Translations under genes and position numbers: made by a program | The notes under the pieces: generated by a model | The model's database searches: none | What the model was told of the DNA's origin: nothing | The model's input: the letters and a program-made list of their open reading frames with translations, nothing else | Shown here: one piece after another, positions 1 to 64,000 of the stretch | Layout of the letters: each line of letters opens with the position of its first letter | How positions within the stretch are numbered: the stretch's first letter is position 1 | From: Phallusia mammillata | Taxonomy: Eukaryota | Direction of reading: 5' to 3' | DNA: 64,000 nt | NCBI GenBank assembly: GCA_965637545.1 | Contig: OZ281495.1 | Coordinates: 7,688,001 to 7,752,000, forward strand

Positions 1-60
1 ATACTAAATTTTGGCATACTACGAAGTAAGTGTTTTGTAAATCTTCTTAAGAAAACATAC

Positions 61-470
61 CTATAGTGGAGTTGAGCGAAACAGGAAAGTTGAAAATTCG
101 ATTTACATCTGATCCAAGATCCTATATGGGAAATTACATGGGTTAGTTAGTTATGTATTATACAATCCCAACTGGCATGATTAAAATTCATTTGAAAACA
201 TTAACGAGTGGGTAGGCCTATAGTTTTTGTACTCTCAGTTAACGAATTAGTAAGATATGTCATCAACCCTTGATTACCTGCATCGATAAGGACCAAACTC
301 TTAGGTCAAGACACCTGTAAAAAGCACAGTTGCAGATTAATGCATACATTACCCAACAACACACTTTCTGCTATCTCTTACCTCTCTTTCTCTAACCGCA
401 CTGTAGGTACAGGTATAAAAATGCCCTCCTCGTTGCCACATTTTGTCCAATACGGATATAAATTCGCCAT
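61..470 (-). CDS. Exons 1-3 (470-382, 314-278, 121-61) of a copy whose remaining exons lie left of the window
   Basis: Same sequence and splice signals as exons 1-3 of copy 1, shifted by 3,323 bp. Confidence 0.8.
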
Positions 471-665
471 TTTGACAGAGCATATAAATGCACGTCTGGT
501 TTTTATTTCCATTTTCAGAAAAATACTCAAAAAGTTAAAAGTTACCATGAAACCGATTATTAGGTAGGAGGCAGTGTGACGTCACATTGCCGCATTTATG
601 ACAAATTTTGGCTGACAAATGTTTGCAAGCATCAGTTTGTTGTGTGTTAAGTACTGGCATTAGAG

Positions 666-730
666 CAGTGGTTCTTAACCTGGGAACTCCAGGGATTCGG
701 CAACGCTGATTCAGGGGTTCGACGAAGGTC
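666..730 (+). mobile_element. One end of a hAT (Charlie/Buster-like) non-autonomous element or MITE; partner TIR absent; present in every unit
   Basis: Begins CAGTGGTTCTTAACCT, resembling Charlie/Buster-type TIRs. Subterminal repeats CAGGGATTCG (690-699) and CAGGGGTTCG (712-721). The flanking 8 bp CATTAGAG fit the Buster nnnTAnnn target. No AGGTTAAGAACCACTG found in the unit. Confidence 0.65.
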
Positions 731-1118
731 CTTTGAAGTATAGAAATATTCGTTTTCGTCAAACTTTACGGATCTTTTGTCGCTTATAAGTAGCATTTTT
801 TTTGCTAAATAGAAAAACACTGTACGTTTGTAACTAGGGTTTTGTATCTTTTTTGACGGAACAAAGAACATTGTGTGAATTGTTCGTAGGCAGCAAAAAC
901 TAATTACTTCATGTTTCTATGAAGTTACTAAAAATACGGAATCAAGGCAATCCTGAAACAAGATGCTCGTATTGTGATGTCAGAACTGTGTTACCATTAA
1001 GTTTAGTGAAAAGCCGGTTATTGCGCGCATCTGCCGAGTTCCGCCGCGCGATTTCAACTTGCCATCTCTACGGACGACGAATTATGACGAGATTGGGTTC
1101 TTCCAGATTTCTATTTTC

Positions 1119-1178
1119 AGTGAAACGGGGTTTCACCGCACGGTGCTGCACCGTTTCACTTGCGCACGGCCGTCAGTG
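1119..1178. other. GC-rich cluster of nested inverted repeats and palindromes; present in every unit
   Basis: AGTGAAACGG (1119-1128) pairs with CCGTTTCACT (1151-1160). GTGAAAC-GGG-GTTTCAC at 1120-1136, ACGGTGC-T-GCACCGT at 1140-1154, TGCGCA at 1161-1166, ACGGCCGT at 1166-1173. Confidence 0.85.
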
Positions 1179-1489
1179 TAATTAATTTCCTTTTCGTTTT
1201 GTGAATTCCAAGTCTGTAAAAGACATCAACTCTTAACCTAAAATATCAACAATATCTTACGTACGTGATACCGTTAACTCTTGAGAAATAATGATTCCAC
1301 AGCACTGTTGCCAATTTATCATTTTTTAGCACTACATTTGACATGTTGTCAAGTTATTTAGCATTACAAATGACATCTAGCAACAAGAGTCAGAAGTTAT
1401 GCGAATTGGATTCGAATAAATACTGCGCATATTATGGATCTCAGTCAAATAGTAACAAGAATTTCTACAAAAAAAGCCCGAGTGTATTT

Positions 1490-1495
1490 TTTATT
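1490..1495 (-). terminator. Polyadenylation hexamer AATAAA about 200 nt after the stop codon, followed by a U/GU-rich tract; present in every unit
   Basis: The minus strand reads AATAAAAAATACACTCGGGCTTTTTTTGTAG, the canonical hexamer plus downstream-element layout. Confidence 0.65.
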
Positions 1496-1513
1496 ACGAT
1501 ACAAAGACACAGG

Positions 1514-1521
1514 ATAAAAAA
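1514..1521 (-). promoter_or_regulatory. CPE-like element UUUUUUAU in the predicted 3' UTR, 18 nt upstream of AATAAA
   Basis: Plus-strand ATAAAAAA at 1514-1521 matches UUUUUAU, but it is a short motif in AT-rich DNA. Confidence 0.35.
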
Positions 1522-1697
1522 TGATGCAAAAAGGAAAAAAAAGAGCAAAACAGCAGTGGTGAGATAGTAATACAACAAGAAAAATCATTTTTTCCTTGTT
1601 TGGAAATTGTAGTGTTTGAAAAAAATCCAGTTGAATCGGGTCAGAGCCTTCTAACTCGTCAAGGCAGCCTGTGACGAACAAGTTCCGTTGAATCCGT

Positions 1698-3793
1698 TTA
1701 CGATACACAGCAATTAATCCTAAATCGCTTTCGTTTTTTACGTTTAGGCTTTTTGCTGTCGGAAGCATCTTTCAGTGTGCCATTTTGATCTTGCTCCGGA
1801 GTAACGTCCATTGATTGAATTAGAGAATCTTTCTCGACTTTGCCTTGCGATGCCTTTTCGACATCTTTAGTAGGTTTCTCGTCTATGTGCTTATTTGCAA
1901 GGACTCTATCTTCAAGAGGAACAGTTGATTTAGGTTCTTTAGCCTGAGGTTTGGAATCTACAACTGACAGCTGTGCAATGGGCCAACTCGATTGATTCTC
2001 GTTTCCAATCTTTGGCGTTAATGTGTCTTTTTCTTTTGTCGGTTGCTTGAGAGAATTTTTAGTTTCCAATTCCACCGCAGCAGTGGGCAGTTGACCGATT
2101 GCAGAATTTTGTTTCCTCGATTGATCAGCGATTTGTAGTCTTGATCTGTCTTGACTATTTAATCTGTTTTTCCATCTATGAGGTCGTGGCATGACTGGCC
2201 GACTTACTTGGGGCGTCGCGGCAAAAACAAATACCTCAGTAGTTTGTAACTTTTGTGCAGACAACTTTCGTCTGCGTGGTTTTGGTGGTGGAGTTTGTGT
2301 GCTGGAATTCCGCACTTTGACGTTTTCTGCCAGTGGTAAGACGGAACGTGGAATATCTTGAAATCTGTTTAGGTTAAATTGTTTCGTAAACTTGACAATA
2401 GGGCGAATGTAGGTGGAAATAACAGCAGAGGGCGCCGAAGCTGTATCTTGATCACAGCGTATCGGTGGTCCTCTATGAGTTTGTCCACGTTCAGACAACT
2501 GTGGTTTGCCCCATGTCACTAAGGTTGCACCTCTTAATACATCTGGGTCAACGATTGTAGATTGGTTGTGCACAGGGCATTCTGGAACACATTGTATTTC
2601 TGTTCTCAAGCTGGTGGATGTTTTAGTCGTAGCAGCGTATGGCTTCCAGGGATCAGGCCACCTTAGAACCCTTCGATACGGTTTGCTTGGTAAGGGTATA
2701 GCAGTAACTTGAACAACTTCACTTTGTTGAAGTTTATCCCCTTGAGGCTTCAATCGCGGGGTTTGGGTAGTCGAATCCCTTACAATAACAGCTGTGAGAC
2801 CGACAATGAACTGCGTTTGATTGCTACTGAGTAAGTAATTGACCCGCGTCCATCCCGTGTCATTTGAAAGAACTGAATACATATTTTGCATCCATTCCGG
2901 TTTTACTACAGAAGATATTCGAGCTTTGAAAATTATTTTCCAAACTGCTGCAATCTCTTTCCCGTAAAGACCGGATTCGATGTGGGCTGAAAGCGGGCGA
3001 ATTGGACGCCCTGTTTGGAACAGCACTACATCTCTCGGGTGCAACTTTATATATCTTCTGTCAACCGTCTGTGTCAAGAACCAGCTTCCTTGATTATGAC
3101 TCGCTATGATGCAACCTGTTGAGAAACATTGTTTTTCGAGTTAAATTATTATAATAATCAAATATAAATATAAATGTTAGTTTAGGGATCTGCTTCTTAT
3201 TTCTGAGAATATTTTTCTAACTGTGTTGTACCTTTTATGTTTTTCTTTTCGGGAGAGGATAAAGGACTACGCCCAACTGCGTTTGTTGGATCCTCCAAAT
3301 TGGTTTCTATGTAACAAAGTGAAATACTAAATTTTGGCATACTACGAAGTAAGTGTTTTGTAAATCTTCTTAAGAAAACATACCTATAGTGGAGTTGAGC
3401 GAAACAGGAAAGTTGAAAATTCGATTTACATCTGATCCAAGATCCTATATGGGAAATTACATGGGTTAGTTAGTTATGTATTATACAATCCCAACTGGCA
3501 TGATTAAAATTCATTTGAAAACATTAACGAGTGGGTAGGCCTATAGTTTTTGTACTCTCAGTTAACGAATTAGTAAGATATGTCATCAACCCTTGATTAC
3601 CTGCATCGATAAGGACCAAACTCTTAGGTCAAGACACCTGTAAAAAGCACAGTTGCAGATTAATGCATACATTACCCAACAACACACTTTCTGCTATCTC
3701 TTACCTCTCTTTCTCTAACCGCACTGTAGGTACAGGTATAAAAATGCCCTCCTCGTTGCCACATTTTGTCCAATACGGATATAAATTCGCCAT
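1698..3793 (-). CDS. Copy 1 of a predicted 5-exon gene, 559 aa, unknown family, with C-terminal polybasic tract + CCVS. Exons: 3793-3705, 3637-3601, 3444-3384, 3306-3232, 3115-1698
   Basis: ATG in CAAAATGGCG context. Donors GAG|GTAAGA, CAG|GTAATC, TAG|GTATGT, AAG|GTACAA. Acceptors TTTTTACAG|G, TTTCCCATATAG|G, TTTGTTACATAG|A, TTTCTCAACAG|G. Phases 2/0/1/1 join without stops: 89+37+61+75+1418 = 1680 nt. The N-terminal 100 aa are MANLYPYWTKCGNEEGIFIPVPTVRLEKERCLDLRVWSLSMQDLGSDVNRIFNFPVSLNSTIETNLEDPTNAVGRSPLSSPEKKNIKGCIIASHNQGSWF, followed by the track's 459-aa ORF. This copy carries I92V (ORF numbering; C at 2804). Confidence 0.85.
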
Positions 3794-3897
3794 TTTGACA
3801 GAGCATATAAATGCACGTCTGGTTTTTATTTCCATTTTCAGAAAAATACTCAAAAAGTTAAAAGTTACCATGAAACCGATTATTAGGTAGGAGGCAG

Positions 3898-3909
3898 TGT
3901 GACGTCACA
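3898..3909. promoter_or_regulatory. Perfect 12-bp palindrome TGTGACGTCACA containing a full CRE (TGACGTCA), 105 nt upstream of the ATG; present in every unit (first at 575-586)
   Basis: Read directly from the sequence; TGACGTCA is the CREB/ATF/CREM consensus site. Confidence 0.6.
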
Positions 3910-5020
3910 TTGCCGCATTTATGACAAATTTTGGCTGACAAATGTTTGCAAGCATCAGTTTGTTGTGTGTTAAGTACTGGCATTAGAGCAGTGGTTCTTA
4001 ACCTGGGAACTCCAGGGATTCGGCAACGCTGATTCAGGGGTTCGACGAAGGTCCTTTGAAGTATAGAAATATTCGTTTTCGTCAAACTTTACGGATCTTT
4101 TGTCGCTTATAAGTAGCATTTTTTTTGCTAAATAGAAAAACACTGTACGTTTGTAACTAGGGTTTTGTATCTTTTTTGACGGAACAAAGAACATTGTGTG
4201 AATTGTTCGTAGGCAGCAAAAACTAATTACTTCATGTTTCTATGAAGTTACTAAAAATACGGAATCAAGGCAATCCTGAAACAAGATGCTCGTATTGTGA
4301 TGTCAGAACTGTGTTACCATTAAGTTTAGTGAAAAGCCGGTTATTGCGCGCATCTGCCGAGTTCCGCCGCGCGATTTCAACTTGCCATCTCTACGGACGA
4401 CGAATTATGACGAGATTGGGTTCTTCCAGATTTCTATTTTCAGTGAAACGGGGTTTCACCGCACGGTGCTGCACCGTTTCACTTGCGCACGGCCGTCAGT
4501 GTATTTAATTTCCTTTTCGTTTTGTGAATTCCAAGTCTGTAAAAGACATCAACTCTTAACCTAAAATATCAACAATATCTTGCGTACGTGATACCGTTAA
4601 CTCTTGAGAAATAATGATTCCACAGCACTGTTGCCAATTTATCATTTTTTAGCACTACATTTGACATGTTGTCAAGTTATTTAGCATTACAAATGACATC
4701 TAGCAACAAGAGTCAGAAGTTATGCGAATTGGATTCGAATAAATACTGCGCATATTATGGATCTCAGTCAAATAGTAACAAGAATTTCTACAAAAAAAGC
4801 CCGAGTGTATTTTTTATTACGATACAAAGACACAGGATAAAAAATGATGCAAAAAGGAAAAAAAAGAGCAAAACAGCAGTGGTGAGATAGTAATACAACA
4901 AGAAAAATCATTTTTTCCTTGTTTGGAAATTGTAGTGTTTGAAAAAAATCCAGTTGAATCGGGTCAGAGCCTTCTAACTCGTCAAGGCAGCCTGTGACGA
5001 ACAAGTTCCGTTGAATCCGT

Positions 5021-7116
5021 TTACGATACACAGCAATTAATCCTAAATCGCTTTCGTTTTTTACGTTTAGGCTTTTTGCTGTCGGAAGCATCTTTCAGTG
5101 TGCCATTTTGATCTTGCTCCGGAGTAACGTCCATTGATTGAATTAGAGAATCTTTCTCGACTTTGCCTTGCGATGCCTTTTCGACATCTTTAGTAGGTTT
5201 CTCGTCTATGTGCTTATTTGCAAGGACTCTATCTTCAAGAGGAACAGTTGATTTAGGTTCTTTAGCCTGAGGTTTGGAATCTACAACTGACAGCTGTGCA
5301 ATGGGCCAACTCGATTGATTCTCGTTTCCAATCTTTGGCGTTAATGTGTCTTTTTCTTTTGTCGGTTGCTTGAGAGAATTTTTAGTTTCCAATTCCACCG
5401 CAGCAGTGGGCAGTTGACCGATTGCAGAATTTTGTTTCCTCGATTGATCAGCGATTTGTAGTCTTGATCTGTCTTGACTATTTAATCTGTTTTTCCATCT
5501 ATGAGGTCGTGGCATGACTGGCCGACTTACTTGGGGCGTCGCGGCAAAAACAAATACCTCAGTAGTTTGTAACTTTTGTGCAGACAACTTTCGTCTGCGT
5601 GGTTTTGGTGGTGGAGTTTGTGTGCTGGAATTCCGCACTTTGACGTTTTCTGCCAGTGGTAAGACGGAACGTGGAATATCTTGAAATCTGTTTAGGTTAA
5701 ATTGTTTCGTAAACTTGACAATAGGGCGAATGTAGGTGGAAATAACAGCAGAGGGCGCCGAAGCTGTATCTTGATCACAGCGTATCGGTGGTCCTCTATG
5801 AGTTTGTCCACGTTCAGACAACTGTGGTTTGCCCCATGTCACTAAGGTTGCACCTCTTAATACATCTGGGTCAACGATTGTAGATTGGTTGTGCACAGGG
5901 CATTCTGGAACACATTGTATTTCTGTTCTCAAGCTGGTGGATGTTTTAGTCGTAGCAGCGTATGGCTTCCAGGGATCAGGCCACCTTAGAACCCTTCGAT
6001 ACGGTTTGCTTGGTAAGGGTATAGCAGTAACTTGAACAACTTCACTTTGTTGAAGTTTATCCCCTTGAGGCTTCAATCGCGGGGTTTGGGTAGTCGAATC
6101 CCTTACAATAACAGCTGTGAGACCGATAATGAACTGCGTTTGATTGCTACTGAGTAAGTAATTGACCCGCGTCCATCCCGTGTCATTTGAAAGAACTGAA
6201 TACATATTTTGCATCCATTCCGGTTTTACTACAGAAGATATTCGAGCTTTGAAAATTATTTTCCAAACTGCTGCAATCTCTTTCCCGTAAAGACCGGATT
6301 CGATGTGGGCTGAAAGCGGGCGAATTGGACGCCCTGTTTGGAACAGCACTACATCTCTCGGGTGCAACTTTATATATCTTCTGTCAACCGTCTGTGTCAA
6401 GAACCAGCTTCCTTGATTATGACTCGCTATGATGCAACCTGTTGAGAAACATTGTTTTTCGAGTTAAATTATTATAATAATCAAATATAAATATAAATGT
6501 TAGTTTAGGGATCTGCTTCTTATTTCTGAGAATATTTTTCTAACTGTGTTGTACCTTTTATGTTTTTCTTTTCGGGAGAGGATAAAGGACTACGCCCAAC
6601 TGCGTTTGTTGGATCCTCCAAATTGGTTTCTATGTAACAAAGTGAAATACTAAATTTTGGCATACTACGAAGTAAGTGTTTTGTAAATCTTCTTAAGAAA
6701 ACATACCTATAGTGGAGTTGAGCGAAACAGGAAAGTTGAAAATTCGATTTACATCTGATCCAAGATCCTATATGGGAAATTACATGGGTTAGTTAGTTAT
6801 GTATTATACAATCCCAACTGGCATGATTAAAATTCATTTGAAAACATTAACGAGTGGGTAGGCCTATACTTTTTGTACTCTCAGTTAACGAATTAGTAAG
6901 ATATGTCATCAACCCTTGATTACCTGCATCGATAAGGACCAAACTCTTAGGTCAAGACACCTGTAAAAAGCACAGTTGCAGATTAATGCATACATTACCC
7001 AACAACACACTTTCTGCTATCTCTTACCTCTCTTTCTCTAACCGCACTGTAGGTACAGGTATAAAAATGCCCTCCTCGTTGCCACATTTTGTCCAATACG
7101 GATATAAATTCGCCAT
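5021..7116 (-). CDS. Copy 2, intact 559-aa spliced gene
   Basis: Intact 459-aa terminal ORF at 5021-6400; upstream exons and ATG (7116) at the same unit offsets as copy 1. Confidence 0.85.
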
Positions 7117-8343
7117 TTTGACAGAGCATATAAATGCACGTCTGGTTTTTATTTCCATTTTCAGAAAAATACTCAAAAAGTTAAAAGTTACCATGAAACC
7201 GATTATTAGGTAGGAGGCAGTGTGACGTCACATTGCCGCATTTATGACAAATTTTGGCTGACAAATGTTTGCAAGCATCAGTTTGTTGTGTGTTAAGTAC
7301 TGGCATTAGAGCAGTGGTTCTTAACCTGGGAACTCCAGGGATTCGGCAACGCTGATTCAGGGGTTCGACGAAGGTCCTTTGAAGTATAGAAATATTCGTT
7401 TTCGTCAAACTTTACGGATCTTTTGTCGCTTATAAGTAGCATTTTTTTTGCTAAATAGAAAAACACTGTACGTTTGTAACTAGGGTTTTGTATCTTTTTT
7501 GACGGAACAAAGAACATTGTGTGAATTGTTCGTAGGCAGCAAAAACTAATTACTTCATGTTTCTATGAAGTTACTAAAAATACGGAATCAAGGCAATCCT
7601 GAAACAAGATGCTCGTATTGTGATGTCAGAACTGTGTTACCATTAAGTTTAGTGAAAAGCCGGTTATTGCGCGCATCTGCCGAGTTCCGCCGCGCGATTT
7701 CAACTTGCCATCTCTACGGACGACGAATTATGACGAGATTGGGTTCTTCCAGATTTCTATTTTCAGTGAAACGGGGTTTCACCGCACGGTGCTGCACCGT
7801 TTCACTTGCGCACGGCCGTCAGTGTATTTAATTTCCTTTTCGTTTTGTGAATTCCAAGTCTGTAAAAGACATCAACTCTTAACCTAAAATATCAACAATA
7901 TCTTGCGTACGTGATACCGTTAACTCTTGAGAAATAATGATTCCACAGCACTGTTGCCAATTTATCATTTTTTAGCACTACATTTGACATGTTGTCAAGT
8001 TATTTAGCATTACAAATGACATCTAGCAACAAGAGTCAGAAGTTATGCGAATTGGATTCGAATAAATACTGCGCATATTATGGATCTCAGTCAAATAGTA
8101 ACAAGAATTTCTACAAAAAAAGCCCGAGTGTATTTTTTATTACGATACAAAGACACAGGATAAAAAATGATGCAAAAAGGAAAAAAAAGAGCAAAACAGC
8201 AGTGGTGAGATAGTAATACAACAAGAAAAATCATTTTTTCCTTGTTTGGAAATTGTAGTGTTTGAAAAAAATCCAGTTGAATCGGGTCAGAGCCTTCTAA
8301 CTCGTCAAGGCAGCCTGTGACGAACAAGTTCCGTTGAATCCGT

Positions 8344-10439
8344 TTACGATACACAGCAATTAATCCTAAATCGCTTTCGTTTTTTACGTTTAGGCTTTTT
8401 GCTGTCGGAAGCATCTTTCAGTGTGCCATTTTGATCTTGCTCCGGAGTAACGTCCATTGATTGAATTAGAGAATCTTTCTCGACTTTGCCTTGCGATGCC
8501 TTTTCGACATCTTTAGTAGGTTTCTCGTCTATGTGCTTATTTGCAAGGACTCTATCTTCAAGAGGAACAGTTGATTTAGGTTCTTTAGCCTGAGGTTTGG
8601 AATCTACAACTGACAGCTGTGCAATGGGCCAACTCGATTGATTCTCGTTTCCAATCTTTGGCGTTAATGTGTCTTTTTCTTTTGTCGGTTGCTTGAGAGA
8701 ATTTTTAGTTTCCAATTCCACCGCAGCAGTGGGCAGTTGACCGATTGCAGAATTTTGTTTCCTCGATTGATCAGCGATTTGTAGTCTTGATCTGTCTTGA
8801 CTATTTAATCTGTTTTTCCATCTATGAGGTCGTGGCATGACTGGCCGACTTACTTGGGGCGTCGCGGCAAAAACAAATACCTCAGTAGTTTGTAACTTTT
8901 GTGCAGACAACTTTCGTCTGCGTGGTTTTGGTGGTGGAGTTTGTGTGCTGGAATTCCGCACTTTGACGTTTTCTGCCAGTGGTAAGACGGAACGTGGAAT
9001 ATCTTGAAATCTGTTTAGGTTAAATTGTTTCGTAAACTTGACAATAGGGCGAATGTAGGTGGAAATAACAGCAGAGGGCGCCGAAGCTGTATCTTGATCA
9101 CAGCGTATCGGTGGTCCTCTATGAGTTTGTCCACGTTCAGACAACTGTGGTTTGCCCCATGTCACTAAGGTTGCACCTCTTAATACATCTGGGTCAACGA
9201 TTGTAGATTGGTTGTGCACAGGGCATTCTGGAACACATTGTATTTCTGTTCTCAAGCTGGTGGATGTTTTAGTCGTAGCAGCGTATGGCTTCCAGGGATC
9301 AGGCCACCTTAGAACCCTTCGATACGGTTTGCTTGGTAAGGGTATAGCAGTAACTTGAACAACTTCACTTTGTTGAAGTTTATCCCCTTGAGGCTTCAAT
9401 CGCGGGGTTTGGGTAGTCGAATCCCTTACAATAACAGCTGTGAGACCGATAATGAACTGCGTTTGATTGCTACTGAGTAAGTAATTGACCCGCGTCCATC
9501 CCGTGTCATTTGAAAGAACTGAATACATATTTTGCATCCATTCCGGTTTTACTACAGAAGATATTCGAGCTTTGAAAATTATTTTCCAAACTGCTGCAAT
9601 CTCTTTCCCGTAAAGACCGGATTCGATGTGGGCTGAAAGCGGGCGAATTGGACGCCCTGTTTGGAACAGCACTACATCTCTCGGGTGCAACTTTATATAT
9701 CTTCTGTCAACCGTCTGTGTCAAGAACCAGCTTCCTTGATTATGACTCGCTATGATGCAACCTGTTGAGAAACATTGTTTTTCGAGTTAAATTATTATAA
9801 TAATCAAATATAAATATAAATGTTAGTTTAGGGATCTGCTTCTTATTTCTGAGAATATTTTTCTAACTGTGTTGTACCTTTTATGTTTTTCTTTTCGGGA
9901 GAGGATAAAGGACTACGCCCAACTGCGTTTGTTGGATCCTCCAAATTGGTTTCTATGTAACAAAGTGAAATACTAAATTTTGGCATACTACGAAGTAAGT
10001 GTTTTGTAAATCTTCTTAAGAAAACATACCTATAGTGGAGTTGAGCGAAACAGGAAAGTTGAAAATTCGATTTACATCTGATCCAAGATCCTATATGGGA
10101 AATTACATGGGTTAGTTAGTTATGTATTATACAATCCCAACTGGCATGATTAAAATTCATTTGAAAACATTAACGAGTGGGTAGGCCTATACTTTTTGTA
10201 CTCTCAGTTAACGAATTAGTAAGATATGTCATCAACCCTTGATTACCTGCATCGATAAGGACCAAACTCTTAGGTCAAGACACCTGTAAAAAGCACAGTT
10301 GCAGATTAATGCATACATTACCCAACAACACACTTTCTGCTATCTCTTACCTCTCTTTCTCTAACCGCACTGTAGGTACAGGTATAAAAATGCCCTCCTC
10401 GTTGCCACATTTTGTCCAATACGGATATAAATTCGCCAT
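8344..10439 (-). CDS. Copy 3, intact 559-aa spliced gene
   Basis: Intact terminal ORF at 8344-9723; conserved exon offsets. Confidence 0.85.
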
Positions 10440-11665
10440 TTTGACAGAGCATATAAATGCACGTCTGGTTTTTATTTCCATTTTCAGAAAAATACTCAAA
10501 AAGTTAAAAGTTACCATGAAACCGATTATTAGGTAGGAGGCAGTGTGACGTCACATTGCCGCATTTATGACAAATTTTGGCTGACAAATGTTTGCAAGCA
10601 TCAGTTTGTTGTGTGTTAAGTACTGGCATTAGAGCAGTGGTTCTTAACCTGGGAACTCCAGGGATTCGGCAACGCTGATTCAGGGGTTCGACGAAGGTCC
10701 TTTGAAGTATAGAAATATTCGTTTTCGTCAAACTTTACGGATCTTTTGTCGCTTATAAGTAGCATTTTTTTTGCTAAATAGAAAAACACTGTACGTTTGT
10801 AACTAGGGTTTTGTATCTTTTTTGACGGAACAAAGAACATTGTGTGAATTGTTCGTAGGCAGCAAAAACTAATTACTTCATGTTTCTATGAAGTTACTAA
10901 AAATACGGAATCAAGGCAATCCTGAAACAAGATGCTCGTATTGTGATGTCAGAACTGTGTTACCATTAAGTTTAGTGAAAAGCCGGTTATTGCGCGCATC
11001 TGCCGAGTTCCGCCGCGCGATTTCAACTTGCCATCTCTACGGACGACGAATTATGACGAGATTGGGTTCTTCCAGATTTCTATTTTCAGTGAAACGGGGT
11101 TTCACCGCACGGTGCTGCACCGTTTCACTTGCGCACGGCCGTCAGTGTATTTAATTTCCTTTTCGTTTTGTGAATTCCAAGTCTGTAAAAGACATCAACT
11201 CTTAACCTAAAATATCAACAATATCTTGCGTACGTGATACCGTTAACTCTTGAGAAATAATGATTCCACAGCACTGTTGCCAATTTATCATTTTTTAGCA
11301 CTACATTTGACATGTTGTCAAGTTATTTAGCATTACAAATGACATCTAGCAACAAGAGTCAGAAGTTATGCGAATTGGATTCGAATAAATACTGCGCATA
11401 TTATGGATCTCAGTCAAATAGTAACAAGAATTTCTACAAAAAAAGCCCGAGTGTATTTTTTATTACGATACAAAGACACAGGATAAAAAATGATGCAAAA
11501 AGGAAAAAAAAGAGCAAAACAGCAGTGGTGAGATAGTAATACAACAAGAAAAATCATTTTTTCCTTGTTTGGAAATTGTAGTGTTTGAAAAAAATCCAGT
11601 TGAATCGGGTCAGAGCCTTCTAACTCGTCAAGGCAGCCTGTGACGAACAAGTTCCGTTGAATCGT

Positions 11666-13761
11666 TTACGATACACAGCAATTAATCCTAAATCGCTTTC
11701 GTTTTTTACGTTTAGGCTTTTTGCTGTCGGAAGCATCTTTCAGTGTGCCATTTTGATCTTGCTCCGGAGTAACGTCCATTGATTGAATTAGAGAATCTTT
11801 CTCGACTTTGCCTTGCGATGCCTTTTCGACATCTTTAGTAGGTTTCTCGTCTATGTGCTTATTTGCAAGGACTCTATCTTCAAGAGGAACAGTTGATTTA
11901 GGTTCTTTAGCCTGAGGTTTGGAATCTACAACTGACAGCTGTGCAATGGGCCAACTCGATTGATTCTCGTTTCCAATCTTTGGCGTTAATGTGTCTTTTT
12001 CTTTTGTCGGTTGCTTGAGAGAATTTTTAGTTTCCAATTCCACCGCAGCAGTGGGCAGTTGACCGATTGCAGAATTTTGTTTCCTCGATTGATCAGCGAT
12101 TTGTAGTCTTGATCTGTCTTGACTATTTAATCTGTTTTTCCATCTATGAGGTCGTGGCATGACTGGCCGACTTACTTGGGGCGTCGCGGCAAAAACAAAT
12201 ACCTCAGTAGTTTGTAACTTTTGTGCAGACAACTTTCGTCTGCGTGGTTTTGGTGGTGGAGTTTGTGTGCTGGAATTCCGCACTTTGACGTTTTCTGCCA
12301 GTGGTAAGACGGAACGTGGAATATCTTGAAATCTGTTTAGGTTAAATTGTTTCGTAAACTTGACAATAGGGCGAATGTAGGTGGAAATAACAGCAGAGGG
12401 CGCCGAAGCTGTATCTTGATCACAGCGTATCGGTGGTCCTCTATGAGTTTGTCCACGTTCAGACAACTGTGGTTTGCCCCATGTCACTAAGGTTGCACCT
12501 CTTAATACATCTGGGTCAACGATTGTAGATTGGTTGTGCACAGGGCATTCTGGAACACATTGTATTTCTGTTCTCAAGCTGGTGGATGTTTTAGTCGTAG
12601 CAGCGTATGGCTTCCAGGGATCAGGCCACCTTAGAACCCTTCGATACGGTTTGCTTGGTAAGGGTATAGCAGTAACTTGAACAACTTCACTTTGTTGAAG
12701 TTTATCCCCTTGAGGCTTCAATCGCGGGGTTTGGGTAGTCGAATCCCTTACAATAACAGCTGTGAGACCGATAATGAACTGCGTTTGATTGCTACTGAGT
12801 AAGTAATTGACCCGCGTCCATCCCGTGTCATTTGAAAGAACTGAATACATATTTTGCATCCATTCCGGTTTTACTACAGAAGATATTCGAGCTTTGAAAA
12901 TTATTTTCCAAACTGCTGCAATCTCTTTCCCGTAAAGACCGGATTCGATGTGGGCTGAAAGCGGGCGAATTGGACGCCCTGTTTGGAACAGCACTACATC
13001 TCTCGGGTGCAACTTTATATATCTTCTGTCAACCGTCTGTGTCAAGAACCAGCTTCCTTGATTATGACTCGCTATGATGCAACCTGTTGAGAAACATTGT
13101 TTTTCGAGTTAAATTATTATAATAATCAAATATAAATATAAATGTTAGTTTAGGGATCTGCTTCTTATTTCTGAGAATATTTTTCTAACTGTGTTGTACC
13201 TTTTATGTTTTTCTTTTCGGGAGAGGATAAAGGACTACGCCCAACTGCGTTTGTTGGATCCTCCAAATTGGTTTCTATGTAACAAAGTGAAATACTAAAT
13301 TTTGGCATACTACGAAGTAAGTGTTTTGTAAATCTTCTTAAGAAAACATACCTATAGTGGAGTTGAGCGAAACAGGAAAGTTGAAAATTCGATTTACATC
13401 TGATCCAAGATCCTATATGGGAAATTACATGGGTTAGTTAGTTATGTATTATACAATCCCAACTGGCATGATTAAAATTCATTTGAAAACATTAACGAGT
13501 GGGTAGGCCTATAGTTTTTGTACTCTCAGTTAACGAATTAGTAAGATATGTCATCAACCCTTGATTACCTGCATCGATAAGGACCAAACTCTTAGGTCAA
13601 GACACCTGTAAAAAGCACAGTTGCAGATTAATGCATACATTACCCAACAACACACTTTCTGCTATCTCTTACCTCTCTTTCTCTAACCGCACTGTAGGTA
13701 CAGGTATAAAAATGCCCTCCTCGTTGCCACATTTTGTCCAATACGGATATAAATTCGCCAT
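11666..13761 (-). CDS. Copy 4, intact 559-aa spliced gene
   Basis: Intact terminal ORF at 11666-13045; the 1-bp deletion near 11663 lies just past the stop codon. Confidence 0.85.
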
Positions 13762-14987
13762 TTTGACAGAGCATATAAATGCACGTCTGGTTTTTATTTC
13801 CATTTTCAGAAAAATACTCAAAAAGTTAAAAGTTACCATGAAACCGATTATTAGGTAGGAGGCAGTGTGACGTCACATTGCCGCATTTATGACAAATTTT
13901 GGCTGACAAATGTTTGCAAGCATCAGTTTGTTGTGTGTTAAGTACTGGCATTAGAGCAGTGGTTCTTAACCTGGGAACTCCAGGGATTCGGCAACGCTGA
14001 TTCAGGGGTTCGACGAAGGTCCTTTGAAGTATAGAAATATTCGTTTTCGTCAAACTTTACGGATCTTTTGTCGCTTATAAGTAGCATTTTTTTTGCTAAA
14101 TAGAAAAACACTGTACGTTTGTAACTAGGGTTTTGTATCGTTTTTGACGGAACAAAGAACATTGTGTGAATTGTTCGTAGGCAGCAAAAACTAATTACTT
14201 CATGTTTCTATGAAGTTACTAAAAATACGGAATCAAGGCAATCCTGAAACAAGATGCTCGTATTGTGATGTCAGAACTGTGTTACCATTAAGTTTAGTGA
14301 AAAGCCGGTTATTGCGCGCATCTGCCGAGTTCCGCCGCGCGATTTCAACTTGCCATCTCTACGGACGACGAATTATGACGAGATTGGGTTCTTCCAGATT
14401 TCTATTTTCAGTGAAACGGGGTTTCACCGCACGGTGCTGCACCGTTTCACTTGCGCACGGCCGTCAGTGTATTTAATTTCCTTTTCGTTTTGTGAATTCC
14501 AAGTCTGTAAAAGACATCAACTCTTAACCTAAAATATCAACAATATCTTGCGTACGTGATACCGTTAACTCTTGAGAAATAATGATTCCACAGCACTGTT
14601 GCCAATTTATCATTTTTTAGCACTACATTTGACATGTTGTCAAGTTATTTAGCATTACAAATGACATCTAGCAACAAGAGTCAGAAGTTATGCGAATTGG
14701 ATTCGAATAAATACTGCGCATATTATGGATCTCAGTCAAATAGTAACAAGAATTTCTACAAAAAAAGCCCGAGTGTATTTTTTATTACGATACAAAGACA
14801 CAGGATAAAAAATGATGCAAAAAGGAAAAAAAAGAGCAAAACAGCAGTGGTGAGATAGTAATACAACAAGAAAAATCATTTTTCCTTGTTTGGAAATTGT
14901 AGTGTTTGAAAAAAATCCAGTTGAATCGGGTCAGAGCCTTCTAACTCGTCAAGGCAGCCTGTGACGAACAAGTTCCGTTGAATCCGT

Positions 14988-17084
14988 TTACGATACACAG
15001 CAATTAATCCTAAATCGCTTTCGTTTTTTACGTTTAGGCTTTTTGCTGTCGGAAGCATCTTTCAGTGTGCCATTTTGATCTTGCTCCGGAGTAACGTCCA
15101 TTGATTGAATTAGAGAATCTTTCTCGACTTTGCCTTGCGATGCCTTTTCGACATCTTTAGTAGGTTTCTCGTCTATGTGCTTATTTGCAAGGACTCTATC
15201 TTCAAGAGGAACAGTTGATTTAGGTTCTTTAGCCTGAGGTTTGGAATCTACAACTGACAGCTGTGCAATGGGCCAACTCGATTGATTCTCGTTTCCAATC
15301 TTTGGCGTTAATGTGTCTTTTTCTTTTGTCGGTTGCTTGAGAGAATTTTTAGTTTCCAATTCCACCGCAGCAGTGGGCAGTTGACCGATTGCAGAATTTT
15401 GTTTCCTCGATTGATCAGCGATTTGTAGTCTTGATCTGTCTTGACTATTTAATCTGTTTTTCCATCTATGAGGTCGTGGCATGACTGGCCGACTTACTTG
15501 GGGCGTCGCGGCAAAAACAAATACCTCAGTAGTTTGTAACTTTTGTGCAGACAACTTTCGTCTGCGTGGTTTTGGTGGTGGAGTTTGTGTGCTGGAATTC
15601 CGCACTTTGACGTTTTCTGCCAGTGGTAAGACGGAACGTGGAATATCTTGAAATCTGTTTAGGTTAAATTGTTTCGTAAACTTGACAATAGGGCGAATGT
15701 AGGTGGAAATAACAGCAGAGGGCGCCGAAGCTGTATCTTGATCACAGCGTATCGGTGGTCCTCTATGAGTTTGTCCCACGTTCAGACAACTGTGGTTTGC
15801 CCCATGTCACTAAGGTTGCACCTCTTAATACATCTGGGTCAACGATTGTAGATTGGTTGTGCACAGGGCATTCTGGAACACATTGTATTTCTGTTCTCAA
15901 GCTGGTGGATGTTTTAGTCGTAGCAGCGTATGGCTTCCAGGGATCAGGCCACCTTAGAACCCTTCGATACGGTTTGCTTGGTAAGGGTATAGCAGTAACT
16001 TGAACAACTTCACTTTGTTGAAGTTTATCCCCTTGAGGCTTCAATCGCGGGGTTTGGGTAGTCGAATCCCTTACAATAACAGCTGTGAGACCGATAATGA
16101 ACTGCGTTTGATTGCTACTGAGTAAGTAATTGACCCGCGTCCATCCCGTGTCATTTGAAAGAACTGAATACATATTTTGCATCCATTCCGGTTTTACTAC
16201 AGAAGATATTCGAGCTTTGAAAATTATTTTCCAAACTGCTGCAATCTCTTTCCCGTAAAGACCGGATTCGATGTGGGCTGAAAGCGGGCGAATTGGACGC
16301 CCTGTTTGGAACAGCACTACATCTCTCGGGTGCAACTTTATATATCTTCTGTCAACCGTCTGTGTCAAGAACCAGCTTCCTTGATTATGACTCGCTATGA
16401 TGCAACCTGTTGAGAAACATTGTTTTTCGAGTTAAATTATTATAATAATCAAATATAAATATAAATGTTAGTTTAGGGATCTGCTTCTTATTTCTGAGAA
16501 TATTTTTCTAACTGTGTTGTACCTTTTATGTTTTTCTTTTCGGGAGAGGATAAAGGACTACGCCCAACTGCGTTTGTTGGATCCTCCAAATTGGTTTCTA
16601 TGTAACAAAGTGAAATACTAAATTTTGGCATACTACGAAGTAAGTGTTTTGTAAATCTTCTTAAGAAAACATACCTATAGTGGAGTTGAGCGAAACAGGA
16701 AAGTTGAAAATTCGATTTACATCTGATCCAAGATCCTATATGGGAAATTACATGGGTTAGTTAGTTATGTATTATACAATCCCAACTGGCATGATTAAAA
16801 TTCATTTGAAAACATTAACGAGTGGGTAGGCCTATACTTTTTGTACTCTCAGTTAACGAATTAGTAAGATATGTCATCAACCCTTGATTACCTGCATCGA
16901 TAAGGACCAAACTCTTAGGTCAAGACACCTGTAAAAAGCACAGTTGCAGATTAATGCATACATTACCCAACAACACACTTTCTGCTATCTCTTACCTCTC
17001 TTTCTCTAACCGCACTGTAGGTACAGGTATAAAAATGCCCTCCTCGTTGCCACATTTTGTCCAATACGGATATAAATTCGCCAT
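14988..17084 (-). pseudogene. Copy 5, frameshifted by one extra C at 15775-15777 (real mutation or consensus error)
   Basis: GTCCCACG instead of GTCCACG; the ORF track splits into 201-aa and 263-aa pieces. Confidence 0.5.
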
Positions 17085-18311
17085 TTTGACAGAGCATATA
17101 AATGCACGTCTGGTTTTTATTTCCATTTTCAGAAAAATACTCAAAAAGTTAAAAGTTACCATGAAACCGATTATTAGGTAGGAGGCAGTGTGACGTCACA
17201 TTGCCGCATTTATGACAAATTTTGGCTGACAAATGTTTGCAAGCATCAGTTTGTTGTGTGTTAAGTACTGGCATTAGAGCAGTGGTTCTTAACCTGGGAA
17301 CTCCAGGGATTCGGCAACGCTGATTCAGGGGTTCGACGAAGGTCCTTTGAAGTATAGAAATATTCGTTTTCGTCAAACTTTACGGATCTTTTGTCGCTTA
17401 TAAGTAGCATTTTTTTTGCTAAATAGAAAAACACTGTACGTTTGTAACTAGGGTTTTGTATCTTTTTTGACGGAACAAAGAACATTGTGTGAATTGTTCG
17501 TAGGCAGCAAAAACTAATTACTTCATGTTTCTATGAAGTTACTAAAAATACGGAATCAAGGCAATCCTGAAACAAGATGCTCGTATTGTGATGTCAGAAC
17601 TGTGTTACCATTAAGTTTAGTGAAAAGCCGGTTATTGCGCGCATCTGCCGAGTTCCGCCGCGCGATTTCAACTTGCCATCTCTACGGACGACGAATTATG
17701 ACGAGATTGGGTTCTTCCAGATTTCTATTTTCAGTGAAACGGGGTTTCACCGCACGGTGCTGCACCGTTTCACTTGCGCACGGCCGTCAGTGTATTTAAT
17801 TTCCTTTTCGTTTTGTGAATTCCAAGTCTGTAAAAGACATCAACTCTTAACCTAAAATATCAACAATATCTTGCGTACGTGATACCGTTAACTCTTGAGA
17901 AATAATGATTCCACAGCACTGTTGCCAATTTATCATTTTTTAGCACTACATTTGACATGTTGTCAAGTTATTTAGCATTACAAATGACATCTAGCAACAA
18001 GAGTCAGAAGTTATGCGAATTGGATTCGAATAAATACTGCGCATATTATGGATCTCAGTCAAATAGTAACAAGAATTTCTACAAAAAAAGCCCGAGTGTA
18101 TTTTTTATTACGATACAAAGACACAGGATAAAAAATGATGCAAAAAGGAAAAAAAAGAGCAAAACAGCAGTGGTGAGATAGTAATACAACAAGAAAAATC
18201 ATTTTTTCCTTGTTTGGAAATTGTAGTGTTTGAAAAAAATCCAGTTGAATCGGGTCAGAGCCTTCTAACTCGTCAAGGCAGCCTGTGACGAACAAGTTCC
18301 GTTGAATCCGT

Positions 18312-20407
18312 TTACGATACACAGCAATTAATCCTAAATCGCTTTCGTTTTTTACGTTTAGGCTTTTTGCTGTCGGAAGCATCTTTCAGTGTGCCATTTT
18401 GATCTTGCTCCGGAGTAACGTCCATTGATTGAATTAGAGAATCTTTCTCGACTTTGCCTTGCGATGCCTTTTCGACATCTTTAGTAGGTTTCTCGTCTAT
18501 GTGCTTATTTGCAAGGACTCTATCTTCAAGAGGAACAGTTGATTTAGGTTCTTTAGCCTGAGGTTTGGAATCTACAACTGACAGCTGTGCAATGGGCCAA
18601 CTCGATTGATTCTCGTTTCCAATCTTTGGCGTTAATGTGTCTTTTTCTTTTGTCGGTTGCTTGAGAGAATTTTTAGTTTCCAATTCCACCGCAGCAGTGG
18701 GCAGTTGACCGATTGCAGAATTTTGTTTCCTCGATTGATCAGCGATTTGTAGTCTTGATCTGTCTTGACTATTTAATCTGTTTTTCCATCTATGAGGTCG
18801 TGGCATGACTGGCCGACTTACTTGGGGCGTCGCGGCAAAAACAAATACCTCAGTAGTTTGTAACTTTTGTGCAGACAACTTTCGTCTGCGTGGTTTTGGT
18901 GGTGGAGTTTGTGTGCTGGAATTCCGCACTTTGACGTTTTCTGCCAGTGGTAAGACGGAACGTGGAATATCTTGAAATCTGTTTAGGTTAAATTGTTTCG
19001 TAAACTTGACAATAGGGCGAATGTAGGTGGAAATAACAGCAGAGGGCGCCGAAGCTGTATCTTGATCACAGCGTATCGGTGGTCCTCTATGAGTTTGTCC
19101 ACGTTCAGACAACTGTGGTTTGCCCCATGTCACTAAGGTTGCACCTCTTAATACATCTGGGTCAACGATTGTAGATTGGTTGTGCACAGGGCATTCTGGA
19201 ACACATTGTATTTCTGTTCTCAAGCTGGTGGATGTTTTAGTCGTAGCAGCGTATGGCTTCCAGGGATCAGGCCACCTTAGAACCCTTCGATACGGTTTGC
19301 TTGGTAAGGGTATAGCAGTAACTTGAACAACTTCACTTTGTTGAAGTTTATCCCCTTGAGGCTTCAATCGCGGGGTTTGGGTAGTCGAATCCCTTACAAT
19401 AACAGCTGTGAGACCGATAATGAACTGCGTTTGATTGCTACTGAGTAAGTAATTGACCCGCGTCCATCCCGTGTCATTTGAAAGAACTGAATACATATTT
19501 TGCATCCATTCCGGTTTTACTACAGAAGATATTCGAGCTTTGAAAATTATTTTCCAAACTGCTGCAATCTCTTTCCCGTAAAGACCGGATTCGATGTGGG
19601 CTGAAAGCGGGCGAATTGGACGCCCTGTTTGGAACAGCACTACATCTCTCGGGTGCAACTTTATATATCTTCTGTCAACCGTCTGTGTCAAGAACCAGCT
19701 TCCTTGATTATGACTCGCTATGATGCAACCTGTTGAGAAACATTGTTTTTCGAGTTAAATTATTATAATAATCAAATATAAATATAAATGTTAGTTTAGG
19801 GATCTGCTTCTTATTTCTGAGAATATTTTTCTAACTGTGTTGTACCTTTTATGTTTTTCTTTTCGGGAGAGGATAAAGGACTACGCCCAACTGCGTTTGT
19901 TGGATCCTCCAAATTGGTTTCTATGTAACAAAGTGAAATACTAAATTTTGGCATACTACGAAGTAAGTGTTTTGTAAATCTTCTTAAGAAAACATACCTA
20001 TAGTGGAGTTGAGCGAAACAGGAAAGTTGAAAATTCGATTTACATCTGATCCAAGATCCTATATGGGAAATTACATGGGTTAGTTAGTTATGTATTATAC
20101 AATCCCAACTGGCATGATTAAAATTCATTTGAAAACATTAACGAGTGGGTAGGCCTATAGTTTTTGTACTCTCAGTTAACGAATTAGTAAGATATGTCAT
20201 CAACCCTTGATTACCTGCATCGATAAGGACCAAACTCTTAGGTCAAGACACCTGTAAAAAGCACAGTTGCAGATTAATGCATACATTACCCAACAACACA
20301 CTTTCTGCTATCTCTTACCTCTCTTTCTCTAACCGCACTGTAGGTACAGGTATAAAAATGCCCTCCTCGTTGCCACATTTTGTCCAATACGGATATAAAT
20401 TCGCCAT
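18312..20407 (-). CDS. Copy 6, intact 559-aa spliced gene
   Basis: Intact terminal ORF at 18312-19691; conserved exon offsets. Confidence 0.85.
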
Positions 20408-21634
20408 TTTGACAGAGCATATAAATGCACGTCTGGTTTTTATTTCCATTTTCAGAAAAATACTCAAAAAGTTAAAAGTTACCATGAAACCGATTATTAG
20501 GTAGGAGGCAGTGTGACGTCACATTGCCGCATTTATGACAAATTTTGGCTGACAAATGTTTGCAAGCATCAGTTTGTTGTGTGTTAAGTACTGGCATTAG
20601 AGCAGTGGTTCTTAACCTGGGAACTCCAGGGATTCGGCAACGCTGATTCAGGGGTTCGACGAAGGTCCTTTGAAGTATAGAAATATTCGTTTTCGTCAAA
20701 CTTTACGGATCTTTTGTCGCTTATAAGTAGCATTTTTTTTGCTAAATAGAAAAACACTGTACGTTTGTAACTAGGGTTTTGTATCTTTTTTGACGGAACA
20801 AAGAACATTGTGTGAATTGTTCGTAGGCAGCAAAAACTAATTACTTCATGTTTCTATGAAGTTACTAAAAATACGGAATCAAGGCAATCCTGAAACAAGA
20901 TGCTCGTATTGTGATGTCAGAACTGTGTTACCATTAAGTTTAGTGAAAAGCCGGTTATTGCGCGCATCTGCCGAGTTCCGCCGCGCGATTTCAACTTGCC
21001 ATCTCTACGGACGACGAATTATGACGAGATTGGGTTCTTCCAGATTTCTATTTTCAGTGAAACGGGGTTTCACCGCACGGTGCTGCACCGTTTCACTTGC
21101 GCACGGCCGTCAGTGTATTTAATTTCCTTTTCGTTTTGTGAATTCCAAGTCTGTAAAAGACATCAACTCTTAACCTAAAATATCAACAATATCTTGCGTA
21201 CGTGATACCGTTAACTCTTGAGAAATAATGATTCCACAGCACTGTTGCCAATTTATCATTTTTTAGCACTACATTTGACATGTTGTCAAGTTATTTAGCA
21301 TTACAAATGACATCTAGCAACAAGAGTCAGAAGTTATGCGAATTGGATTCGAATAAATACTGCGCATATTATGGATCTCAGTCAAATAGTAACAAGAATT
21401 TCTACAAAAAAAGCCCGAGTGTATTTTTTATTACGATACAAAGACACAGGATAAAAAATGATGCAAAAAGGAAAAAAAAGAGCAAAACAGCAGTGGTGAG
21501 ATAGTAATACAACAAGAAAAATCATTTTTTCCTTGTTTGGAAATTGTAGTGTTTGAAAAAAATCCAGTTGAATCGGGTCAGAGCCTTCTAACTCGTCAAG
21601 GCAGCCTGTGACGAACAAGTTCCGTTGAATCCGT

Positions 21635-23730
21635 TTACGATACACAGCAATTAATCCTAAATCGCTTTCGTTTTTTACGTTTAGGCTTTTTGCTGTCGGA
21701 AGCATCTTTCAGTGTGCCATTTTGATCTTGCTCCGGAGTAACGTCCATTGATTGAATTAGAGAATCTTTCTCGACTTTGCCTTGCGATGCCTTTTCGACA
21801 TCTTTAGTAGGTTTCTCGTCTATGTGCTTATTTGCAAGGACTCTATCTTCAAGAGGAACAGTTGATTTAGGTTCTTTAGCCTGAGGTTTGGAATCTACAA
21901 CTGACAGCTGTGCAATGGGCCAACTCGATTGATTCTCGTTTCCAATCTTTGGCGTTAATGTGTCTTTTTCTTTTGTCGGTTGCTTGAGAGAATTTTTAGT
22001 TTCCAATTCCACCGCAGCAGTGGGCAGTTGACCGATTGCAGAATTTTGTTTCCTCGATTGATCAGCGATTTGTAGTCTTGATCTGTCTTGACTATTTAAT
22101 CTGTTTTTCCATCTATGAGGTCGTGGCATGACTGGCCGACTTACTTGGGGCGTCGCGGCAAAAACAAATACCTCAGTAGTTTGTAACTTTTGTGCAGACA
22201 ACTTTCGTCTGCGTGGTTTTGGTGGTGGAGTTTGTGTGCTGGAATTCCGCACTTTGACGTTTTCTGCCAGTGGTAAGACGGAACGTGGAATATCTTGAAA
22301 TCTGTTTAGGTTAAATTGTTTCGTAAACTTGACAATAGGGCGAATGTAGGTGGAAATAACAGCAGAGGGCGCCGAAGCTGTATCTTGATCACAGCGTATC
22401 GGTGGTCCTCTATGAGTTTGTCCACGTTCAGACAACTGTGGTTTGCCCCATGTCACTAAGGTTGCACCTCTTAATACATCTGGGTCAACGATTGTAGATT
22501 GGTTGTGCACAGGGCATTCTGGAACACATTGTATTTCTGTTCTCAAGCTGGTGGATGTTTTAGTCGTAGCAGCGTATGGCTTCCAGGGATCAGGCCACCT
22601 TAGAACCCTTCGATACGGTTTGCTTGGTAAGGGTATAGCAGTAACTTGAACAACTTCACTTTGTTGAAGTTTATCCCCTTGAGGCTTCAATCGCGGGGTT
22701 TGGGTAGTCGAATCCCTTACAATAACAGCTGTGAGACCGATAATGAACTGCGTTTGATTGCTACTGAGTAAGTAATTGACCCGCGTCCATCCCGTGTCAT
22801 TTGAAAGAACTGAATACATATTTTGCATCCATTCCGGTTTTACTACAGAAGATATTCGAGCTTTGAAAATTATTTTCCAAACTGCTGCAATCTCTTTCCC
22901 GTAAAGACCGGATTCGATGTGGGCTGAAAGCGGGCGAATTGGACGCCCTGTTTGGAACAGCACTACATCTCTCGGGTGCAACTTTATATATCTTCTGTCA
23001 ACCGTCTGTGTCAAGAACCAGCTTCCTTGATTATGACTCGCTATGATGCAACCTGTTGAGAAACATTGTTTTTCGAGTTAAATTATTATAATAATCAAAT
23101 ATAAATATAAATGTTAGTTTAGGGATCTGCTTCTTATTTCTGAGAATATTTTTCTAACTGTGTTGTACCTTTTATGTTTTTCTTTTCGGGAGAGGATAAA
23201 GGACTACGCCCAACTGCGTTTGTTGGATCCTCCAAATTGGTTTCTATGTAACAAAGTGAAATACTAAATTTTGGCATACTACGAAGTAAGTGTTTTGTAA
23301 ATCTTCTTAAGAAAACATACCTATAGTGGAGTTGAGCGAAACAGGAAAGTTGAAAATTCGATTTACATCTGATCCAAGATCCTATATGGGAAATTACATG
23401 GGTTAGTTAGTTATGTATTATACAATCCCAACTGGCATGATTAAAATTCATTTGAAAACATTAACGAGTGGGTAGGCCTATACTTTTTGTACTCTCAGTT
23501 AACGAATTAGTAAGATATGTCATCAACCCTTGATTACCTGCATCGATAAGGACCAAACTCTTAGGTCAAGACACCTGTAAAAAGCACAGTTGCAGATTAA
23601 TGCATACATTACCCAACAACACACTTTCTGCTATCTCTTACCTCTCTTTCTCTAACCGCACTGTAGGTACAGGTATAAAAATGCCCTCCTCGTTGCCACA
23701 TTTTGTCCAATACGGATATAAATTCGCCAT
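21635..23730 (-). CDS. Copy 7, intact 559-aa spliced gene
   Basis: Intact terminal ORF at 21635-23014; conserved exon offsets. Confidence 0.85.
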
Positions 23731-24957
23731 TTTGACAGAGCATATAAATGCACGTCTGGTTTTTATTTCCATTTTCAGAAAAATACTCAAAAAGTTAAAA
23801 GTTACCATGAAACCGATTATTAGGTAGGAGGCAGTGTGACGTCACATTGCCGCATTTATGACAAATTTTGGCTGACAAATGTTTGCAAGCATCAGTTTGT
23901 TGTGTGTTAAGTACTGGCATTAGAGCAGTGGTTCTTAACCTGGGAACTCCAGGGATTCGGCAACGCTGATTCAGGGGTTCGACGAAGGTCCTTTGAAGTA
24001 TAGAAATATTCGTTTTCGTCAAACTTTACGGATCTTTTGTCGCTTATAAGTAGCATTTTTTTTGCTAAATAGAAAAACACTGTACGTTTGTAACTAGGGT
24101 TTTGTATCTTTTTTGACGGAACAAAGAACATTGTGTGAATTGTTCGTAGGCAGCAAAAACTAATTACTTCATGTTTCTATGAAGTTACTAAAAATACGGA
24201 ATCAAGGCAATCCTGAAACAAGATGCTCGTATTGTGATGTCAGAACTGTGTTACCATTAAGTTTAGTGAAAAGCCGGTTATTGCGCGCATCTGCCGAGTT
24301 CCGCCGCGCGATTTCAACTTGCCATCTCTACGGACGACGAATTATGACGAGATTGGGTTCTTCCAGATTTCTATTTTCAGTGAAACGGGGTTTCACCGCA
24401 CGGTGCTGCACCGTTTCACTTGCGCACGGCCGTCAGTGTATTTAATTTCCTTTTCGTTTTGTGAATTCCAAGTCTGTAAAAGACATCAACTCTTAACCTA
24501 AAATATCAACAATATCTTGCGTACGTGATACCGTTAACTCTTGAGAAATAATGATTCCACAGCACTGTTGCCAATTTATCATTTTTTAGCACTACATTTG
24601 ACATGTTGTCAAGTTATTTAGCATTACAAATGACATCTAGCAACAAGAGTCAGAAGTTATGCGAATTGGATTCGAATAAATACTGCGCATATTATGGATC
24701 TCAGTCAAATAGTAACAAGAATTTCTACAAAAAAAGCCCGAGTGTATTTTTTATTACGATACAAAGACACAGGATAAAAAATGATGCAAAAAGGAAAAAA
24801 AAGAGCAAAACAGCAGTGGTGAGATAGTAATACAACAAGAAAAATCATTTTTTCCTTGTTTGGAAATTGTAGTGTTTGAAAAAAATCCAGTTGAATCGGG
24901 TCAGAGCCTTCTAACTCGTCAAGGCAGCCTGTGACGAACAAGTTCCGTTGAATCCGT

Positions 24958-27053
24958 TTACGATACACAGCAATTAATCCTAAATCGCTTTCGTTTTTTA
25001 CGTTTAGGCTTTTTGCTGTCGGAAGCATCTTTCAGTGTGCCATTTTGATCTTGCTCCGGAGTAACGTCCATTGATTGAATTAGAGAATCTTTCTCGACTT
25101 TGCCTTGCGATGCCTTTTCGACATCTTTAGTAGGTTTCTCGTCTATGTGCTTATTTGCAAGGACTCTATCTTCAAGAGGAACAGTTGATTTAGGTTCTTT
25201 AGCCTGAGGTTTGGAATCTACAACTGACAGCTGTGCAATGGGCCAACTCGATTGATTCTCGTTTCCAATCTTTGGCGTTAATGTGTCTTTTTCTTTTGTC
25301 GGTTGCTTGAGAGAATTTTTAGTTTCCAATTCCACCGCAGCAGTGGGCAGTTGACCGATTGCAGAATTTTGTTTCCTCGATTGATCAGCGATTTGTAGTC
25401 TTGATCTGTCTTGACTATTTAATCTGTTTTTCCATCTATGAGGTCGTGGCATGACTGGCCGACTTACTTGGGGCGTCGCGGCAAAAACAAATACCTCAGT
25501 AGTTTGTAACTTTTGTGCAGACAACTTTCGTCTGCGTGGTTTTGGTGGTGGAGTTTGTGTGCTGGAATTCCGCACTTTGACGTTTTCTGCCAGTGGTAAG
25601 ACGGAACGTGGAATATCTTGAAATCTGTTTAGGTTAAATTGTTTCGTAAACTTGACAATAGGGCGAATGTAGGTGGAAATAACAGCAGAGGGCGCCGAAG
25701 CTGTATCTTGATCACAGCGTATCGGTGGTCCTCTATGAGTTTGTCCACGTTCAGACAACTGTGGTTTGCCCCATGTCACTAAGGTTGCACCTCTTAATAC
25801 ATCTGGGTCAACGATTGTAGATTGGTTGTGCACAGGGCATTCTGGAACACATTGTATTTCTGTTCTCAAGCTGGTGGATGTTTTAGTCGTAGCAGCGTAT
25901 GGCTTCCAGGGATCAGGCCACCTTAGAACCCTTCGATACGGTTTGCTTGGTAAGGGTATAGCAGTAACTTGAACAACTTCACTTTGTTGAAGTTTATCCC
26001 CTTGAGGCTTCAATCGCGGGGTTTGGGTAGTCGAATCCCTTACAATAACAGCTGTGAGACCGATAATGAACTGCGTTTGATTGCTACTGAGTAAGTAATT
26101 GACCCGCGTCCATCCCGTGTCATTTGAAAGAACTGAATACATATTTTGCATCCATTCCGGTTTTACTACAGAAGATATTCGAGCTTTGAAAATTATTTTC
26201 CAAACTGCTGCAATCTCTTTCCCGTAAAGACCGGATTCGATGTGGGCTGAAAGCGGGCGAATTGGACGCCCTGTTTGGAACAGCACTACATCTCTCGGGT
26301 GCAACTTTATATATCTTCTGTCAACCGTCTGTGTCAAGAACCAGCTTCCTTGATTATGACTCGCTATGATGCAACCTGTTGAGAAACATTGTTTTTCGAG
26401 TTAAATTATTATAATAATCAAATATAAATATAAATGTTAGTTTAGGGATCTGCTTCTTATTTCTGAGAATATTTTTCTAACTGTGTTGTACCTTTTATGT
26501 TTTTCTTTTCGGGAGAGGATAAAGGACTACGCCCAACTGCGTTTGTTGGATCCTCCAAATTGGTTTCTATGTAACAAAGTGAAATACTAAATTTTGGCAT
26601 ACTACGAAGTAAGTGTTTTGTAAATCTTCTTAAGAAAACATACCTATAGTGGAGTTGAGCGAAACAGGAAAGTTGAAAATTCGATTTACATCTGATCCAA
26701 GATCCTATATGGGAAATTACATGGGTTAGTTAGTTATGTATTATACAATCCCAACTGGCATGATTAAAATTCATTTGAAAACATTAACGAGTGGGTAGGC
26801 CTATACTTTTTGTACTCTCAGTTAACGAATTAGTAAGATATGTCATCAACCCTTGATTACCTGCATCGATAAGGACCAAACTCTTAGGTCAAGACACCTG
26901 TAAAAAGCACAGTTGCAGATTAATGCATACATTACCCAACAACACACTTTCTGCTATCTCTTACCTCTCTTTCTCTAACCGCACTGTAGGTACAGGTATA
27001 AAAATGCCCTCCTCGTTGCCACATTTTGTCCAATACGGATATAAATTCGCCAT
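24958..27053 (-). CDS. Copy 8, intact 559-aa spliced gene
   Basis: Intact terminal ORF at 24958-26337; conserved exon offsets. Confidence 0.85.
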
Positions 27054-28280
27054 TTTGACAGAGCATATAAATGCACGTCTGGTTTTTATTTCCATTTTCA
27101 GAAAAATACTCAAAAAGTTAAAAGTTACCATGAAACCGATTATTAGGTAGGAGGCAGTGTGACGTCACATTGCCGCATTTATGACAAATTTTGGCTGACA
27201 AATGTTTGCAAGCATCAGTTTGTTGTGTGTTAAGTACTGGCATTAGAGCAGTGGTTCTTAACCTGGGAACTCCAGGGATTCGGCAACGCTGATTCAGGGG
27301 TTCGACGAAGGTCCTTTGAAGTATAGAAATATTCGTTTTCGTCAAACTTTACGGATCTTTTGTCGCTTATAAGTAGCATTTTTTTTGCTAAATAGAAAAA
27401 CACTGTACGTTTGTAACTAGGGTTTTGTATCTTTTTTGACGGAACAAAGAACATTGTGTGAATTGTTCGTAGGCAGCAAAAACTAATTACTTCATGTTTC
27501 TATGAAGTTACTAAAAATACGGAATCAAGGCAATCCTGAAACAAGATGCTCGTATTGTGATGTCAGAACTGTGTTACCATTAAGTTTAGTGAAAAGCCGG
27601 TTATTGCGCGCATCTGCCGAGTTCCGCCGCGCGATTTCAACTTGCCATCTCTACGGACGACGAATTATGACGAGATTGGGTTCTTCCAGATTTCTATTTT
27701 CAGTGAAACGGGGTTTCACCGCACGGTGCTGCACCGTTTCACTTGCGCACGGCCGTCAGTGTAATTAATTTCCTTTTCGTTTTGTGAATTCCAAGTCTGT
27801 AAAAGACATCAACTCTTAACCTAAAATATCAACAATATCTTGCGTACGTGATACCGTTAACTCTTGAGAAATAATGATTCCACAGCACTGTTGCCAATTT
27901 ATCATTTTTTAGCACTACATTTGACATGTTGTCAAGTTATTTAGCATTACAAATGACATCTAGCAACAAGAGTCAGAAGTTATGCGAATTGGATTCGAAT
28001 AAATACTGCGCATATTATGGATCTCAGTCAAATAGTAACAAGAATTTCTACAAAAAAAGCCCGAGTGTATTTTTTATTACGATACAAAGACACAGGATAA
28101 AAAATGATGCAAAAAGGAAAAAAAAGAGCAAAACAGCAGTGGTGAGATAGTAATACAACAAGAAAAATCATTTTTTCCTTGTTTGGAAATTGTAGTGTTT
28201 GAAAAAAATCCAGTTGAATCGGGTCAGAGCCTTCTAACTCGTCAAGGCAGCCTGTGACGAACAAGTTCCGTTGAATCCGT

Positions 28281-30376
28281 TTACGATACACAGCAATTAA
28301 TCCTAAATCGCTTTCGTTTTTTACGTTTAGGCTTTTTGCTGTCGGAAGCATCTTTCAGTGTGCCATTTTGATCTTGCTCCGGAGTAACGTCCATTGATTG
28401 AATTAGAGAATCTTTCTCGACTTTGCCTTGCGATGCCTTTTCGACATCTTTAGTAGGTTTCTCGTCTATGTGCTTATTTGCAAGGACTCTATCTTCAAGA
28501 GGAACAGTTGATTTAGGTTCTTTAGCCTGAGGTTTGGAATCTACAACTGACAGCTGTGCAATGGGCCAACTCGATTGATTCTCGTTTCCAATCTTTGGCG
28601 TTAATGTGTCTTTTTCTTTTGTCGGTTGCTTGAGAGAATTTTTAGTTTCCAATTCCACCGCAGCAGTGGGCAGTTGACCGATTGCAGAATTTTGTTTCCT
28701 CGATTGATCAGCGATTTGTAGTCTTGATCTGTCTTGACTATTTAATCTGTTTTTCCATCTATGAGGTCGTGGCATGACTGGCCGACTTACTTGGGGCGTC
28801 GCGGCAAAAACAAATACCTCAGTAGTTTGTAACTTTTGTGCAGACAACTTTCGTCTGCGTGGTTTTGGTGGTGGAGTTTGTGTGCTGGAATTCCGCACTT
28901 TGACGTTTTCTGCCAGTGGTAAGACGGAACGTGGAATATCTTGAAATCTGTTTAGGTTAAATTGTTTCGTAAACTTGACAATAGGGCGAATGTAGGTGGA
29001 AATAACAGCAGAGGGCGCCGAAGCTGTATCTTGATCACAGCGTATCGGTGGTCCTCTATGAGTTTGTCCACGTTCAGACAACTGTGGTTTGCCCCATGTC
29101 ACTAAGGTTGCACCTCTTAATACATCTGGGTCAACGATTGTAGATTGGTTGTGCACAGGGCATTCTGGAACACATTGTATTTCTGTTCTCAAGCTGGTGG
29201 ATGTTTTAGTCGTAGCAGCGTATGGCTTCCAGGGATCAGGCCACCTTAGAACCCTTCGATACGGTTTGCTTGGTAAGGGTATAGCAGTAACTTGAACAAC
29301 TTCACTTTGTTGAAGTTTATCCCCTTGAGGCTTCAATCGCGGGGTTTGGGTAGTCGAATCCCTTACAATAACAGCTGTGAGACCGATAATGAACTGCGTT
29401 TGATTGCTACTGAGTAAGTAATTGACCCGCGTCCATCCCGTGTCATTTGAAAGAACTGAATACATATTTTGCATCCATTCCGGTTTTACTACAGAAGATA
29501 TTCGAGCTTTGAAAATTATTTTCCAAACTGCTGCAATCTCTTTCCCGTAAAGACCGGATTCGATGTGGGCTGAAAGCGGGCGAATTGGACGCCCTGTTTG
29601 GAACAGCACTACATCTCTCGGGTGCAACTTTATATATCTTCTGTCAACCGTCTGTGTCAAGAACCAGCTTCCTTGATTATGACTCGCTATGATGCAACCT
29701 GTTGAGAAACATTGTTTTTCGAGTTAAATTATTATAATAATCAAATATAAATATAAATGTTAGTTTAGGGATCTGCTTCTTATTTCTGAGAATATTTTTC
29801 TAACTGTGTTGTACCTTTTATGTTTTTCTTTTCGGGAGAGGATAAAGGACTACGCCCAACTGCGTTTGTTGGATCCTCCAAATTGGTTTCTATGTAACAA
29901 AGTGAAATACTAAATTTTGGCATACTACGAAGTAAGTGTTTTGTAAATCTTCTTAAGAAAACATACCTATAGTGGAGTTGAGCGAAACAGGAAAGTTGAA
30001 AATTCGATTTACATCTGATCCAAGATCCTATATGGGAAATTACATGGGTTAGTTAGTTATGTATTATACAATCCCAACTGGCATGATTAAAATTCATTTG
30101 AAAACATTAACGAGTGGGTAGGCCTATACTTTTTGTACTCTCAGTTAACGAATTAGTAAGATATGTCATCAACCCTTGATTACCTGCATCGATAAGGACC
30201 AAACTCTTAGGTCAAGACACCTGTAAAAAGCACAGTTGCAGATTAATGCATACATTACCCAACAACACACTTTCTGCTATCTCTTACCTCTCTTTCTCTA
30301 ACCGCACTGTAGGTACAGGTATAAAAATGCCCTCCTCGTTGCCACATTTTGTCCAATACGGATATAAATTCGCCAT
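28281..30376 (-). CDS. Copy 9, intact 559-aa spliced gene
   Basis: Intact terminal ORF at 28281-29660; conserved exon offsets. Confidence 0.85.
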
Positions 30377-31603
30377 TTTGACAGAGCATATAAATGCACG
30401 TCTGGTTTTTATTTCCATTTTCAGAAAAATACTCAAAAAGTTAAAAGTTACCATGAAACCGATTATTAGGTAGGAGGCAGTGTGACGTCACATTGCCGCA
30501 TTTATGACAAATTTTGGCTGACAAATGTTTGCAAGCATCAGTTTGTTGTGTGTTAAGTACTGGCATTAGAGCAGTGGTTCTTAACCTGGGAACTCCAGGG
30601 ATTCGGCAACGCTGATTCAGGGGTTCGACGAAGGTCCTTTGAAGTATAGAAATATTCGTTTTCGTCAAACTTTACGGATCTTTTGTCGCTTATAAGTAGC
30701 ATTTTTTTTGCTAAATAGAAAAACACTGTACGTTTGTAACTAGGGTTTTGTATCTTTTTTGACGGAACAAAGAACATTGTGTGAATTGTTCGTAGGCAGC
30801 AAAAACTAATTACTTCATGTTTCTATGAAGTTACTAAAAATACGGAATCAAGGCAATCCCGAAACAAGATGCTCGTATTGTGATGTCAGAACTGTGTTAC
30901 CATTAAGTTTAGTGAAAAGCCGGTTATTGCGCGCATCTGCCGAGTTCCGCCGCGCGATTTCAACTTGCCATCTCTACGGACGACGAATTATGACGAGATT
31001 GGGTTCTTCCAGATTTCTATTTTCAGTGAAACGGGGTTTCACCGCACGGTGCTGCACCGTTTCACTTGCGCACGGCCGTCAGTGTATTTAATTTCCTTTT
31101 CGTTTTGTGAATTCCAAGTCTGTAAAAGACATCAACTCTTAACCTAAAATATCAACAATATCTTGCGTACGTGATACCGTTAACTCTTGAGAAATAATGA
31201 TTCCACAGCACTGTTGCCAATTTATCATTTTTTAGCACTACATTTGACATGTTGTCAAGTTATTTAGCATTACAAATGACATCTAGCAACAAGAGTCAGA
31301 AGTTATGCGAATTGGATTCGAATAAATACTGCGCATATTATGGATCTCAGTCAAATAGTAACAAGAATTTCTACAAAAAAAGCCCGAGTGTATTTTTTAT
31401 TACGATACAAAGACACAGGATAAAAAATGATGCAAAAAGGAAAAAAAAGAGCAAAACAGCAGTGGTGAGATAGTAATACAACAAGAAAAATCATTTTTTC
31501 CTTGTTTGGAAATTGTAGTGTTTGAAAAAAATCCAGTTGAATCGGGTCAGAGCCTTCTAACTCGTCAAGGCAGCCTGTGACGAACAAGTTCCGTTGAATC
31601 CGT

Positions 31604-34162
31604 TTACGATACACAGCAATTAATCCTAAATCGCTTTCGTTTTTTACGTTTAGGCTTTTTGCTGTCGGAAGCATCTTTCAGTGTGCCATTTTGATCTTGC
31701 TCCGGAGTAACGTCCATTGATTGAATTAGAGAATCTTTCTCGACTTTGCCTTGCGATGCCTTTTCGACATCTTTAGTAGGTTTCTCGTCTATGTGCTTAT
31801 TTGCAAGGACTCTATCTTCAAGAGGAACAGTTGATTTAGGTTCTTTAGCCTGAGGTTTGGAATCTACAACTGACAGCTGTGCAATGGGCCAACTCGATTG
31901 ATTCTCGTTTCCAATCTTTGGCGTTAATGTGTCTTTTTCTTTTGTCGGTTGCTTGAGAGAATTTTTAGTTTCCAATTCCACCGCAGCAGTGGGCAGTTGA
32001 CCGATTGCAGAATTTTGTTTCCTCGATTGATCAGCGATTTGTAGTCTTGATCTGTCTTGACTATTTAATCTGTTTTTCCATCTATGAGGTCGTGGCATGA
32101 CTGGCCGACTTACTTGGGGCGTCGCGGCAAAAACAAATACCTCAGTAGTTTGTAACTTTTGTGCAGACAACTTTCGTCTGCGTGGTTTTGGTGGTGGAGT
32201 TTGTGTGCTGGAATTCCGCACTTTGACGTTTTCTGCCAGTGGTAAGACGGAACGTGGAATATCTTGAAATCTGTTTAGGTTAAATTGTTTCGTAAACTTG
32301 ACAATAGGGCGAATGTAGGTGGAAATAACAGCAGAGGGCGCCGAAGCTGTATCTTGATCACAGCGTATCGGTGGTCCTCTATGAGTTTGTCCACGTTCAG
32401 ACAACTGTGGTTTGCCCCATGTCACTAAGGTTGCACCTCTTAATACATCTGGGTCAACGATTGTAGATTGGTTGTGCACAGGGCATTCTGGAACACATTG
32501 TATTTCTGTTCTCAAGCTGGTGGATGTTTTAGTCGTAGCAGCGTATGGCTTCCAGGGATCAGGCCACCTTAGAACCCTTCGATACGGTTTGCTTGGTAAG
32601 GGTATAGCAGTAACTTGAACAACTTCACTTTGTTGAAGTTTATCCCCTTGAGGCTTCAATCGCGGGGTTTGGGTAGTCGAATCCCTTACAATAACAGCTG
32701 TGAGACCGATAATGAACTGCGTTTGATTGCTACTGAGTAAGTAATTGACCCGCGTCCATCCCNNNNNNNNNNNNNNNNNNNNNNNNNNNNNNNNNNNNNN
32801 NNNNNNNNNNNNNNNNNNNNNNNNNNNNNNNNNNNNNNNNNNNNNNNNNNNNNNNNNNNNNNNNNNNNNNNNNNNNNNNNNNNNNNNNNNNNNNNNNNNN
32901 NNNNNNNNNNNNNNNNNNNNNNNNNNNNNNNNNNNNNNNNNNNNNNNNNNNNNNNNNNNNNNGTATTTCTGTTCTCAAGCTGGTGGATGTTTTAGTCGTA
33001 GCAGCGTATGGCTTCCAGGGATCAGGCCACCTTAGAACCCTTCGATACGGTTTGCTTGGTAAGGGTATAGCAGTAACTTGAACAACTTCACTTTGTTGAA
33101 GTTTATCCCCTTGAGGCTTCAATCGCGGGGTTTGGGTAGTCGAATCCCTTACAATAACAGCTGTGAGACCGATAATGAACTGCGTTTGATTGCTACTGAG
33201 TAAGTAATTGACCCGCGTCCATCCCGTGTCATTTGAAAGAACTGAATACATATTTTGCATCCATTCCGGTTTTACTACAGAAGATATTCGAGCTTTGAAA
33301 ATTATTTTCCAAACTGCTGCAATCTCTTTCCCGTAAAGACCGGATTCGATGTGGGCTGAAAGCGGGCGAATTGGACGCCCTGTTTGGAACAGCACTACAT
33401 CTCTCGGGTGCAACTTTATATATCTTCTGTCAACCGTCTGTGTCAAGAACCAGCTTCCTTGATTATGACTCGCTATGATGCAACCTGTTGAGAAACATTG
33501 TTTTTCGAGTTAAATTATTATAATAATCAAATATAAATATAAATGTTAGTTTAGGGATCTGCTTCTTATTTCTGAGAATATTTTTCTAACTGTGTTGTAC
33601 CTTTTATGTTTTTCTTTTCGGGAGAGGATAAAGGACTACGCCCAACTGCGTTTGTTGGATCCTCCAAATTGGTTTCTATGTAACAAAGTGAAATACTAAA
33701 TTTTGGCATACTACGAAGTAAGTGTTTTGTAAATCTTCTTAAGAAAACATACCTATAGTGGAGTTGAGCGAAACAGGAAAGTTGAAAATTCGATTTACAT
33801 CTGATCCAAGATCCTATATGGGAAATTACATGGGTTAGTTAGTTATGTATTATACAATCCCAACTGGCATGATTAAAATTCATTTGAAAACATTAACGAG
33901 TGGGTAGGCCTATACTTTTTGTACTCTCAGTTGACGAATTAGTAAGATATGTCATCAACCCTTGATTACCTGCATCGATAAGGACCAAACTCTTAGGTCA
34001 AGACACCTGTAAAAAGCACAGTTGCAGATTAATGCATACATTACCCAACAACACACTTTCTGCTATCTCTTACCTCTCTTTCTCTAACCGCACTGTAGGT
34101 ACAGGTATAAAAATGCCCTCCTCGTTGCCACATTTTGTCCAATACGGATATAAATTCGCCAT
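31604..34162 (-). CDS. Copy 10, split by the assembly gap: a 3' part (31604-32762) and a 5' part (32963-34162), probably from different copies
   Basis: Exon 5 sequence lies on both sides of the N run, overlapping by 263 bp; no lesion in the sequenced parts. Confidence 0.7.
32763..32962. other. Assembly gap of exactly 200 N
   Basis: N run; the 263 bp before it (32500-32762) reappear after it (32963-33225). Confidence 0.99.
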
Positions 34163-35389
34163 TTTGACAGAGCATATAAATGCACGTCTGGTTTTTATTT
34201 CCATTTTCAGAAAAATACTCAAAAAGTTAAAAGTTACCATGAAACCGATTATTAGGTAGGAGGCAGTGTGACGTCACATTGCCGCATTTATGACAAATTT
34301 TGGCTGACAAATGTTTGCAAGCATCAGTTTGTTGTGTGTTAAGTACTGGCATTAGAGCAGTGGTTCTTAACCTGGGAACTCCAGGGATTCGGCAACGCTG
34401 ATTCAGGGGTTCGACGAAGGTCCTTTGAAGTATAGAAATATTCGTTTTCGTCAAACTTTACGGATCTTTTGTCGCTTATAAGTAGCATTTTTTTTGCTAA
34501 ATAGAAAAACACTGTACGTTTGTAACTAGGGTTTTGTATCTTTTTTGACGGAACAAAGAACATTGTGTGAATTGTTCGTAGGCAGCAAAAACTAATTACT
34601 TCATGTTTCTATGAAGTTACTAAAAATACGGAATCAAGGCAATCCTGAAACAAGATGCTCGTATTGTGATGTCAGAACTGTGTTACCATTAAGTTTAGTG
34701 AAAAGCCGGTTATTGCGCGCATCTGCCGAGTTCCGCCGCGCGATTTCAACTTGCCATCTCTACGGACGACGAATTATGACGAGATTGGGTTCTTCCAGAT
34801 TTCTATTTTCAGTGAAACGGGGTTTCACCGCACGGTGCTGCACCGTTTCACTTGCGCACGGCCGTCAGTGTATTTAATTTCCTTTTCGTTTTGTGAATTC
34901 CAAGTCTGTAAAAGACATCAACTCTTAACCTAAAATATCAACAATATCTTGCGTACGTGATACCGTTAACTCTTGAGAAATAATGATTCCACAGCACTGT
35001 TGCCAATTTATCATTTTTTAGCACTACATTTGACATGTTGTCAAGTTATTTAGCATTACAAATGACATCTAGCAACAAGAGTCAGAAGTTATGCGAATTG
35101 GATTCGAATAAATACTGCGCATATTATGGATCTCAGTCAAATAGTAACAAGAATTTCTACAAAAAAAGCCCGAGTGTATTTTTTATTACGATACAAAGAC
35201 ACAGGATAAAAAATGATGCAAAAAGGAAAAAAAAGAGCAAAACAGCAGTGGTGAGATAGTAATACAACAAGAAAAATCATTTTTTCCTTGTTTGGAAATT
35301 GTAGTGTTTGAAAAAAATCCAGTTGAATCGGGTCAGAGCCTTCTAACTCGTCAAGGCAGCCTGTGACGAACAAGTTCCGTTGAATCCGT

Positions 35390-37485
35390 TTACGATACAC
35401 AGCAATTAATCCTAAATCGCTTTCGTTTTTTACGTTTAGGCTTTTTGCTGTCGGAAGCATCTTTCAGTGTGCCATTTTGATCTTGCTCCGGAGTAACGTC
35501 CATTGATTGAATTAGAGAATCTTTCTCGACTTTGCCTTGCGATGCCTTTTCGACATCTTTAGTAGGTTTCTCGTCTATGTGCTTATTTGCAAGGACTCTA
35601 TCTTCAAGAGGAACAGTTGATTTAGGTTCTTTAGCCTGAGGTTTGGAATCTACAACTGACAGCTGTGCAATGGGCCAACTCGATTGATTCTCGTTTCCAA
35701 TCTTTGGCGTTAATGTGTCTTTTTCTTTTGTCGGTTGCTTGAGAGAATTTTTAGTTTCCAATTCCACCGCAGCAGTGGGCAGTTGACCGATTGCAGAATT
35801 TTGTTTCCTCGATTGATCAGCGATTTGTAGTCTTGATCTGTCTTGACTATTTAATCTGTTTTTCCATCTATGAGGTCGTGGCATGACTGGCCGACTTACT
35901 TGGGGCGTCGCGGCAAAAACAAATACCTCAGTAGTTTGTAACTTTTGTGCAGACAACTTTCGTCTGCGTGGTTTTGGTGGTGGAGTTTGTGTGCTGGAAT
36001 TCCGCACTTTGACGTTTTCTGCCAGTGGTAAGACGGAACGTGGAATATCTTGAAATCTGTTTAGGTTAAATTGTTTCGTAAACTTGACAATAGGGCGAAT
36101 GTAGGTGGAAATAACAGCAGAGGGCGCCGAAGCTGTATCTTGATCACAGCGTATCGGTGGTCCTCTATGAGTTTGTCCACGTTCAGACAACTGTGGTTTG
36201 CCCCATGTCACTAAGGTTGCACCTCTTAATACATCTGGGTCAACGATTGTAGATTGGTTGTGCACAGGGCATTCTGGAACACATTGTATTTCTGTTCTCA
36301 AGCTGGTGGATGTTTTAGTCGTAGCAGCGTATGGCTTCCAGGGATCAGGCCACCTTAGAACCCTTCGATACGGTTTGCTTGGTAAGGGTATAGCAGTAAC
36401 TTGAACAACTTCACTTTGTTGAAGTTTATCCCCTTGAGGCTTCAATCGCGGGGTTTGGGTAGTCGAATCCCTTACAATAACAGCTGTGAGACCGATAATG
36501 AACTGCGTTTGATTGCTACTGAGTAAGTAATTGACCCGCGTCCATCCCGTGTCATTTGAAAGAACTGAATACATATTTTGCATCCATTCCGGTTTTACTA
36601 CAGAAGATATTCGAGCTTTGAAAATTATTTTCCAAACTGCTGCAATCTCTTTCCCGTAAAGACCGGATTCGATGTGGGCTGAAAGCGGGCGAATTGGACG
36701 CCCTGTTTGGAACAGCACTACATCTCTCGGGTGCAACTTTATATATCTTCTGTCAACCGTCTGTGTCAAGAACCAGCTTCCTTGATTATGACTCGCTATG
36801 ATGCAACCTGTTGAGAAACATTGTTTTTCGAGTTAAATTATTATAATAATCAAATATAAATATAAATGTTAGTTTAGGGATCTGCTTCTTATTTCTGAGA
36901 ATATTTTTCTAACTGTGTTGTACCTTTTATGTTTTTCTTTTCGGGAGAGGATAAAGGACTACGCCCAACTGCGTTTGTTGGATCCTCCAAATTGGTTTCT
37001 ATGTAACAAAGTGAAATACTAAATTTTGGCATACTACGAAGTAAGTGTTTTGTAAATCTTCTTAAGAAAACATACCTATAGTGGAGTTGAGCGAAACAGG
37101 AAAGTTGAAAATTCGATTTACATCTGATCCAAGATCCTATATGGGAAATTACATGGGTTAGTTAGTTATGTATTATACAATCCCAACTGGCATGATTAAA
37201 ATTCATTTGAAAACATTAACGAGTGGGTAGGCCTATACTTTTTGTACTCTCAGTTGACGAATTAGTAAGATATGTCATCAACCCTTGATTACCTGCATCG
37301 ATAAGGACCAAACTCTTAGGTCAAGACACCTGTAAAAAGCACAGTTGCAGATTAATGCATACATTACCCAACAACACACTTTCTGCTATCTCTTACCTCT
37401 CTTTCTCTAACCGCACTGTAGGTACAGGTATAAAAATGCCCTCCTCGTTGCCACATTTTGTCCAATACGGATATAAATTCGCCAT
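35390..37485 (-). CDS. Copy 11, intact 559-aa spliced gene
   Basis: Intact terminal ORF at 35390-36769; conserved exon offsets. Confidence 0.85.
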
Positions 37486-38712
37486 TTTGACAGAGCATAT
37501 AAATGCACGTCTGGTTTTTATTTCCATTTTCAGAAAAATACTCAAAAAGTTAAAAGTTACCATGAAACCGATTATTAGGTAGGAGGCAGTGTGACGTCAC
37601 ATTGCCGCATTTATGACAAATTTTGGCTGACAAATGTTTGCAAGCATCAGTTTGTTGTGTGTTAAGTACTGGCATTAGAGCAGTGGTTCTTAACCTGGGA
37701 ACTCCAGGGATTCGGCAACGCTGATTCAGGGGTTCGACGAAGGTCCTTTGAAGTATAGAAATATTCGTTTTCGTCAAACTTTACGGATCTTTTGTCGCTT
37801 ATAAGTAGCATTTTTTTTGCTAAATAGAAAAACACTGTACGTTTGTAACTAGGGTTTTGTATCTTTTTTGACGGAACAAAGAACATTGTGTGAATTGTTC
37901 GTAGGCAGCAAAAACTAATTACTTCATGTTTCTATGAAGTTACTAAAAATACGGAATCAAGGCAATCCTGAAACAAGATGCTCGTATTGTGATGTCAGAA
38001 CTGTGTTACCATTAAGTTTAGTGAAAAGCCGGTTATTGCGCGCATCTGCCGAGTTCCGCCGCGCGATTTCAACTTGCCATCTCTACGGACGACGAATTAT
38101 GACGAGATTGGGTTCTTCCAGATTTCTATTTTCAGTGAAACGGGGTTTCACCGCACGGTGCTGCACCGTTTCACTTGCGCACGGCCGTCAGTGTATTTAA
38201 TTTCCTTTTCGTTTTGTGAATTCCAAGTCTGTAAAAGACATCAACTCTTAACCTAAAATATCAACAATATCTTGCGTACGTGATACCGTTAACTCTTGAG
38301 AAATAATGATTCCACAGCACTGTTGCCAATTTATCATTTTTTAGCACTACATTTGACATGTTGTCAAGTTATTTAGCATTACAAATGACATCTAGCAACA
38401 AGAGTCAGAAGTTATGCGAATTGGATTCGAATAAATACTGCGCATATTATGGATCTCAGTCAAATAGTAACAAGAATTTCTACAAAAAAAGCCCGAGTGT
38501 ATTTTTTATTACGATACAAAGACACAGGATAAAAAATGATGCAAAAAGGAAAAAAAAGAGCAAAACAGCAGTGGTGAGATAGTAATACAACAAGAAAAAT
38601 CATTTTTTCCTTGTTTGGAAATTGTAGTGTTTGAAAAAAATCCAGTTGAATCGGGTCAGAGCCTTCTAACTCGTCAAGGCAGCCTGTGACGAACAAGTTC
38701 CGTTGAATCCGT

Positions 38713-40808
38713 TTACGATACACAGCAATTAATCCTAAATCGCTTTCGTTTTTTACGTTTAGGCTTTTTGCTGTCGGAAGCATCTTTCAGTGTGCCATTT
38801 TGATCTTGCTCCGGAGTAACGTCCATTGATTGAATTAGAGAATCTTTCTCGACTTTGCCTTGCGATGCCTTTTCGACATCTTTAGTAGGTTTCTCGTCTA
38901 TGTGCTTATTTGCAAGGACTCTATCTTCAAGAGGAACAGTTGATTTAGGTTCTTTAGCCTGAGGTTTGGAATCTACAACTGACAGCTGTGCAATGGGCCA
39001 ACTCGATTGATTCTCGTTTCCAATCTTTGGCGTTAATGTGTCTTTTTCTTTTGTCGGTTGCTTGAGAGAATTTTTAGTTTCCAATTCCACCGCAGCAGTG
39101 GGCAGTTGACCGATTGCAGAATTTTGTTTCCTCGATTGATCAGCGATTTGTAGTCTTGATCTGTCTTGACTATTTAATCTGTTTTTCCATCTATGAGGTC
39201 GTGGCATGACTGGCCGACTTACTTGGGGCGTCGCGGCAAAAACAAATACCTCAGTAGTTTGTAACTTTTGTGCAGACAACTTTCGTCTGCGTGGTTTTGG
39301 TGGTGGAGTTTGTGTGCTGGAATTCCGCACTTTGACGTTTTCTGCCAGTGGTAAGACGGAACGTGGAATATCTTGAAATCTGTTTAGGTTAAATTGTTTC
39401 GTAAACTTGACAATAGGGCGAATGTAGGTGGAAATAACAGCAGAGGGCGCCGAAGCTGTATCTTGATCACAGCGTATCGGTGGTCCTCTATGAGTTTGTC
39501 CACGTTCAGACAACTGTGGTTTGCCCCATGTCACTAAGGTTGCACCTCTTAATACATCTGGGTCAACGATTGTAGATTGGTTGTGCACAGGGCATTCTGG
39601 AACACATTGTATTTCTGTTCTCAAGCTGGTGGATGTTTTAGTCGTAGCAGCGTATGGCTTCCAGGGATCAGGCCACCTTAGAACCCTTCGATACGGTTTG
39701 CTTGGTAAGGGTATAGCAGTAACTTGAACAACTTCACTTTGTTGAAGTTTATCCCCTTGAGGCTTCAATCGCGGGGTTTGGGTAGTCGAATCCCTTACAA
39801 TAACAGCTGTGAGACCGATAATGAACTGCGTTTGATTGCTACTGAGTAAGTAATTGACCCGCGTCCATCCCGTGTCATTTGAAAGAACTGAATACATATT
39901 TTGCATCCATTCCGGTTTTACTACAGAAGATATTCGAGCTTTGAAAATTATTTTCCAAACTGCTGCAATCTCTTTCCCGTAAAGACCGGATTCGATGTGG
40001 GCTGAAAGCGGGCGAATTGGACGCCCTGTTTGGAACAGCACTACATCTCTCGGGTGCAACTTTATATATCTTCTGTCAACCGTCTGTGTCAAGAACCAGC
40101 TTCCTTGATTATGACTCGCTATGATGCAACCTGTTGAGAAACATTGTTTTTCGAGTTAAATTATTATAATAATCAAATATAAATATAAATGTTAGTTTAG
40201 GGATCTGCTTCTTATTTCTGAGAATATTTTTCTAACTGTGTTGTACCTTTTATGTTTTTCTTTTCGGGAGAGGATAAAGGACTACGCCCAACTGCGTTTG
40301 TTGGATCCTCCAAATTGGTTTCTATGTAACAAAGTGAAATACTAAATTTTGGCATACTACGAAGTAAGTGTTTTGTAAATCTTCTTAAGAAAACATACCT
40401 ATAGTGGAGTTGAGCGAAACAGGAAAGTTGAAAATTCGATTTACATCTGATCCAAGATCCTATATGGGAAATTACATGGGTTAGTTAGTTATGTATTATA
40501 CAATCCCAACTGGCATGATTAAAATTCATTTGAAAACATTAACGAGTGGGTAGGCCTATACTTTTTGTACTCTCAGTTGACGAATTAGTAAGATATGTCA
40601 TCAACCCTTGATTACCTGCATCGATAAGGACCAAACTCTTAGGTCAAGACACCTGTAAAAAGCACAGTTGCAGATTAATGCATACATTACCCAACAACAC
40701 ACTTTCTGCTATCTCTTACCTCTCTTTCTCTAACCGCACTGTAGGTACAGGTATAAAAATGCCCTCCTCGTTGCCACATTTTGTCCAATACGGATATAAA
40801 TTCGCCAT
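38713..40808 (-). CDS. Copy 12, intact 559-aa spliced gene
   Basis: Intact terminal ORF at 38713-40092; conserved exon offsets. Confidence 0.85.
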
Positions 40809-42035
40809 TTTGACAGAGCATATAAATGCACGTCTGGTTTTTATTTCCATTTTCAGAAAAATACTCAAAAAGTTAAAAGTTACCATGAAACCGATTATTA
40901 GGTAGGAGGCAGTGTGACGTCACATTGCCGCATTTATGACAAATTTTGGCTGACAAATGTTTGCAAGCATCAGTTTGTTGTGTGTTAAGTACTGGCATTA
41001 GAGCAGTGGTTCTTAACCTGGGAACTCCAGGGATTCGGCAACGCTGATTCAGGGGTTCGACGAAGGTCCTTTGAAGTATAGAAATATTCGTTTTCGTCAA
41101 ACTTTACGGATCTTTTGTCGCTTATAAGTAGCATTTTTTTTGCTAAATAGAAAAACACTGTACGTTTGTAACTAGGGTTTTGTATCTTTTTTGACGGAAC
41201 AAAGAACATTGTGTGAATTGTTCGTAGGCAGCAAAAACTAATTACTTCATGTTTCTATGAAGTTACTAAAAATACGGAATCAAGGCAATCCTGAAACAAG
41301 ATGCTCGTATTGTGATGTCAGAACTGTGTTACCATTAAGTTTAGTGAAAAGCCGGTTATTGCGCGCATCTGCCGAGTTCCGCCGCGCGATTTCAACTTGC
41401 CATCTCTACGGACGACGAATTATGACGAGATTGGGTTCTTCCAGATTTCTATTTTCAGTGAAACGGGGTTTCACCGCACGGTGCTGCACCGTTTCACTTG
41501 CGCACGGCCGTCAGTGTATTTAATTTCCTTTTCGTTTTGTGAATTCCAAGTCTGTAAAAGACATCAACTCTTAACCTAAAATATCAACAATATCTTGCGT
41601 ACGTGATACCGTTAACTCTTGAGAAATAATGATTCCACAGCACTGTTGCCAATTTATCATTTTTTAGCACTACATTTGACATGTTGTCAAGTTATTTAGC
41701 ATTACAAATGACATCTAGCAACAAGAGTCAGAAGTTATGCGAATTGGATTCGAATAAATACTGCGCATATTATGGATCTCAGTCAAATAGTAACAAGAAT
41801 TTCTACAAAAAAAGCCCGAGTGTATTTTTTATTACGATACAAAGACACAGGATAAAAAATGATGCAAAAAGGAAAAAAAAGAGCAAAACAGCAGTGGTGA
41901 GATAGTAATACAACAAGAAAAATCATTTTTTCCTTGTTTGGAAATTGTAGTGTTTGAAAAAAATCCAGTTGAATCGGGTCAGAGCCTTCTAACTCGTCAA
42001 GGCAGCCTGTGACGAACAAGTTCCGTTGAATCCGT

Positions 42036-44131
42036 TTACGATACACAGCAATTAATCCTAAATCGCTTTCGTTTTTTACGTTTAGGCTTTTTGCTGTCGG
42101 AAGCATCTTTCAGTGTGCCATTTTGATCTTGCTCCGGAGTAACGTCCATTGATTGAATTAGAGAATCTTTCTCGACTTTGCCTTGCGATGCCTTTTCGAC
42201 ATCTTTAGTAGGTTTCTCGTCTATGTGCTTATTTGCAAGGACTCTATCTTCAAGAGGAACAGTTGATTTAGGTTCTTTAGCCTGAGGTTTGGAATCTACA
42301 ACTGACAGCTGTGCAATGGGCCAACTCGATTGATTCTCGTTTCCAATCTTTGGCGTTAATGTGTCTTTTTCTTTTGTCGGTTGCTTGAGAGAATTTTTAG
42401 TTTCCAATTCCACCGCAGCAGTGGGCAGTTGACCGATTGCAGAATTTTGTTTCCTCGATTGATCAGCGATTTGTAGTCTTGATCTGTCTTGACTATTTAA
42501 TCTGTTTTTCCATCTATGAGGTCGTGGCATGACTGGCCGACTTACTTGGGGCGTCGCGGCAAAAACAAATACCTCAGTAGTTTGTAACTTTTGTGCAGAC
42601 AACTTTCGTCTGCGTGGTTTTGGTGGTGGAGTTTGTGTGCTGGAATTCCGCACTTTGACGTTTTCTGCCAGTGGTAAGACGGAACGTGGAATATCTTGAA
42701 ATCTGTTTAGGTTAAATTGTTTCGTAAACTTGACAATAGGGCGAATGTAGGTGGAAATAACAGCAGAGGGCGCCGAAGCTGTATCTTGATCACAGCGTAT
42801 CGGTGGTCCTCTATGAGTTTGTCCACGTTCAGACAACTGTGGTTTGCCCCATGTCACTAAGGTTGCACCTCTTAATACATCTGGGTCAACGATTGTAGAT
42901 TGGTTGTGCACAGGGCATTCTGGAACACATTGTATTTCTGTTCTCAAGCTGGTGGATGTTTTAGTCGTAGCAGCGTATGGCTTCCAGGGATCAGGCCACC
43001 TTAGAACCCTTCGATACGGTTTGCTTGGTAAGGGTATAGCAGTAACTTGAACAACTTCACTTTGTTGAAGTTTATCCCCTTGAGGCTTCAATCGCGGGGT
43101 TTGGGTAGTCGAATCCCTTACAATAACAGCTGTGAGACCGATAATGAACTGCGTTTGATTGCTACTGAGTAAGTAATTGACCCGCGTCCATCCCGTGTCA
43201 TTTGAAAGAACTGAATACATATTTTGCATCCATTCCGGTTTTACTACAGAAGATATTCGAGCTTTGAAAATTATTTTCCAAACTGCTGCAATCTCTTTCC
43301 CGTAAAGACCGGATTCGATGTGGGCTGAAAGCGGGCGAATTGGACGCCCTGTTTGGAACAGCACTACATCTCTCGGGTGCAACTTTATATATCTTCTGTC
43401 AACCGTCTGTGTCAAGAACCAGCTTCCTTGATTATGACTCGCTATGATGCAACCTGTTGAGAAACATTGTTTTTCGAGTTAAATTATTATAATAATCAAA
43501 TATAAATATAAATGTTAGTTTAGGGATCTGCTTCTTATTTCTGAGAATATTTTTCTAACTGTGTTGTACCTTTTATGTTTTTCTTTTCGGGAGAGGATAA
43601 AGGACTACGCCCAACTGCGTTTGTTGGATCCTCCAAATTGGTTTCTATGTAACAAAGTGAAATACTAAATTTTGGCATACTACGAAGTAAGTGTTTTGTA
43701 AATCTTCTTAAGAAAACATACCTATAGTGGAGTTGAGCGAAACAGGAAAGTTGAAAATTCGATTTACATCTGATCCAAGATCCTATATGGGAAATTACAT
43801 GGGTTAGTTAGTTATGTATTATACAATCCCAACTGGCATGATTAAAATTCATTTGAAAACATTAACGAGTGGGTAGGCCTATACTTTTTGTACTCTCAGT
43901 TGACGAATTAGTAAGATATGTCATCAACCCTTGATTACCTGCATCGATAAGGACCAAACTCTTAGGTCAAGACACCTGTAAAAAGCACAGTTGCAGATTA
44001 ATGCATACATTACCCAACAACACACTTTCTGCTATCTCTTACCTCTCTTTCTCTAACCGCACTGTAGGTACAGGTATAAAAATGCCCTCCTCGTTGCCAC
44101 ATTTTGTCCAATACGGATATAAATTCGCCAT
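42036..44131 (-). CDS. Copy 13, intact 559-aa spliced gene
   Basis: Intact terminal ORF at 42036-43415; conserved exon offsets. Confidence 0.85.
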
Positions 44132-45599
44132 TTTGACAGAGCATATAAATGCACGTCTGGTTTTTATTTCCATTTTCAGAAAAATACTCAAAAAGTTAAA
44201 AGTTACCATGAAACCGATTATTAGGTAGGAGGCAGTGTGACGTCACATTGCCGCATTTATGACAAATTTTGGCTGACAAATGTTTGCAAGCATCAGTTTG
44301 TTGTGTGTTAAGTACTGGCATTAGAGCAGTGGTTCTTAACCTGGGAACTCCAGGGATTCGGCAACGCTGATTCAGGGGTTCGACGAAGGTCCTTTGAAGT
44401 ATAGAAATATTCGTTTTCGTCAAACTTTACGGATCTTTTGTCGCTTATAAGTAGCATTTTTTTTGCTAAATAGAAAAACACTGTACGTTTGTAACTAGGG
44501 TTTTGTATCTTTTTTGACGGAACAAAGAACATTGTGTGAATTGTTCGTAGGCAGCAAAAACTAATTACTTCATGTTTCTATGAAGTTACTAAAAATACGG
44601 AATCAAGGCAATCCTGAAACAAGATGCTCGTATTGTGATGTCAGAACTGTGTTACCATTAAGTTTAGTGAAAAGCCGGTTATTGCGCGCATCTGCCGAGT
44701 TCCGCCGCGCGATTTCAACTTGCCATCTCTACGGACGACGAATTATGACGAGATTGGGTTCTTCCAGATTTCTATTTTCAGTGAAACGGGGTTTCACCGC
44801 ACGGTGCTGCACCGTTTCACTTGCGCACGGCCGTCAGTGTAATTAATTTCCTTTTCGTTTTGTGAATTCCAAGTCTGTAAAAGACATCAACTCTTAACCT
44901 AAAATATCAACAATATCTTACGTACGTGATACCGTTAACTCTTGAGAAATAATGATTCCACAGCACTGTTGCCAATTTATCATTTTTTAGCACTACATTT
45001 GACATGTTGTCAAGTTATTTAGCATTACAAATGACATCTAGCAACAAGAGTCAGAAGTTATGCGAATTGGATTCGAATAAATACTGCGCATATTATGGAT
45101 CTCAGTCAAATAGTAACAAGAATTTCTACAAAAAAAGCCCGAGTGTATTTTTTATTACGATACAAAGACACAGGATAAAAAATGATGCAAAAAGGAAAAA
45201 AAAGAGCAAAACAGCAGTGGTGAGATAGTAATACAACAAGAAAAATCATTTTTTCCTTGTTTGGAAATTGTAGTGTTTGAAAAAAATCCAGTTGAATCGG
45301 GTCAGAGCCTTCTAACTCGTCAAGGCAGCCTGTGACGAACAAGTTCCGTTGAATCCGTTTACGATACACAGCAATTAATCCTAAATCGCTTTCGTTTTTT
45401 ACGTTTAGGCTTTTTGCTGTCGGAAGCATCTTTCAGTGTGCCATTTTGATCTTGCTCCGGAGTAACGTCCATTGATTGAATTAGAGAATCTTTCTCGACT
45501 TTGCCTTGCGATGCCTTTTCGACATCTTTAGTAGGTTTCTCGTCTATGTGCTTATTTGCAAGGACTCTATCTTCAAGAGGAACAGTTGATTTAGGTTCT

Positions 45600-47455
45600 T
45601 TAGCCTGAGGTTTGGAATCTACAACTGACAGCTGTGCAATGGGCCAACTCGATTGATTCTCGTTTCCAATCTTTGGCGTTAATGTGTCTTTTTCTTTTGT
45701 CGGTTTGCTTGAGAGAATTTTTAGTTTCCAATTCCACCGCAGCAGTGGGCAGTTGACCGATTGCAGAATTTTGTTTCCTCGATTGATCAGCGATTTGTAG
45801 TCTTGATCTGTCTTGACTATTTAATCTGTTTTTCCATCTATGAGGTCGTGGCATGACTGGCCGACTTACTTGGGGCGTCGCGGCAAAAACAAATACCTCA
45901 GTAGTTTGTAACTTTTGTGCAGACAACTTTCGTCTGCGTGGTTTTGGTGGTGGAGTTTGTGTGCTGGAATTCCGCACTTTGACGTTTTCTGCCAGTGGTA
46001 AGACGGAACGTGGAATATCTTGAAATCTGTTTAGGTTAAATTGTTTCGTAAACTTGACAATAGGGCGAATGTAGGTGGAAATAACAGCAGAGGGCGCCGA
46101 AGCTGTATCTTGATCACAGCGTATCGGTGGTCCTCTATGAGTTTGTCCACGTTCAGACAACTGTGGTTTGCCCCATGTCACTAAGGTTGCACCTCTTAAT
46201 ACATCTGGGTCAACGATTGTAGATTGGTTGTGCACAGGGCATTCTGGAACACATTGTATTTCTGTTCTCAAGCTGGTGGATGTTTTAGTCGTAGCAGCGT
46301 ATGGCTTCCAGGGATCAGGCCACCTTAGAACCCTTCGATACGGTTTGCTTGGTAAGGGTATAGCAGTAACTTGAACAACTTCACTTTGTTGAAGTTTATC
46401 CCCTTGAGGCTTCAATCGCGGGGTTTGGGTAGTCGAATCCCTTACAATAACAGCTGTGAGACCGATAATGAACTGCGTTTGATTGCTACTGAGTAAGTAA
46501 TTGACCCGCGTCCATCCCGTGTCATTTGAAAGAACTGAATACATATTTTGCATCCATTCCGGTTTTACTACAGAAGATATTCGAGCTTTGAAAATTATTT
46601 TCCAAACTGCTGCAATCTCTTTCCCGTAAAGACCGGATTCGATGTGGGCTGAAAGCGGGCGAATTGGACGCCCTGTTTGGAACAGCACTACATCTCTCGG
46701 GTGCAACTTTATATATCTTCTGTCAACCGTCTGTGTCAAGAACCAGCTTCCTTGATTATGACTCGCTATGATGCAACCTGTTGAGAAACATTGTTTTTCG
46801 AGTTAAATTATTATAATAATCAAATATAAATATAAATGTTAGTTTAGGGATCTGCTTCTTATTTCTGAGAATATTTTTCTAACTGTGTTGTACCTTTTAT
46901 GTTTTTCTTTTCGGGAGAGGATAAAGGACTACGCCCAACTGCGTTTGTTGGATCCTCCAAATTGGTTTCTATGTAACAAAGTGAAATACTAAATTTTGGC
47001 ATACTACGAAGTAAGTGTTTTGTAAATCTTCTTAAGAAAACATACCTATAGTGGAGTTGAGCGAAACAGGAAAGTTGAAAATTCGATTTACATCTGATCC
47101 AAGATCCTATATGGGAAATTACATGGGTTAGTTAGTTATGTATTATACAATCCCAACTGGCATGATTAAAATTCATTTGAAAACATTAACGAGTGGGTAG
47201 GCCTATACTTTTTGTACTCTCAGTTAACGAATTAGTAAGATATGTCATCAACCCTTGATTACCTGCATCGATAAGGACCAAACTCTTAGGTCAAGACACC
47301 TGTAAAAAGCACAGTTGCAGATTAATGCATACATTACCCAACAACACACTTTCTGCTATCTCTTACCTCTCTTTCTCTAACCGCACTGTAGGTACAGGTA
47401 TAAAAATGCCCTCCTCGTTGCCACATTTTGTCCAATACGGATATAAATTCGCCAT
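45600..47455 (-). pseudogene. Copy 14, +1 frameshift (extra T at 45704-45706) giving a 479-aa product with a new tail and no polybasic/CCVS end
   Basis: CGGTTTGC instead of CGGTTGC; the 379-aa ORF ends ...SCRFQTSG. The same lesion recurs 10,005 bp later. Confidence 0.7.
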
Positions 47456-48683
47456 TTTGACAGAGCATATAAATGCACGTCTGGTTTTTATTTCCATTTT
47501 CAGAAAAATACTCAAAAAGTTAAAAGTTACCATGAAACCGATTATTAGGTAGGAGGCAGTGTGACGTCACATTGCCGCATTTATGACAAATTTTGGCTGA
47601 CAAATGTTTGCAAGCATCAGTTTGTTGTGTGTTAAGTACTGGCATTAGAGCAGTGGTTCTTAACCTGGGAACTCCAGGGATTCGGCAACGCTGATTCAGG
47701 GGTTCGACGAAGGTCCTTTGAAGTATAGAAATATTCGTTTTCGTCAAACTTTACGGATCTTTTGTCGCTTATAAGTAGCATTTTTTTTTGCTAAATAGAA
47801 AAACACTGTACGTTTGTAACTAGGGTTTTGTATCTTTTTTGACGGAACAAAGAACATTGTGTGAATTGTTCGTAGGCAGCAAAAACTAATTACTTCATGT
47901 TTCTATGAAGTTACTAAAAATACGGAATCAAGGCAATCCTGAAACAAGATGCTCGTATTGTGATGTCAGAACTGTGTTACCATTAAGTTTAGTGAAAAGC
48001 CGGTTATTGCGCGCATCTGCCGAGTTCCGCCGCGCGATTTCAACTTGCCATCTCTACGGACGACGAATTATGACGAGATTGGGTTCTTCCAGATTTCTAT
48101 TTTCAGTGAAACGGGGTTTCACCGCACGGTGCTGCACCGTTTCACTTGCGCACGGCCGTCAGTGTAATTAATTTCCTTTTCGTTTTGTGAATTCCAAGTC
48201 TGTAAAAGACATCAACTCTTAACCTAAAATATCAACAATATCTTACGTACGTGATACCGTTAACTCTTGAGAAATAATGATTCCACAGCACTGTTGCCAA
48301 TTTATCATTTTTTAGCACTACATTTGACATGTTGTCAAGTTATTTAGCATTACAAATGACATCTAGCAACAAGAGTCAGAAGTTATGCGAATTGGATTCG
48401 AATAAATACTGCGCATATTATGGATCTCAGTCAAATAGTAACAAGAATTTCTACAAAAAAAGCCCGAGTGTATTTTTTATTACGATACAAAGACACAGGA
48501 TAAAAAATGATGCAAAAAGGAAAAAAAAGAGCAAAACAGCAGTGGTGAGATAGTAATACAACAAGAAAAATCATTTTTTCCTTGTTTGGAAATTGTAGTG
48601 TTTGAAAAAAATCCAGTTGAATCGGGTCAGAGCCTTCTAACTCGTCAAGGCAGCCTGTGACGAACAAGTTCCGTTGAATCCGT

Positions 48684-50779
48684 TTACGATACACAGCAAT
48701 TAATCCTAAATCGCTTTCGTTTTTTACGTTTAGGCTTTTTGCTGTCGGAAGCATCTTTCAGTGTGCCATTTTGATCTTGCTCCGGAGTAACGTCCATTGA
48801 TTGAATTAGAGAATCTTTCTCGACTTTGCCTTGCGATGCCTTTTCGACATCTTTAGTAGGTTTCTCGTCTATGTGCTTATTTGCAAGGACTCTATCTTCA
48901 AGAGGAACAGTTGATTTAGGTTCTTTAGCCTGAGGTTTGGAATCTACAACTGACAGCTGTGCAATGGGCCAACTCGATTGATTCTCGTTTCCAATCTTTG
49001 GCGTTAATGTGTCTTTTTCTTTTGTCGGTTGCTTGAGAGAATTTTTAGTTTCCAATTCCACCGCAGCAGTGGGCAGTTGACCGATTGCAGAATGTTGTTT
49101 CCTCGATTGATCAGCGATTTGTAGTCTTGATCTGTCTTGACTATTTAATCTGTTTTTCCATCTATGAGGTCGTGGCATGACTGGCCGACTTACTTGGGGC
49201 GTCGCGGCAAAAACAAATACCTCAGTAGTTTGTAACTTTTGTGCAGACAACTTTCGTCTGCGTGGTTTTGGTGGTGGAGTTTGTGTGCTGGAATTCCGCA
49301 CTTTGACGTTTTCTGCCAGTGGTAAGACGGAACGTGGAATATCTTGAAATCTGTTTAGGTTAAATTGTTTCGTAAACTTGACAATAGGGCGAATGTAGGT
49401 GGAAATAACAGCAGAGGGCGCCGAAGCTGTATCTTGATCACAGCGTATCGGTGGTCCTCTATGAGTTTGTCCACGTTCAGACAACTGTGGTTTGCCCCAT
49501 GTCACTAAGGTTGCACCTCTTAATACATCTGGGTCAACGATTGTAGATTGGTTGTGCACAGGGCATTCTGGAACACATTGTATTTCTGTTCTCAAGCTGG
49601 TGGATGTTTTAGTCGTAGCAGCGTATGGCTTCCAGGGATCAGGCCACCTTAGAACCCTTCGATACGGTTTGCTTGGTAAGGGTATAGCAGTAACTTGAAC
49701 AACTTCACTTTGTTGAAGTTTATCCCCTTGAGGCTTCAATCGCGGGGTTTGGGTAGTCGAATCCCTTACAATAACAGCTGTGAGACCGATAATGAACTGC
49801 GTTTGATTGCTACTGAGTAAGTAATTGACCCGCGTCCATCCCGTGTCATTTGAAAGAACTGAATACATATTTTGCATCCATTCCGGTTTTACTACAGAAG
49901 ATATTCGAGCTTTGAAAATTATTTTCCAAACTGCTGCAATCTCTTTCCCGTAAAGACCGGATTCGATGTGGGCTGAAAGCGGGCGAATTGGACGCCCTGT
50001 TTGGAACAGCACTACATCTCTCGGGTGCAACTTTATATATCTTCTGTCAACCGTCTGTGTCAAGAACCAGCTTCCTTGATTATGACTCGCTATGATGCAA
50101 CCTGTTGAGAAACATTGTTTTTCGAGTTAAATTATCATAATAATCAAATATAAATATAAATGTTAGTTTAGGGATCTGCTTCTTATTTCTGAGAATATTT
50201 TTCTAACTGTGTTGTACCTTTTATGTTTTTCTTTTCGGGAGAGGATAAAGGACTACGCCCAACTGCGTTTGTTGGATCCTCCAAATTGGTTTCTATGTAA
50301 CAAAGTGAAATACTAAATTTTGGCATACTACGAAGTAAGTGTTTTGTAAATCTTCTTAAGAAAACATACCTATAGTGGAGTTGAGCGAAACAGGAAAGTT
50401 GAAAATTCGATTTACATCTGATCCAAGATCCTATATGGGAAATTACATGGGTTAGTTAGTTATGTATTATACAATCCCAACTGGTATGATTAAAATTCAT
50501 TTGAAAACAATAACGAGTGGGTAGGCCTATAGTTTTTGTACTCTCAGTTAACGAATTAGTAAGATATGTCATCAACCCTTGATTACCTGCATCGATAAGG
50601 ACCAAACTCTTAGGTCAAGACACCTGTAAAAAGCACAGTTGCAGATTAATGCATACATTACCCAACAACACACTTTCTGCTGTCTCTTACCTCTCTTTCT
50701 CTAACCGCACTGTAGGTACAGGTATAAAAATGCCCTCCTCGTTGCCACATTTTGTCCAATACGGATATAAATTCGCCAT
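48684..50779 (-). CDS. Copy 15, intact, N324H variant (ORF numbering)
   Basis: ORF 48684-50063 reads KQHSA; G at 49094. Confidence 0.85.
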
Positions 50780-52006
50780 TTTGACAGAGCATATAAATGC
50801 ACGTCTGGTTTTTATTTCCATTTTCAGAAAAATACTCAAAAAGTTAAAAGTTACCATGAAACCGATTATTAGGTAGGAGGCAGTGTGACGTCACATTGCC
50901 GCATTTATGACAAATTTTGGCTGACAAATGTTTGCAAGCATCAGTTTGTTGTGTGTTAAGTACTGGCATTAGAGCAGTGGTTCTTAACCTGGGAACTCCA
51001 GGGATTCGGCAACGCTGATTCAGGGGTTCGACGAAGGTCCTTTGAAGTATAGAAATATTCGTTTTCGTCAAACTTTACGGATCTTTTGTCGCTTATAAGT
51101 AGCATTTTTTTTGCTAAATAGAAAAACACTGTACGTTTGTAACTAGGGTTTTGTATCTTTTTTGACGGAACAAAGAACATTGTGTGAATTGTTCGTAGGC
51201 AGCAAAAACTAATTACTTCATGTTTCTATGAAGTTACTAAAAATACGGAATCAAGGCAATCCTGAAACAAGATGCTCGTATTGTGATGTCAGAACTGTGT
51301 TACCATTAAGTTTAGTGAAAAGCCGGTTATTGCGCGCATCTGCCGAGTTCCGCCGCGCGATTTCAACTTGCCATCTCTACGGACGACGAATTATGACGAG
51401 ATTGGGTTCTTCCAGATTTCTATTTTCAGTGAAACGGGGTTTCACCGCACGGTGCTGCACCGTTTCACTTGCGCACGGCCGTCAGTGTAATTAATTTCCT
51501 TTTCGTTTTGTGAATTCCAAGTCTGTAAAAGACATCAACTCTTAACCTAAAATATCAACAATATCTTACGTACGTGATACCGTTAACTCTTGAGAAATAA
51601 TGATTCCACGGCACTGTTGCCAATTTATCATTTTTTAGCACTACATTTGACATGTTGTCAAGTTATTTAGCATTACAAATGACATCTAGCAACAAGAGTC
51701 AGAAGTTATGCGAATTGGATTCGAATAAATACTGCGCATATTATGGATCTCAGTCAAATAGTAACAAGAATTTCTACAAAAAAAGCCTAAGTGTATTTTT
51801 TATTACGATACAAAGACACAGGATAAAAAATGATGCAAAAAGGAAAAAAAAGAGCAAAACAGCAGTGGTGAGATAGTAATACAACAAGGAAAATCATTTT
51901 TTCCTTGTTTGGAAATTGTAGTGTTTGAAAAAAATCCAGTTGAATCGGGTCAGAGCCTTCTAACTCGTCAAGGCAGCCTGTGACGAACAAGTTCCGTTGA
52001 ATCCGT

Positions 52007-54101
52007 TTACGATACACAGCAATTAATCCTAAATCGCTTTCGTTTTTTACGTTTAGGCTTTTTGCTGTCGGAAGCATCTTTCAGTGTGCCATTTTGATCT
52101 TGCTCCGGAGTAACGTCCATTGATTGAATTAGAGAATCTTTCTCGACTTTGCCTTGCGATGCCTTTTCGACATCTTTAGTAGGTTTCTCGTCTATGTGCT
52201 TATTTGCAAGGACTCTATCTTCAAGAGGAACAGTTGATTTAGGTTCTTTAGCCTGAGGTTTGGAATCTACAACTGACAGCTGTGCAATGGGCCAACTCGA
52301 TTGATTCTCGTTTCCAATCTTTGGCGTTAATGTGTCTTTTTCTTTTGTCGGTTGCTTGAGAGAATTTTTAGTTTCCAATTCCACCGCAGCAGTGGGCAGT
52401 TGACCGATTGCAGAATTTTGTTTCCTCGATTGATCAGCGATTTGTAGTCTTGATCTGTCTTGACTATTTAATCTGTTTTTCCATCTATGAGGTCGTGGCA
52501 TGACTGGCCGACTTACTTGGGGCGTCGCGGCAAAAACAAATACCTCAGTAGTTTGTAACTTTTGTGCAGACAACTTTCGTCTGCGTGGTTTTGGTGGTGG
52601 AGTTTGTGTGCTGGAATTCCGCACTTTGACGTTTTCTGCCAGTGGTAAGACGGAACGTGGAATATCTTGAAATCTGTTTAGGTTAAATTGTTTCGTAAAC
52701 TTGACAATAGGGCGAATGTAGGTGGAAATAACAGCAGAGGGCGCCGAAGCTGTATCTTGATCACAGCGTATCGGTGGTCCTCTATGAGTTTGTCCACGTT
52801 CAGACAACTGTGGTTTGCCCCATGTCACTAAGGTTGCACCTCTTAATACATCTGGGTCAACGATTGTAGATTGGTTGTGCACAGGGCATTCTGGAACACA
52901 TTGTATTTCTGTTCTCAAGCTGGTGGATGTTTTAGTCGTAGCAGCGTATGGCTTCCAGGGATCAGGCCACCTTAGAACACTTCGATACGGTTTGCTTGGT
53001 AAGGGTATAGCAGTAACTTGAACAACTTCACTTTGTTGAAGTTTATCCCCTTGAGGCTTCAATCGCGGGGTTTGGGTAGTCGAATCCCTTACAATAACAG
53101 CTGTGAGACCGATAATGAACTGCGTTTGATTGCTACTGAGTAAGTAATTGACCCGCGTCCATCCCGTGTCATTTGAAAGAACTGAATACATATTTTGCAT
53201 CCATTCCGGTTTTACTACAGAAGATATTCGAGCTTTGAAAATTATTTTCCAAACTGCTGCAATCTCTTTCCCGTAAAGACCGGATTCGATGTGGGCTGAA
53301 AGCGGGCGAATTGGACGCCCTGTTTGGAACAGCACTACATCTCTCGGGTGCAACTTTATATATCTTCTGTCAACCGTCTGTGTCAAGAACCAGCTTCCTT
53401 GATTATGACTCGCTATGATGCAACCTGTTGAGAAACATTGTTTTTCGAGTTAAATTATTATAATAATCAAATATAAATATAAATGTTAGTTTAGGGATCT
53501 GCTTCTTATTTCTGAGAATATTTTTCTAACTGTGTTGTACCTTTTATGTTTTTCTTTTCGGGAGAGGATAAAGGACTACGCCCAACTGCGTTTGTTGGAT
53601 CCTCCAAATTGGTTTCTACGTAACAAAGTGAAATACTAAATTTTGGCATACTACGAAGTAAGTGTTTTGTAAATCTTCTTAAGAAAACATACCTATAGTG
53701 GAGTTGAGCGAAACAGGAAAGTTGAAAATTCGATTTACATCTGATCCAAGATCCTATTTGGGAAATTACATGGGTTAGTTAGTTATGTATTATACAATCC
53801 CAACTGGTATGATTAAAATTCATTTGAAAACAATAACGAGTGGGTAGGCCTATAGTTTTTGTACTCTCAGTTAACGAATTAGTAAGATATGTCATCAACC
53901 CTTGATTACCTGCATCGATAAGGACCAAACTCTTAGGTCAAGACACCTGTAAAAAGCACAGTTACAGATTAATGCATCATTAACCAGCAACACACTTTCT
54001 GCTATCTCTTACCTCTCTTTCTCTAACCGCACTGTAGGTACAGGTATAAAAATGCCCTCCTCGTTGCCACATTTTGTCCAATACGGATATAAATTCGCCA
54101 T
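52007..54101 (-). CDS. Copy 16, intact, R136S variant (ORF numbering), with divergent introns
   Basis: ORF 52007-53386 reads PYRSVL; A at 52979. A net 1-bp deletion in intron 1 moves the ATG to 54101. Splice dinucleotides are intact. Confidence 0.85.
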
Positions 54102-55604
54102 TTTGACAGAGCATATAAATGCACGTCTGGTTTTTGTTTCCATTTTCAGAAAAATACTCAAAAAGTTAAAAGTTACCATGAAACCGATTATTAGGTAGGA
54201 GGCAGTGTGACGTCACATTGCCGCATTTATGACAAATTTTGGCTGACAAATGTTTGCAAGCATCAGTTTGTTGTGTGTTAAGTACTGGCATTAGAGCAGT
54301 GGTTCTTAACCTGGGAACTCCAGGGATTCGGCAACGCTGATTCAGGGGTTCGACGAAGGTCCTTTGAAGTATAGAAATATTCGTTTTCGTCAAACTTTAC
54401 GGATCTTTTGTCGCTTATAAGTAGCATTTTTTTTTGCTAAATAGAAAAACACTGTACGTTTGTAACTAGGGTTTTGTATCTTTTTTGACGGAACAAAGAA
54501 CATTGTGTGCATTGTTCGTAGGCAGCAAAAACCAATTACTTCATGTTTCTATACAGTTACCAAAAATACACTGCCTAATTTTGATAAAATACTGAAACAC
54601 GCCGGAATCAAAGCAATCCTAAAACAAGATGCTCGTATTGTGATGTCAGAACTGTGTTACCATTAAGTTTAGTGAAAAGCCGGTTATTGCGCGCATCTGC
54701 CGAGTTCCGCCGCGCGATTTCAACTTGCCATCTCTACGGACGACGAATTATGACGAGATTGGGTTCTTCCAGATTTCTATTTTCAGTGAAACGGGGTTTC
54801 ACCGCACGGTGCTGCACCGTTTCACTTGCGCACGGCCGTCAGTGTAATTAATTTCCTTTTCGTTTTGTGAATTCCAAGTCTGTAAAAGACATCAACTCTT
54901 AACCTAAAATATCAACAATATCTTACGTACGTGATACCGTTAACTCTTGAGAAATAATGATTCCACAGCACTGTTGCCAATTTATCATTTTTTAGCACTA
55001 CATTTGACATGTTGTCAAGTTATTTAGCATTACAAATGACATCTAGCAACAAGAGTCAGAAGTTATGCGAATTGGATTCGAATAAATACTGCGCATATTA
55101 TGGATCTCAGTCAAATAGTAACAAGAATTTCTACAAAAAAAGCCCGAGTGTATTTTTTATTACGATACAAAGACACAGGATAAAAAATGATGCAAAAAGG
55201 AAAAAAAAGAGCAAAACAGCAGTGGTGAGATAGTAATACAACAAGAAAAATCATTTTTTCCTTGTTTGGAAATTGTAGTGTTTGAAAAAAATCCAGTTGA
55301 ATCGGGTCAGAGCCTTCTAACTCGTCAAGGCAGCCTGTGACGAACAAGTTCCGTTGAATCCGTTTACGATACACAGCAATTAATCCTAAATCGCTTTCGT
55401 TTTTTACGTTTAGGCTTTTTGCTGTCGGAAGCATCTTTCAGTGTGCCATTTTGATCTTGCTCCGGAGTAACGTCCATTGATTGAATTAGAGAATCTTTCT
55501 CGACTTTGCCTTGCGATGCCTTTTCGACATCTTTAGTAGGTTTCTCGTCTATGTGCTTATTTGCAAGGACTCTATCTTCAAGAGGAACAGTTGATTTAGG
55601 TTCT

Positions 55605-57460
55605 TTAGCCTGAGGTTTGGAATCTACAACTGACAGCTGTGCAATGGGCCAACTCGATTGATTCTCGTTTCCAATCTTTGGCGTTAATGTGTCTTTTTCT
55701 TTTGTCGGTTTGCTTGAGAGAATTTTTAGTTTCCAATTCCACCGCAGCAGTGGGCAGTTGACCGATTGCAGAATTTTGTTTCCTCGATTGATCAGCGATT
55801 TGTAGTCTTGATCTGTCTTGACTATTTAATCTGTTTTTCCATCTATGAGGTCGTGGCATGACTGGCCGACTTACTTGGGGCGTCGCGGCAAAAACAAATA
55901 CCTCAGTAGTTTGTAACTTTTGTGCAGACAACTTTCGTCTGCGTGGTTTTGGTGGTGGAGTTTGTGTGCTGGAATTCCGCACTTTGACGTTTTCTGCCAG
56001 TGGTAAGACGGAACGTGGAATATCTTGAAATCTGTTTAGGTTAAATTGTTTCGTAAACTTGACAATAGGGCGAATGTAGGTGGAAATAACAGCAGAGGGC
56101 GCCGAAGCTGTATCTTGATCACAGCGTATCGGTGGTCCTCTATGAGTTTGTCCACGTTCAGACAACTGTGGTTTGCCCCATGTCACTAAGGTTGCACCTC
56201 TTAATACATCTGGGTCAACGATTGTAGATTGGTTGTGCACAGGGCATTCTGGAACACATTGTATTTCTGTTCTCAAGCTGGTGGATGTTTTAGTCGTAGC
56301 AGCGTATGGCTTCCAGGGATCAGGCCACCTTAGAACCCTTCGATACGGTTTGCTTGGTAAGGGTATAGCAGTAACTTGAACAACTTCACTTTGTTGAAGT
56401 TTATCCCCTTGAGGCTTCAATCGCGGGGTTTGGGTAGTCGAATCCCTTACAATAACAGCTGTGAGACCGATAATGAACTGCGTTTGATTGCTACTGAGTA
56501 AGTAATTGACCCGCGTCCATCCCGTGTCATTTGAAAGAACTGAATACATATTTTGCATCCATTCCGGTTTTACTACAGAAGATATTCGAGCTTTGAAAAT
56601 TATTTTCCAAACTGCTGCAATCTCTTTCCCGTAAAGACCGGATTCGATGTGGGCTGAAAGCGGGCGAATTGGACGCCCTGTTTGGAACAGCACTACATCT
56701 CTCGGGTGCAACTTTATATATCTTCTGTCAACCGTCTGTGTCAAGAACCAGCTTCCTTGATTATGACTCGCTATGATGCAACCTGTTGAGAAACATTGTT
56801 TTTCGAGTTAAATTATTATAATAATCAAATATAAATATAAATGTTAGTTTAGGGATCTGCTTCTTATTTCTGAGAATATTTTTCTAACTGTGTTGTACCT
56901 TTTATGTTTTTCTTTTCGGGAGAGGATAAAGGACTACGCCCAACTGCGTTTGTTGGATCCTCCAAATTGGTTTCTATGTAACAAAGTGAAATACTAAATT
57001 TTGGCATACTACGAAGTAAGTGTTTTGTAAATCTTCTTAAGAAAACATACCTATAGTGGAGTTGAGCGAAACAGGAAAGTTGAAAATTCGATTTACATCT
57101 GATCCAAGATCCTATATGGGAAATTACATGGGTTAGTTAGTTATGTATTATACAATCCCAACTGGCATGATTAAAATTCATTTGAAAACATTAACGAGTG
57201 GGTAGGCCTATACTTTTTGTACTCTCAGTTAACGAATTAGTAAGATATGTCATCAACCCTTGATTACCTGCATCGATAAGGACCAAACTCTTAGGTCAAG
57301 ACACCTGTAAAAAGCACAGTTGCAGATTAATGCATACATTACCCAACAACACACTTTCTGCTATCTCTTACCTCTCTTTCTCTAACCGCACTGTAGGTAC
57401 AGGTATAAAAATGCCCTCCTCGTTGCCACATTTTGTCCAATACGGATATAAATTCGCCAT
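55605..57460 (-). pseudogene. Copy 17, same +1 frameshift as copy 14 (extra T at 55709-55711)
   Basis: 379-aa ORF at 55605-56744 is identical to the one at 45600-46739. Confidence 0.7.
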
Positions 57461-58688
57461 TTTGACAGAGCATATAAATGCACGTCTGGTTTTTATTTCC
57501 ATTTTCAGAAAAATACTCAAAAAGTTAAAAGTTACCATGAAACCGATTATTAGGTAGGAGGCAGTGTGACGTCACATTGCCGCATTTATGACAAATTTTG
57601 GCTGACAAATGTTTGCAAGCATCAGTTTGTTGTGTGTTAAGTACTGGCATTAGAGCAGTGGTTCTTAACCTGGGAACTCCAGGGATTCGGCAACGCTGAT
57701 TCAGGGGTTCGACGAAGGTCCTTTGAAGTATAGAAATATTCGTTTTCGTCAAACTTTACGGATCTTTTGTCGCTTATAAGTAGCATTTTTTTTTGCTAAA
57801 TAGAAAAACACTGTACGTTTGTAACTAGGGTTTTGTATCTTTTTTGACGGAACAAAGAACATTGTGTGAATTGTTCGTAGGCAGCAAAAACTAATTACTT
57901 CATGTTTCTATGAAGTTACTAAAAATACGGAATCAAGGCAATCCTGAAACAAGATGCTCGTATTGTGATGTCAGAACTGTGTTACCATTAAGTTTAGTGA
58001 AAAGCCGGTTATTGCGCGCATCTGCCGAGTTCCGCCGCGCGATTTCAACTTGCCATCTCTACGGACGACGAATTATGACGAGATTGGGTTCTTCCAGATT
58101 TCTATTTTCAGTGAAACGGGGTTTCACCGCACGGTGCTGCACCGTTTCACTTGCGCACGGCCGTCAGTGTAATTAATTTCCTTTTCGTTTTGTGAATTCC
58201 AAGTCTGTAAAAGACATCAACTCTTAACCTAAAATATCAACAATATCTTACGTACGTGATACCGTTAACTCTTGAGAAATAATGATTCCACAGCACTGTT
58301 GCCAATTTATCATTTTTTAGCACTACATTTGACATGTTGTCAAGTTATTTAGCATTACAAATGACATCTAGCAACAAGAGTCAGAAGTTATGCGAATTGG
58401 ATTCGAATAAATACTGCGCATATTATGGATCTCAGTCAAATAGTAACAAGAATTTCTACAAAAAAAGCCCGAGTGTATTTTTTATTACGATACAAAGACA
58501 CAGGATAAAAAATGATGCAAAAAGGAAAAAAAAGAGCAAAACAGCAGTGGTGAGATAGTAATACAACAAGAAAAATCATTTTTTCCTTGTTTGGAAATTG
58601 TAGTGTTTGAAAAAAATCCAGTTGAATCGGGTCAGAGCCTTCTAACTCGTCAAGGCAGCCTGTGACGAACAAGTTCCGTTGAATCCGT

Positions 58689-60784
58689 TTACGATACACA
58701 GCAATTAATCCTAAATCGCTTTCGTTTTTTACGTTTAGGCTTTTTGCTGTCGGAAGCATCTTTCAGTGTGCCATTTTGATCTTGCTCCGGAGTAACGTCC
58801 ATTGATTGAATTAGAGAATCTTTCTCGACTTTGCCTTGCGATGCCTTTTCGACATCTTTAGTAGGTTTCTCGTCTATGTGCTTATTTGCAAGGACTCTAT
58901 CTTCAAGAGGAACAGTTGATTTAGGTTCTTTAGCCTGAGGTTTGGAATCTACAACTGACAGCTGTGCAATGGGCCAACTCGATTGATTCTCGTTTCCAAT
59001 CTTTGGCGTTAATGTGTCTTTTTCTTTTGTCGGTTGCTTGAGAGAATTTTTAGTTTCCAATTCCACCGCAGCAGTGGGCAGTTGACCGATTGCAGAATGT
59101 TGTTTCCTCGATTGATCAGCGATTTGTAGTCTTGATCTGTCTTGACTATTTAATCTGTTTTTCCATCTATGAGGTCGTGGCATGACTGGCCGACTTACTT
59201 GGGGCGTCGCGGCAAAAACAAATACCTCAGTAGTTTGTAACTTTTGTGCAGACAACTTTCGTCTGCGTGGTTTTGGTGGTGGAGTTTGTGTGCTGGAATT
59301 CCGCACTTTGACGTTTTCTGCCAGTGGTAAGACGGAACGTGGAATATCTTGAAATCTGTTTAGGTTAAATTGTTTCGTAAACTTGACAATAGGGCGAATG
59401 TAGGTGGAAATAACAGCAGAGGGCGCCGAAGCTGTATCTTGATCACAGCGTATCGGTGGTCCTCTATGAGTTTGTCCACGTTCAGACAACTGTGGTTTGC
59501 CCCATGTCACTAAGGTTGCACCTCTTAATACATCTGGGTCAACGATTGTAGATTGGTTGTGCACAGGGCATTCTGGAACACATTGTATTTCTGTTCTCAA
59601 GCTGGTGGATGTTTTAGTCGTAGCAGCGTATGGCTTCCAGGGATCAGGCCACCTTAGAACCCTTCGATACGGTTTGCTTGGTAAGGGTATAGCAGTAACT
59701 TGAACAACTTCACTTTGTTGAAGTTTATCCCCTTGAGGCTTCAATCGCGGGGTTTGGGTAGTCGAATCCCTTACAATAACAGCTGTGAGACCGATAATGA
59801 ACTGCGTTTGATTGCTACTGAGTAAGTAATTGACCCGCGTCCATCCCGTGTCATTTGAAAGAACTGAATACATATTTTGCATCCATTCCGGTTTTACTAC
59901 AGAAGATATTCGAGCTTTGAAAATTATTTTCCAAACTGCTGCAATCTCTTTCCCGTAAAGACCGGATTCGATGTGGGCTGAAAGCGGGCGAATTGGACGC
60001 CCTGTTTGGAACAGCACTACATCTCTCGGGTGCAACTTTATATATCTTCTGTCAACCGTCTGTGTCAAGAACCAGCTTCCTTGATTATGACTCGCTATGA
60101 TGCAACCTGTTGAGAAACATTGTTTTTCGAGTTAAATTATCATAATAATCAAATATAAATATAAATGTTAGTTTAGGGATCTGCTTCTTATTTCTGAGAA
60201 TATTTTTCTAACTGTGTTGTACCTTTTATGTTTTTCTTTTCGGGAGAGGATAAAGGACTACGCCCAACTGCGTTTGTTGGATCCTCCAAATTGGTTTCTA
60301 TGTAACAAAGTGAAATACTAAATTTTGGCATACTACGAAGTAAGTGTTTTGTAAATCTTCTTAAGAAAACATACCTATAGTGGAGTTGAGCGAAACAGGA
60401 AAGTTGAAAATTCGATTTACATCTGATCCAAGATCCTATATGGGAAATTACATGGGTTAGTTAGTTATGTATTATACAATCCCAACTGGTATGATTAAAA
60501 TTCATTTGAAAACAATAACGAGTGGGTAGGCCTATAGTTTTTGTACTCTCAGTTAACGAATTAGTAAGATATGTCATCAACCCTTGATTACCTGCATCGA
60601 TAAGGACCAAACTCTTAGGTCAAGACACCTGTAAAAAGCACAGTTGCAGATTAATGCATACATTACCCAACAACACACTTTCTGCTGTCTCTTACCTCTC
60701 TTTCTCTAACCGCACTGTAGGTACAGGTATAAAAATGCCCTCCTCGTTGCCACATTTTGTCCAATACGGATATAAATTCGCCAT
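58689..60784 (-). CDS. Copy 18, intact, N324H variant
   Basis: ORF 58689-60068; G at 59099 (49094+10005). Confidence 0.85.
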
Positions 60785-62011
60785 TTTGACAGAGCATATA
60801 AATGCACGTCTGGTTTTTATTTCCATTTTCAGAAAAATACTCAAAAAGTTAAAAGTTACCATGAAACCGATTATTAGGTAGGAGGCAGTGTGACGTCACA
60901 TTGCCGCATTTATGACAAATTTTGGCTGACAAATGTTTGCAAGCATCAGTTTGTTGTGTGTTAAGTACTGGCATTAGAGCAGTGGTTCTTAACCTGGGAA
61001 CTCCAGGGATTCGGCAACGCTGATTCAGGGGTTCGACGAAGGTCCTTTGAAGTATAGAAATATTCGTTTTCGTCAAACTTTACGGATCTTTTGTCGCTTA
61101 TAAGTAGCATTTTTTTTGCTAAATAGAAAAACACTGTACGTTTGTAACTAGGGTTTTGTATCTTTTTTGACGGAACAAAGAACATTGTGTGAATTGTTCG
61201 TAGGCAGCAAAAACTAATTACTTCATGTTTCTATGAAGTTACTAAAAATACGGAATCAAGGCAATCCTGAAACAAGATGCTCGTATTGTGATGTCAGAAC
61301 TGTGTTACCATTAAGTTTAGTGAAAAGCCGGTTATTGCGCGCATCTGCCGAGTTCCGCCGCGCGATTTCAACTTGCCATCTCTACGGACGACGAATTATG
61401 ACGAGATTGGGTTCTTCCAGATTTCTATTTTCAGTGAAACGGGGTTTCACCGCACGGTGCTGCACCGTTTCACTTGCGCACGGCCGTCAGTGTAATTAAT
61501 TTCCTTTTCGTTTTGTGAATTCCAAGTCTGTAAAAGACATCAACTCTTAACCTAAAATATCAACAATATCTTACGTACGTGATACCGTTAACTCTTGAGA
61601 AATAATGATTCCACGGCACTGTTGCCAATTTATCATTTTTTAGCACTACATTTGACATGTTGTCAAGTTATTTAGCATTACAAATGACATCTAGCAACAA
61701 GAGTCAGAAGTTATGCGAATTGGATTCGAATAAATACTGCGCATATTATGGATCTCAGTCAAATAGTAACAAGAATTTCTACAAAAAAAGCCTAAGTGTA
61801 TTTTTTATTACGATACAAAGACACAGGATAAAAAATGATGCAAAAAGGAAAAAAAAGAGCAAAACAGCAGTGGTGAGATAGTAATACAACAAGGAAAATC
61901 ATTTTTTCCTTGTTTGGAAATTGTAGTGTTTGAAAAAAATCCAGTTGAATCGGGTCAGAGCCTTCTAACTCGTCAAGGCAGCCTGTGACGAACAAGTTCC
62001 GTTGAATCCGT

Positions 62012-63951
62012 TTACGATACACAGCAATTAATCCTAAATCGCTTTCGTTTTTTACGTTTAGGCTTTTTGCTGTCGGAAGCATCTTTCAGTGTGCCATTTT
62101 GATCTTGCTCCGGAGTAACGTCCATTGATTGAATTAGAGAATCTTTCTCGACTTTGCCTTGCGATGCCTTTTCGACATCTTTAGTAGGTTTCTCGTCTAT
62201 GTGCTTATTTGCAAGGACTCTATCTTCAAGAGGAACAGTTGATTTAGGTTCTTTAGCCTGAGGTTTGGAATCTACAACTGACAGCTGTGCAATGGGCCAA
62301 CTCGATTGATTCTCGTTTCCAATCTTTGGCGTTAATGTGTCTTTTTCTTTTGTCGGTTGCTTGAGAGAATTTTTAGTTTCCAATTCCACCGCAGCAGTGG
62401 GCAGTTGACCGATTGCAGAATTTTGTTTCCTCGATTGATCAGCGATTTGTAGTCTTGATCTGTCTTGACTATTTAATCTGTTTTTCCATCTATGAGGTCG
62501 TGGCATGACTGGCCGACTTACTTGGGGCGTCGCGGCAAAAACAAATACCTCAGTAGTTTGTAACTTTTGTGCAGACAACTTTCGTCTGCGTGGTTTTGGT
62601 GGTGGAGTTTGTGTGCTGGAATTCCGCACTTTGACGTTTTCTGCCAGTGGTAAGACGGAACGTGGAATATCTTGAAATCTGTTTAGGTTAAATTGTTTCG
62701 TAAACTTGACAATAGGGCGAATGTAGGTGGAAATAACAGCAGAGGGCGCCGAAGCTGTATCTTGATCACAGCGTATCGGTGGTCCTCTATGAGTTTGTCC
62801 ACGTTCAGACAACTGTGGTTTGCCCCATGTCACTAAGGTTGCACCTCTTAATACATCTGGGTCAACGATTGTAGATTGGTTGTGCACAGGGCATTCTGGA
62901 ACACATTGTATTTCTGTTCTCAAGCTGGTGGATGTTTTAGTCGTAGCAGCGTATGGCTTCCAGGGATCAGGCCACCTTAGAACACTTCGATACGGTTTGC
63001 TTGGTAAGGGTATAGCAGTAACTTGAACAACTTCACTTTGTTGAAGTTTATCCCCTTGAGGCTTCAATCGCGGGGTTTGGGTAGTCGAATCCCTTACAAT
63101 AACAGCTGTGAGACCGATAATGAACTGCGTTTGATTGCTACTGAGTAAGTAATTGACCCGCGTCCATCCCGTGTCATTTGAAAGAACTGAATACATATTT
63201 TGCATCCATTCCGGTTTTACTACAGAAGATATTCGAGCTTTGAAAATTATTTTCCAAACTGCTGCAATCTCTTTCCCGTAAAGACCGGATTCGATGTGGG
63301 CTGAAAGCGGGCGAATTGGACGCCCTGTTTGGAACAGCACTACATCTCTCGGGTGCAACTTTATATATCTTCTGTCAACCGTCTGTGTCAAGAACCAGCT
63401 TCCTTGATTATGACTCGCTATGATGCAACCTGTTGAGAAACATTGTTTTTCGAGTTAAATTATTATAATAATCAAATATAAATATAAATGTTAGTTTAGG
63501 GATCTGCTTCTTATTTCTGAGAATATTTTTCTAACTGTGTTGTACCTTTTATGTTTTTCTTTTCGGGAGAGGATAAAGGACTACGCCCAACTGCGTTTGT
63601 TGGATCCTCCAAATTGGTTTCTACGTAACAAAGTGAAATACTAAATTTTGGCATACTACGAAGTAAGTGTTTTGTAAATCTTCTTAAGAAAACATACCTA
63701 TAGTGGAGTTGAGCGAAACAGGAAAGTTGAAAATTCGATTTACATCTGATCCAAGATCCTATTTGGGAAATTACATGGGTTAGTTAGTTATGTATTATAC
63801 AATCCCAACTGGTATGATTAAAATTCATTTGAAAACAATAACGAGTGGGTAGGCCTATAGTTTTTGTACTCTCAGTTAACGAATTAGTAAGATATGTCAT
63901 CAACCCTTGATTACCTGCATCGATAAGGACCAAACTCTTAGGTCAAGACAC
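62012..63951 (-). CDS. Copy 19, exons 2-5 intact, R136S variant; exon 1 lies beyond the window end
   Basis: ORF 62012-63391; A at 62984 (52979+10005); exon 2 at 63915-63951. Confidence 0.8.
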
Positions 63952-64000
63952 CTGTAAAAAGCACAGTTACAGATTAATGCATCATTAACCAGCAACACAC

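What the first reader, a model, noticed from the sequence alone, without database searches (positions are those of the whole stretch)
1..64000. Gene-bearing 3.3-kb macrosatellite: at least 14 complete intact copies of one orphan gene, nearly identical
Seen: every unit holds a complete gene with its own promoter motif and poly(A) signal; 14 copies are complete and intact and 3 are frameshifted. Known: homogenised tandem arrays usually encode high-demand products (rDNA, histones, snRNA) or germline and conflict genes (Stellate, Sly/Slx type). None of the housekeeping classes is present here. Inference: this is a dosage-amplified, lineage-specific gene, possibly germline or drive related.
Basis: partly seen in the sequence, partly recalled or inferred. 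Interest (0 to 1): 0.8.

Follow-up and report, generated by a model that had tools for sequence, protein, structure and literature searches.

The report
Sea-squirt orphan gene repeated in tandem
A sea-squirt chromosome carries at least 23, and probably 30 to 70, almost identical head-to-tail copies of a 3.3-kb unit, each holding one complete gene of a family seen only in this genome; the array and gene are real, but I found no sign that the copies are switched on.

Summary
The window is one tandem array with a 3,323-bp period: 19 full units, mostly differing at 0-14 positions. The assembled array spans C2:7,678,578-7,755,930, about 23 units.

Each unit holds a five-exon, 559-aa gene on the minus strand. 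It has a conserved promoter with a CRE about 113 bp before the ATG and an AATAAA 203 nt after the stop. Of 18 whole gene copies, 14 are intact, 3 are frameshifted and 1 holds the N gap.

The gap flanks overlap by 263 bp in unit phase. The sequence is therefore not continuous there, and an unknown number of units is missing.

Contig depth in two DNA runs is 30-70 times that of paralog contigs, so the array is not over-assembled. Three runs show the tandem junction.

No outside relative turned up, but the genome holds three intact 79%-identical paralogs (dN/dS 0.52-0.62) and three at 30% identity. All share two LC8-type TQT motifs and a polybasic CCVS or CCVQ prenylation end.

Expression is not shown, since no RNA run holds the gene. 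Variation inside the array shows no constraint. The germline or drive reading is untested. The scan noted other orphan-gene arrays in this genome, but of other families.

The parts
1..64000 (-). Tandem array of the 3,323-bp unit: 19 full units plus a partial one. The assembled array runs beyond both window ends (C2:7,678,578-7,755,930).
1..3323 (.). One repeat unit in the phase chosen here. Gene segment = unit 1217-3323 plus 1-664; spacer = unit 665-1216.
3705..3793 (-). Exon 1 of gene copy 1 (ATG at 3793). It is the best conserved exon, 53% identical even in the 30%-identity paralogs.
3601..3637 (-). Exon 2
3384..3444 (-). Exon 3
3232..3306 (-). Exon 4
1698..3115 (-). Exon 5 (472 codons plus stop).
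3794..3987 (-). Promoter and 5' block of about 190 bp, conserved in all family members. Homology with paralogs stops at the spacer boundary.
3900..3907 (.). Palindromic CRE (TGACGTCA), about 113 bp upstream of the ATG. It sits at the same distance in the three 30%-identity paralogs.
3864..3873 (-). Conserved TCATGGTAAC. It matches an RFX X-box at 13 of 14 positions, judged by eye against a consensus I recalled; a lead only.
   Evidence: consensus from my own knowledge
1490..1495 (-). AATAAA poly(A) signal 203 nt after the stop; at +201 to +204 in three paralogs.
2757..2780 (-). First LC8-type motif, RDSTTQTP. The TQT is invariant in all 7 aligned family members.
2289..2312 (-). Second LC8-type motif, RNSSTQTP. 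TQTPPPKP is invariant in all 7 members.
1698..1757 (-). Polybasic tract plus CCVS CaaX-type end and stop. The 30%-identity paralogs end in CCVQ.
666..1014 (+). Copy of a dispersed short repeat inside the spacer. The genome holds at least 30 copies at 73-88% identity. It starts exactly where gene homology ends.
1015..1216 (.). Rest of the spacer. It is G+C-rich and has no match elsewhere in the genome search.
32763..32962 (.). Assembly gap inside exon 5 of gene copy 10. The flanks overlap by 263 bp of unit phase (2594-2856), so they are not continuous. Left unfilled.
14508..17281 (-). Gene copy 5, frameshifted by one extra base in exon 5 (near 15775), with a stop at codon 302.
44878..47652 (-). 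Gene copy 14, frameshifted by one extra base in exon 5 (near 45703), with a stop at codon 480.
54849..57657 (-). Gene copy 17, with the same frameshift as copy 14.
43662..63637 (.). Two copies of a three-unit higher-order repeat of about 10 kb. Units 15 and 18 are identical, as are 16 and 19; units 14 and 17 share the frameshift.

Best explanation
SHOWN. This is a real macrosatellite made by tandem duplication and kept uniform by unequal crossing-over or gene conversion. Its core units are at least 99.6% alike, while the edge units are decayed: the last right-hand unit is 96-97% identical and frameshifted, and a relic on the left is 90% identical. Right-hand units still carry variants of the edge type, and a three-unit block has been re-duplicated. 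Each unit is a transcription-competent copy of a five-exon gene with its full conserved promoter and poly(A) signal, plus a 552-bp spacer that begins with a dispersed short repeat. The gene belongs to a family found only in this genome. That family comprises three intact paralogs at 79% identity, three intact ones at 30%, and several pseudogenes. INFERRED from sequence. The 559-aa protein is basic (pI 9.9). It has a small N-terminal domain followed by about 360 mostly disordered residues. Two invariant TQT motifs fit the published preferences for binding the dimeric hub protein LC8 (dynein light chain). The protein ends in a polybasic tract and CCVS or CCVQ, a farnesylation-type signal with a second cysteine that could be palmitoylated. 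I therefore read it as a lipid-anchored, LC8-cross-linked adaptor on a membrane (plasma membrane or nuclear envelope; the basic tract would also fit a nuclear import signal), driven by a CRE-dependent promoter. LEAST SECURE. I lean to the view that the amplification raises dosage of this adaptor in a restricted tissue or stage that the indexed RNA runs do not sample.
For: Array structure. Array edges, edge decay and shared edge-type variants. Not over-assembled: array contigs have word depth about 4,370 (X8) and about 14,000 (X14), against 74-135 and 207-420 for paralog contigs. A joint that 'goes back 3201 with 122 letters between' (3201 + 122 = 3323) appears in three runs, and read proportions at the polymorphic sites 1181, 1259 and 3546 match the assembly. 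Gene model. Paralogs keep all splice sites and the frame, with indels in threes. dN/dS is 0.52-0.62, with bootstrap upper bounds of 0.68-0.75. The TQT motifs and the C-terminal signal are invariant across paralogs at 30% identity. The motif flanks (Asp/Asn/Glu at -4, a small residue at -2, mostly Pro at +2 (Ala or Ser in the first motif of the distant paralogs), no proline before the anchor) fit the rules in PMC6607443. The promoter, with the CRE at about -113, is conserved more strongly than the protein. AATAAA is conserved in position. Composition and pI.
Against: No RNA run in the index holds the gene, and five RNA-like runs of this species hold none of its sampled words. Other follow-ups did get RNA evidence for other genes of this genome. 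Variants that arose inside the array look neutral. In 1,680 bp of coding sequence there are 2 non-synonymous changes and 2 frameshifts, with no synonymous change. In 1,643 bp of non-coding sequence there are 9 events. One frameshifted unit was re-amplified rather than purged. The array abuts a 195-bp satellite. The N-terminal domain could not be modelled with confidence (pLDDT 33 and 50). LC8 binding and prenylation rest on motifs alone.
Confidence: 0.45

Rival explanations
1. Passenger amplification. A functional family member happened to lie where unequal crossing-over expanded a repeat next to satellite DNA. The copies are uniform only because the array is young or constantly homogenised, they are silent or nearly so, and they give no dosage benefit.
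For: No RNA holder was found. Variants that arose inside the array show no coding constraint, and a frameshifted unit was re-amplified. The edge copy is already a pseudogene. A 195-bp satellite lies next to the array. The family forms tandem clusters that decay, as in the C1:10.10-10.12 Mb cluster where every copy has stops.
Against: Every unit keeps the whole conserved promoter and the 3' end. Fourteen of the 17 copies that can be judged are intact. Array-internal divergence is too low (about 0.1%) to tell neutrality from constraint. The RNA negative covers only indexed runs of unknown tissues.
Confidence: 0.4
2. Assembly artefact: one or a few copies were over-expanded by the assembler.
For: Units are nearly identical, and an assembly gap lies inside the array.
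Against: Depth in two independent short-read contig sets is 30-70 times that of paralog contigs. The tandem junction is recovered in three runs. Polymorphic sites occur in the reads in the same proportions as in the assembly. The units carry structured variants and a higher-order repeat. If anything, the gap hides further units.
Confidence: 0.02
3. Germline conflict or meiotic-drive amplicon of the Stellate or Sly/Slx type.
For: Only the general resemblance: a homogenised array of a fast-evolving, lineage-specific gene with dN/dS near 0.55.
Against: No second amplified homologous array that could act as antagonist was found in the genome. Earlier notes of the scan take the genome for a sea squirt, and sea squirts are hermaphrodites without sex chromosomes (my own knowledge). 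No expression data.
Confidence: 0.03
4. The gene is cargo of, or derived from, a transposable element or virus, and the array is a tandem element insertion.
For: Dispersed paralogs lie on four chromosomes, and homology to the array ends sharply at unit 664/665 and 1216/1217.
Against: The paralogs' homology to one another runs beyond those points and for different lengths, so the sharp ends belong to the array's own spacer and not to a mobile unit. No Pfam domain was found. The gene has a five-exon host-like structure with a conserved promoter.
Confidence: 0.03

Closest known systems
Human D4Z4 macrosatellite (3.3-kb unit, DUX4 ORF in each unit)
   Same: A tandem array of about 3.3-kb units, tens of copies, very high identity between units, a complete open reading frame in every unit, and no expression detected in the available RNA data.
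   Different: No sequence relation. Here each unit holds a five-exon gene with its own poly(A) signal and 39% G+C. DUX4 is an intronless homeobox ORF in G+C-rich DNA, with a poly(A) signal only distal to the last unit. Epigenetic state was not examined here.
Ampliconic germline gene arrays (TSPY, CT47, GAGE; mouse Sly/Slx; Drosophila Stellate)
   Same: Homogenised multi-copy arrays of fast-evolving, lineage-restricted protein genes, with pseudogene copies interspersed.
   Different: Those arrays are sex-linked and testis-expressed. Here the linkage group is presumably an autosome of a hermaphrodite, expression is unknown and no antagonist array exists.
Polybasic-CaaX lipid anchors (K-Ras4B; PRL/PTP4A phosphatases ending in CCIQ, CCVQ or CCVM)
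   Same: A run of Lys/Arg directly before a C-terminal Cys-Cys-aliphatic-Ser/Gln box, conserved across the family.
   Different: The rest of the protein is neither a GTPase nor a phosphatase (no Pfam hit). Prenylation was not tested.
Multivalent LC8 (DYNLL) clients such as Bim, ASCIZ and KANK1
   Same: TQT-anchored 8-residue motifs in a disordered region. The first resembles Bim's DKSTQTP, and two sites per chain would favour LC8-bridged dimers.
   Different: There is no homology to any known client, and binding was not tested.
Other tandem arrays of orphan genes noted by this scan in the same genome (s1-364012, s1-368982)
   Same: The same genome, with tens of head-to-tail copies of tunicate-restricted genes of unknown fold.
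   Different: By their notes, those arrays hold diverged copies that swap segments in a birth-and-death pattern. This array is 99.6-100% uniform and belongs to another family. I did not examine those loci.

Membership tests
Gene-bearing macrosatellite | Head-to-tail units of 1 kb or more, in many copies | tested here: met
   3,323-bp period, 19 full units in the window and about 23 in the assembly. Depth is 30-70 times that of paralog contigs.
Gene-bearing macrosatellite | Units kept nearly identical (concerted evolution), with diverged edge units | tested here: met
   Core units differ at 0-14 positions. The right edge unit is 96-97% identical and the left relic 90%.
Gene-bearing macrosatellite | A complete gene or ORF in each unit | tested here: met
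   Five exons, promoter and poly(A) signal lie within one period; 14 of 18 copies are intact.
Gene-bearing macrosatellite | Copy number varies among individuals | not tested
   Only contig depths of two runs from one study were compared.
Dosage-amplified gene (CUP1, antifreeze or histone type) | Copies are transcribed and output scales with copy number | tested here: inconclusive
   No RNA run holds the gene.
Housekeeping arrays (rDNA, 5S, snRNA, tRNA, histones) | Unit encodes one of these products | tested here: not met
   No Rfam match, no tRNA, no Pfam domain.
Sex-linked conflict amplicons (Stellate, Sly/Slx) | A homologous antagonist array, or sex-chromosome linkage | tested here: not met
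   The own-genome protein search finds only this array plus dispersed single copies and one decayed cluster. Sex linkage is not applicable if the animal is a hermaphroditic sea squirt (not verified by me).
LC8 (DYNLL) client | TQT anchor in a disordered stretch with permissive flanks (-4 able to H-bond, small -2, strand-breaking +2, no proline before the anchor) | tested here: met
   RDSTTQTP and RNSSTQTP. TQT is invariant in 7 paralogs. Rules are from PMC6607443. LC8Pred itself was not run.
LC8 (DYNLL) client | Physical binding to LC8 | not testable with these tools
   Needs ITC or pull-down.
CaaX-prenylated protein | Cys at -4, aliphatic residue at -2, and Ser/Gln/Met/Ala at the last position for farnesyltransferase | tested here: met
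   The array subfamily ends in CCVS and the distant paralogs in CCVQ, both preceded by a KRKKR tract. The enzyme rule is from my own knowledge.
CaaX-prenylated protein | A lipid is actually attached | not testable with these tools
   Needs a labelling or localisation experiment.

The most novel reading that the evidence does not exclude
A tunicate-restricted family of farnesyl-anchored, LC8-cross-linked membrane adaptors exists. One member has been blown up into a 25-70-copy, concertedly evolving macrosatellite that is silent in most tissues and fires from its CRE promoter in a narrow germline or early-embryo window. That would be a tunicate counterpart of D4Z4/DUX4-type or cancer-testis-type arrays, in an animal without sex chromosomes.
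Probability: 0.2. Interest if true: 0.65.

Novelty: new member of a known kind. Interest (0 to 1): 0.45.

Why it matters
Homogeneous arrays that carry a whole protein gene in each unit are well studied in mammals and flies. There they are tied to sex chromosomes, germline expression and disease. I found no description of one in a tunicate. If the copies are expressed, this array gives a tractable case in an electroporatable chordate for three questions: how such arrays are regulated, whether amplification without sex-chromosome conflict is adaptive, and what a protein combining two LC8 sites with a lipid anchor does. If the copies are silent, the array is a clean example of a functional gene being swept into satellite-like dynamics. 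The family's 190-bp promoter is conserved more strongly than its protein, which makes it a ready-made reporter construct.

Tried and rejected
- **Tandem Repeats Finder:** it found nothing, because its longest period is 500. K-mer offsets were used instead.
- **Outside relatives:** none in Pfam (array copy and four paralogs), Rfam, tRNA scan, PDB sequence profile (only a chance match at E = 0.84) or ESM Atlas features.
- **Protein searches:** the word search with one sequence, the word search with a 7-sequence profile and the exhaustive phmmer over 1.84 billion representatives all found no hit.
- **Structure prediction:** exon 5 with 4 sequences gave pLDDT 33 (42). Its first 115 residues with 7 sequences gave pLDDT 50 (74). 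Both are too poor for a fold search, so none was run.
- **Joined protein left out:** the five-exon protein has no reference, so I did not search or fold it, as the operators ask. Exons 1-4 (87 residues, probably part of the N-terminal domain) were therefore never searched or folded. They were joined only inside scripts, to check the frame and to compute dN/dS.
- **Internal duplication:** the 'old internal duplication' (s1-408761) got no self-BLAST support at E up to 1 (73). The two TQT motifs are real.
- **Mobile-unit idea:** rejected, because the paralog flanks continue to align with one another beyond the array's breakpoints.
- **Constraint inside the array:** the raw contrast of 3 coding against 26 non-coding substitutions looked like purifying selection. 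It dissolved once 19 of the 26 proved to be states shared with the old edge units, that is, recombinant tracts.
- **TATA box:** the TATA-like TTTATAT lies only 13-20 nt before the ATG, so it cannot serve as a canonical TATA box for that start.
- **Literature:** searches for a described tunicate macrosatellite found none.
Full report
**Observation**

The window is G000:C2:7,688,001-7,752,000 of a 240-Mb assembly. Successive identical 20-mers lie 3,323 bp apart in about 39,000 cases. A 30-base anchor recurs 20 times at 3,322-3,324-bp steps. There are two exceptions: 3,358 for unit 17, and 3,786 for the unit that holds the gap. An alignment of the 19 full units shows 0-14 differences between most pairs. 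Unit 17 differs at about 52 positions, mostly through a 35-bp insertion. Units 15 and 18 are identical, as are 16 and 19, and units 14 and 17 share a frameshift. The right end is therefore a re-duplicated three-unit block of 10,005 bp.

**The gap**

The letters left of the N run end at unit coordinate 2856. Those to its right restart at 2594. The two sides thus repeat 263 bp of exon 5, so they are neither continuous nor in frame. The gap joins two contig ends inside the array, and the number of missing units is unknown. I did not fill it, and I count gene copy 10 as not assessable.

**Extent and edges**

Sampling the chromosome around the window puts the assembled array at C2:7,678,578-7,755,930, about 77 kb or 23 units.
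- The last right-hand unit is only 96-97% identical. It carries a 1-bp deletion in exon 5 and stops at unit coordinate 937.
- On the left the array starts at unit coordinate 547, directly after a 313-bp relic of the gene's 3' end at 90% identity.
- Units 16, 17 and 19 share many variant states with the diverged edge units.

A uniform core, decayed edges and a gradient of old variants are what unequal crossing-over produces. An assembler that copied one unit would not produce them.

**Is the array real?**

Four public contig sets were laid on window:1100-4300.
- In two DNA sets of the same species, error-free array contigs have word depths of about 4,170-4,390 (X8) and 13,600-14,300 (X14). Contigs that match at 85-90% identity, the dispersed paralogs, have depths of 74-135 and 207-420.
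- The ratio is 30-70. Depending on whether the paralog contigs stand for one or both haplotypes, this means roughly 20-50 units per haplotype. The assembly's 23 units are therefore right or too few.
- A joint that 'goes back 3201 with 122 letters between' (3201 + 122 = 3323) appears in X8, X14 and X17, the last labelled as another organism.
- The two alleles at window sites 1181, 1259 and 3546 occur in the reads in about the same proportions as among the assembled units.
- The tool warns that contig depth is not a copy number, so I use it only as an order of magnitude.

**The gene**

On the minus strand, five exons with GT-AG introns at all four junctions give a 1,680-nt frame of 559 codons. 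In copy 1 the exons are 3793-3705, 3637-3601, 3444-3384, 3306-3232 and 3115-1698. This agrees with note s1-408611. Of the 18 copies wholly inside the window, 14 are intact. Copy 5 has one extra base, copies 14 and 17 share another extra base, and copy 10 holds the gap. Neither frameshift lies in a long homopolymer. One of them is shared by two units of the higher-order repeat, so the frameshifts are probably real.

**Family**

The unit's DNA finds dispersed relatives at 72-87% identity on C1, C4 and C6. They cover unit 1217-3323 and then 1-664 without a break. The unit is therefore a 2,771-bp gene segment plus a 552-bp spacer.
- **Close paralogs:** three of them (C4:21.73 Mb, C4:22.20 Mb, C6:16.15 Mb) keep every splice site and an open frame of 552-562 codons. 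All indels come in threes.
- **Selection:** dN/dS against the array copy is 0.52-0.62, and none of 200 bootstraps reached 1. The gene codes for protein and evolves fast under relaxed constraint.
- **Broken copies:** C4:10.39 Mb (87%, the nearest relative), C1:25.13 Mb and a cluster at C1:10.10-10.12 Mb are broken.
- **Distant paralogs:** a protein search of the genome also found three intact members at about 30% identity, on C8 at 6.88 Mb and on C2 at 10.10 and 23.42 Mb.

**No relatives elsewhere**

All of the following were blank: the exhaustive phmmer search of 1.84 billion representatives, two word-index searches, one of them with a 7-sequence profile, Pfam, a profile search of PDB sequences and the Atlas. 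'Orphan' therefore holds outside this genome, as far as these libraries reach. Earlier notes of the scan take the genome for a sea squirt. I did not verify this.

**What the protein looks like**

The protein is basic (pI 9.9). Its first 200 residues have ordinary hydrophobicity, and the remaining 359 are strongly polar. Across the 30%-identity paralogs the invariant columns cluster in four places:
- a block in the N-terminal part;
- TQT at residues 204-206;
- TQTPPPKP at residues 360-367;
- a KRKKR tract followed by I-x-C-C-V-S/Q at the very end.

The two motifs read RDSTTQTP and RNSSTQTP. The published analysis of LC8 motifs (PMC6607443) names these preferences: a TQT anchor, an H-bonding residue (often Asp) at -4, no bulky residue at -2, Pro/Asp/Glu at +2, and no proline before the anchor. 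The array copy's two motifs meet all of these. In the paralogs the -4 residue is Asp, Asn or Glu; their +2 is Pro at the second motif but Ala or Ser at the first motif of the distant paralogs. The tail, ending RKRFRINCCVS, is a polybasic CaaX box of the farnesyl type. PRL phosphatases end in the same way (my own knowledge). The basic run could also serve as a nuclear import signal. Both AlphaFold runs were of low confidence (pLDDT 33 and 50), so no fold search was made.

As the operators ask, I searched and folded exon 5 by reference only. The joined five-exon protein was neither searched nor folded. Exons 1-4, which probably belong to the N-terminal domain, were left out of those steps.

**Promoter and 3' end**

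The 190 bp before the ATG are better conserved than the protein. All family members, including the 30%-identity ones, have TGACGTCA about 113 bp before the ATG. They also share TTGTCACAAAT, TCATGGTAAC and a CAAAATG start context. TCATGGTAAC with its flank matches the RFX X-box at 13 of 14 positions. I judged this by eye against a recalled consensus, so it is a lead and not a finding. AATAAA lies 203 nt after the stop, and at +201 to +204 in three paralogs. The TATA-like TTTATAT, however, lies too close to the ATG to act as a TATA box.

**Spacer**

Unit 666 to about 1014 is one copy of a short dispersed repeat, with at least 30 copies at 73-88% identity. It begins exactly where the gene's homology to its paralogs ends. 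Beyond that point the paralogs go on aligning with one another. The break is therefore a feature of this locus and not the end of a mobile unit.

**Is the amplification used?**

This stays open.
- **For:** every unit is complete, with the whole conserved promoter.
- **Against, RNA:** no RNA run in the index holds the gene. Five RNA-like runs of the species hold none of its sampled words. Other follow-ups did obtain RNA support for other genes of this genome.
- **Against, variation:** the raw contrast was 3 coding against 26 non-coding substitutions. It is misleading, because 19 of the 26 are states shared with the old edge units.
- **Variants that arose in the array:** four coding events (2 non-synonymous, 2 frameshifts, none synonymous) stand against nine non-coding events in equal lengths of sequence. 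This shows no constraint, though at 0.1% divergence none would be visible anyway.

I lean slightly towards a dosage role in an unsampled tissue or stage (0.45), against a silent passenger array (0.40).

**Comparison and verdict**

This works like a gene-bearing macrosatellite of the D4Z4, TSPY or CT47 kind, and it meets the structural criteria I could test. It is not a housekeeping array. It has no antagonist array of the Stellate or Sly/Slx kind. The array is a new member of a known kind. The protein family is undescribed as far as I could search, and its proposed mechanism rests on motifs. Interest is moderate.

Noticed in passing
L023:4100-10000 (G000:C2:7,756,100 to at least 7,772,500): A satellite with a 195-bp period (also 389 and 585) starts directly after the array's last partial unit and runs for 16-26 kb. 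A solitary 100-bp fragment of it lies in the left flank at L021:5382-5483.
   Followed up: partly
window 666-1014 in every unit; copies in L035-L042: A short dispersed repeat that starts with CAGTGGTTCTTAACC and has a GGGGTTCGA box about 45 nt further on. This could be a pol III A/B-box head of a SINE. At least 30 copies lie on all large chromosomes.
   Followed up: partly
L021:8272-8583 (G000:C2:7,678,272-7,678,583): A 313-bp relic of the gene's 3' end at 90% identity is fused to unit coordinate 547 of the first array unit. It looks like the remnant of an older resident copy, cut by a deletion.
   Followed up: partly
L029-L031 (G000:C1:10,101,001-10,124,000): A second, old tandem cluster of the same family: five or more fragments at 46-88% identity, all with stops. 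The family has formed arrays before, and they decayed.
   Followed up: partly
L021:6500-7510, minus strand: An intronless 336-aa ORF with several hydrophobic segments, possibly a seven-helix receptor, lies 0.8 kb left of the array. Leucine-rich-repeat exons lie at L021:1301-2272.
   Followed up: no
window 2886 (run X7, labelled organism B): A 1,441-letter contig follows the unit up to window 2886 and then continues for 157 letters unlike the unit. This may be a structural variant or a junction of the array in another sample.
   Followed up: no
L032, L033, L034: The three 30%-identity family members have only about 50-60 residues between the two TQT motifs, against 156 in the array subfamily. 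The array subfamily therefore gained about 100 residues there.
   Followed up: partly

What the first reader, a model, noticed from the sequence alone, without database searches (positions are those of the whole stretch)
1698..3793. A 5-exon gene in every repeat unit: the 459-aa ORF is only part of the last exon of a 559-aa orphan protein
Seen: the track ORF starts at TTG (3075-3077) and its frame stays open up to a strong acceptor at 3116. Four upstream exons (89, 37, 61 and 75 nt) have GT-AG ends, branch-like CTAAC/TTAAC motifs and phases that all close in frame back to an ATG in AAAATGG context. In the 37-nt exon only one of three frames is open, and it is the one required. Inference: this is a real, expressed gene. 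I recognise no known domain in it.
Basis: partly seen in the sequence, partly recalled or inferred. Interest (0 to 1): 0.9.

Follow-up and report, generated by a model that had tools for sequence, protein, structure and literature searches.

The report
Tandemly amplified orphan five-exon gene
A probable sea-squirt genome carries dozens of near-identical head-to-tail 3.3-kb units, each holding what looks on sequence evidence like a real spliced gene for a basic 63-kDa protein with no detectable relatives, but no RNA data show that it is expressed.

Summary
The window is 19 head-to-tail units of about 3323 bp, 99.3-99.9% identical.

It is more than chance:
- No dinucleotide shuffle (0 of 300) gave four introns or a comparable extension.
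- GC content alternates between exons and introns.
- The four small exons carry 0 of 262 variant sites among units; the introns carry 11 of 416.
- An old internal duplication of about 50 aa keeps codon positions 1 and 2 while position 3 is saturated. That is the mark of long purifying selection in this frame.

Caveats:
- Only 15 of 19 copies of the long ORF are intact.
- Three in-frame ATGs are possible starts.
- The 75-nt exon 4 can be skipped without breaking the frame, and it has the weakest splice sites.

Expression is not shown. All runs that hold the unit look like DNA, and the likely RNA runs of the species lack it. No homologue, domain or confident fold was found.

Best reading: a lineage-specific gene amplified in tandem, like coding macrosatellites or ampliconic genes. 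Its product may be membrane-anchored through a polybasic tract and a C-terminal CCVS. The scan had already noted that tail and the duplication on this same DNA.

The parts
1..64000 (-). Head-to-tail array of 19 units of about 3323 bp, all with the gene on the minus strand. It includes an assembly gap (N 32763-32962) and a 3-unit higher-order repeat in its right third.
   Evidence: Anchor spacing is 3322-3325 bp, with two exceptions of 3357 and 3786. Units differ by 1-23 substitutions. Units 14 and 17, and units 15 and 18, share variants.
1698..3115 (-). Exon 5 (1418 nt, stop codon at 1698-1700). It holds the 459-aa ORF.
   Evidence: Acceptor score is at the 97th percentile. Only 3 substitutions among 18 units.
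3232..3306 (-). Exon 4 (75 nt, a multiple of three). This is the least certain exon and may be a cassette.
   Evidence: It has the weakest donor and acceptor, and a model without it scores equally. GC is 0.41 against 0.25 in the flanking introns, p=0.012. It has the best coding score of the small exons.
3384..3444 (-). Exon 3 (61 nt)
3601..3637 (-). Exon 2 (37 nt). Only the required frame is open.
   Evidence: It has the best acceptor in the unit.
3705..3793 (-). The frame stays open upstream to further ATGs at 3836 and 3871.
   Evidence: It has the best donor in the unit.
1490..1495 (-). AATAAA poly(A) signal, 203 nt after the stop codon
1698..1754 (-). C-terminal tail of the protein: a polybasic tract (KKPKRKKRKRFR) followed by INCCVS and the stop. 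This is a CaaX-like prenylation signal.
Evidence: Translation.
2628..2789 (-). Copy A (residues 197-250) of an old internal module of about 50 aa that begins V.VR.S.TQTP
2166..2321 (-). Copy B (residues 353-404) of the same module
3893..3914 (.). 22-nt near-palindrome centred on TGACGTCA (a CRE/ATF-type site), about 105 nt upstream of the ATG at 3793. Candidate promoter element.
   Evidence: inverted repeat I5

Best explanation
Each 3.3-kb unit carries a genuine spliced protein-coding gene of four or five exons, about 534-585 aa depending on the start codon and on whether exon 4 is used. The gene belongs to a lineage-specific family and has been amplified into a head-to-tail array of at least several dozen near-identical copies. 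That makes it a coding macrosatellite, or ampliconic gene.

Shown here:
- The array and its near-identity.
- The closed exon model.
- Past purifying selection on the protein.
- Lower variability in exons than in introns.

Inferred, not shown:
- The array serves high dosage, or is a selfishly expanded gene, expressed in a narrow stage or tissue such as germ line or early embryo. This would explain its absence from the available transcriptome-like runs.
- The product is basic (pI 9.9) and largely disordered.
- It is farnesylated at CCVS and held on the inner face of a membrane or the nuclear envelope by the neighbouring polybasic tract.
- Its three TQT motifs could recruit LC8-type dimerisers.
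For: Array: 19 units of about 3323 bp at 99.3-99.9% identity. Main-unit contig depth is about 4300 (X1) and 14000 (X3). Deletion-variant units sit at about 90-120 and 280-410, so there are at least about 45 copies per rarest assembled variant.

Coding:
- A 459-codon open frame at 40% GC cannot arise by chance.
- Residues 197-250 and 353-404 align with score 77, against 35 +/- 5.6 for shuffles.
- Over the 46 aligned codons, identity at positions 1, 2 and 3 is 28, 31 and 14. Of 23 identical residues, only 5 use the same codon.

Exon model:
- It closes in frame.
- Donors 1-3 and acceptor 1 are top-ranked in the unit.
- 0 of 300 shuffles match it.
- GC is 0.38-0.46 in exons and 0.24-0.37 in introns, alternating without exception, p=0.003.
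- The codon score is best in the required frame.
- Variant sites: all exons 3/1680 against non-exon 27/1643, p=3e-6. Small exons 0/262 against introns 11/416, p=0.009.
- AATAAA lies 203 nt after the stop.

Protein features: a polybasic tract plus CCVS directly before the stop.
Against: - No RNA evidence. There are no spliced joints, and the likely RNA runs of the species lack the unit.
- No protein from it, whole or in fragments, is in a 15-billion-protein collection.
- Exon variants are 4 nonsynonymous to 1 synonymous. Frameshifts occur in 3 of 19 units. So recent selection on single copies is weak or absent.
- The near-identity of units means intact ORFs alone prove nothing.
- AlphaFold gave no confident fold (pLDDT 34 and 30).
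- The language-model 'recognition' value is low.
- Farnesylation, LC8 binding and the expression pattern are untested inferences.
Confidence: 0.55

Rival explanations
1. Silent relic. A once-functional gene was caught in a recent segmental amplification. The array is now an untranscribed, possibly heterochromatic macrosatellite, and its ORFs are intact only because the copies are too young to have decayed.
For: - Units are 99.3-99.9% identical, so little decay is expected.
- 3 of 19 units are already frameshifted, and deletion variants that remove part of exon 1 exist.
- Exon variants are 4 nonsynonymous to 1 synonymous.
- Likely RNA runs of the species hold none of it.
Against: - Exons are about ten times less variable than introns and spacer among units, including the most diverged unit (1 against 22 substitutions, p=2e-6).
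- Splice sites and small exons are identical in all copies.
- CpG observed/expected is about 0.9-1.15, so there is no mark of long germ-line methylation.
Confidence: 0.27
2. The gene is real but built differently. Exon 4 may be skipped or not be an exon. Translation may start at 3836 or 3871. There may be further non-coding 5' exons or SL trans-splicing. An internal intron (donor at 2207, acceptor at 1670) may give a short isoform.
For: - Exon 4 is a multiple of three with the weakest sites, and the four-exon model scores as well.
- There are three in-frame ATGs.
- The second-best donor (2207) and second-best acceptor (1670) of the unit lie in and just after exon 5. Joined, they would give ...ATPQ-AALTS-stop.
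Against: - Exon 4 has exon-like GC and the best coding score of the small exons.
- The frame stays open through 2207-1698 and ends in a targeting motif.
Confidence: 0.35
3. The ORF comes from a transposable element or a virus that became tandemly arrayed.
For: The spacer holds a piece of a dispersed repeat at about 3960-4070, with many loose ends and diverged contigs. Tandem arrays built from elements are known in human DNA (PMC2588610).
Against: - No Pfam, viral-contig or protein-library match of any kind.
- The gene has four short spliceosomal introns.
- No terminal repeats flank the ORF.
Confidence: 0.04
4. A chance ORF in a non-coding satellite.
For: No homologues and no predicted fold.
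Against: - 459 stop-free codons at 40% GC have a probability near 1e-12.
- The codon-position pattern of the internal duplication argues against chance.
- So does the shuffle test.
Confidence: 0.01

Closest known systems
Coding macrosatellites of human DNA (D4Z4 with DUX4, RS447 with USP17, the CT47 array)
   Same: A kilobase-scale unit (D4Z4 is also 3.3 kb, from my own knowledge) repeated head to tail at very high identity, with each unit carrying a complete ORF. Copy variants and broken units are mixed in. Such arrays are surveyed in PMC2588610, whose reference list names D4Z4, CT47 and RS447.
   Different: Here each unit carries a spliced multi-exon gene. DUX4 and USP17 are intronless retrogene-like ORFs with known domains, whereas this protein has no known domain. 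Expression and copy-number polymorphism are unknown.
Ampliconic germ-line gene arrays (Drosophila Stellate/Su(Ste), mammalian TSPY, Sly/Slx). From my own knowledge.
   Same: Dozens to hundreds of near-identical tandem gene copies homogenised by unequal exchange or conversion. Expression is narrow, so they are easily missed in ordinary transcriptomes.
   Different: Those families derive from recognisable parent genes (CK2 beta, SET/NAP) and sit on sex chromosomes. Ascidians are hermaphrodites, and no parent gene was found here.
Polybasic-CaaX membrane anchors (K-Ras4B KKKKKKSKTKCVIM; PRL phosphatases ending CCIQ/CCVQ/CCVM). From my own knowledge.
   Same: A run of Lys/Arg directly before a C-terminal Cys-x-aliphatic-x box. 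CCVS has the same CC-V-x form as PRL-2.
   Different: There is no GTPase or phosphatase domain ahead of it. Prenylation was not tested.
Drosophila Kugelkern (a farnesylated, NLS-bearing, largely disordered lineage-specific nuclear-envelope protein of about 570 aa). From my own knowledge.
   Same: Similar size, basic and disordered character, an NLS-like tract plus a CaaX end, and no relatives outside its lineage.
   Different: There is no sequence similarity, Kugelkern is a single-copy gene, and the localisation of this protein is unknown.

Membership tests
Coding macrosatellite / ampliconic gene array | Kilobase-scale unit repeated head to tail at high identity | tested here: met
   19 units of about 3323 bp at 99.3-99.9% identity. 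A head-to-tail joint is also seen in independent read sets.
Coding macrosatellite / ampliconic gene array | Each unit holds a complete gene or ORF | tested here: met
   15 of 19 long ORFs are intact. The small exons and splice sites are identical in all copies.
Coding macrosatellite / ampliconic gene array | The unit is transcribed, typically in germ line or early embryo | tested here: inconclusive
   No RNA run holds it. The holders look like DNA. The tissues and stages of the RNA-like runs are unknown.
Coding macrosatellite / ampliconic gene array | Copy number varies between individuals | not tested
   The depth ratios give a lower bound of about 45 copies, not variation between individuals.
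CaaX-prenylated polybasic proteins | Cys at position -4 with an aliphatic a2 residue and a farnesyl-type X (S, M, Q or A) | tested here: met
   The protein ends ...INCCVS then stop.
CaaX-prenylated polybasic proteins | Polybasic tract within about 15 residues of the CaaX box | tested here: met
   KKPKRKKRKRFR lies immediately upstream.
CaaX-prenylated polybasic proteins | The protein is actually prenylated and bound to membrane | not testable with these tools
   Needs a cell or enzyme assay.
LC8/DYNLL-binding TQT proteins | TQT anchor motifs in a disordered context | tested here: met
   LTQTV, TTQTP and STQTP are present. Two of them are conserved between the two copies of the duplicated module. 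About 0.2 TQT motifs would be expected by composition (my estimate).
LC8/DYNLL-binding TQT proteins | Binding to LC8 | not testable with these tools
   Needs a pull-down or ITC experiment.
Any curated protein family (Pfam) or solved structure | Significant profile or sequence match | tested here: not met
   Pfam gave 0 families at E up to 10. PDB gave 0. The 1.84-billion representative library gave 0.
Transposable-element or viral gene | Match to element or virus proteins, terminal repeats, and dispersed copies of the ORF | tested here: not met
   No viral-contig relative. No repeats flank the ORF. The only dispersed piece lies in the spacer.

The most novel reading that the evidence does not exclude
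The array encodes a previously unseen, ascidian-restricted family of farnesylated, LC8-recruiting scaffold proteins. They would be made in bulk in germ cells or cleavage-stage embryos, at the plasma membrane or nuclear envelope. The amplification would reflect either a burst-dosage need, as with early histone or Dux-type arrays, or an intragenomic conflict of the Stellate type in a hermaphrodite that has no sex chromosomes.
Probability: 0.12. Interest if true: 0.7.

Novelty: new member of a known kind. Interest (0 to 1): 0.45.

Why it matters
If it is expressed, this would be an unannotated, very high-copy chordate gene with no relatives among 15 billion predicted proteins. Gene annotation tends to mask such cases as repeats.

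It would give a tractable model, in an invertebrate chordate, for three questions: how coding macrosatellites arise, how selection acts on a gene present in dozens of identical copies, and what a polybasic-CaaX orphan protein does.

If it is silent, it is an ordinary young macrosatellite that happens to preserve a gene.

Tried and rejected
Searches that found nothing:
- Rfam, at gathering thresholds and at E up to 1, and tRNA scans of the unit.
- Pfam at E up to 10.
- The word-indexed protein search.
- Exhaustive phmmer against 1.84 billion representatives.
- PDB sequences.
- ESM Atlas by features, for residues 1-200 and for the whole protein.
- Viral and JGI metagenome contig scans.

Structure: AlphaFold2 without an alignment gave pLDDT 34 for the 471-aa piece and 30 for the first 141 aa. 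I therefore ran no fold search, because matches to such models are meaningless.

Reads: the one run search and the one read-laying run gave only DNA-like holders.

Repeats and small RNAs:
- Tandem Repeats Finder cannot see a 3.3-kb period. I defined the units by anchor spacing instead.
- The 78-codon spacing hinted at by DNA repeat D1 is not a third protein module.
- The 20-nt match between exon 4 and exon 5 (D2) lies in different reading frames and is chance.
- Hairpins in the spacer do not fold better than shuffles (z -1.3 to -2.0).

Literature: searches for ascidian macrosatellites, ampliconic genes or tunicate orphan arrays found no description of this locus.

Not done:
- The spliced 559-aa protein could not be handed to the search tools, because it has no single reference. 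Only the exon-5 piece (471 aa) was searched.

Full report
**What is there.** The whole 64-kb window is one head-to-tail array. A 30-nt anchor at the stop codon recurs 19 times, at spacings of 3322-3325 bp. The exceptions are one unit with a 34-bp insertion (3357 bp) and one that spans the assembly gap N 32763-32962 (3786 bp). Aligned units differ from unit 1 by only 1-23 substitutions. The right third of the window shows a three-unit higher-order repeat: units 14 and 17 share variants, and so do units 15 and 18. Notes from other windows of this genome call it a probable sea squirt. I did not test that.

**The observation.**
- The ORF 1698-3077 (minus strand, TTG start) is 459 aa.
- Its frame is open upstream to 3140, so the acceptor at 3117-3116 lies inside the open stretch.
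- The five exons have GT..AG borders and join into 1680 nt, giving 559 aa, from an ATG in AAAATGG.
- Only the required frame of the 37-nt exon is open. Branch-like motifs lie 21-25 nt before three of the four acceptors.

**Is it more than chance?** Short open exons and GT/AG pairs are easy to find, so I tested this in five ways.
1. I used rough metazoan splice-site weight matrices written from memory. Donors 1-3 are three of the four best GT sites on the gene strand of the whole unit, and acceptor 1 is the best AG. Donor 4 and acceptors 2 and 3 are weaker, at the 84th-90th percentile.
2. I set thresholds at the weakest observed sites. Then 0 of 300 dinucleotide-preserving shuffles of the upstream 760 nt gave any path into the ORF with four introns or 95 or more added codons, and 2.7% gave 60 or more codons. 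The thresholds were chosen after seeing the data, which favours the model somewhat.
3. GC content alternates without exception: exons 0.43, 0.46, 0.38, 0.41, 0.44 and introns 0.37, 0.33, 0.27, 0.24 (p=0.003).
4. A codon model trained on exon 5 scores the joined small exons best in the required frame. It scores all intron frames negative.
5. Among 18 aligned units, the four small exons carry 0 variant sites in 262 bp, while the introns between them carry 11 substitutions in 416 bp (p=0.009). All exons together carry 3 in 1680 bp, against 27 in 1643 bp of intron and spacer (p=3e-6).

**Is the long frame a protein?** A 459-codon open frame at 40% GC is not a chance event. A stronger argument comes from inside the protein. 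Residues 197-250 and 353-404 are two copies of one module (V.VR.S.TQTP..KP...KLQ..EV...P..WK). They align with score 77, against 35 +/- 5.6 for shuffles. Over the 46 aligned codons, the copies agree at 28, 31 and 14 of first, second and third positions. Of the 23 identical residues, only 5 use the same codon. Third positions are saturated while the amino acids are kept, so this frame was under purifying selection for a long time. An AATAAA lies 203 nt after the stop. The protein ends in KKPKRKKRKRFRINCCVS, a polybasic tract plus a CaaX-type box placed exactly at the C-terminus. That is unlikely in a meaningless frame.

**What weakens it.**
- Four of 19 long ORFs are broken. Unit 5 has +G at 2487, units 14 and 17 have +A at 2045, and unit 10 holds the gap.
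- The few exon variants are 4 nonsynonymous to 1 synonymous. Frameshifts are not clearly rarer than substitutions. So selection on single copies is weak, as expected when dozens of copies exist.
- Because units are so alike, intact ORFs alone say nothing.
- The model is not unique. ATGs at 3836 and 3871 are in frame.
- Exon 4 is a multiple of three with the weakest sites, so a four-exon version is equally good by site scores. However, exon 4 has exon-like GC (p=0.012) and the best coding score of the small exons.
- The second-best donor (2207) and second-best acceptor (1670) of the unit could define a short isoform.

**Expression.**
- No run on record as RNA holds the unit.
- The three holders cover exons, introns and spacer evenly. 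They contain the head-to-tail joint and show no joint at any proposed intron, which is DNA behaviour.
- Twelve small runs of the same species label, guessed to be RNA, hold next to none of its words. The one I laid (X4) touched only a 40-nt piece of a dispersed repeat in the spacer (4015-4057).
- This is mild evidence against broad, strong expression. It does not exclude stage- or tissue-restricted expression.
- Contig depth of the main unit is about 4300 in X1 and about 14000 in X3. Deletion-variant units sit at about 90-120 and 280-410, giving at least about 45 copies per rarest assembled variant.
- A run labelled as another organism holds the same consensus at depth about 9. I read that as probable carry-over between samples, not as presence in a second species.

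**Relatives and fold.** Nothing was found. Pfam, the word-indexed search, exhaustive phmmer over 1.84 billion representatives of about 15 billion proteins, PDB, the ESM Atlas, and viral and metagenome contigs all returned no match. Not even a fragment of this protein is in those collections, so it is unannotated. AlphaFold2 without an alignment gave pLDDT 34 and 30, so fold searches would have been meaningless.

**The protein by composition.** It is 63 kDa with pI 9.9 and rich in S, P, K, T, R and Q. The first 200 residues or so are mixed and hydrophobic. The C-terminal half is strongly polar. There is no signal peptide or membrane helix.

**How it most likely works.**
- Shown: a spliced gene structure, old protein-level constraint, and a young homogenised array.
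- Inferred: the array is a coding macrosatellite or ampliconic gene. Either it supplies a large dose of product in a narrow window, or it has expanded selfishly.
- Inferred: the product is a basic, mostly disordered scaffold. It would be tethered to the cytoplasmic face of a membrane or to the nuclear envelope by farnesyl and polybasic charge, as in K-Ras4B or the PRL phosphatases (my own knowledge).
- Inferred: the three TQT motifs are possible LC8 sites, two of them conserved between the module copies.
- A near-perfect 22-nt palindrome around TGACGTCA lies about 105 nt before the ATG and is a candidate CREB/ATF-type promoter element.
- CpG is not depleted, with observed/expected 0.9-1.15. 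This argues against long-term germ-line methylation of the unit.

**Comparison and novelty.** In kind it matches human coding macrosatellites (D4Z4/DUX4, RS447/USP17, CT47; PMC2588610) and ampliconic germ-line genes. It differs in carrying a multi-exon gene and a protein with no known family. Literature searches found no description of such an array in tunicates. I file it as a new member of a known kind. Interest is moderate: the structure is well supported, but expression and function are open.

Noticed in passing
window 41636-61611 (units 13-18): A three-unit higher-order repeat of about 10 kb. Units 14 and 17 share the +A frameshift at 2045. Units 15 and 18 share N424H and four intron variants. 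All of units 13-18 share the variant at 4582.
   Followed up: partly
window 32659-33446, around N 32763-32962: Unit 10 is cut by a 200-N assembly gap and has about 263 extra bases that duplicate part of exon 5. The array is therefore not fully assembled and is probably longer than shown. The gap was left untouched.
   Followed up: no
window about 3960-4070: A piece of a dispersed repeat containing CAGTGGTTCTTAACC lies in the spacer. Many contigs of runs X1 and X3 match it at 90-95% and then run on into unlike sequence. It is the only part of the unit seen in the RNA-like run X4.
   Followed up: partly
window 3893-3914: A 22-nt near-perfect palindrome centred on the CRE/ATF octamer TGACGTCA, about 105 nt upstream of the ATG at 3793 and identical in all units.
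   Followed up: no
window 4270-4520: A CpG-rich patch (21 CpG in 250 bp, GC 0.47) with a 20+20-nt hairpin at 4442-4483. It has no Rfam match and folds no better than shuffles (z -1.3 and -2.0). It may be a promoter or a 5' non-coding exon.
   Followed up: partly
window 3665-3764, 4222-4269 and 4572-4620 / 1300-1352: Read sets X1 and X3 hold minor unit variants with deletions of 100, 48-49 and about 80-100 bp, at about 2% of the main depth. The first removes the 3' part of exon 1 and its donor.
   Followed up: no
window 1300-4600, run X2: A large 2024 run labelled as a different organism holds the identical unit consensus at depth of only about 9. This looks like carry-over of a very high-copy repeat between samples, not a second host species.
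   Followed up: no
window 2207 and 1670: The second-best donor (CAAGTAAGT) lies inside exon 5, and the second-best acceptor lies 28 nt after the stop. Joining them would give a short isoform ending ...ATPQAALTS that lacks the polybasic-CaaX tail.
   Followed up: partly
window 1445-1768 and its copies: The 107-aa ATG ORF that overlaps the stop codon region in every unit runs through the 3' UTR and the poly(A) signal. It is most likely spurious.
   Followed up: no

What the first reader, a model, noticed from the sequence alone, without database searches (positions are those of the whole stretch)
1698..1754. C-terminus KKPKRKKRKRFRIN-CCVS: polybasic tract plus CCaX prenylation signal
Seen: the last 18 residues contain 10 K/R and end in CCVS-stop. 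Known: CaaX ending in Ser is a farnesyltransferase substrate. Polybasic + CaaX targets K-Ras4B to the plasma membrane, NLS + CaaX targets lamins and Drosophila Kugelkern to the inner nuclear membrane, and CCaX ends (RalA, brain Cdc42) can also be palmitoylated. Inference: the amplified protein is lipid-anchored at the plasma membrane or nuclear envelope despite lacking a GTPase or lamin domain.
Basis: partly seen in the sequence, partly recalled or inferred. Interest (0 to 1): 0.75.

Follow-up and report, generated by a model that had tools for sequence, protein, structure and literature searches.

The report
Lipid-anchor-like tail on amplified orphan gene
A sea-squirt gene of unknown kin, repeated at least 19 times head to tail, ends in a textbook "basic patch plus farnesylation box" membrane-address label, but I found no RNA, so it is not shown that the protein is made.

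Summary
On the minus strand, 1698-1754 encodes KKPKRKKRKRFRINCCVS-stop, with 10 K/R in the last 18 residues. All 19 copies of a 3.3-kb tandem unit carry it unchanged.

The tail closes a 480-codon open frame. That frame is the last exon of a predicted 5-exon, 559-aa gene with all GT-AG introns and an AATAAA 203 nt after the stop. Exons are 43% GC and introns 30%.

Copies differ almost only in non-coding DNA: 33 variable sites there against 3 in exons. This argues for constraint on the exons.

The protein is an orphan. Pfam, PDB sequences, a word search, a full HMMER scan of 1.84 billion proteins and the ESM Atlas all gave nothing. So it has no GTPase, lamin or phosphatase domain and no hydrophobic anchor.

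In a published screen of all 8000 CXXX ends, CCVS passes the farnesylation cut-off (3.73 against 3) and scores high in the Ras-type assay.

Weak points:
- No RNA run holds the gene.
- 3 of 17 evaluable copies are frameshifted before the tail.
- A roughly 4% diverged relative exists in one public run, but I could not read it.

Verdict: a plausible but unproven farnesyl plus polybasic/NLS tail. It is a new member of a known kind of signal.

The parts
1698..1754 (-). The finding: codons for KKPKRKKRKRFRINCCVS plus the TAA stop. It combines a polybasic/NLS-like block with a CCVS CaaX box.
   Evidence: Identical in 19 of 19 units.
1698..3115 (-). Predicted last exon (exon 5, 1418 nt), which holds the 459-aa ORF listed by the ORF tool. 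It follows the acceptor ttctcaacag.
   Evidence: Only 3 variable substitution sites in 1418 nt among the units.
3232..3306 (-). Predicted exon 4 (75 nt). Its donor AAG|GTACAA is weak.
   Evidence: No variation among units.
3384..3444 (-). Predicted exon 3 (61 nt).
   Evidence: No variation among units.
3601..3637 (-). Predicted exon 2 (37 nt).
   Evidence: No variation among units.
3705..3793 (-). Predicted exon 1 from ATG 3793. The start is uncertain because in-frame ATGs also lie at 3835 and 3871.
1490..1495 (-). AATAAA polyadenylation signal 203 nt after the stop.
3893..3914 (.). Near-perfect 22-nt palindrome centred on a consensus CRE (TGACGTCA), 114 nt upstream of ATG 3793. It is a candidate promoter element.
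1..64000 (-). Tandem array of 19 units of about 3323 nt, cut at both window ends. Units differ by 0-21 mismatches. Of 17 evaluable copies, 14 encode the full 559-aa protein with the tail.
15775..15777 (-). One extra G in unit 5. The frame breaks and the product stops after 301 residues without the tail.
45704..45706 (-). One extra A in unit 14, with the same change at about 55709-55711 in unit 17. The product stops after 479 residues without the tail.

Best explanation
Each 3.3-kb unit carries a lineage-restricted, spliced gene for a basic (pI 9.9), mostly disordered protein of about 63 kDa with no known domain and no hydrophobic segment. Its C-terminus is a two-part address label. Inferred mechanism: cytosolic farnesyltransferase puts a C15 farnesyl on Cys556 of CCVS. 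After that, either the canonical route removes -CVS and methylates the new end, or the neighbouring Cys557 is palmitoylated as in other CCaX proteins. The adjacent block of 10 K/R adds electrostatic binding to acidic membranes and also reads as a classical nuclear import signal. The protein would then sit on the inner nuclear membrane (as GFP-NLS-CaaX, lamin B and Kugelkern do) or on the plasma and endosomal membranes (as K-Ras4B and PRL phosphatases do). It would go to the nucleus when not farnesylated. I put nuclear envelope against plasma membrane at roughly even odds. What is shown: the sequence, the gene-like anatomy, the exon-specific lack of variation, the lack of any other domain, and the CXXX score. 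What is inferred: expression, lipidation and localisation.
For: The tail is exact in 19 of 19 units. The open frame is 480 codons against a shuffled maximum of 183. The 5-exon model has all GT-AG introns and gives 559 aa. Exons are 43% GC, introns 30% and intergenic DNA 38%; AATAAA lies 203 nt after the stop. No GT in the last 300 nt of the CDS or the 3'UTR scores as a donor; the four GTs in the last 60 nt score -1.9 to -6.7 against -0.04 to 6.2 for the model donors. Variable substitution sites among units number 33 in 1643 non-coding nt against 3 in 1680 coding nt (Fisher p = 8e-8). All 12-13 variable sites in the span 3116-3793 lie in introns and none in exons 1-4. 14 of 17 evaluable copies are intact. 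In the full CXXX screen, CCVS has Ydj1 heat-map score 3.73 (the authors' cut-off for farnesylation is 3) and Ras heat-map score 9.93, in the range of CCVQ (10.3), whereas poor motifs such as CCKA and CCWD score about 1 (PMC10320760). Yeast-based predictions were about 75% accurate for human FTase (PMC11152559). There is no TM-like segment (maximum 19-residue hydropathy 1.18). The precedents behave as proposed: GFP-NLS-CaaX and Kugelkern act at the nuclear membrane (PMC2947476). PRL-3 (CCVM plus a polybasic NLS) is on membranes when farnesylated and nuclear when not (PMC5095905).
Against: No run on record as RNA holds the gene. Twelve probable RNA runs with the same species label hold next to none of its words, and the one I laid (X4) put nothing on the gene. 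There are no relatives in any protein resource, so conservation of the tail cannot be shown. Three of 17 evaluable copies are frameshifted upstream of the tail. The copies are over 99.4% identical, so intact ORFs could partly reflect youth rather than selection. Synonymous sites are as invariant as non-synonymous ones (0 of about 385), which simple protein-level selection does not explain. The basic block is encoded by A-rich DNA and could be a by-product of composition. The start codon is uncertain.
Confidence: 0.42

Rival explanations
1. The array is a young, silent or nearly silent amplification: a coding macrosatellite or a set of recently duplicated gene copies on their way to decay. The ORF and its tail are intact only because the copies are too young to have decayed, and no protein is made.
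For: No RNA holder in two searches; probable RNA runs of the same species label hold none of the words. The protein is absent from all protein collections, including annotation-derived ones. Units are over 99.4% identical. Two independent frameshifts affect 3 of 17 copies, and indels are not clearly depleted in exons (2 events against 5 in non-coding DNA). The AF2 model has no confident fold.
Against: Substitutions avoid exons at fine scale: introns have 12-13 variable sites in 416 nt while the interleaved exons 1-4 have 0 in 262 nt, and exon 5 has 3 in 1418 nt. Neutral decay does not predict this. Splice sites, the exon/intron GC contrast, the polyA signal and the promoter-like CRE palindrome are all intact. 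Tandem repeats are often masked before annotation, and the tissues behind the RNA runs are unknown.
Confidence: 0.3
2. The protein is made, but the basic block works only as a nuclear or nucleolar import signal or as a nucleic-acid-binding tail. The terminal CCVS is not farnesylated; it is unmodified, or only S-palmitoylated as in the CCFV end of RhoU/Wrch-1.
For: KKPKRKKRKR matches the classical monopartite NLS pattern five times over. The whole protein is basic and disordered like many nuclear proteins. About 6% of human proteins end in CXXX, and most are not known to be prenylated. CXXX-based prediction is about 75% accurate. That RhoU is palmitoylated rather than prenylated comes from my own knowledge and was not checked here.
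Against: V at a2 and S at X are among the best FTase determinants, and CCVS passes both published scores. The tail lies in a flexible, accessible, hydrophilic stretch, which is the context FTase needs. PRL-1/2/3 with CCIQ/CCVQ/CCVM are farnesylated.
Confidence: 0.18
3. The real mRNA ends differently, through an unseen splice out of the last exon or an alternative terminal exon, so the mature protein does not carry this tail.
For: There is no transcript evidence at all.
Against: There is no donor-like GT near the end of the ORF. A canonical AATAAA lies 203 nt downstream. The open frame runs uninterrupted for 480 codons up to this stop.
Confidence: 0.07

Closest known systems
Drosophila Kugelkern (Kuk)
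   Same: It has similar size (570 aa against 559 aa) and a lineage-restricted sequence. It has no lamin rod and no enzyme domain, and it carries an NLS plus a C-terminal farnesylation box. Farnesylated Kuk and even GFP-NLS-CaaX bind and deform the nuclear membrane (PMC2947476).
   Different: There is no sequence similarity. Kuk's NLS (aa 440-447) lies about 120 residues before the CaaX, whereas here it abuts it. Kuk needs a coiled coil (aa 137-184), and none is apparent here, though the AF2 model is of low confidence. Kuk is a single-copy gene expressed in embryos. This gene is amplified at least 19-fold and was not seen in RNA.
PRL phosphatases (PTP4A1-3) C-terminal tail
   Same: They end in CC-aliphatic-X boxes (CCIQ, CCVQ, CCVM) next to a polybasic stretch that doubles as an NLS. 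Farnesylation holds them on plasma membrane and endosomes, and FTase inhibition sends them to the nucleus. PRL-3 is proposed to be palmitoylated on the second Cys (PMC5095905).
   Different: There is no phosphatase domain and no CX5R motif around any of the 8 Cys. The basic block here is much denser and closer to the box.
K-Ras4B / Rac1-type polybasic-CaaX membrane signal
   Same: A farnesyl or geranylgeranyl box is directly preceded by a run of K/R that acts as the second membrane signal. From my own knowledge, the Rac1 basic run is also an NLS.
   Different: There is no G domain. The a1 position is Cys, which allows palmitoylation, a feature K-Ras4B lacks.
B-type lamins
   Same: They combine an NLS with a farnesylated CaaX to target the inner nuclear membrane.
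   Different: There is no intermediate-filament rod or Ig-fold tail.
Coding macrosatellites / ampliconic genes (e.g. the 3.3-kb D4Z4-DUX4 repeat, TSPY)
   Same: A kilobase-scale unit, each holding one ORF, is repeated head to tail with near-identical copies and a higher-order repeat. The named examples are from my own knowledge.
   Different: The protein content is unrelated. Here each unit holds a spliced 5-exon gene.

Membership tests
CaaX substrates of protein farnesyltransferase | Cys exactly four residues from the C-terminus of the translated protein | tested here: met
   CCVS followed by TAA in 19 of 19 units. This holds on the predicted protein only.
CaaX substrates of protein farnesyltransferase | a2 and X residues accepted by FTase (aliphatic a2; X = S, M, Q, A or C) | tested here: met
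   a2 = V and X = S. Ydj1 heat-map score is 3.73 against a cut-off of 3, and Ras heat-map score is 9.93 (PMC10320760).
CaaX substrates of protein farnesyltransferase | The motif is the end of a real, translated mRNA | tested here: inconclusive
   There is no RNA holder. In favour, there is no nearby donor and a polyA signal lies 203 nt downstream.
CaaX substrates of protein farnesyltransferase | Covalent isoprenoid on the Cys | not testable with these tools
   This needs metabolic or click labelling, a gel shift or mass spectrometry.
Polybasic-prenyl membrane signal (K-Ras4B type) | A cluster of at least 6 K/R within about 15 residues upstream of the CaaX Cys | tested here: met
   10 K/R lie in the 12 residues that end 2 residues before the box.
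CCaX dual prenyl/palmitoyl proteins (brain Cdc42, PRL-3) | A second Cys at the a1 position | tested here: met
   Cys556-Cys557. The literature says the dual modification is not general to all CCaX proteins.
Small GTPases (Ras superfamily) | G domain | tested here: not met
   Pfam gave 0 families at E <= 1. phmmer against 1.84 billion proteins gave 0 hits.
Lamins | Intermediate-filament rod and lamin tail domain | tested here: not met
Kugelkern | Sequence homology to Kuk, including its conserved blocks and coiled coil | tested here: not met
   No hit of any kind. The resemblance is in architecture only.
PRL phosphatases | PTP fold with a CX5R active site | tested here: not met
   Pfam found nothing. 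None of the 8 Cys has R at +6 (sequence).

The most novel reading that the evidence does not exclude
A chordate-lineage orphan protein, functionally analogous to Drosophila Kugelkern, arose recently and acquired an NLS-plus-farnesyl tail. It was then amplified to tens or hundreds of near-identical copies to supply a burst of inner-nuclear-membrane-binding protein in a tissue not yet sampled by RNA-seq, such as gonad. Alternatively it spreads as a selfish ampliconic germline gene. The exon-only invariance, synonymous sites included, would then reflect selection on the mRNA as well as on the protein.
Probability: 0.15. Interest if true: 0.65.

Novelty: new member of a known kind. Interest (0 to 1): 0.4.

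Why it matters
If the protein is made and farnesylated, it would be a rare farnesylated membrane- or lamina-binding protein with no enzymatic or filament domain. It would sit in the closest invertebrate relatives of vertebrates and be encoded by a massively amplified orphan gene. That would give a natural case for two questions: how a new protein gains a membrane address from a few terminal codons, and why such a gene is amplified. If it is silent, the array shows only that a perfect-looking targeting signal can sit on a non-functional ORF, which is a useful caution for motif-based scans.

Tried and rejected
- Pfam on the 459-aa ORF gave nothing at E <= 1.
- The word-index protein search gave no hit among 4071 candidates.
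- The full HMMER scan of 1.84 billion representatives gave 0 hits.
- PDB sequences gave 0 hits.
- The ESM Atlas, with the whole ORF and with residues 1-125, gave no usable hit.
- Single-sequence AF2 gave mean pLDDT 34, which is unusable, so I ran no fold search.
- Rfam and tRNA scans of a unit found nothing, so no hidden RNA gene explains the amplification.
- TRF found nothing because its period limit is 500. I mapped the array with the tail pattern instead.
- JGI metagenome contigs held no relative of the protein. A degenerate pattern for KRFRINCCVS-stop had 0 matches there.
- The literature search for 'CCVS' returned only papers where it abbreviates vesicles or vacuoles.
- The GGTase-I CXXX supplement gave only raw counts that I could not turn into a score.
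- Read laying on X1-X4 showed DNA contigs only, with no intron-skipping joints.
- I did not scan or fold the full spliced 559-aa protein. Only the last exon (471 aa) was searched, so a domain spanning exons 1-5 could have been missed.
- GTPase, lamin and PRL membership were considered and rejected.

Full report
**Observation.** The window is one long tandem array.
- The 57 nt at 1698-1754, read on the minus strand, give KKPKRKKRKRFRINCCVS followed by TAA.
- The same 57 nt recur unchanged 19 times. Spacing is 3322-3325 nt, except one unit of 3786 nt that holds an assembly gap (N at 32763-32962, left alone) and one of 3357 nt.
- Units differ from each other by 0-21 mismatches over 3.3 kb. The last three units repeat the three before them exactly, which makes a higher-order repeat.
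This is the densest basic cluster in the protein.

**Gene anatomy.**
- The 459-aa ORF given by the ORF tool starts at a bacterial-code TTG, which means nothing here.
- The frame is open for 480 codons. Shuffles of the unit give a mean of 100 and a maximum of 183.
- The frame begins just after a strong acceptor (ttctcaacag) at 3116.
- Reading the minus strand upstream, I found four short exons with GT-AG borders that join in frame: 3793-3705, 3637-3601, 3444-3384, 3306-3232 and 3115-1698. Together they make 1680 nt, or 559 aa plus stop.
- Exons are 43% GC, introns 30% and intergenic DNA 38%. AATAAA lies 203 nt after the stop.
- A 22-nt palindrome around a consensus CRE (TGACGTCA) lies 114 nt before ATG 3793.
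- In-frame ATGs at 3835 and 3871 leave the start open.
- With an approximate textbook donor matrix of my own, no GT between 2000 and 1500 scores above 2. The four GTs in the last 60 nt score -1.9 to -6.7, below all four model donors. Nothing in the sequence suggests splicing away from this tail.

**Constraint.**
- Among the units I counted 33 variable substitution sites in 1643 nt of introns plus intergenic DNA, against 3 in 1680 nt of exons (Fisher p = 8e-8).
- Within 3116-3793, where short exons and introns alternate, all 12-13 variable sites lie in introns.
- This is the best evidence that the exon model is right and that the exons are, or recently were, under constraint.
- Two things do not fit simple protein-level selection. 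First, all three exon changes are non-synonymous (V192I, R236S, N424H), and none of about 385 synonymous sites varies. Second, two independent 1-nt insertions break the frame in 3 of 17 evaluable copies: unit 5 stops after 301 residues, and units 14 and 17 after 479. I have no tested explanation for either.
- 14 of 17 evaluable copies encode the full protein with the tail.

**What the protein is.** It is an orphan.
- Pfam gave nothing at E <= 1, and the word-index search gave nothing.
- phmmer against 1.84 billion representative proteins gave no hit at E <= 0.001.
- PDB sequences gave nothing, and the ESM Atlas gave nothing.
- JGI metagenome contigs gave nothing, either for the protein or for a degenerate pattern of the tail.
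- Single-sequence AF2 was uninformative, with pLDDT 34.
- The model protein is 63 kDa with pI 9.9. Beyond residue 200 it is rich in P, T, Q, S, K and R, and it has no hydrophobic segment (maximum 19-residue hydropathy 1.18).
I did not search the spliced full-length protein, because it has no reference.
- Rfam and tRNA scans found no RNA gene in the unit.
- Earlier notes of this scan call the genome a sea squirt, and one names Phallusia mammillata. I did not check this.

**Is CCVS a farnesylation box?**
- By the established rules, V at a2 and S at X favour farnesyltransferase, and a1 is tolerant.
- In the in vivo screen of all 8000 CXXX ends in yeast (PMC10320760), the supplementary heat-map scores for CCVS are 3.73 (Ydj1 reporter) and 9.93 (Ras reporter). 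The authors use 3 as the cut-off for farnesylation. Poor motifs such as CCKA or CCWD score 1.7-2.5 and about 1.
- The high Ras score suggests the canonical route of prenylation, -aaX cleavage and methylation.
- The same group reports about 75% accuracy of these predictions for human FTase. [quoted passage not shown] Here it sits in a hydrophilic, probably disordered tail.
- The CCaX literature supports optional palmitoylation of the second Cys in brain Cdc42 and PRL-3, but not in every CCaX protein (PMC5095905, PMC9868626).

**Where would it go?**
- The basic block directly abuts the box, as in K-Ras4B, Rac1 and PRL phosphatases. It also matches the classical NLS pattern five times.
- PRL-3 is on plasma membrane and endosomes when farnesylated and nuclear when not.
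- GFP-NLS-CaaX, lamin tails and Kugelkern (570 aa, NLS, CaaX, no lamin domain) act at the nuclear membrane (PMC2947476).
- The sequence cannot decide between these. I put the odds near even.

**Expression.**
- Two searches of public runs found 19 DNA-type holders in 8 studies under four organism labels. None is on record as RNA.
- Twelve small runs guessed to be RNA, with the same species label, hold next to none of the words.
- Laying X1-X4 on 1400-4400 gave DNA contigs that cover the tail without change. It gave no joint at any predicted intron, and X4 put nothing on the gene.
Still, it is the main reason my confidence stays below one half.
- One run of another organism label (X31) holds 27% of the last-exon words, which fits a relative about 4% diverged. 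My single read-laying run was already spent, so I could not test tail conservation.

**Verdict.**
The tail is a very good farnesyl plus polybasic/NLS signal on an otherwise domain-less orphan protein, and the gene looks real and constrained.
- Expression, the true C-terminus, lipidation and localisation remain inferred.
- It is a new member of a known kind of signal. Interest is moderate and would rise if RNA or a conserved ortholog tail is found.

Noticed in passing
window 45359-64000: Higher-order repeat. Units 14-15-16 are repeated as units 17-18-19 with 0 mismatches, including the same frameshift in units 14 and 17.
   Followed up: partly
window 1698-5020 and every other unit: Variation among units avoids exons completely at synonymous sites (0 of about 385), while introns vary at about 3%. 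Yet frameshifting 1-nt insertions occur in 3 copies. Simple protein-level selection does not explain this.
   Followed up: partly
window 3893-3914 (also 570-591 and each unit): A 22-nt near-perfect palindrome centred on a consensus CRE (TGACGTCA) lies 114 nt upstream of the predicted start. A TATA-like TTTATA lies only 18 nt before ATG 3793, which questions that start codon or suggests trans-splicing.
   Followed up: no
window 1119-1160 and 4442-4483: A hairpin with 20-nt arms (80% complementary, 2-nt loop) sits in the intergenic part of every unit.
   Followed up: no
window about 4007-4065: This intergenic segment behaves as a dispersed repeat. Many contigs at 90-95% likeness end or start here with unlike flanks, including in the probable RNA run X4.
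   Followed up: no
window about 54500-54620 (unit 16; unit-1 equivalent 4201-4278): Unit 16 has a 34-nt insertion and a cluster of 9 substitutions within 80 nt. This looks like one conversion or complex event.
   Followed up: no
window 31604-35389: Unit 10 is 463 nt longer than the rest and holds the 200-N assembly gap (32763-32962) inside the last exon.
   Followed up: no
window 2886: In run X1 (organism A) a 1441-nt contig follows the unit from 1603 to 2886 and then continues for 157 letters unlike the window. This may be an array edge, an insertion or a variant copy in that sample.
   Followed up: no
These are candidate LC8-binding sites and were not tested.
   Followed up: no
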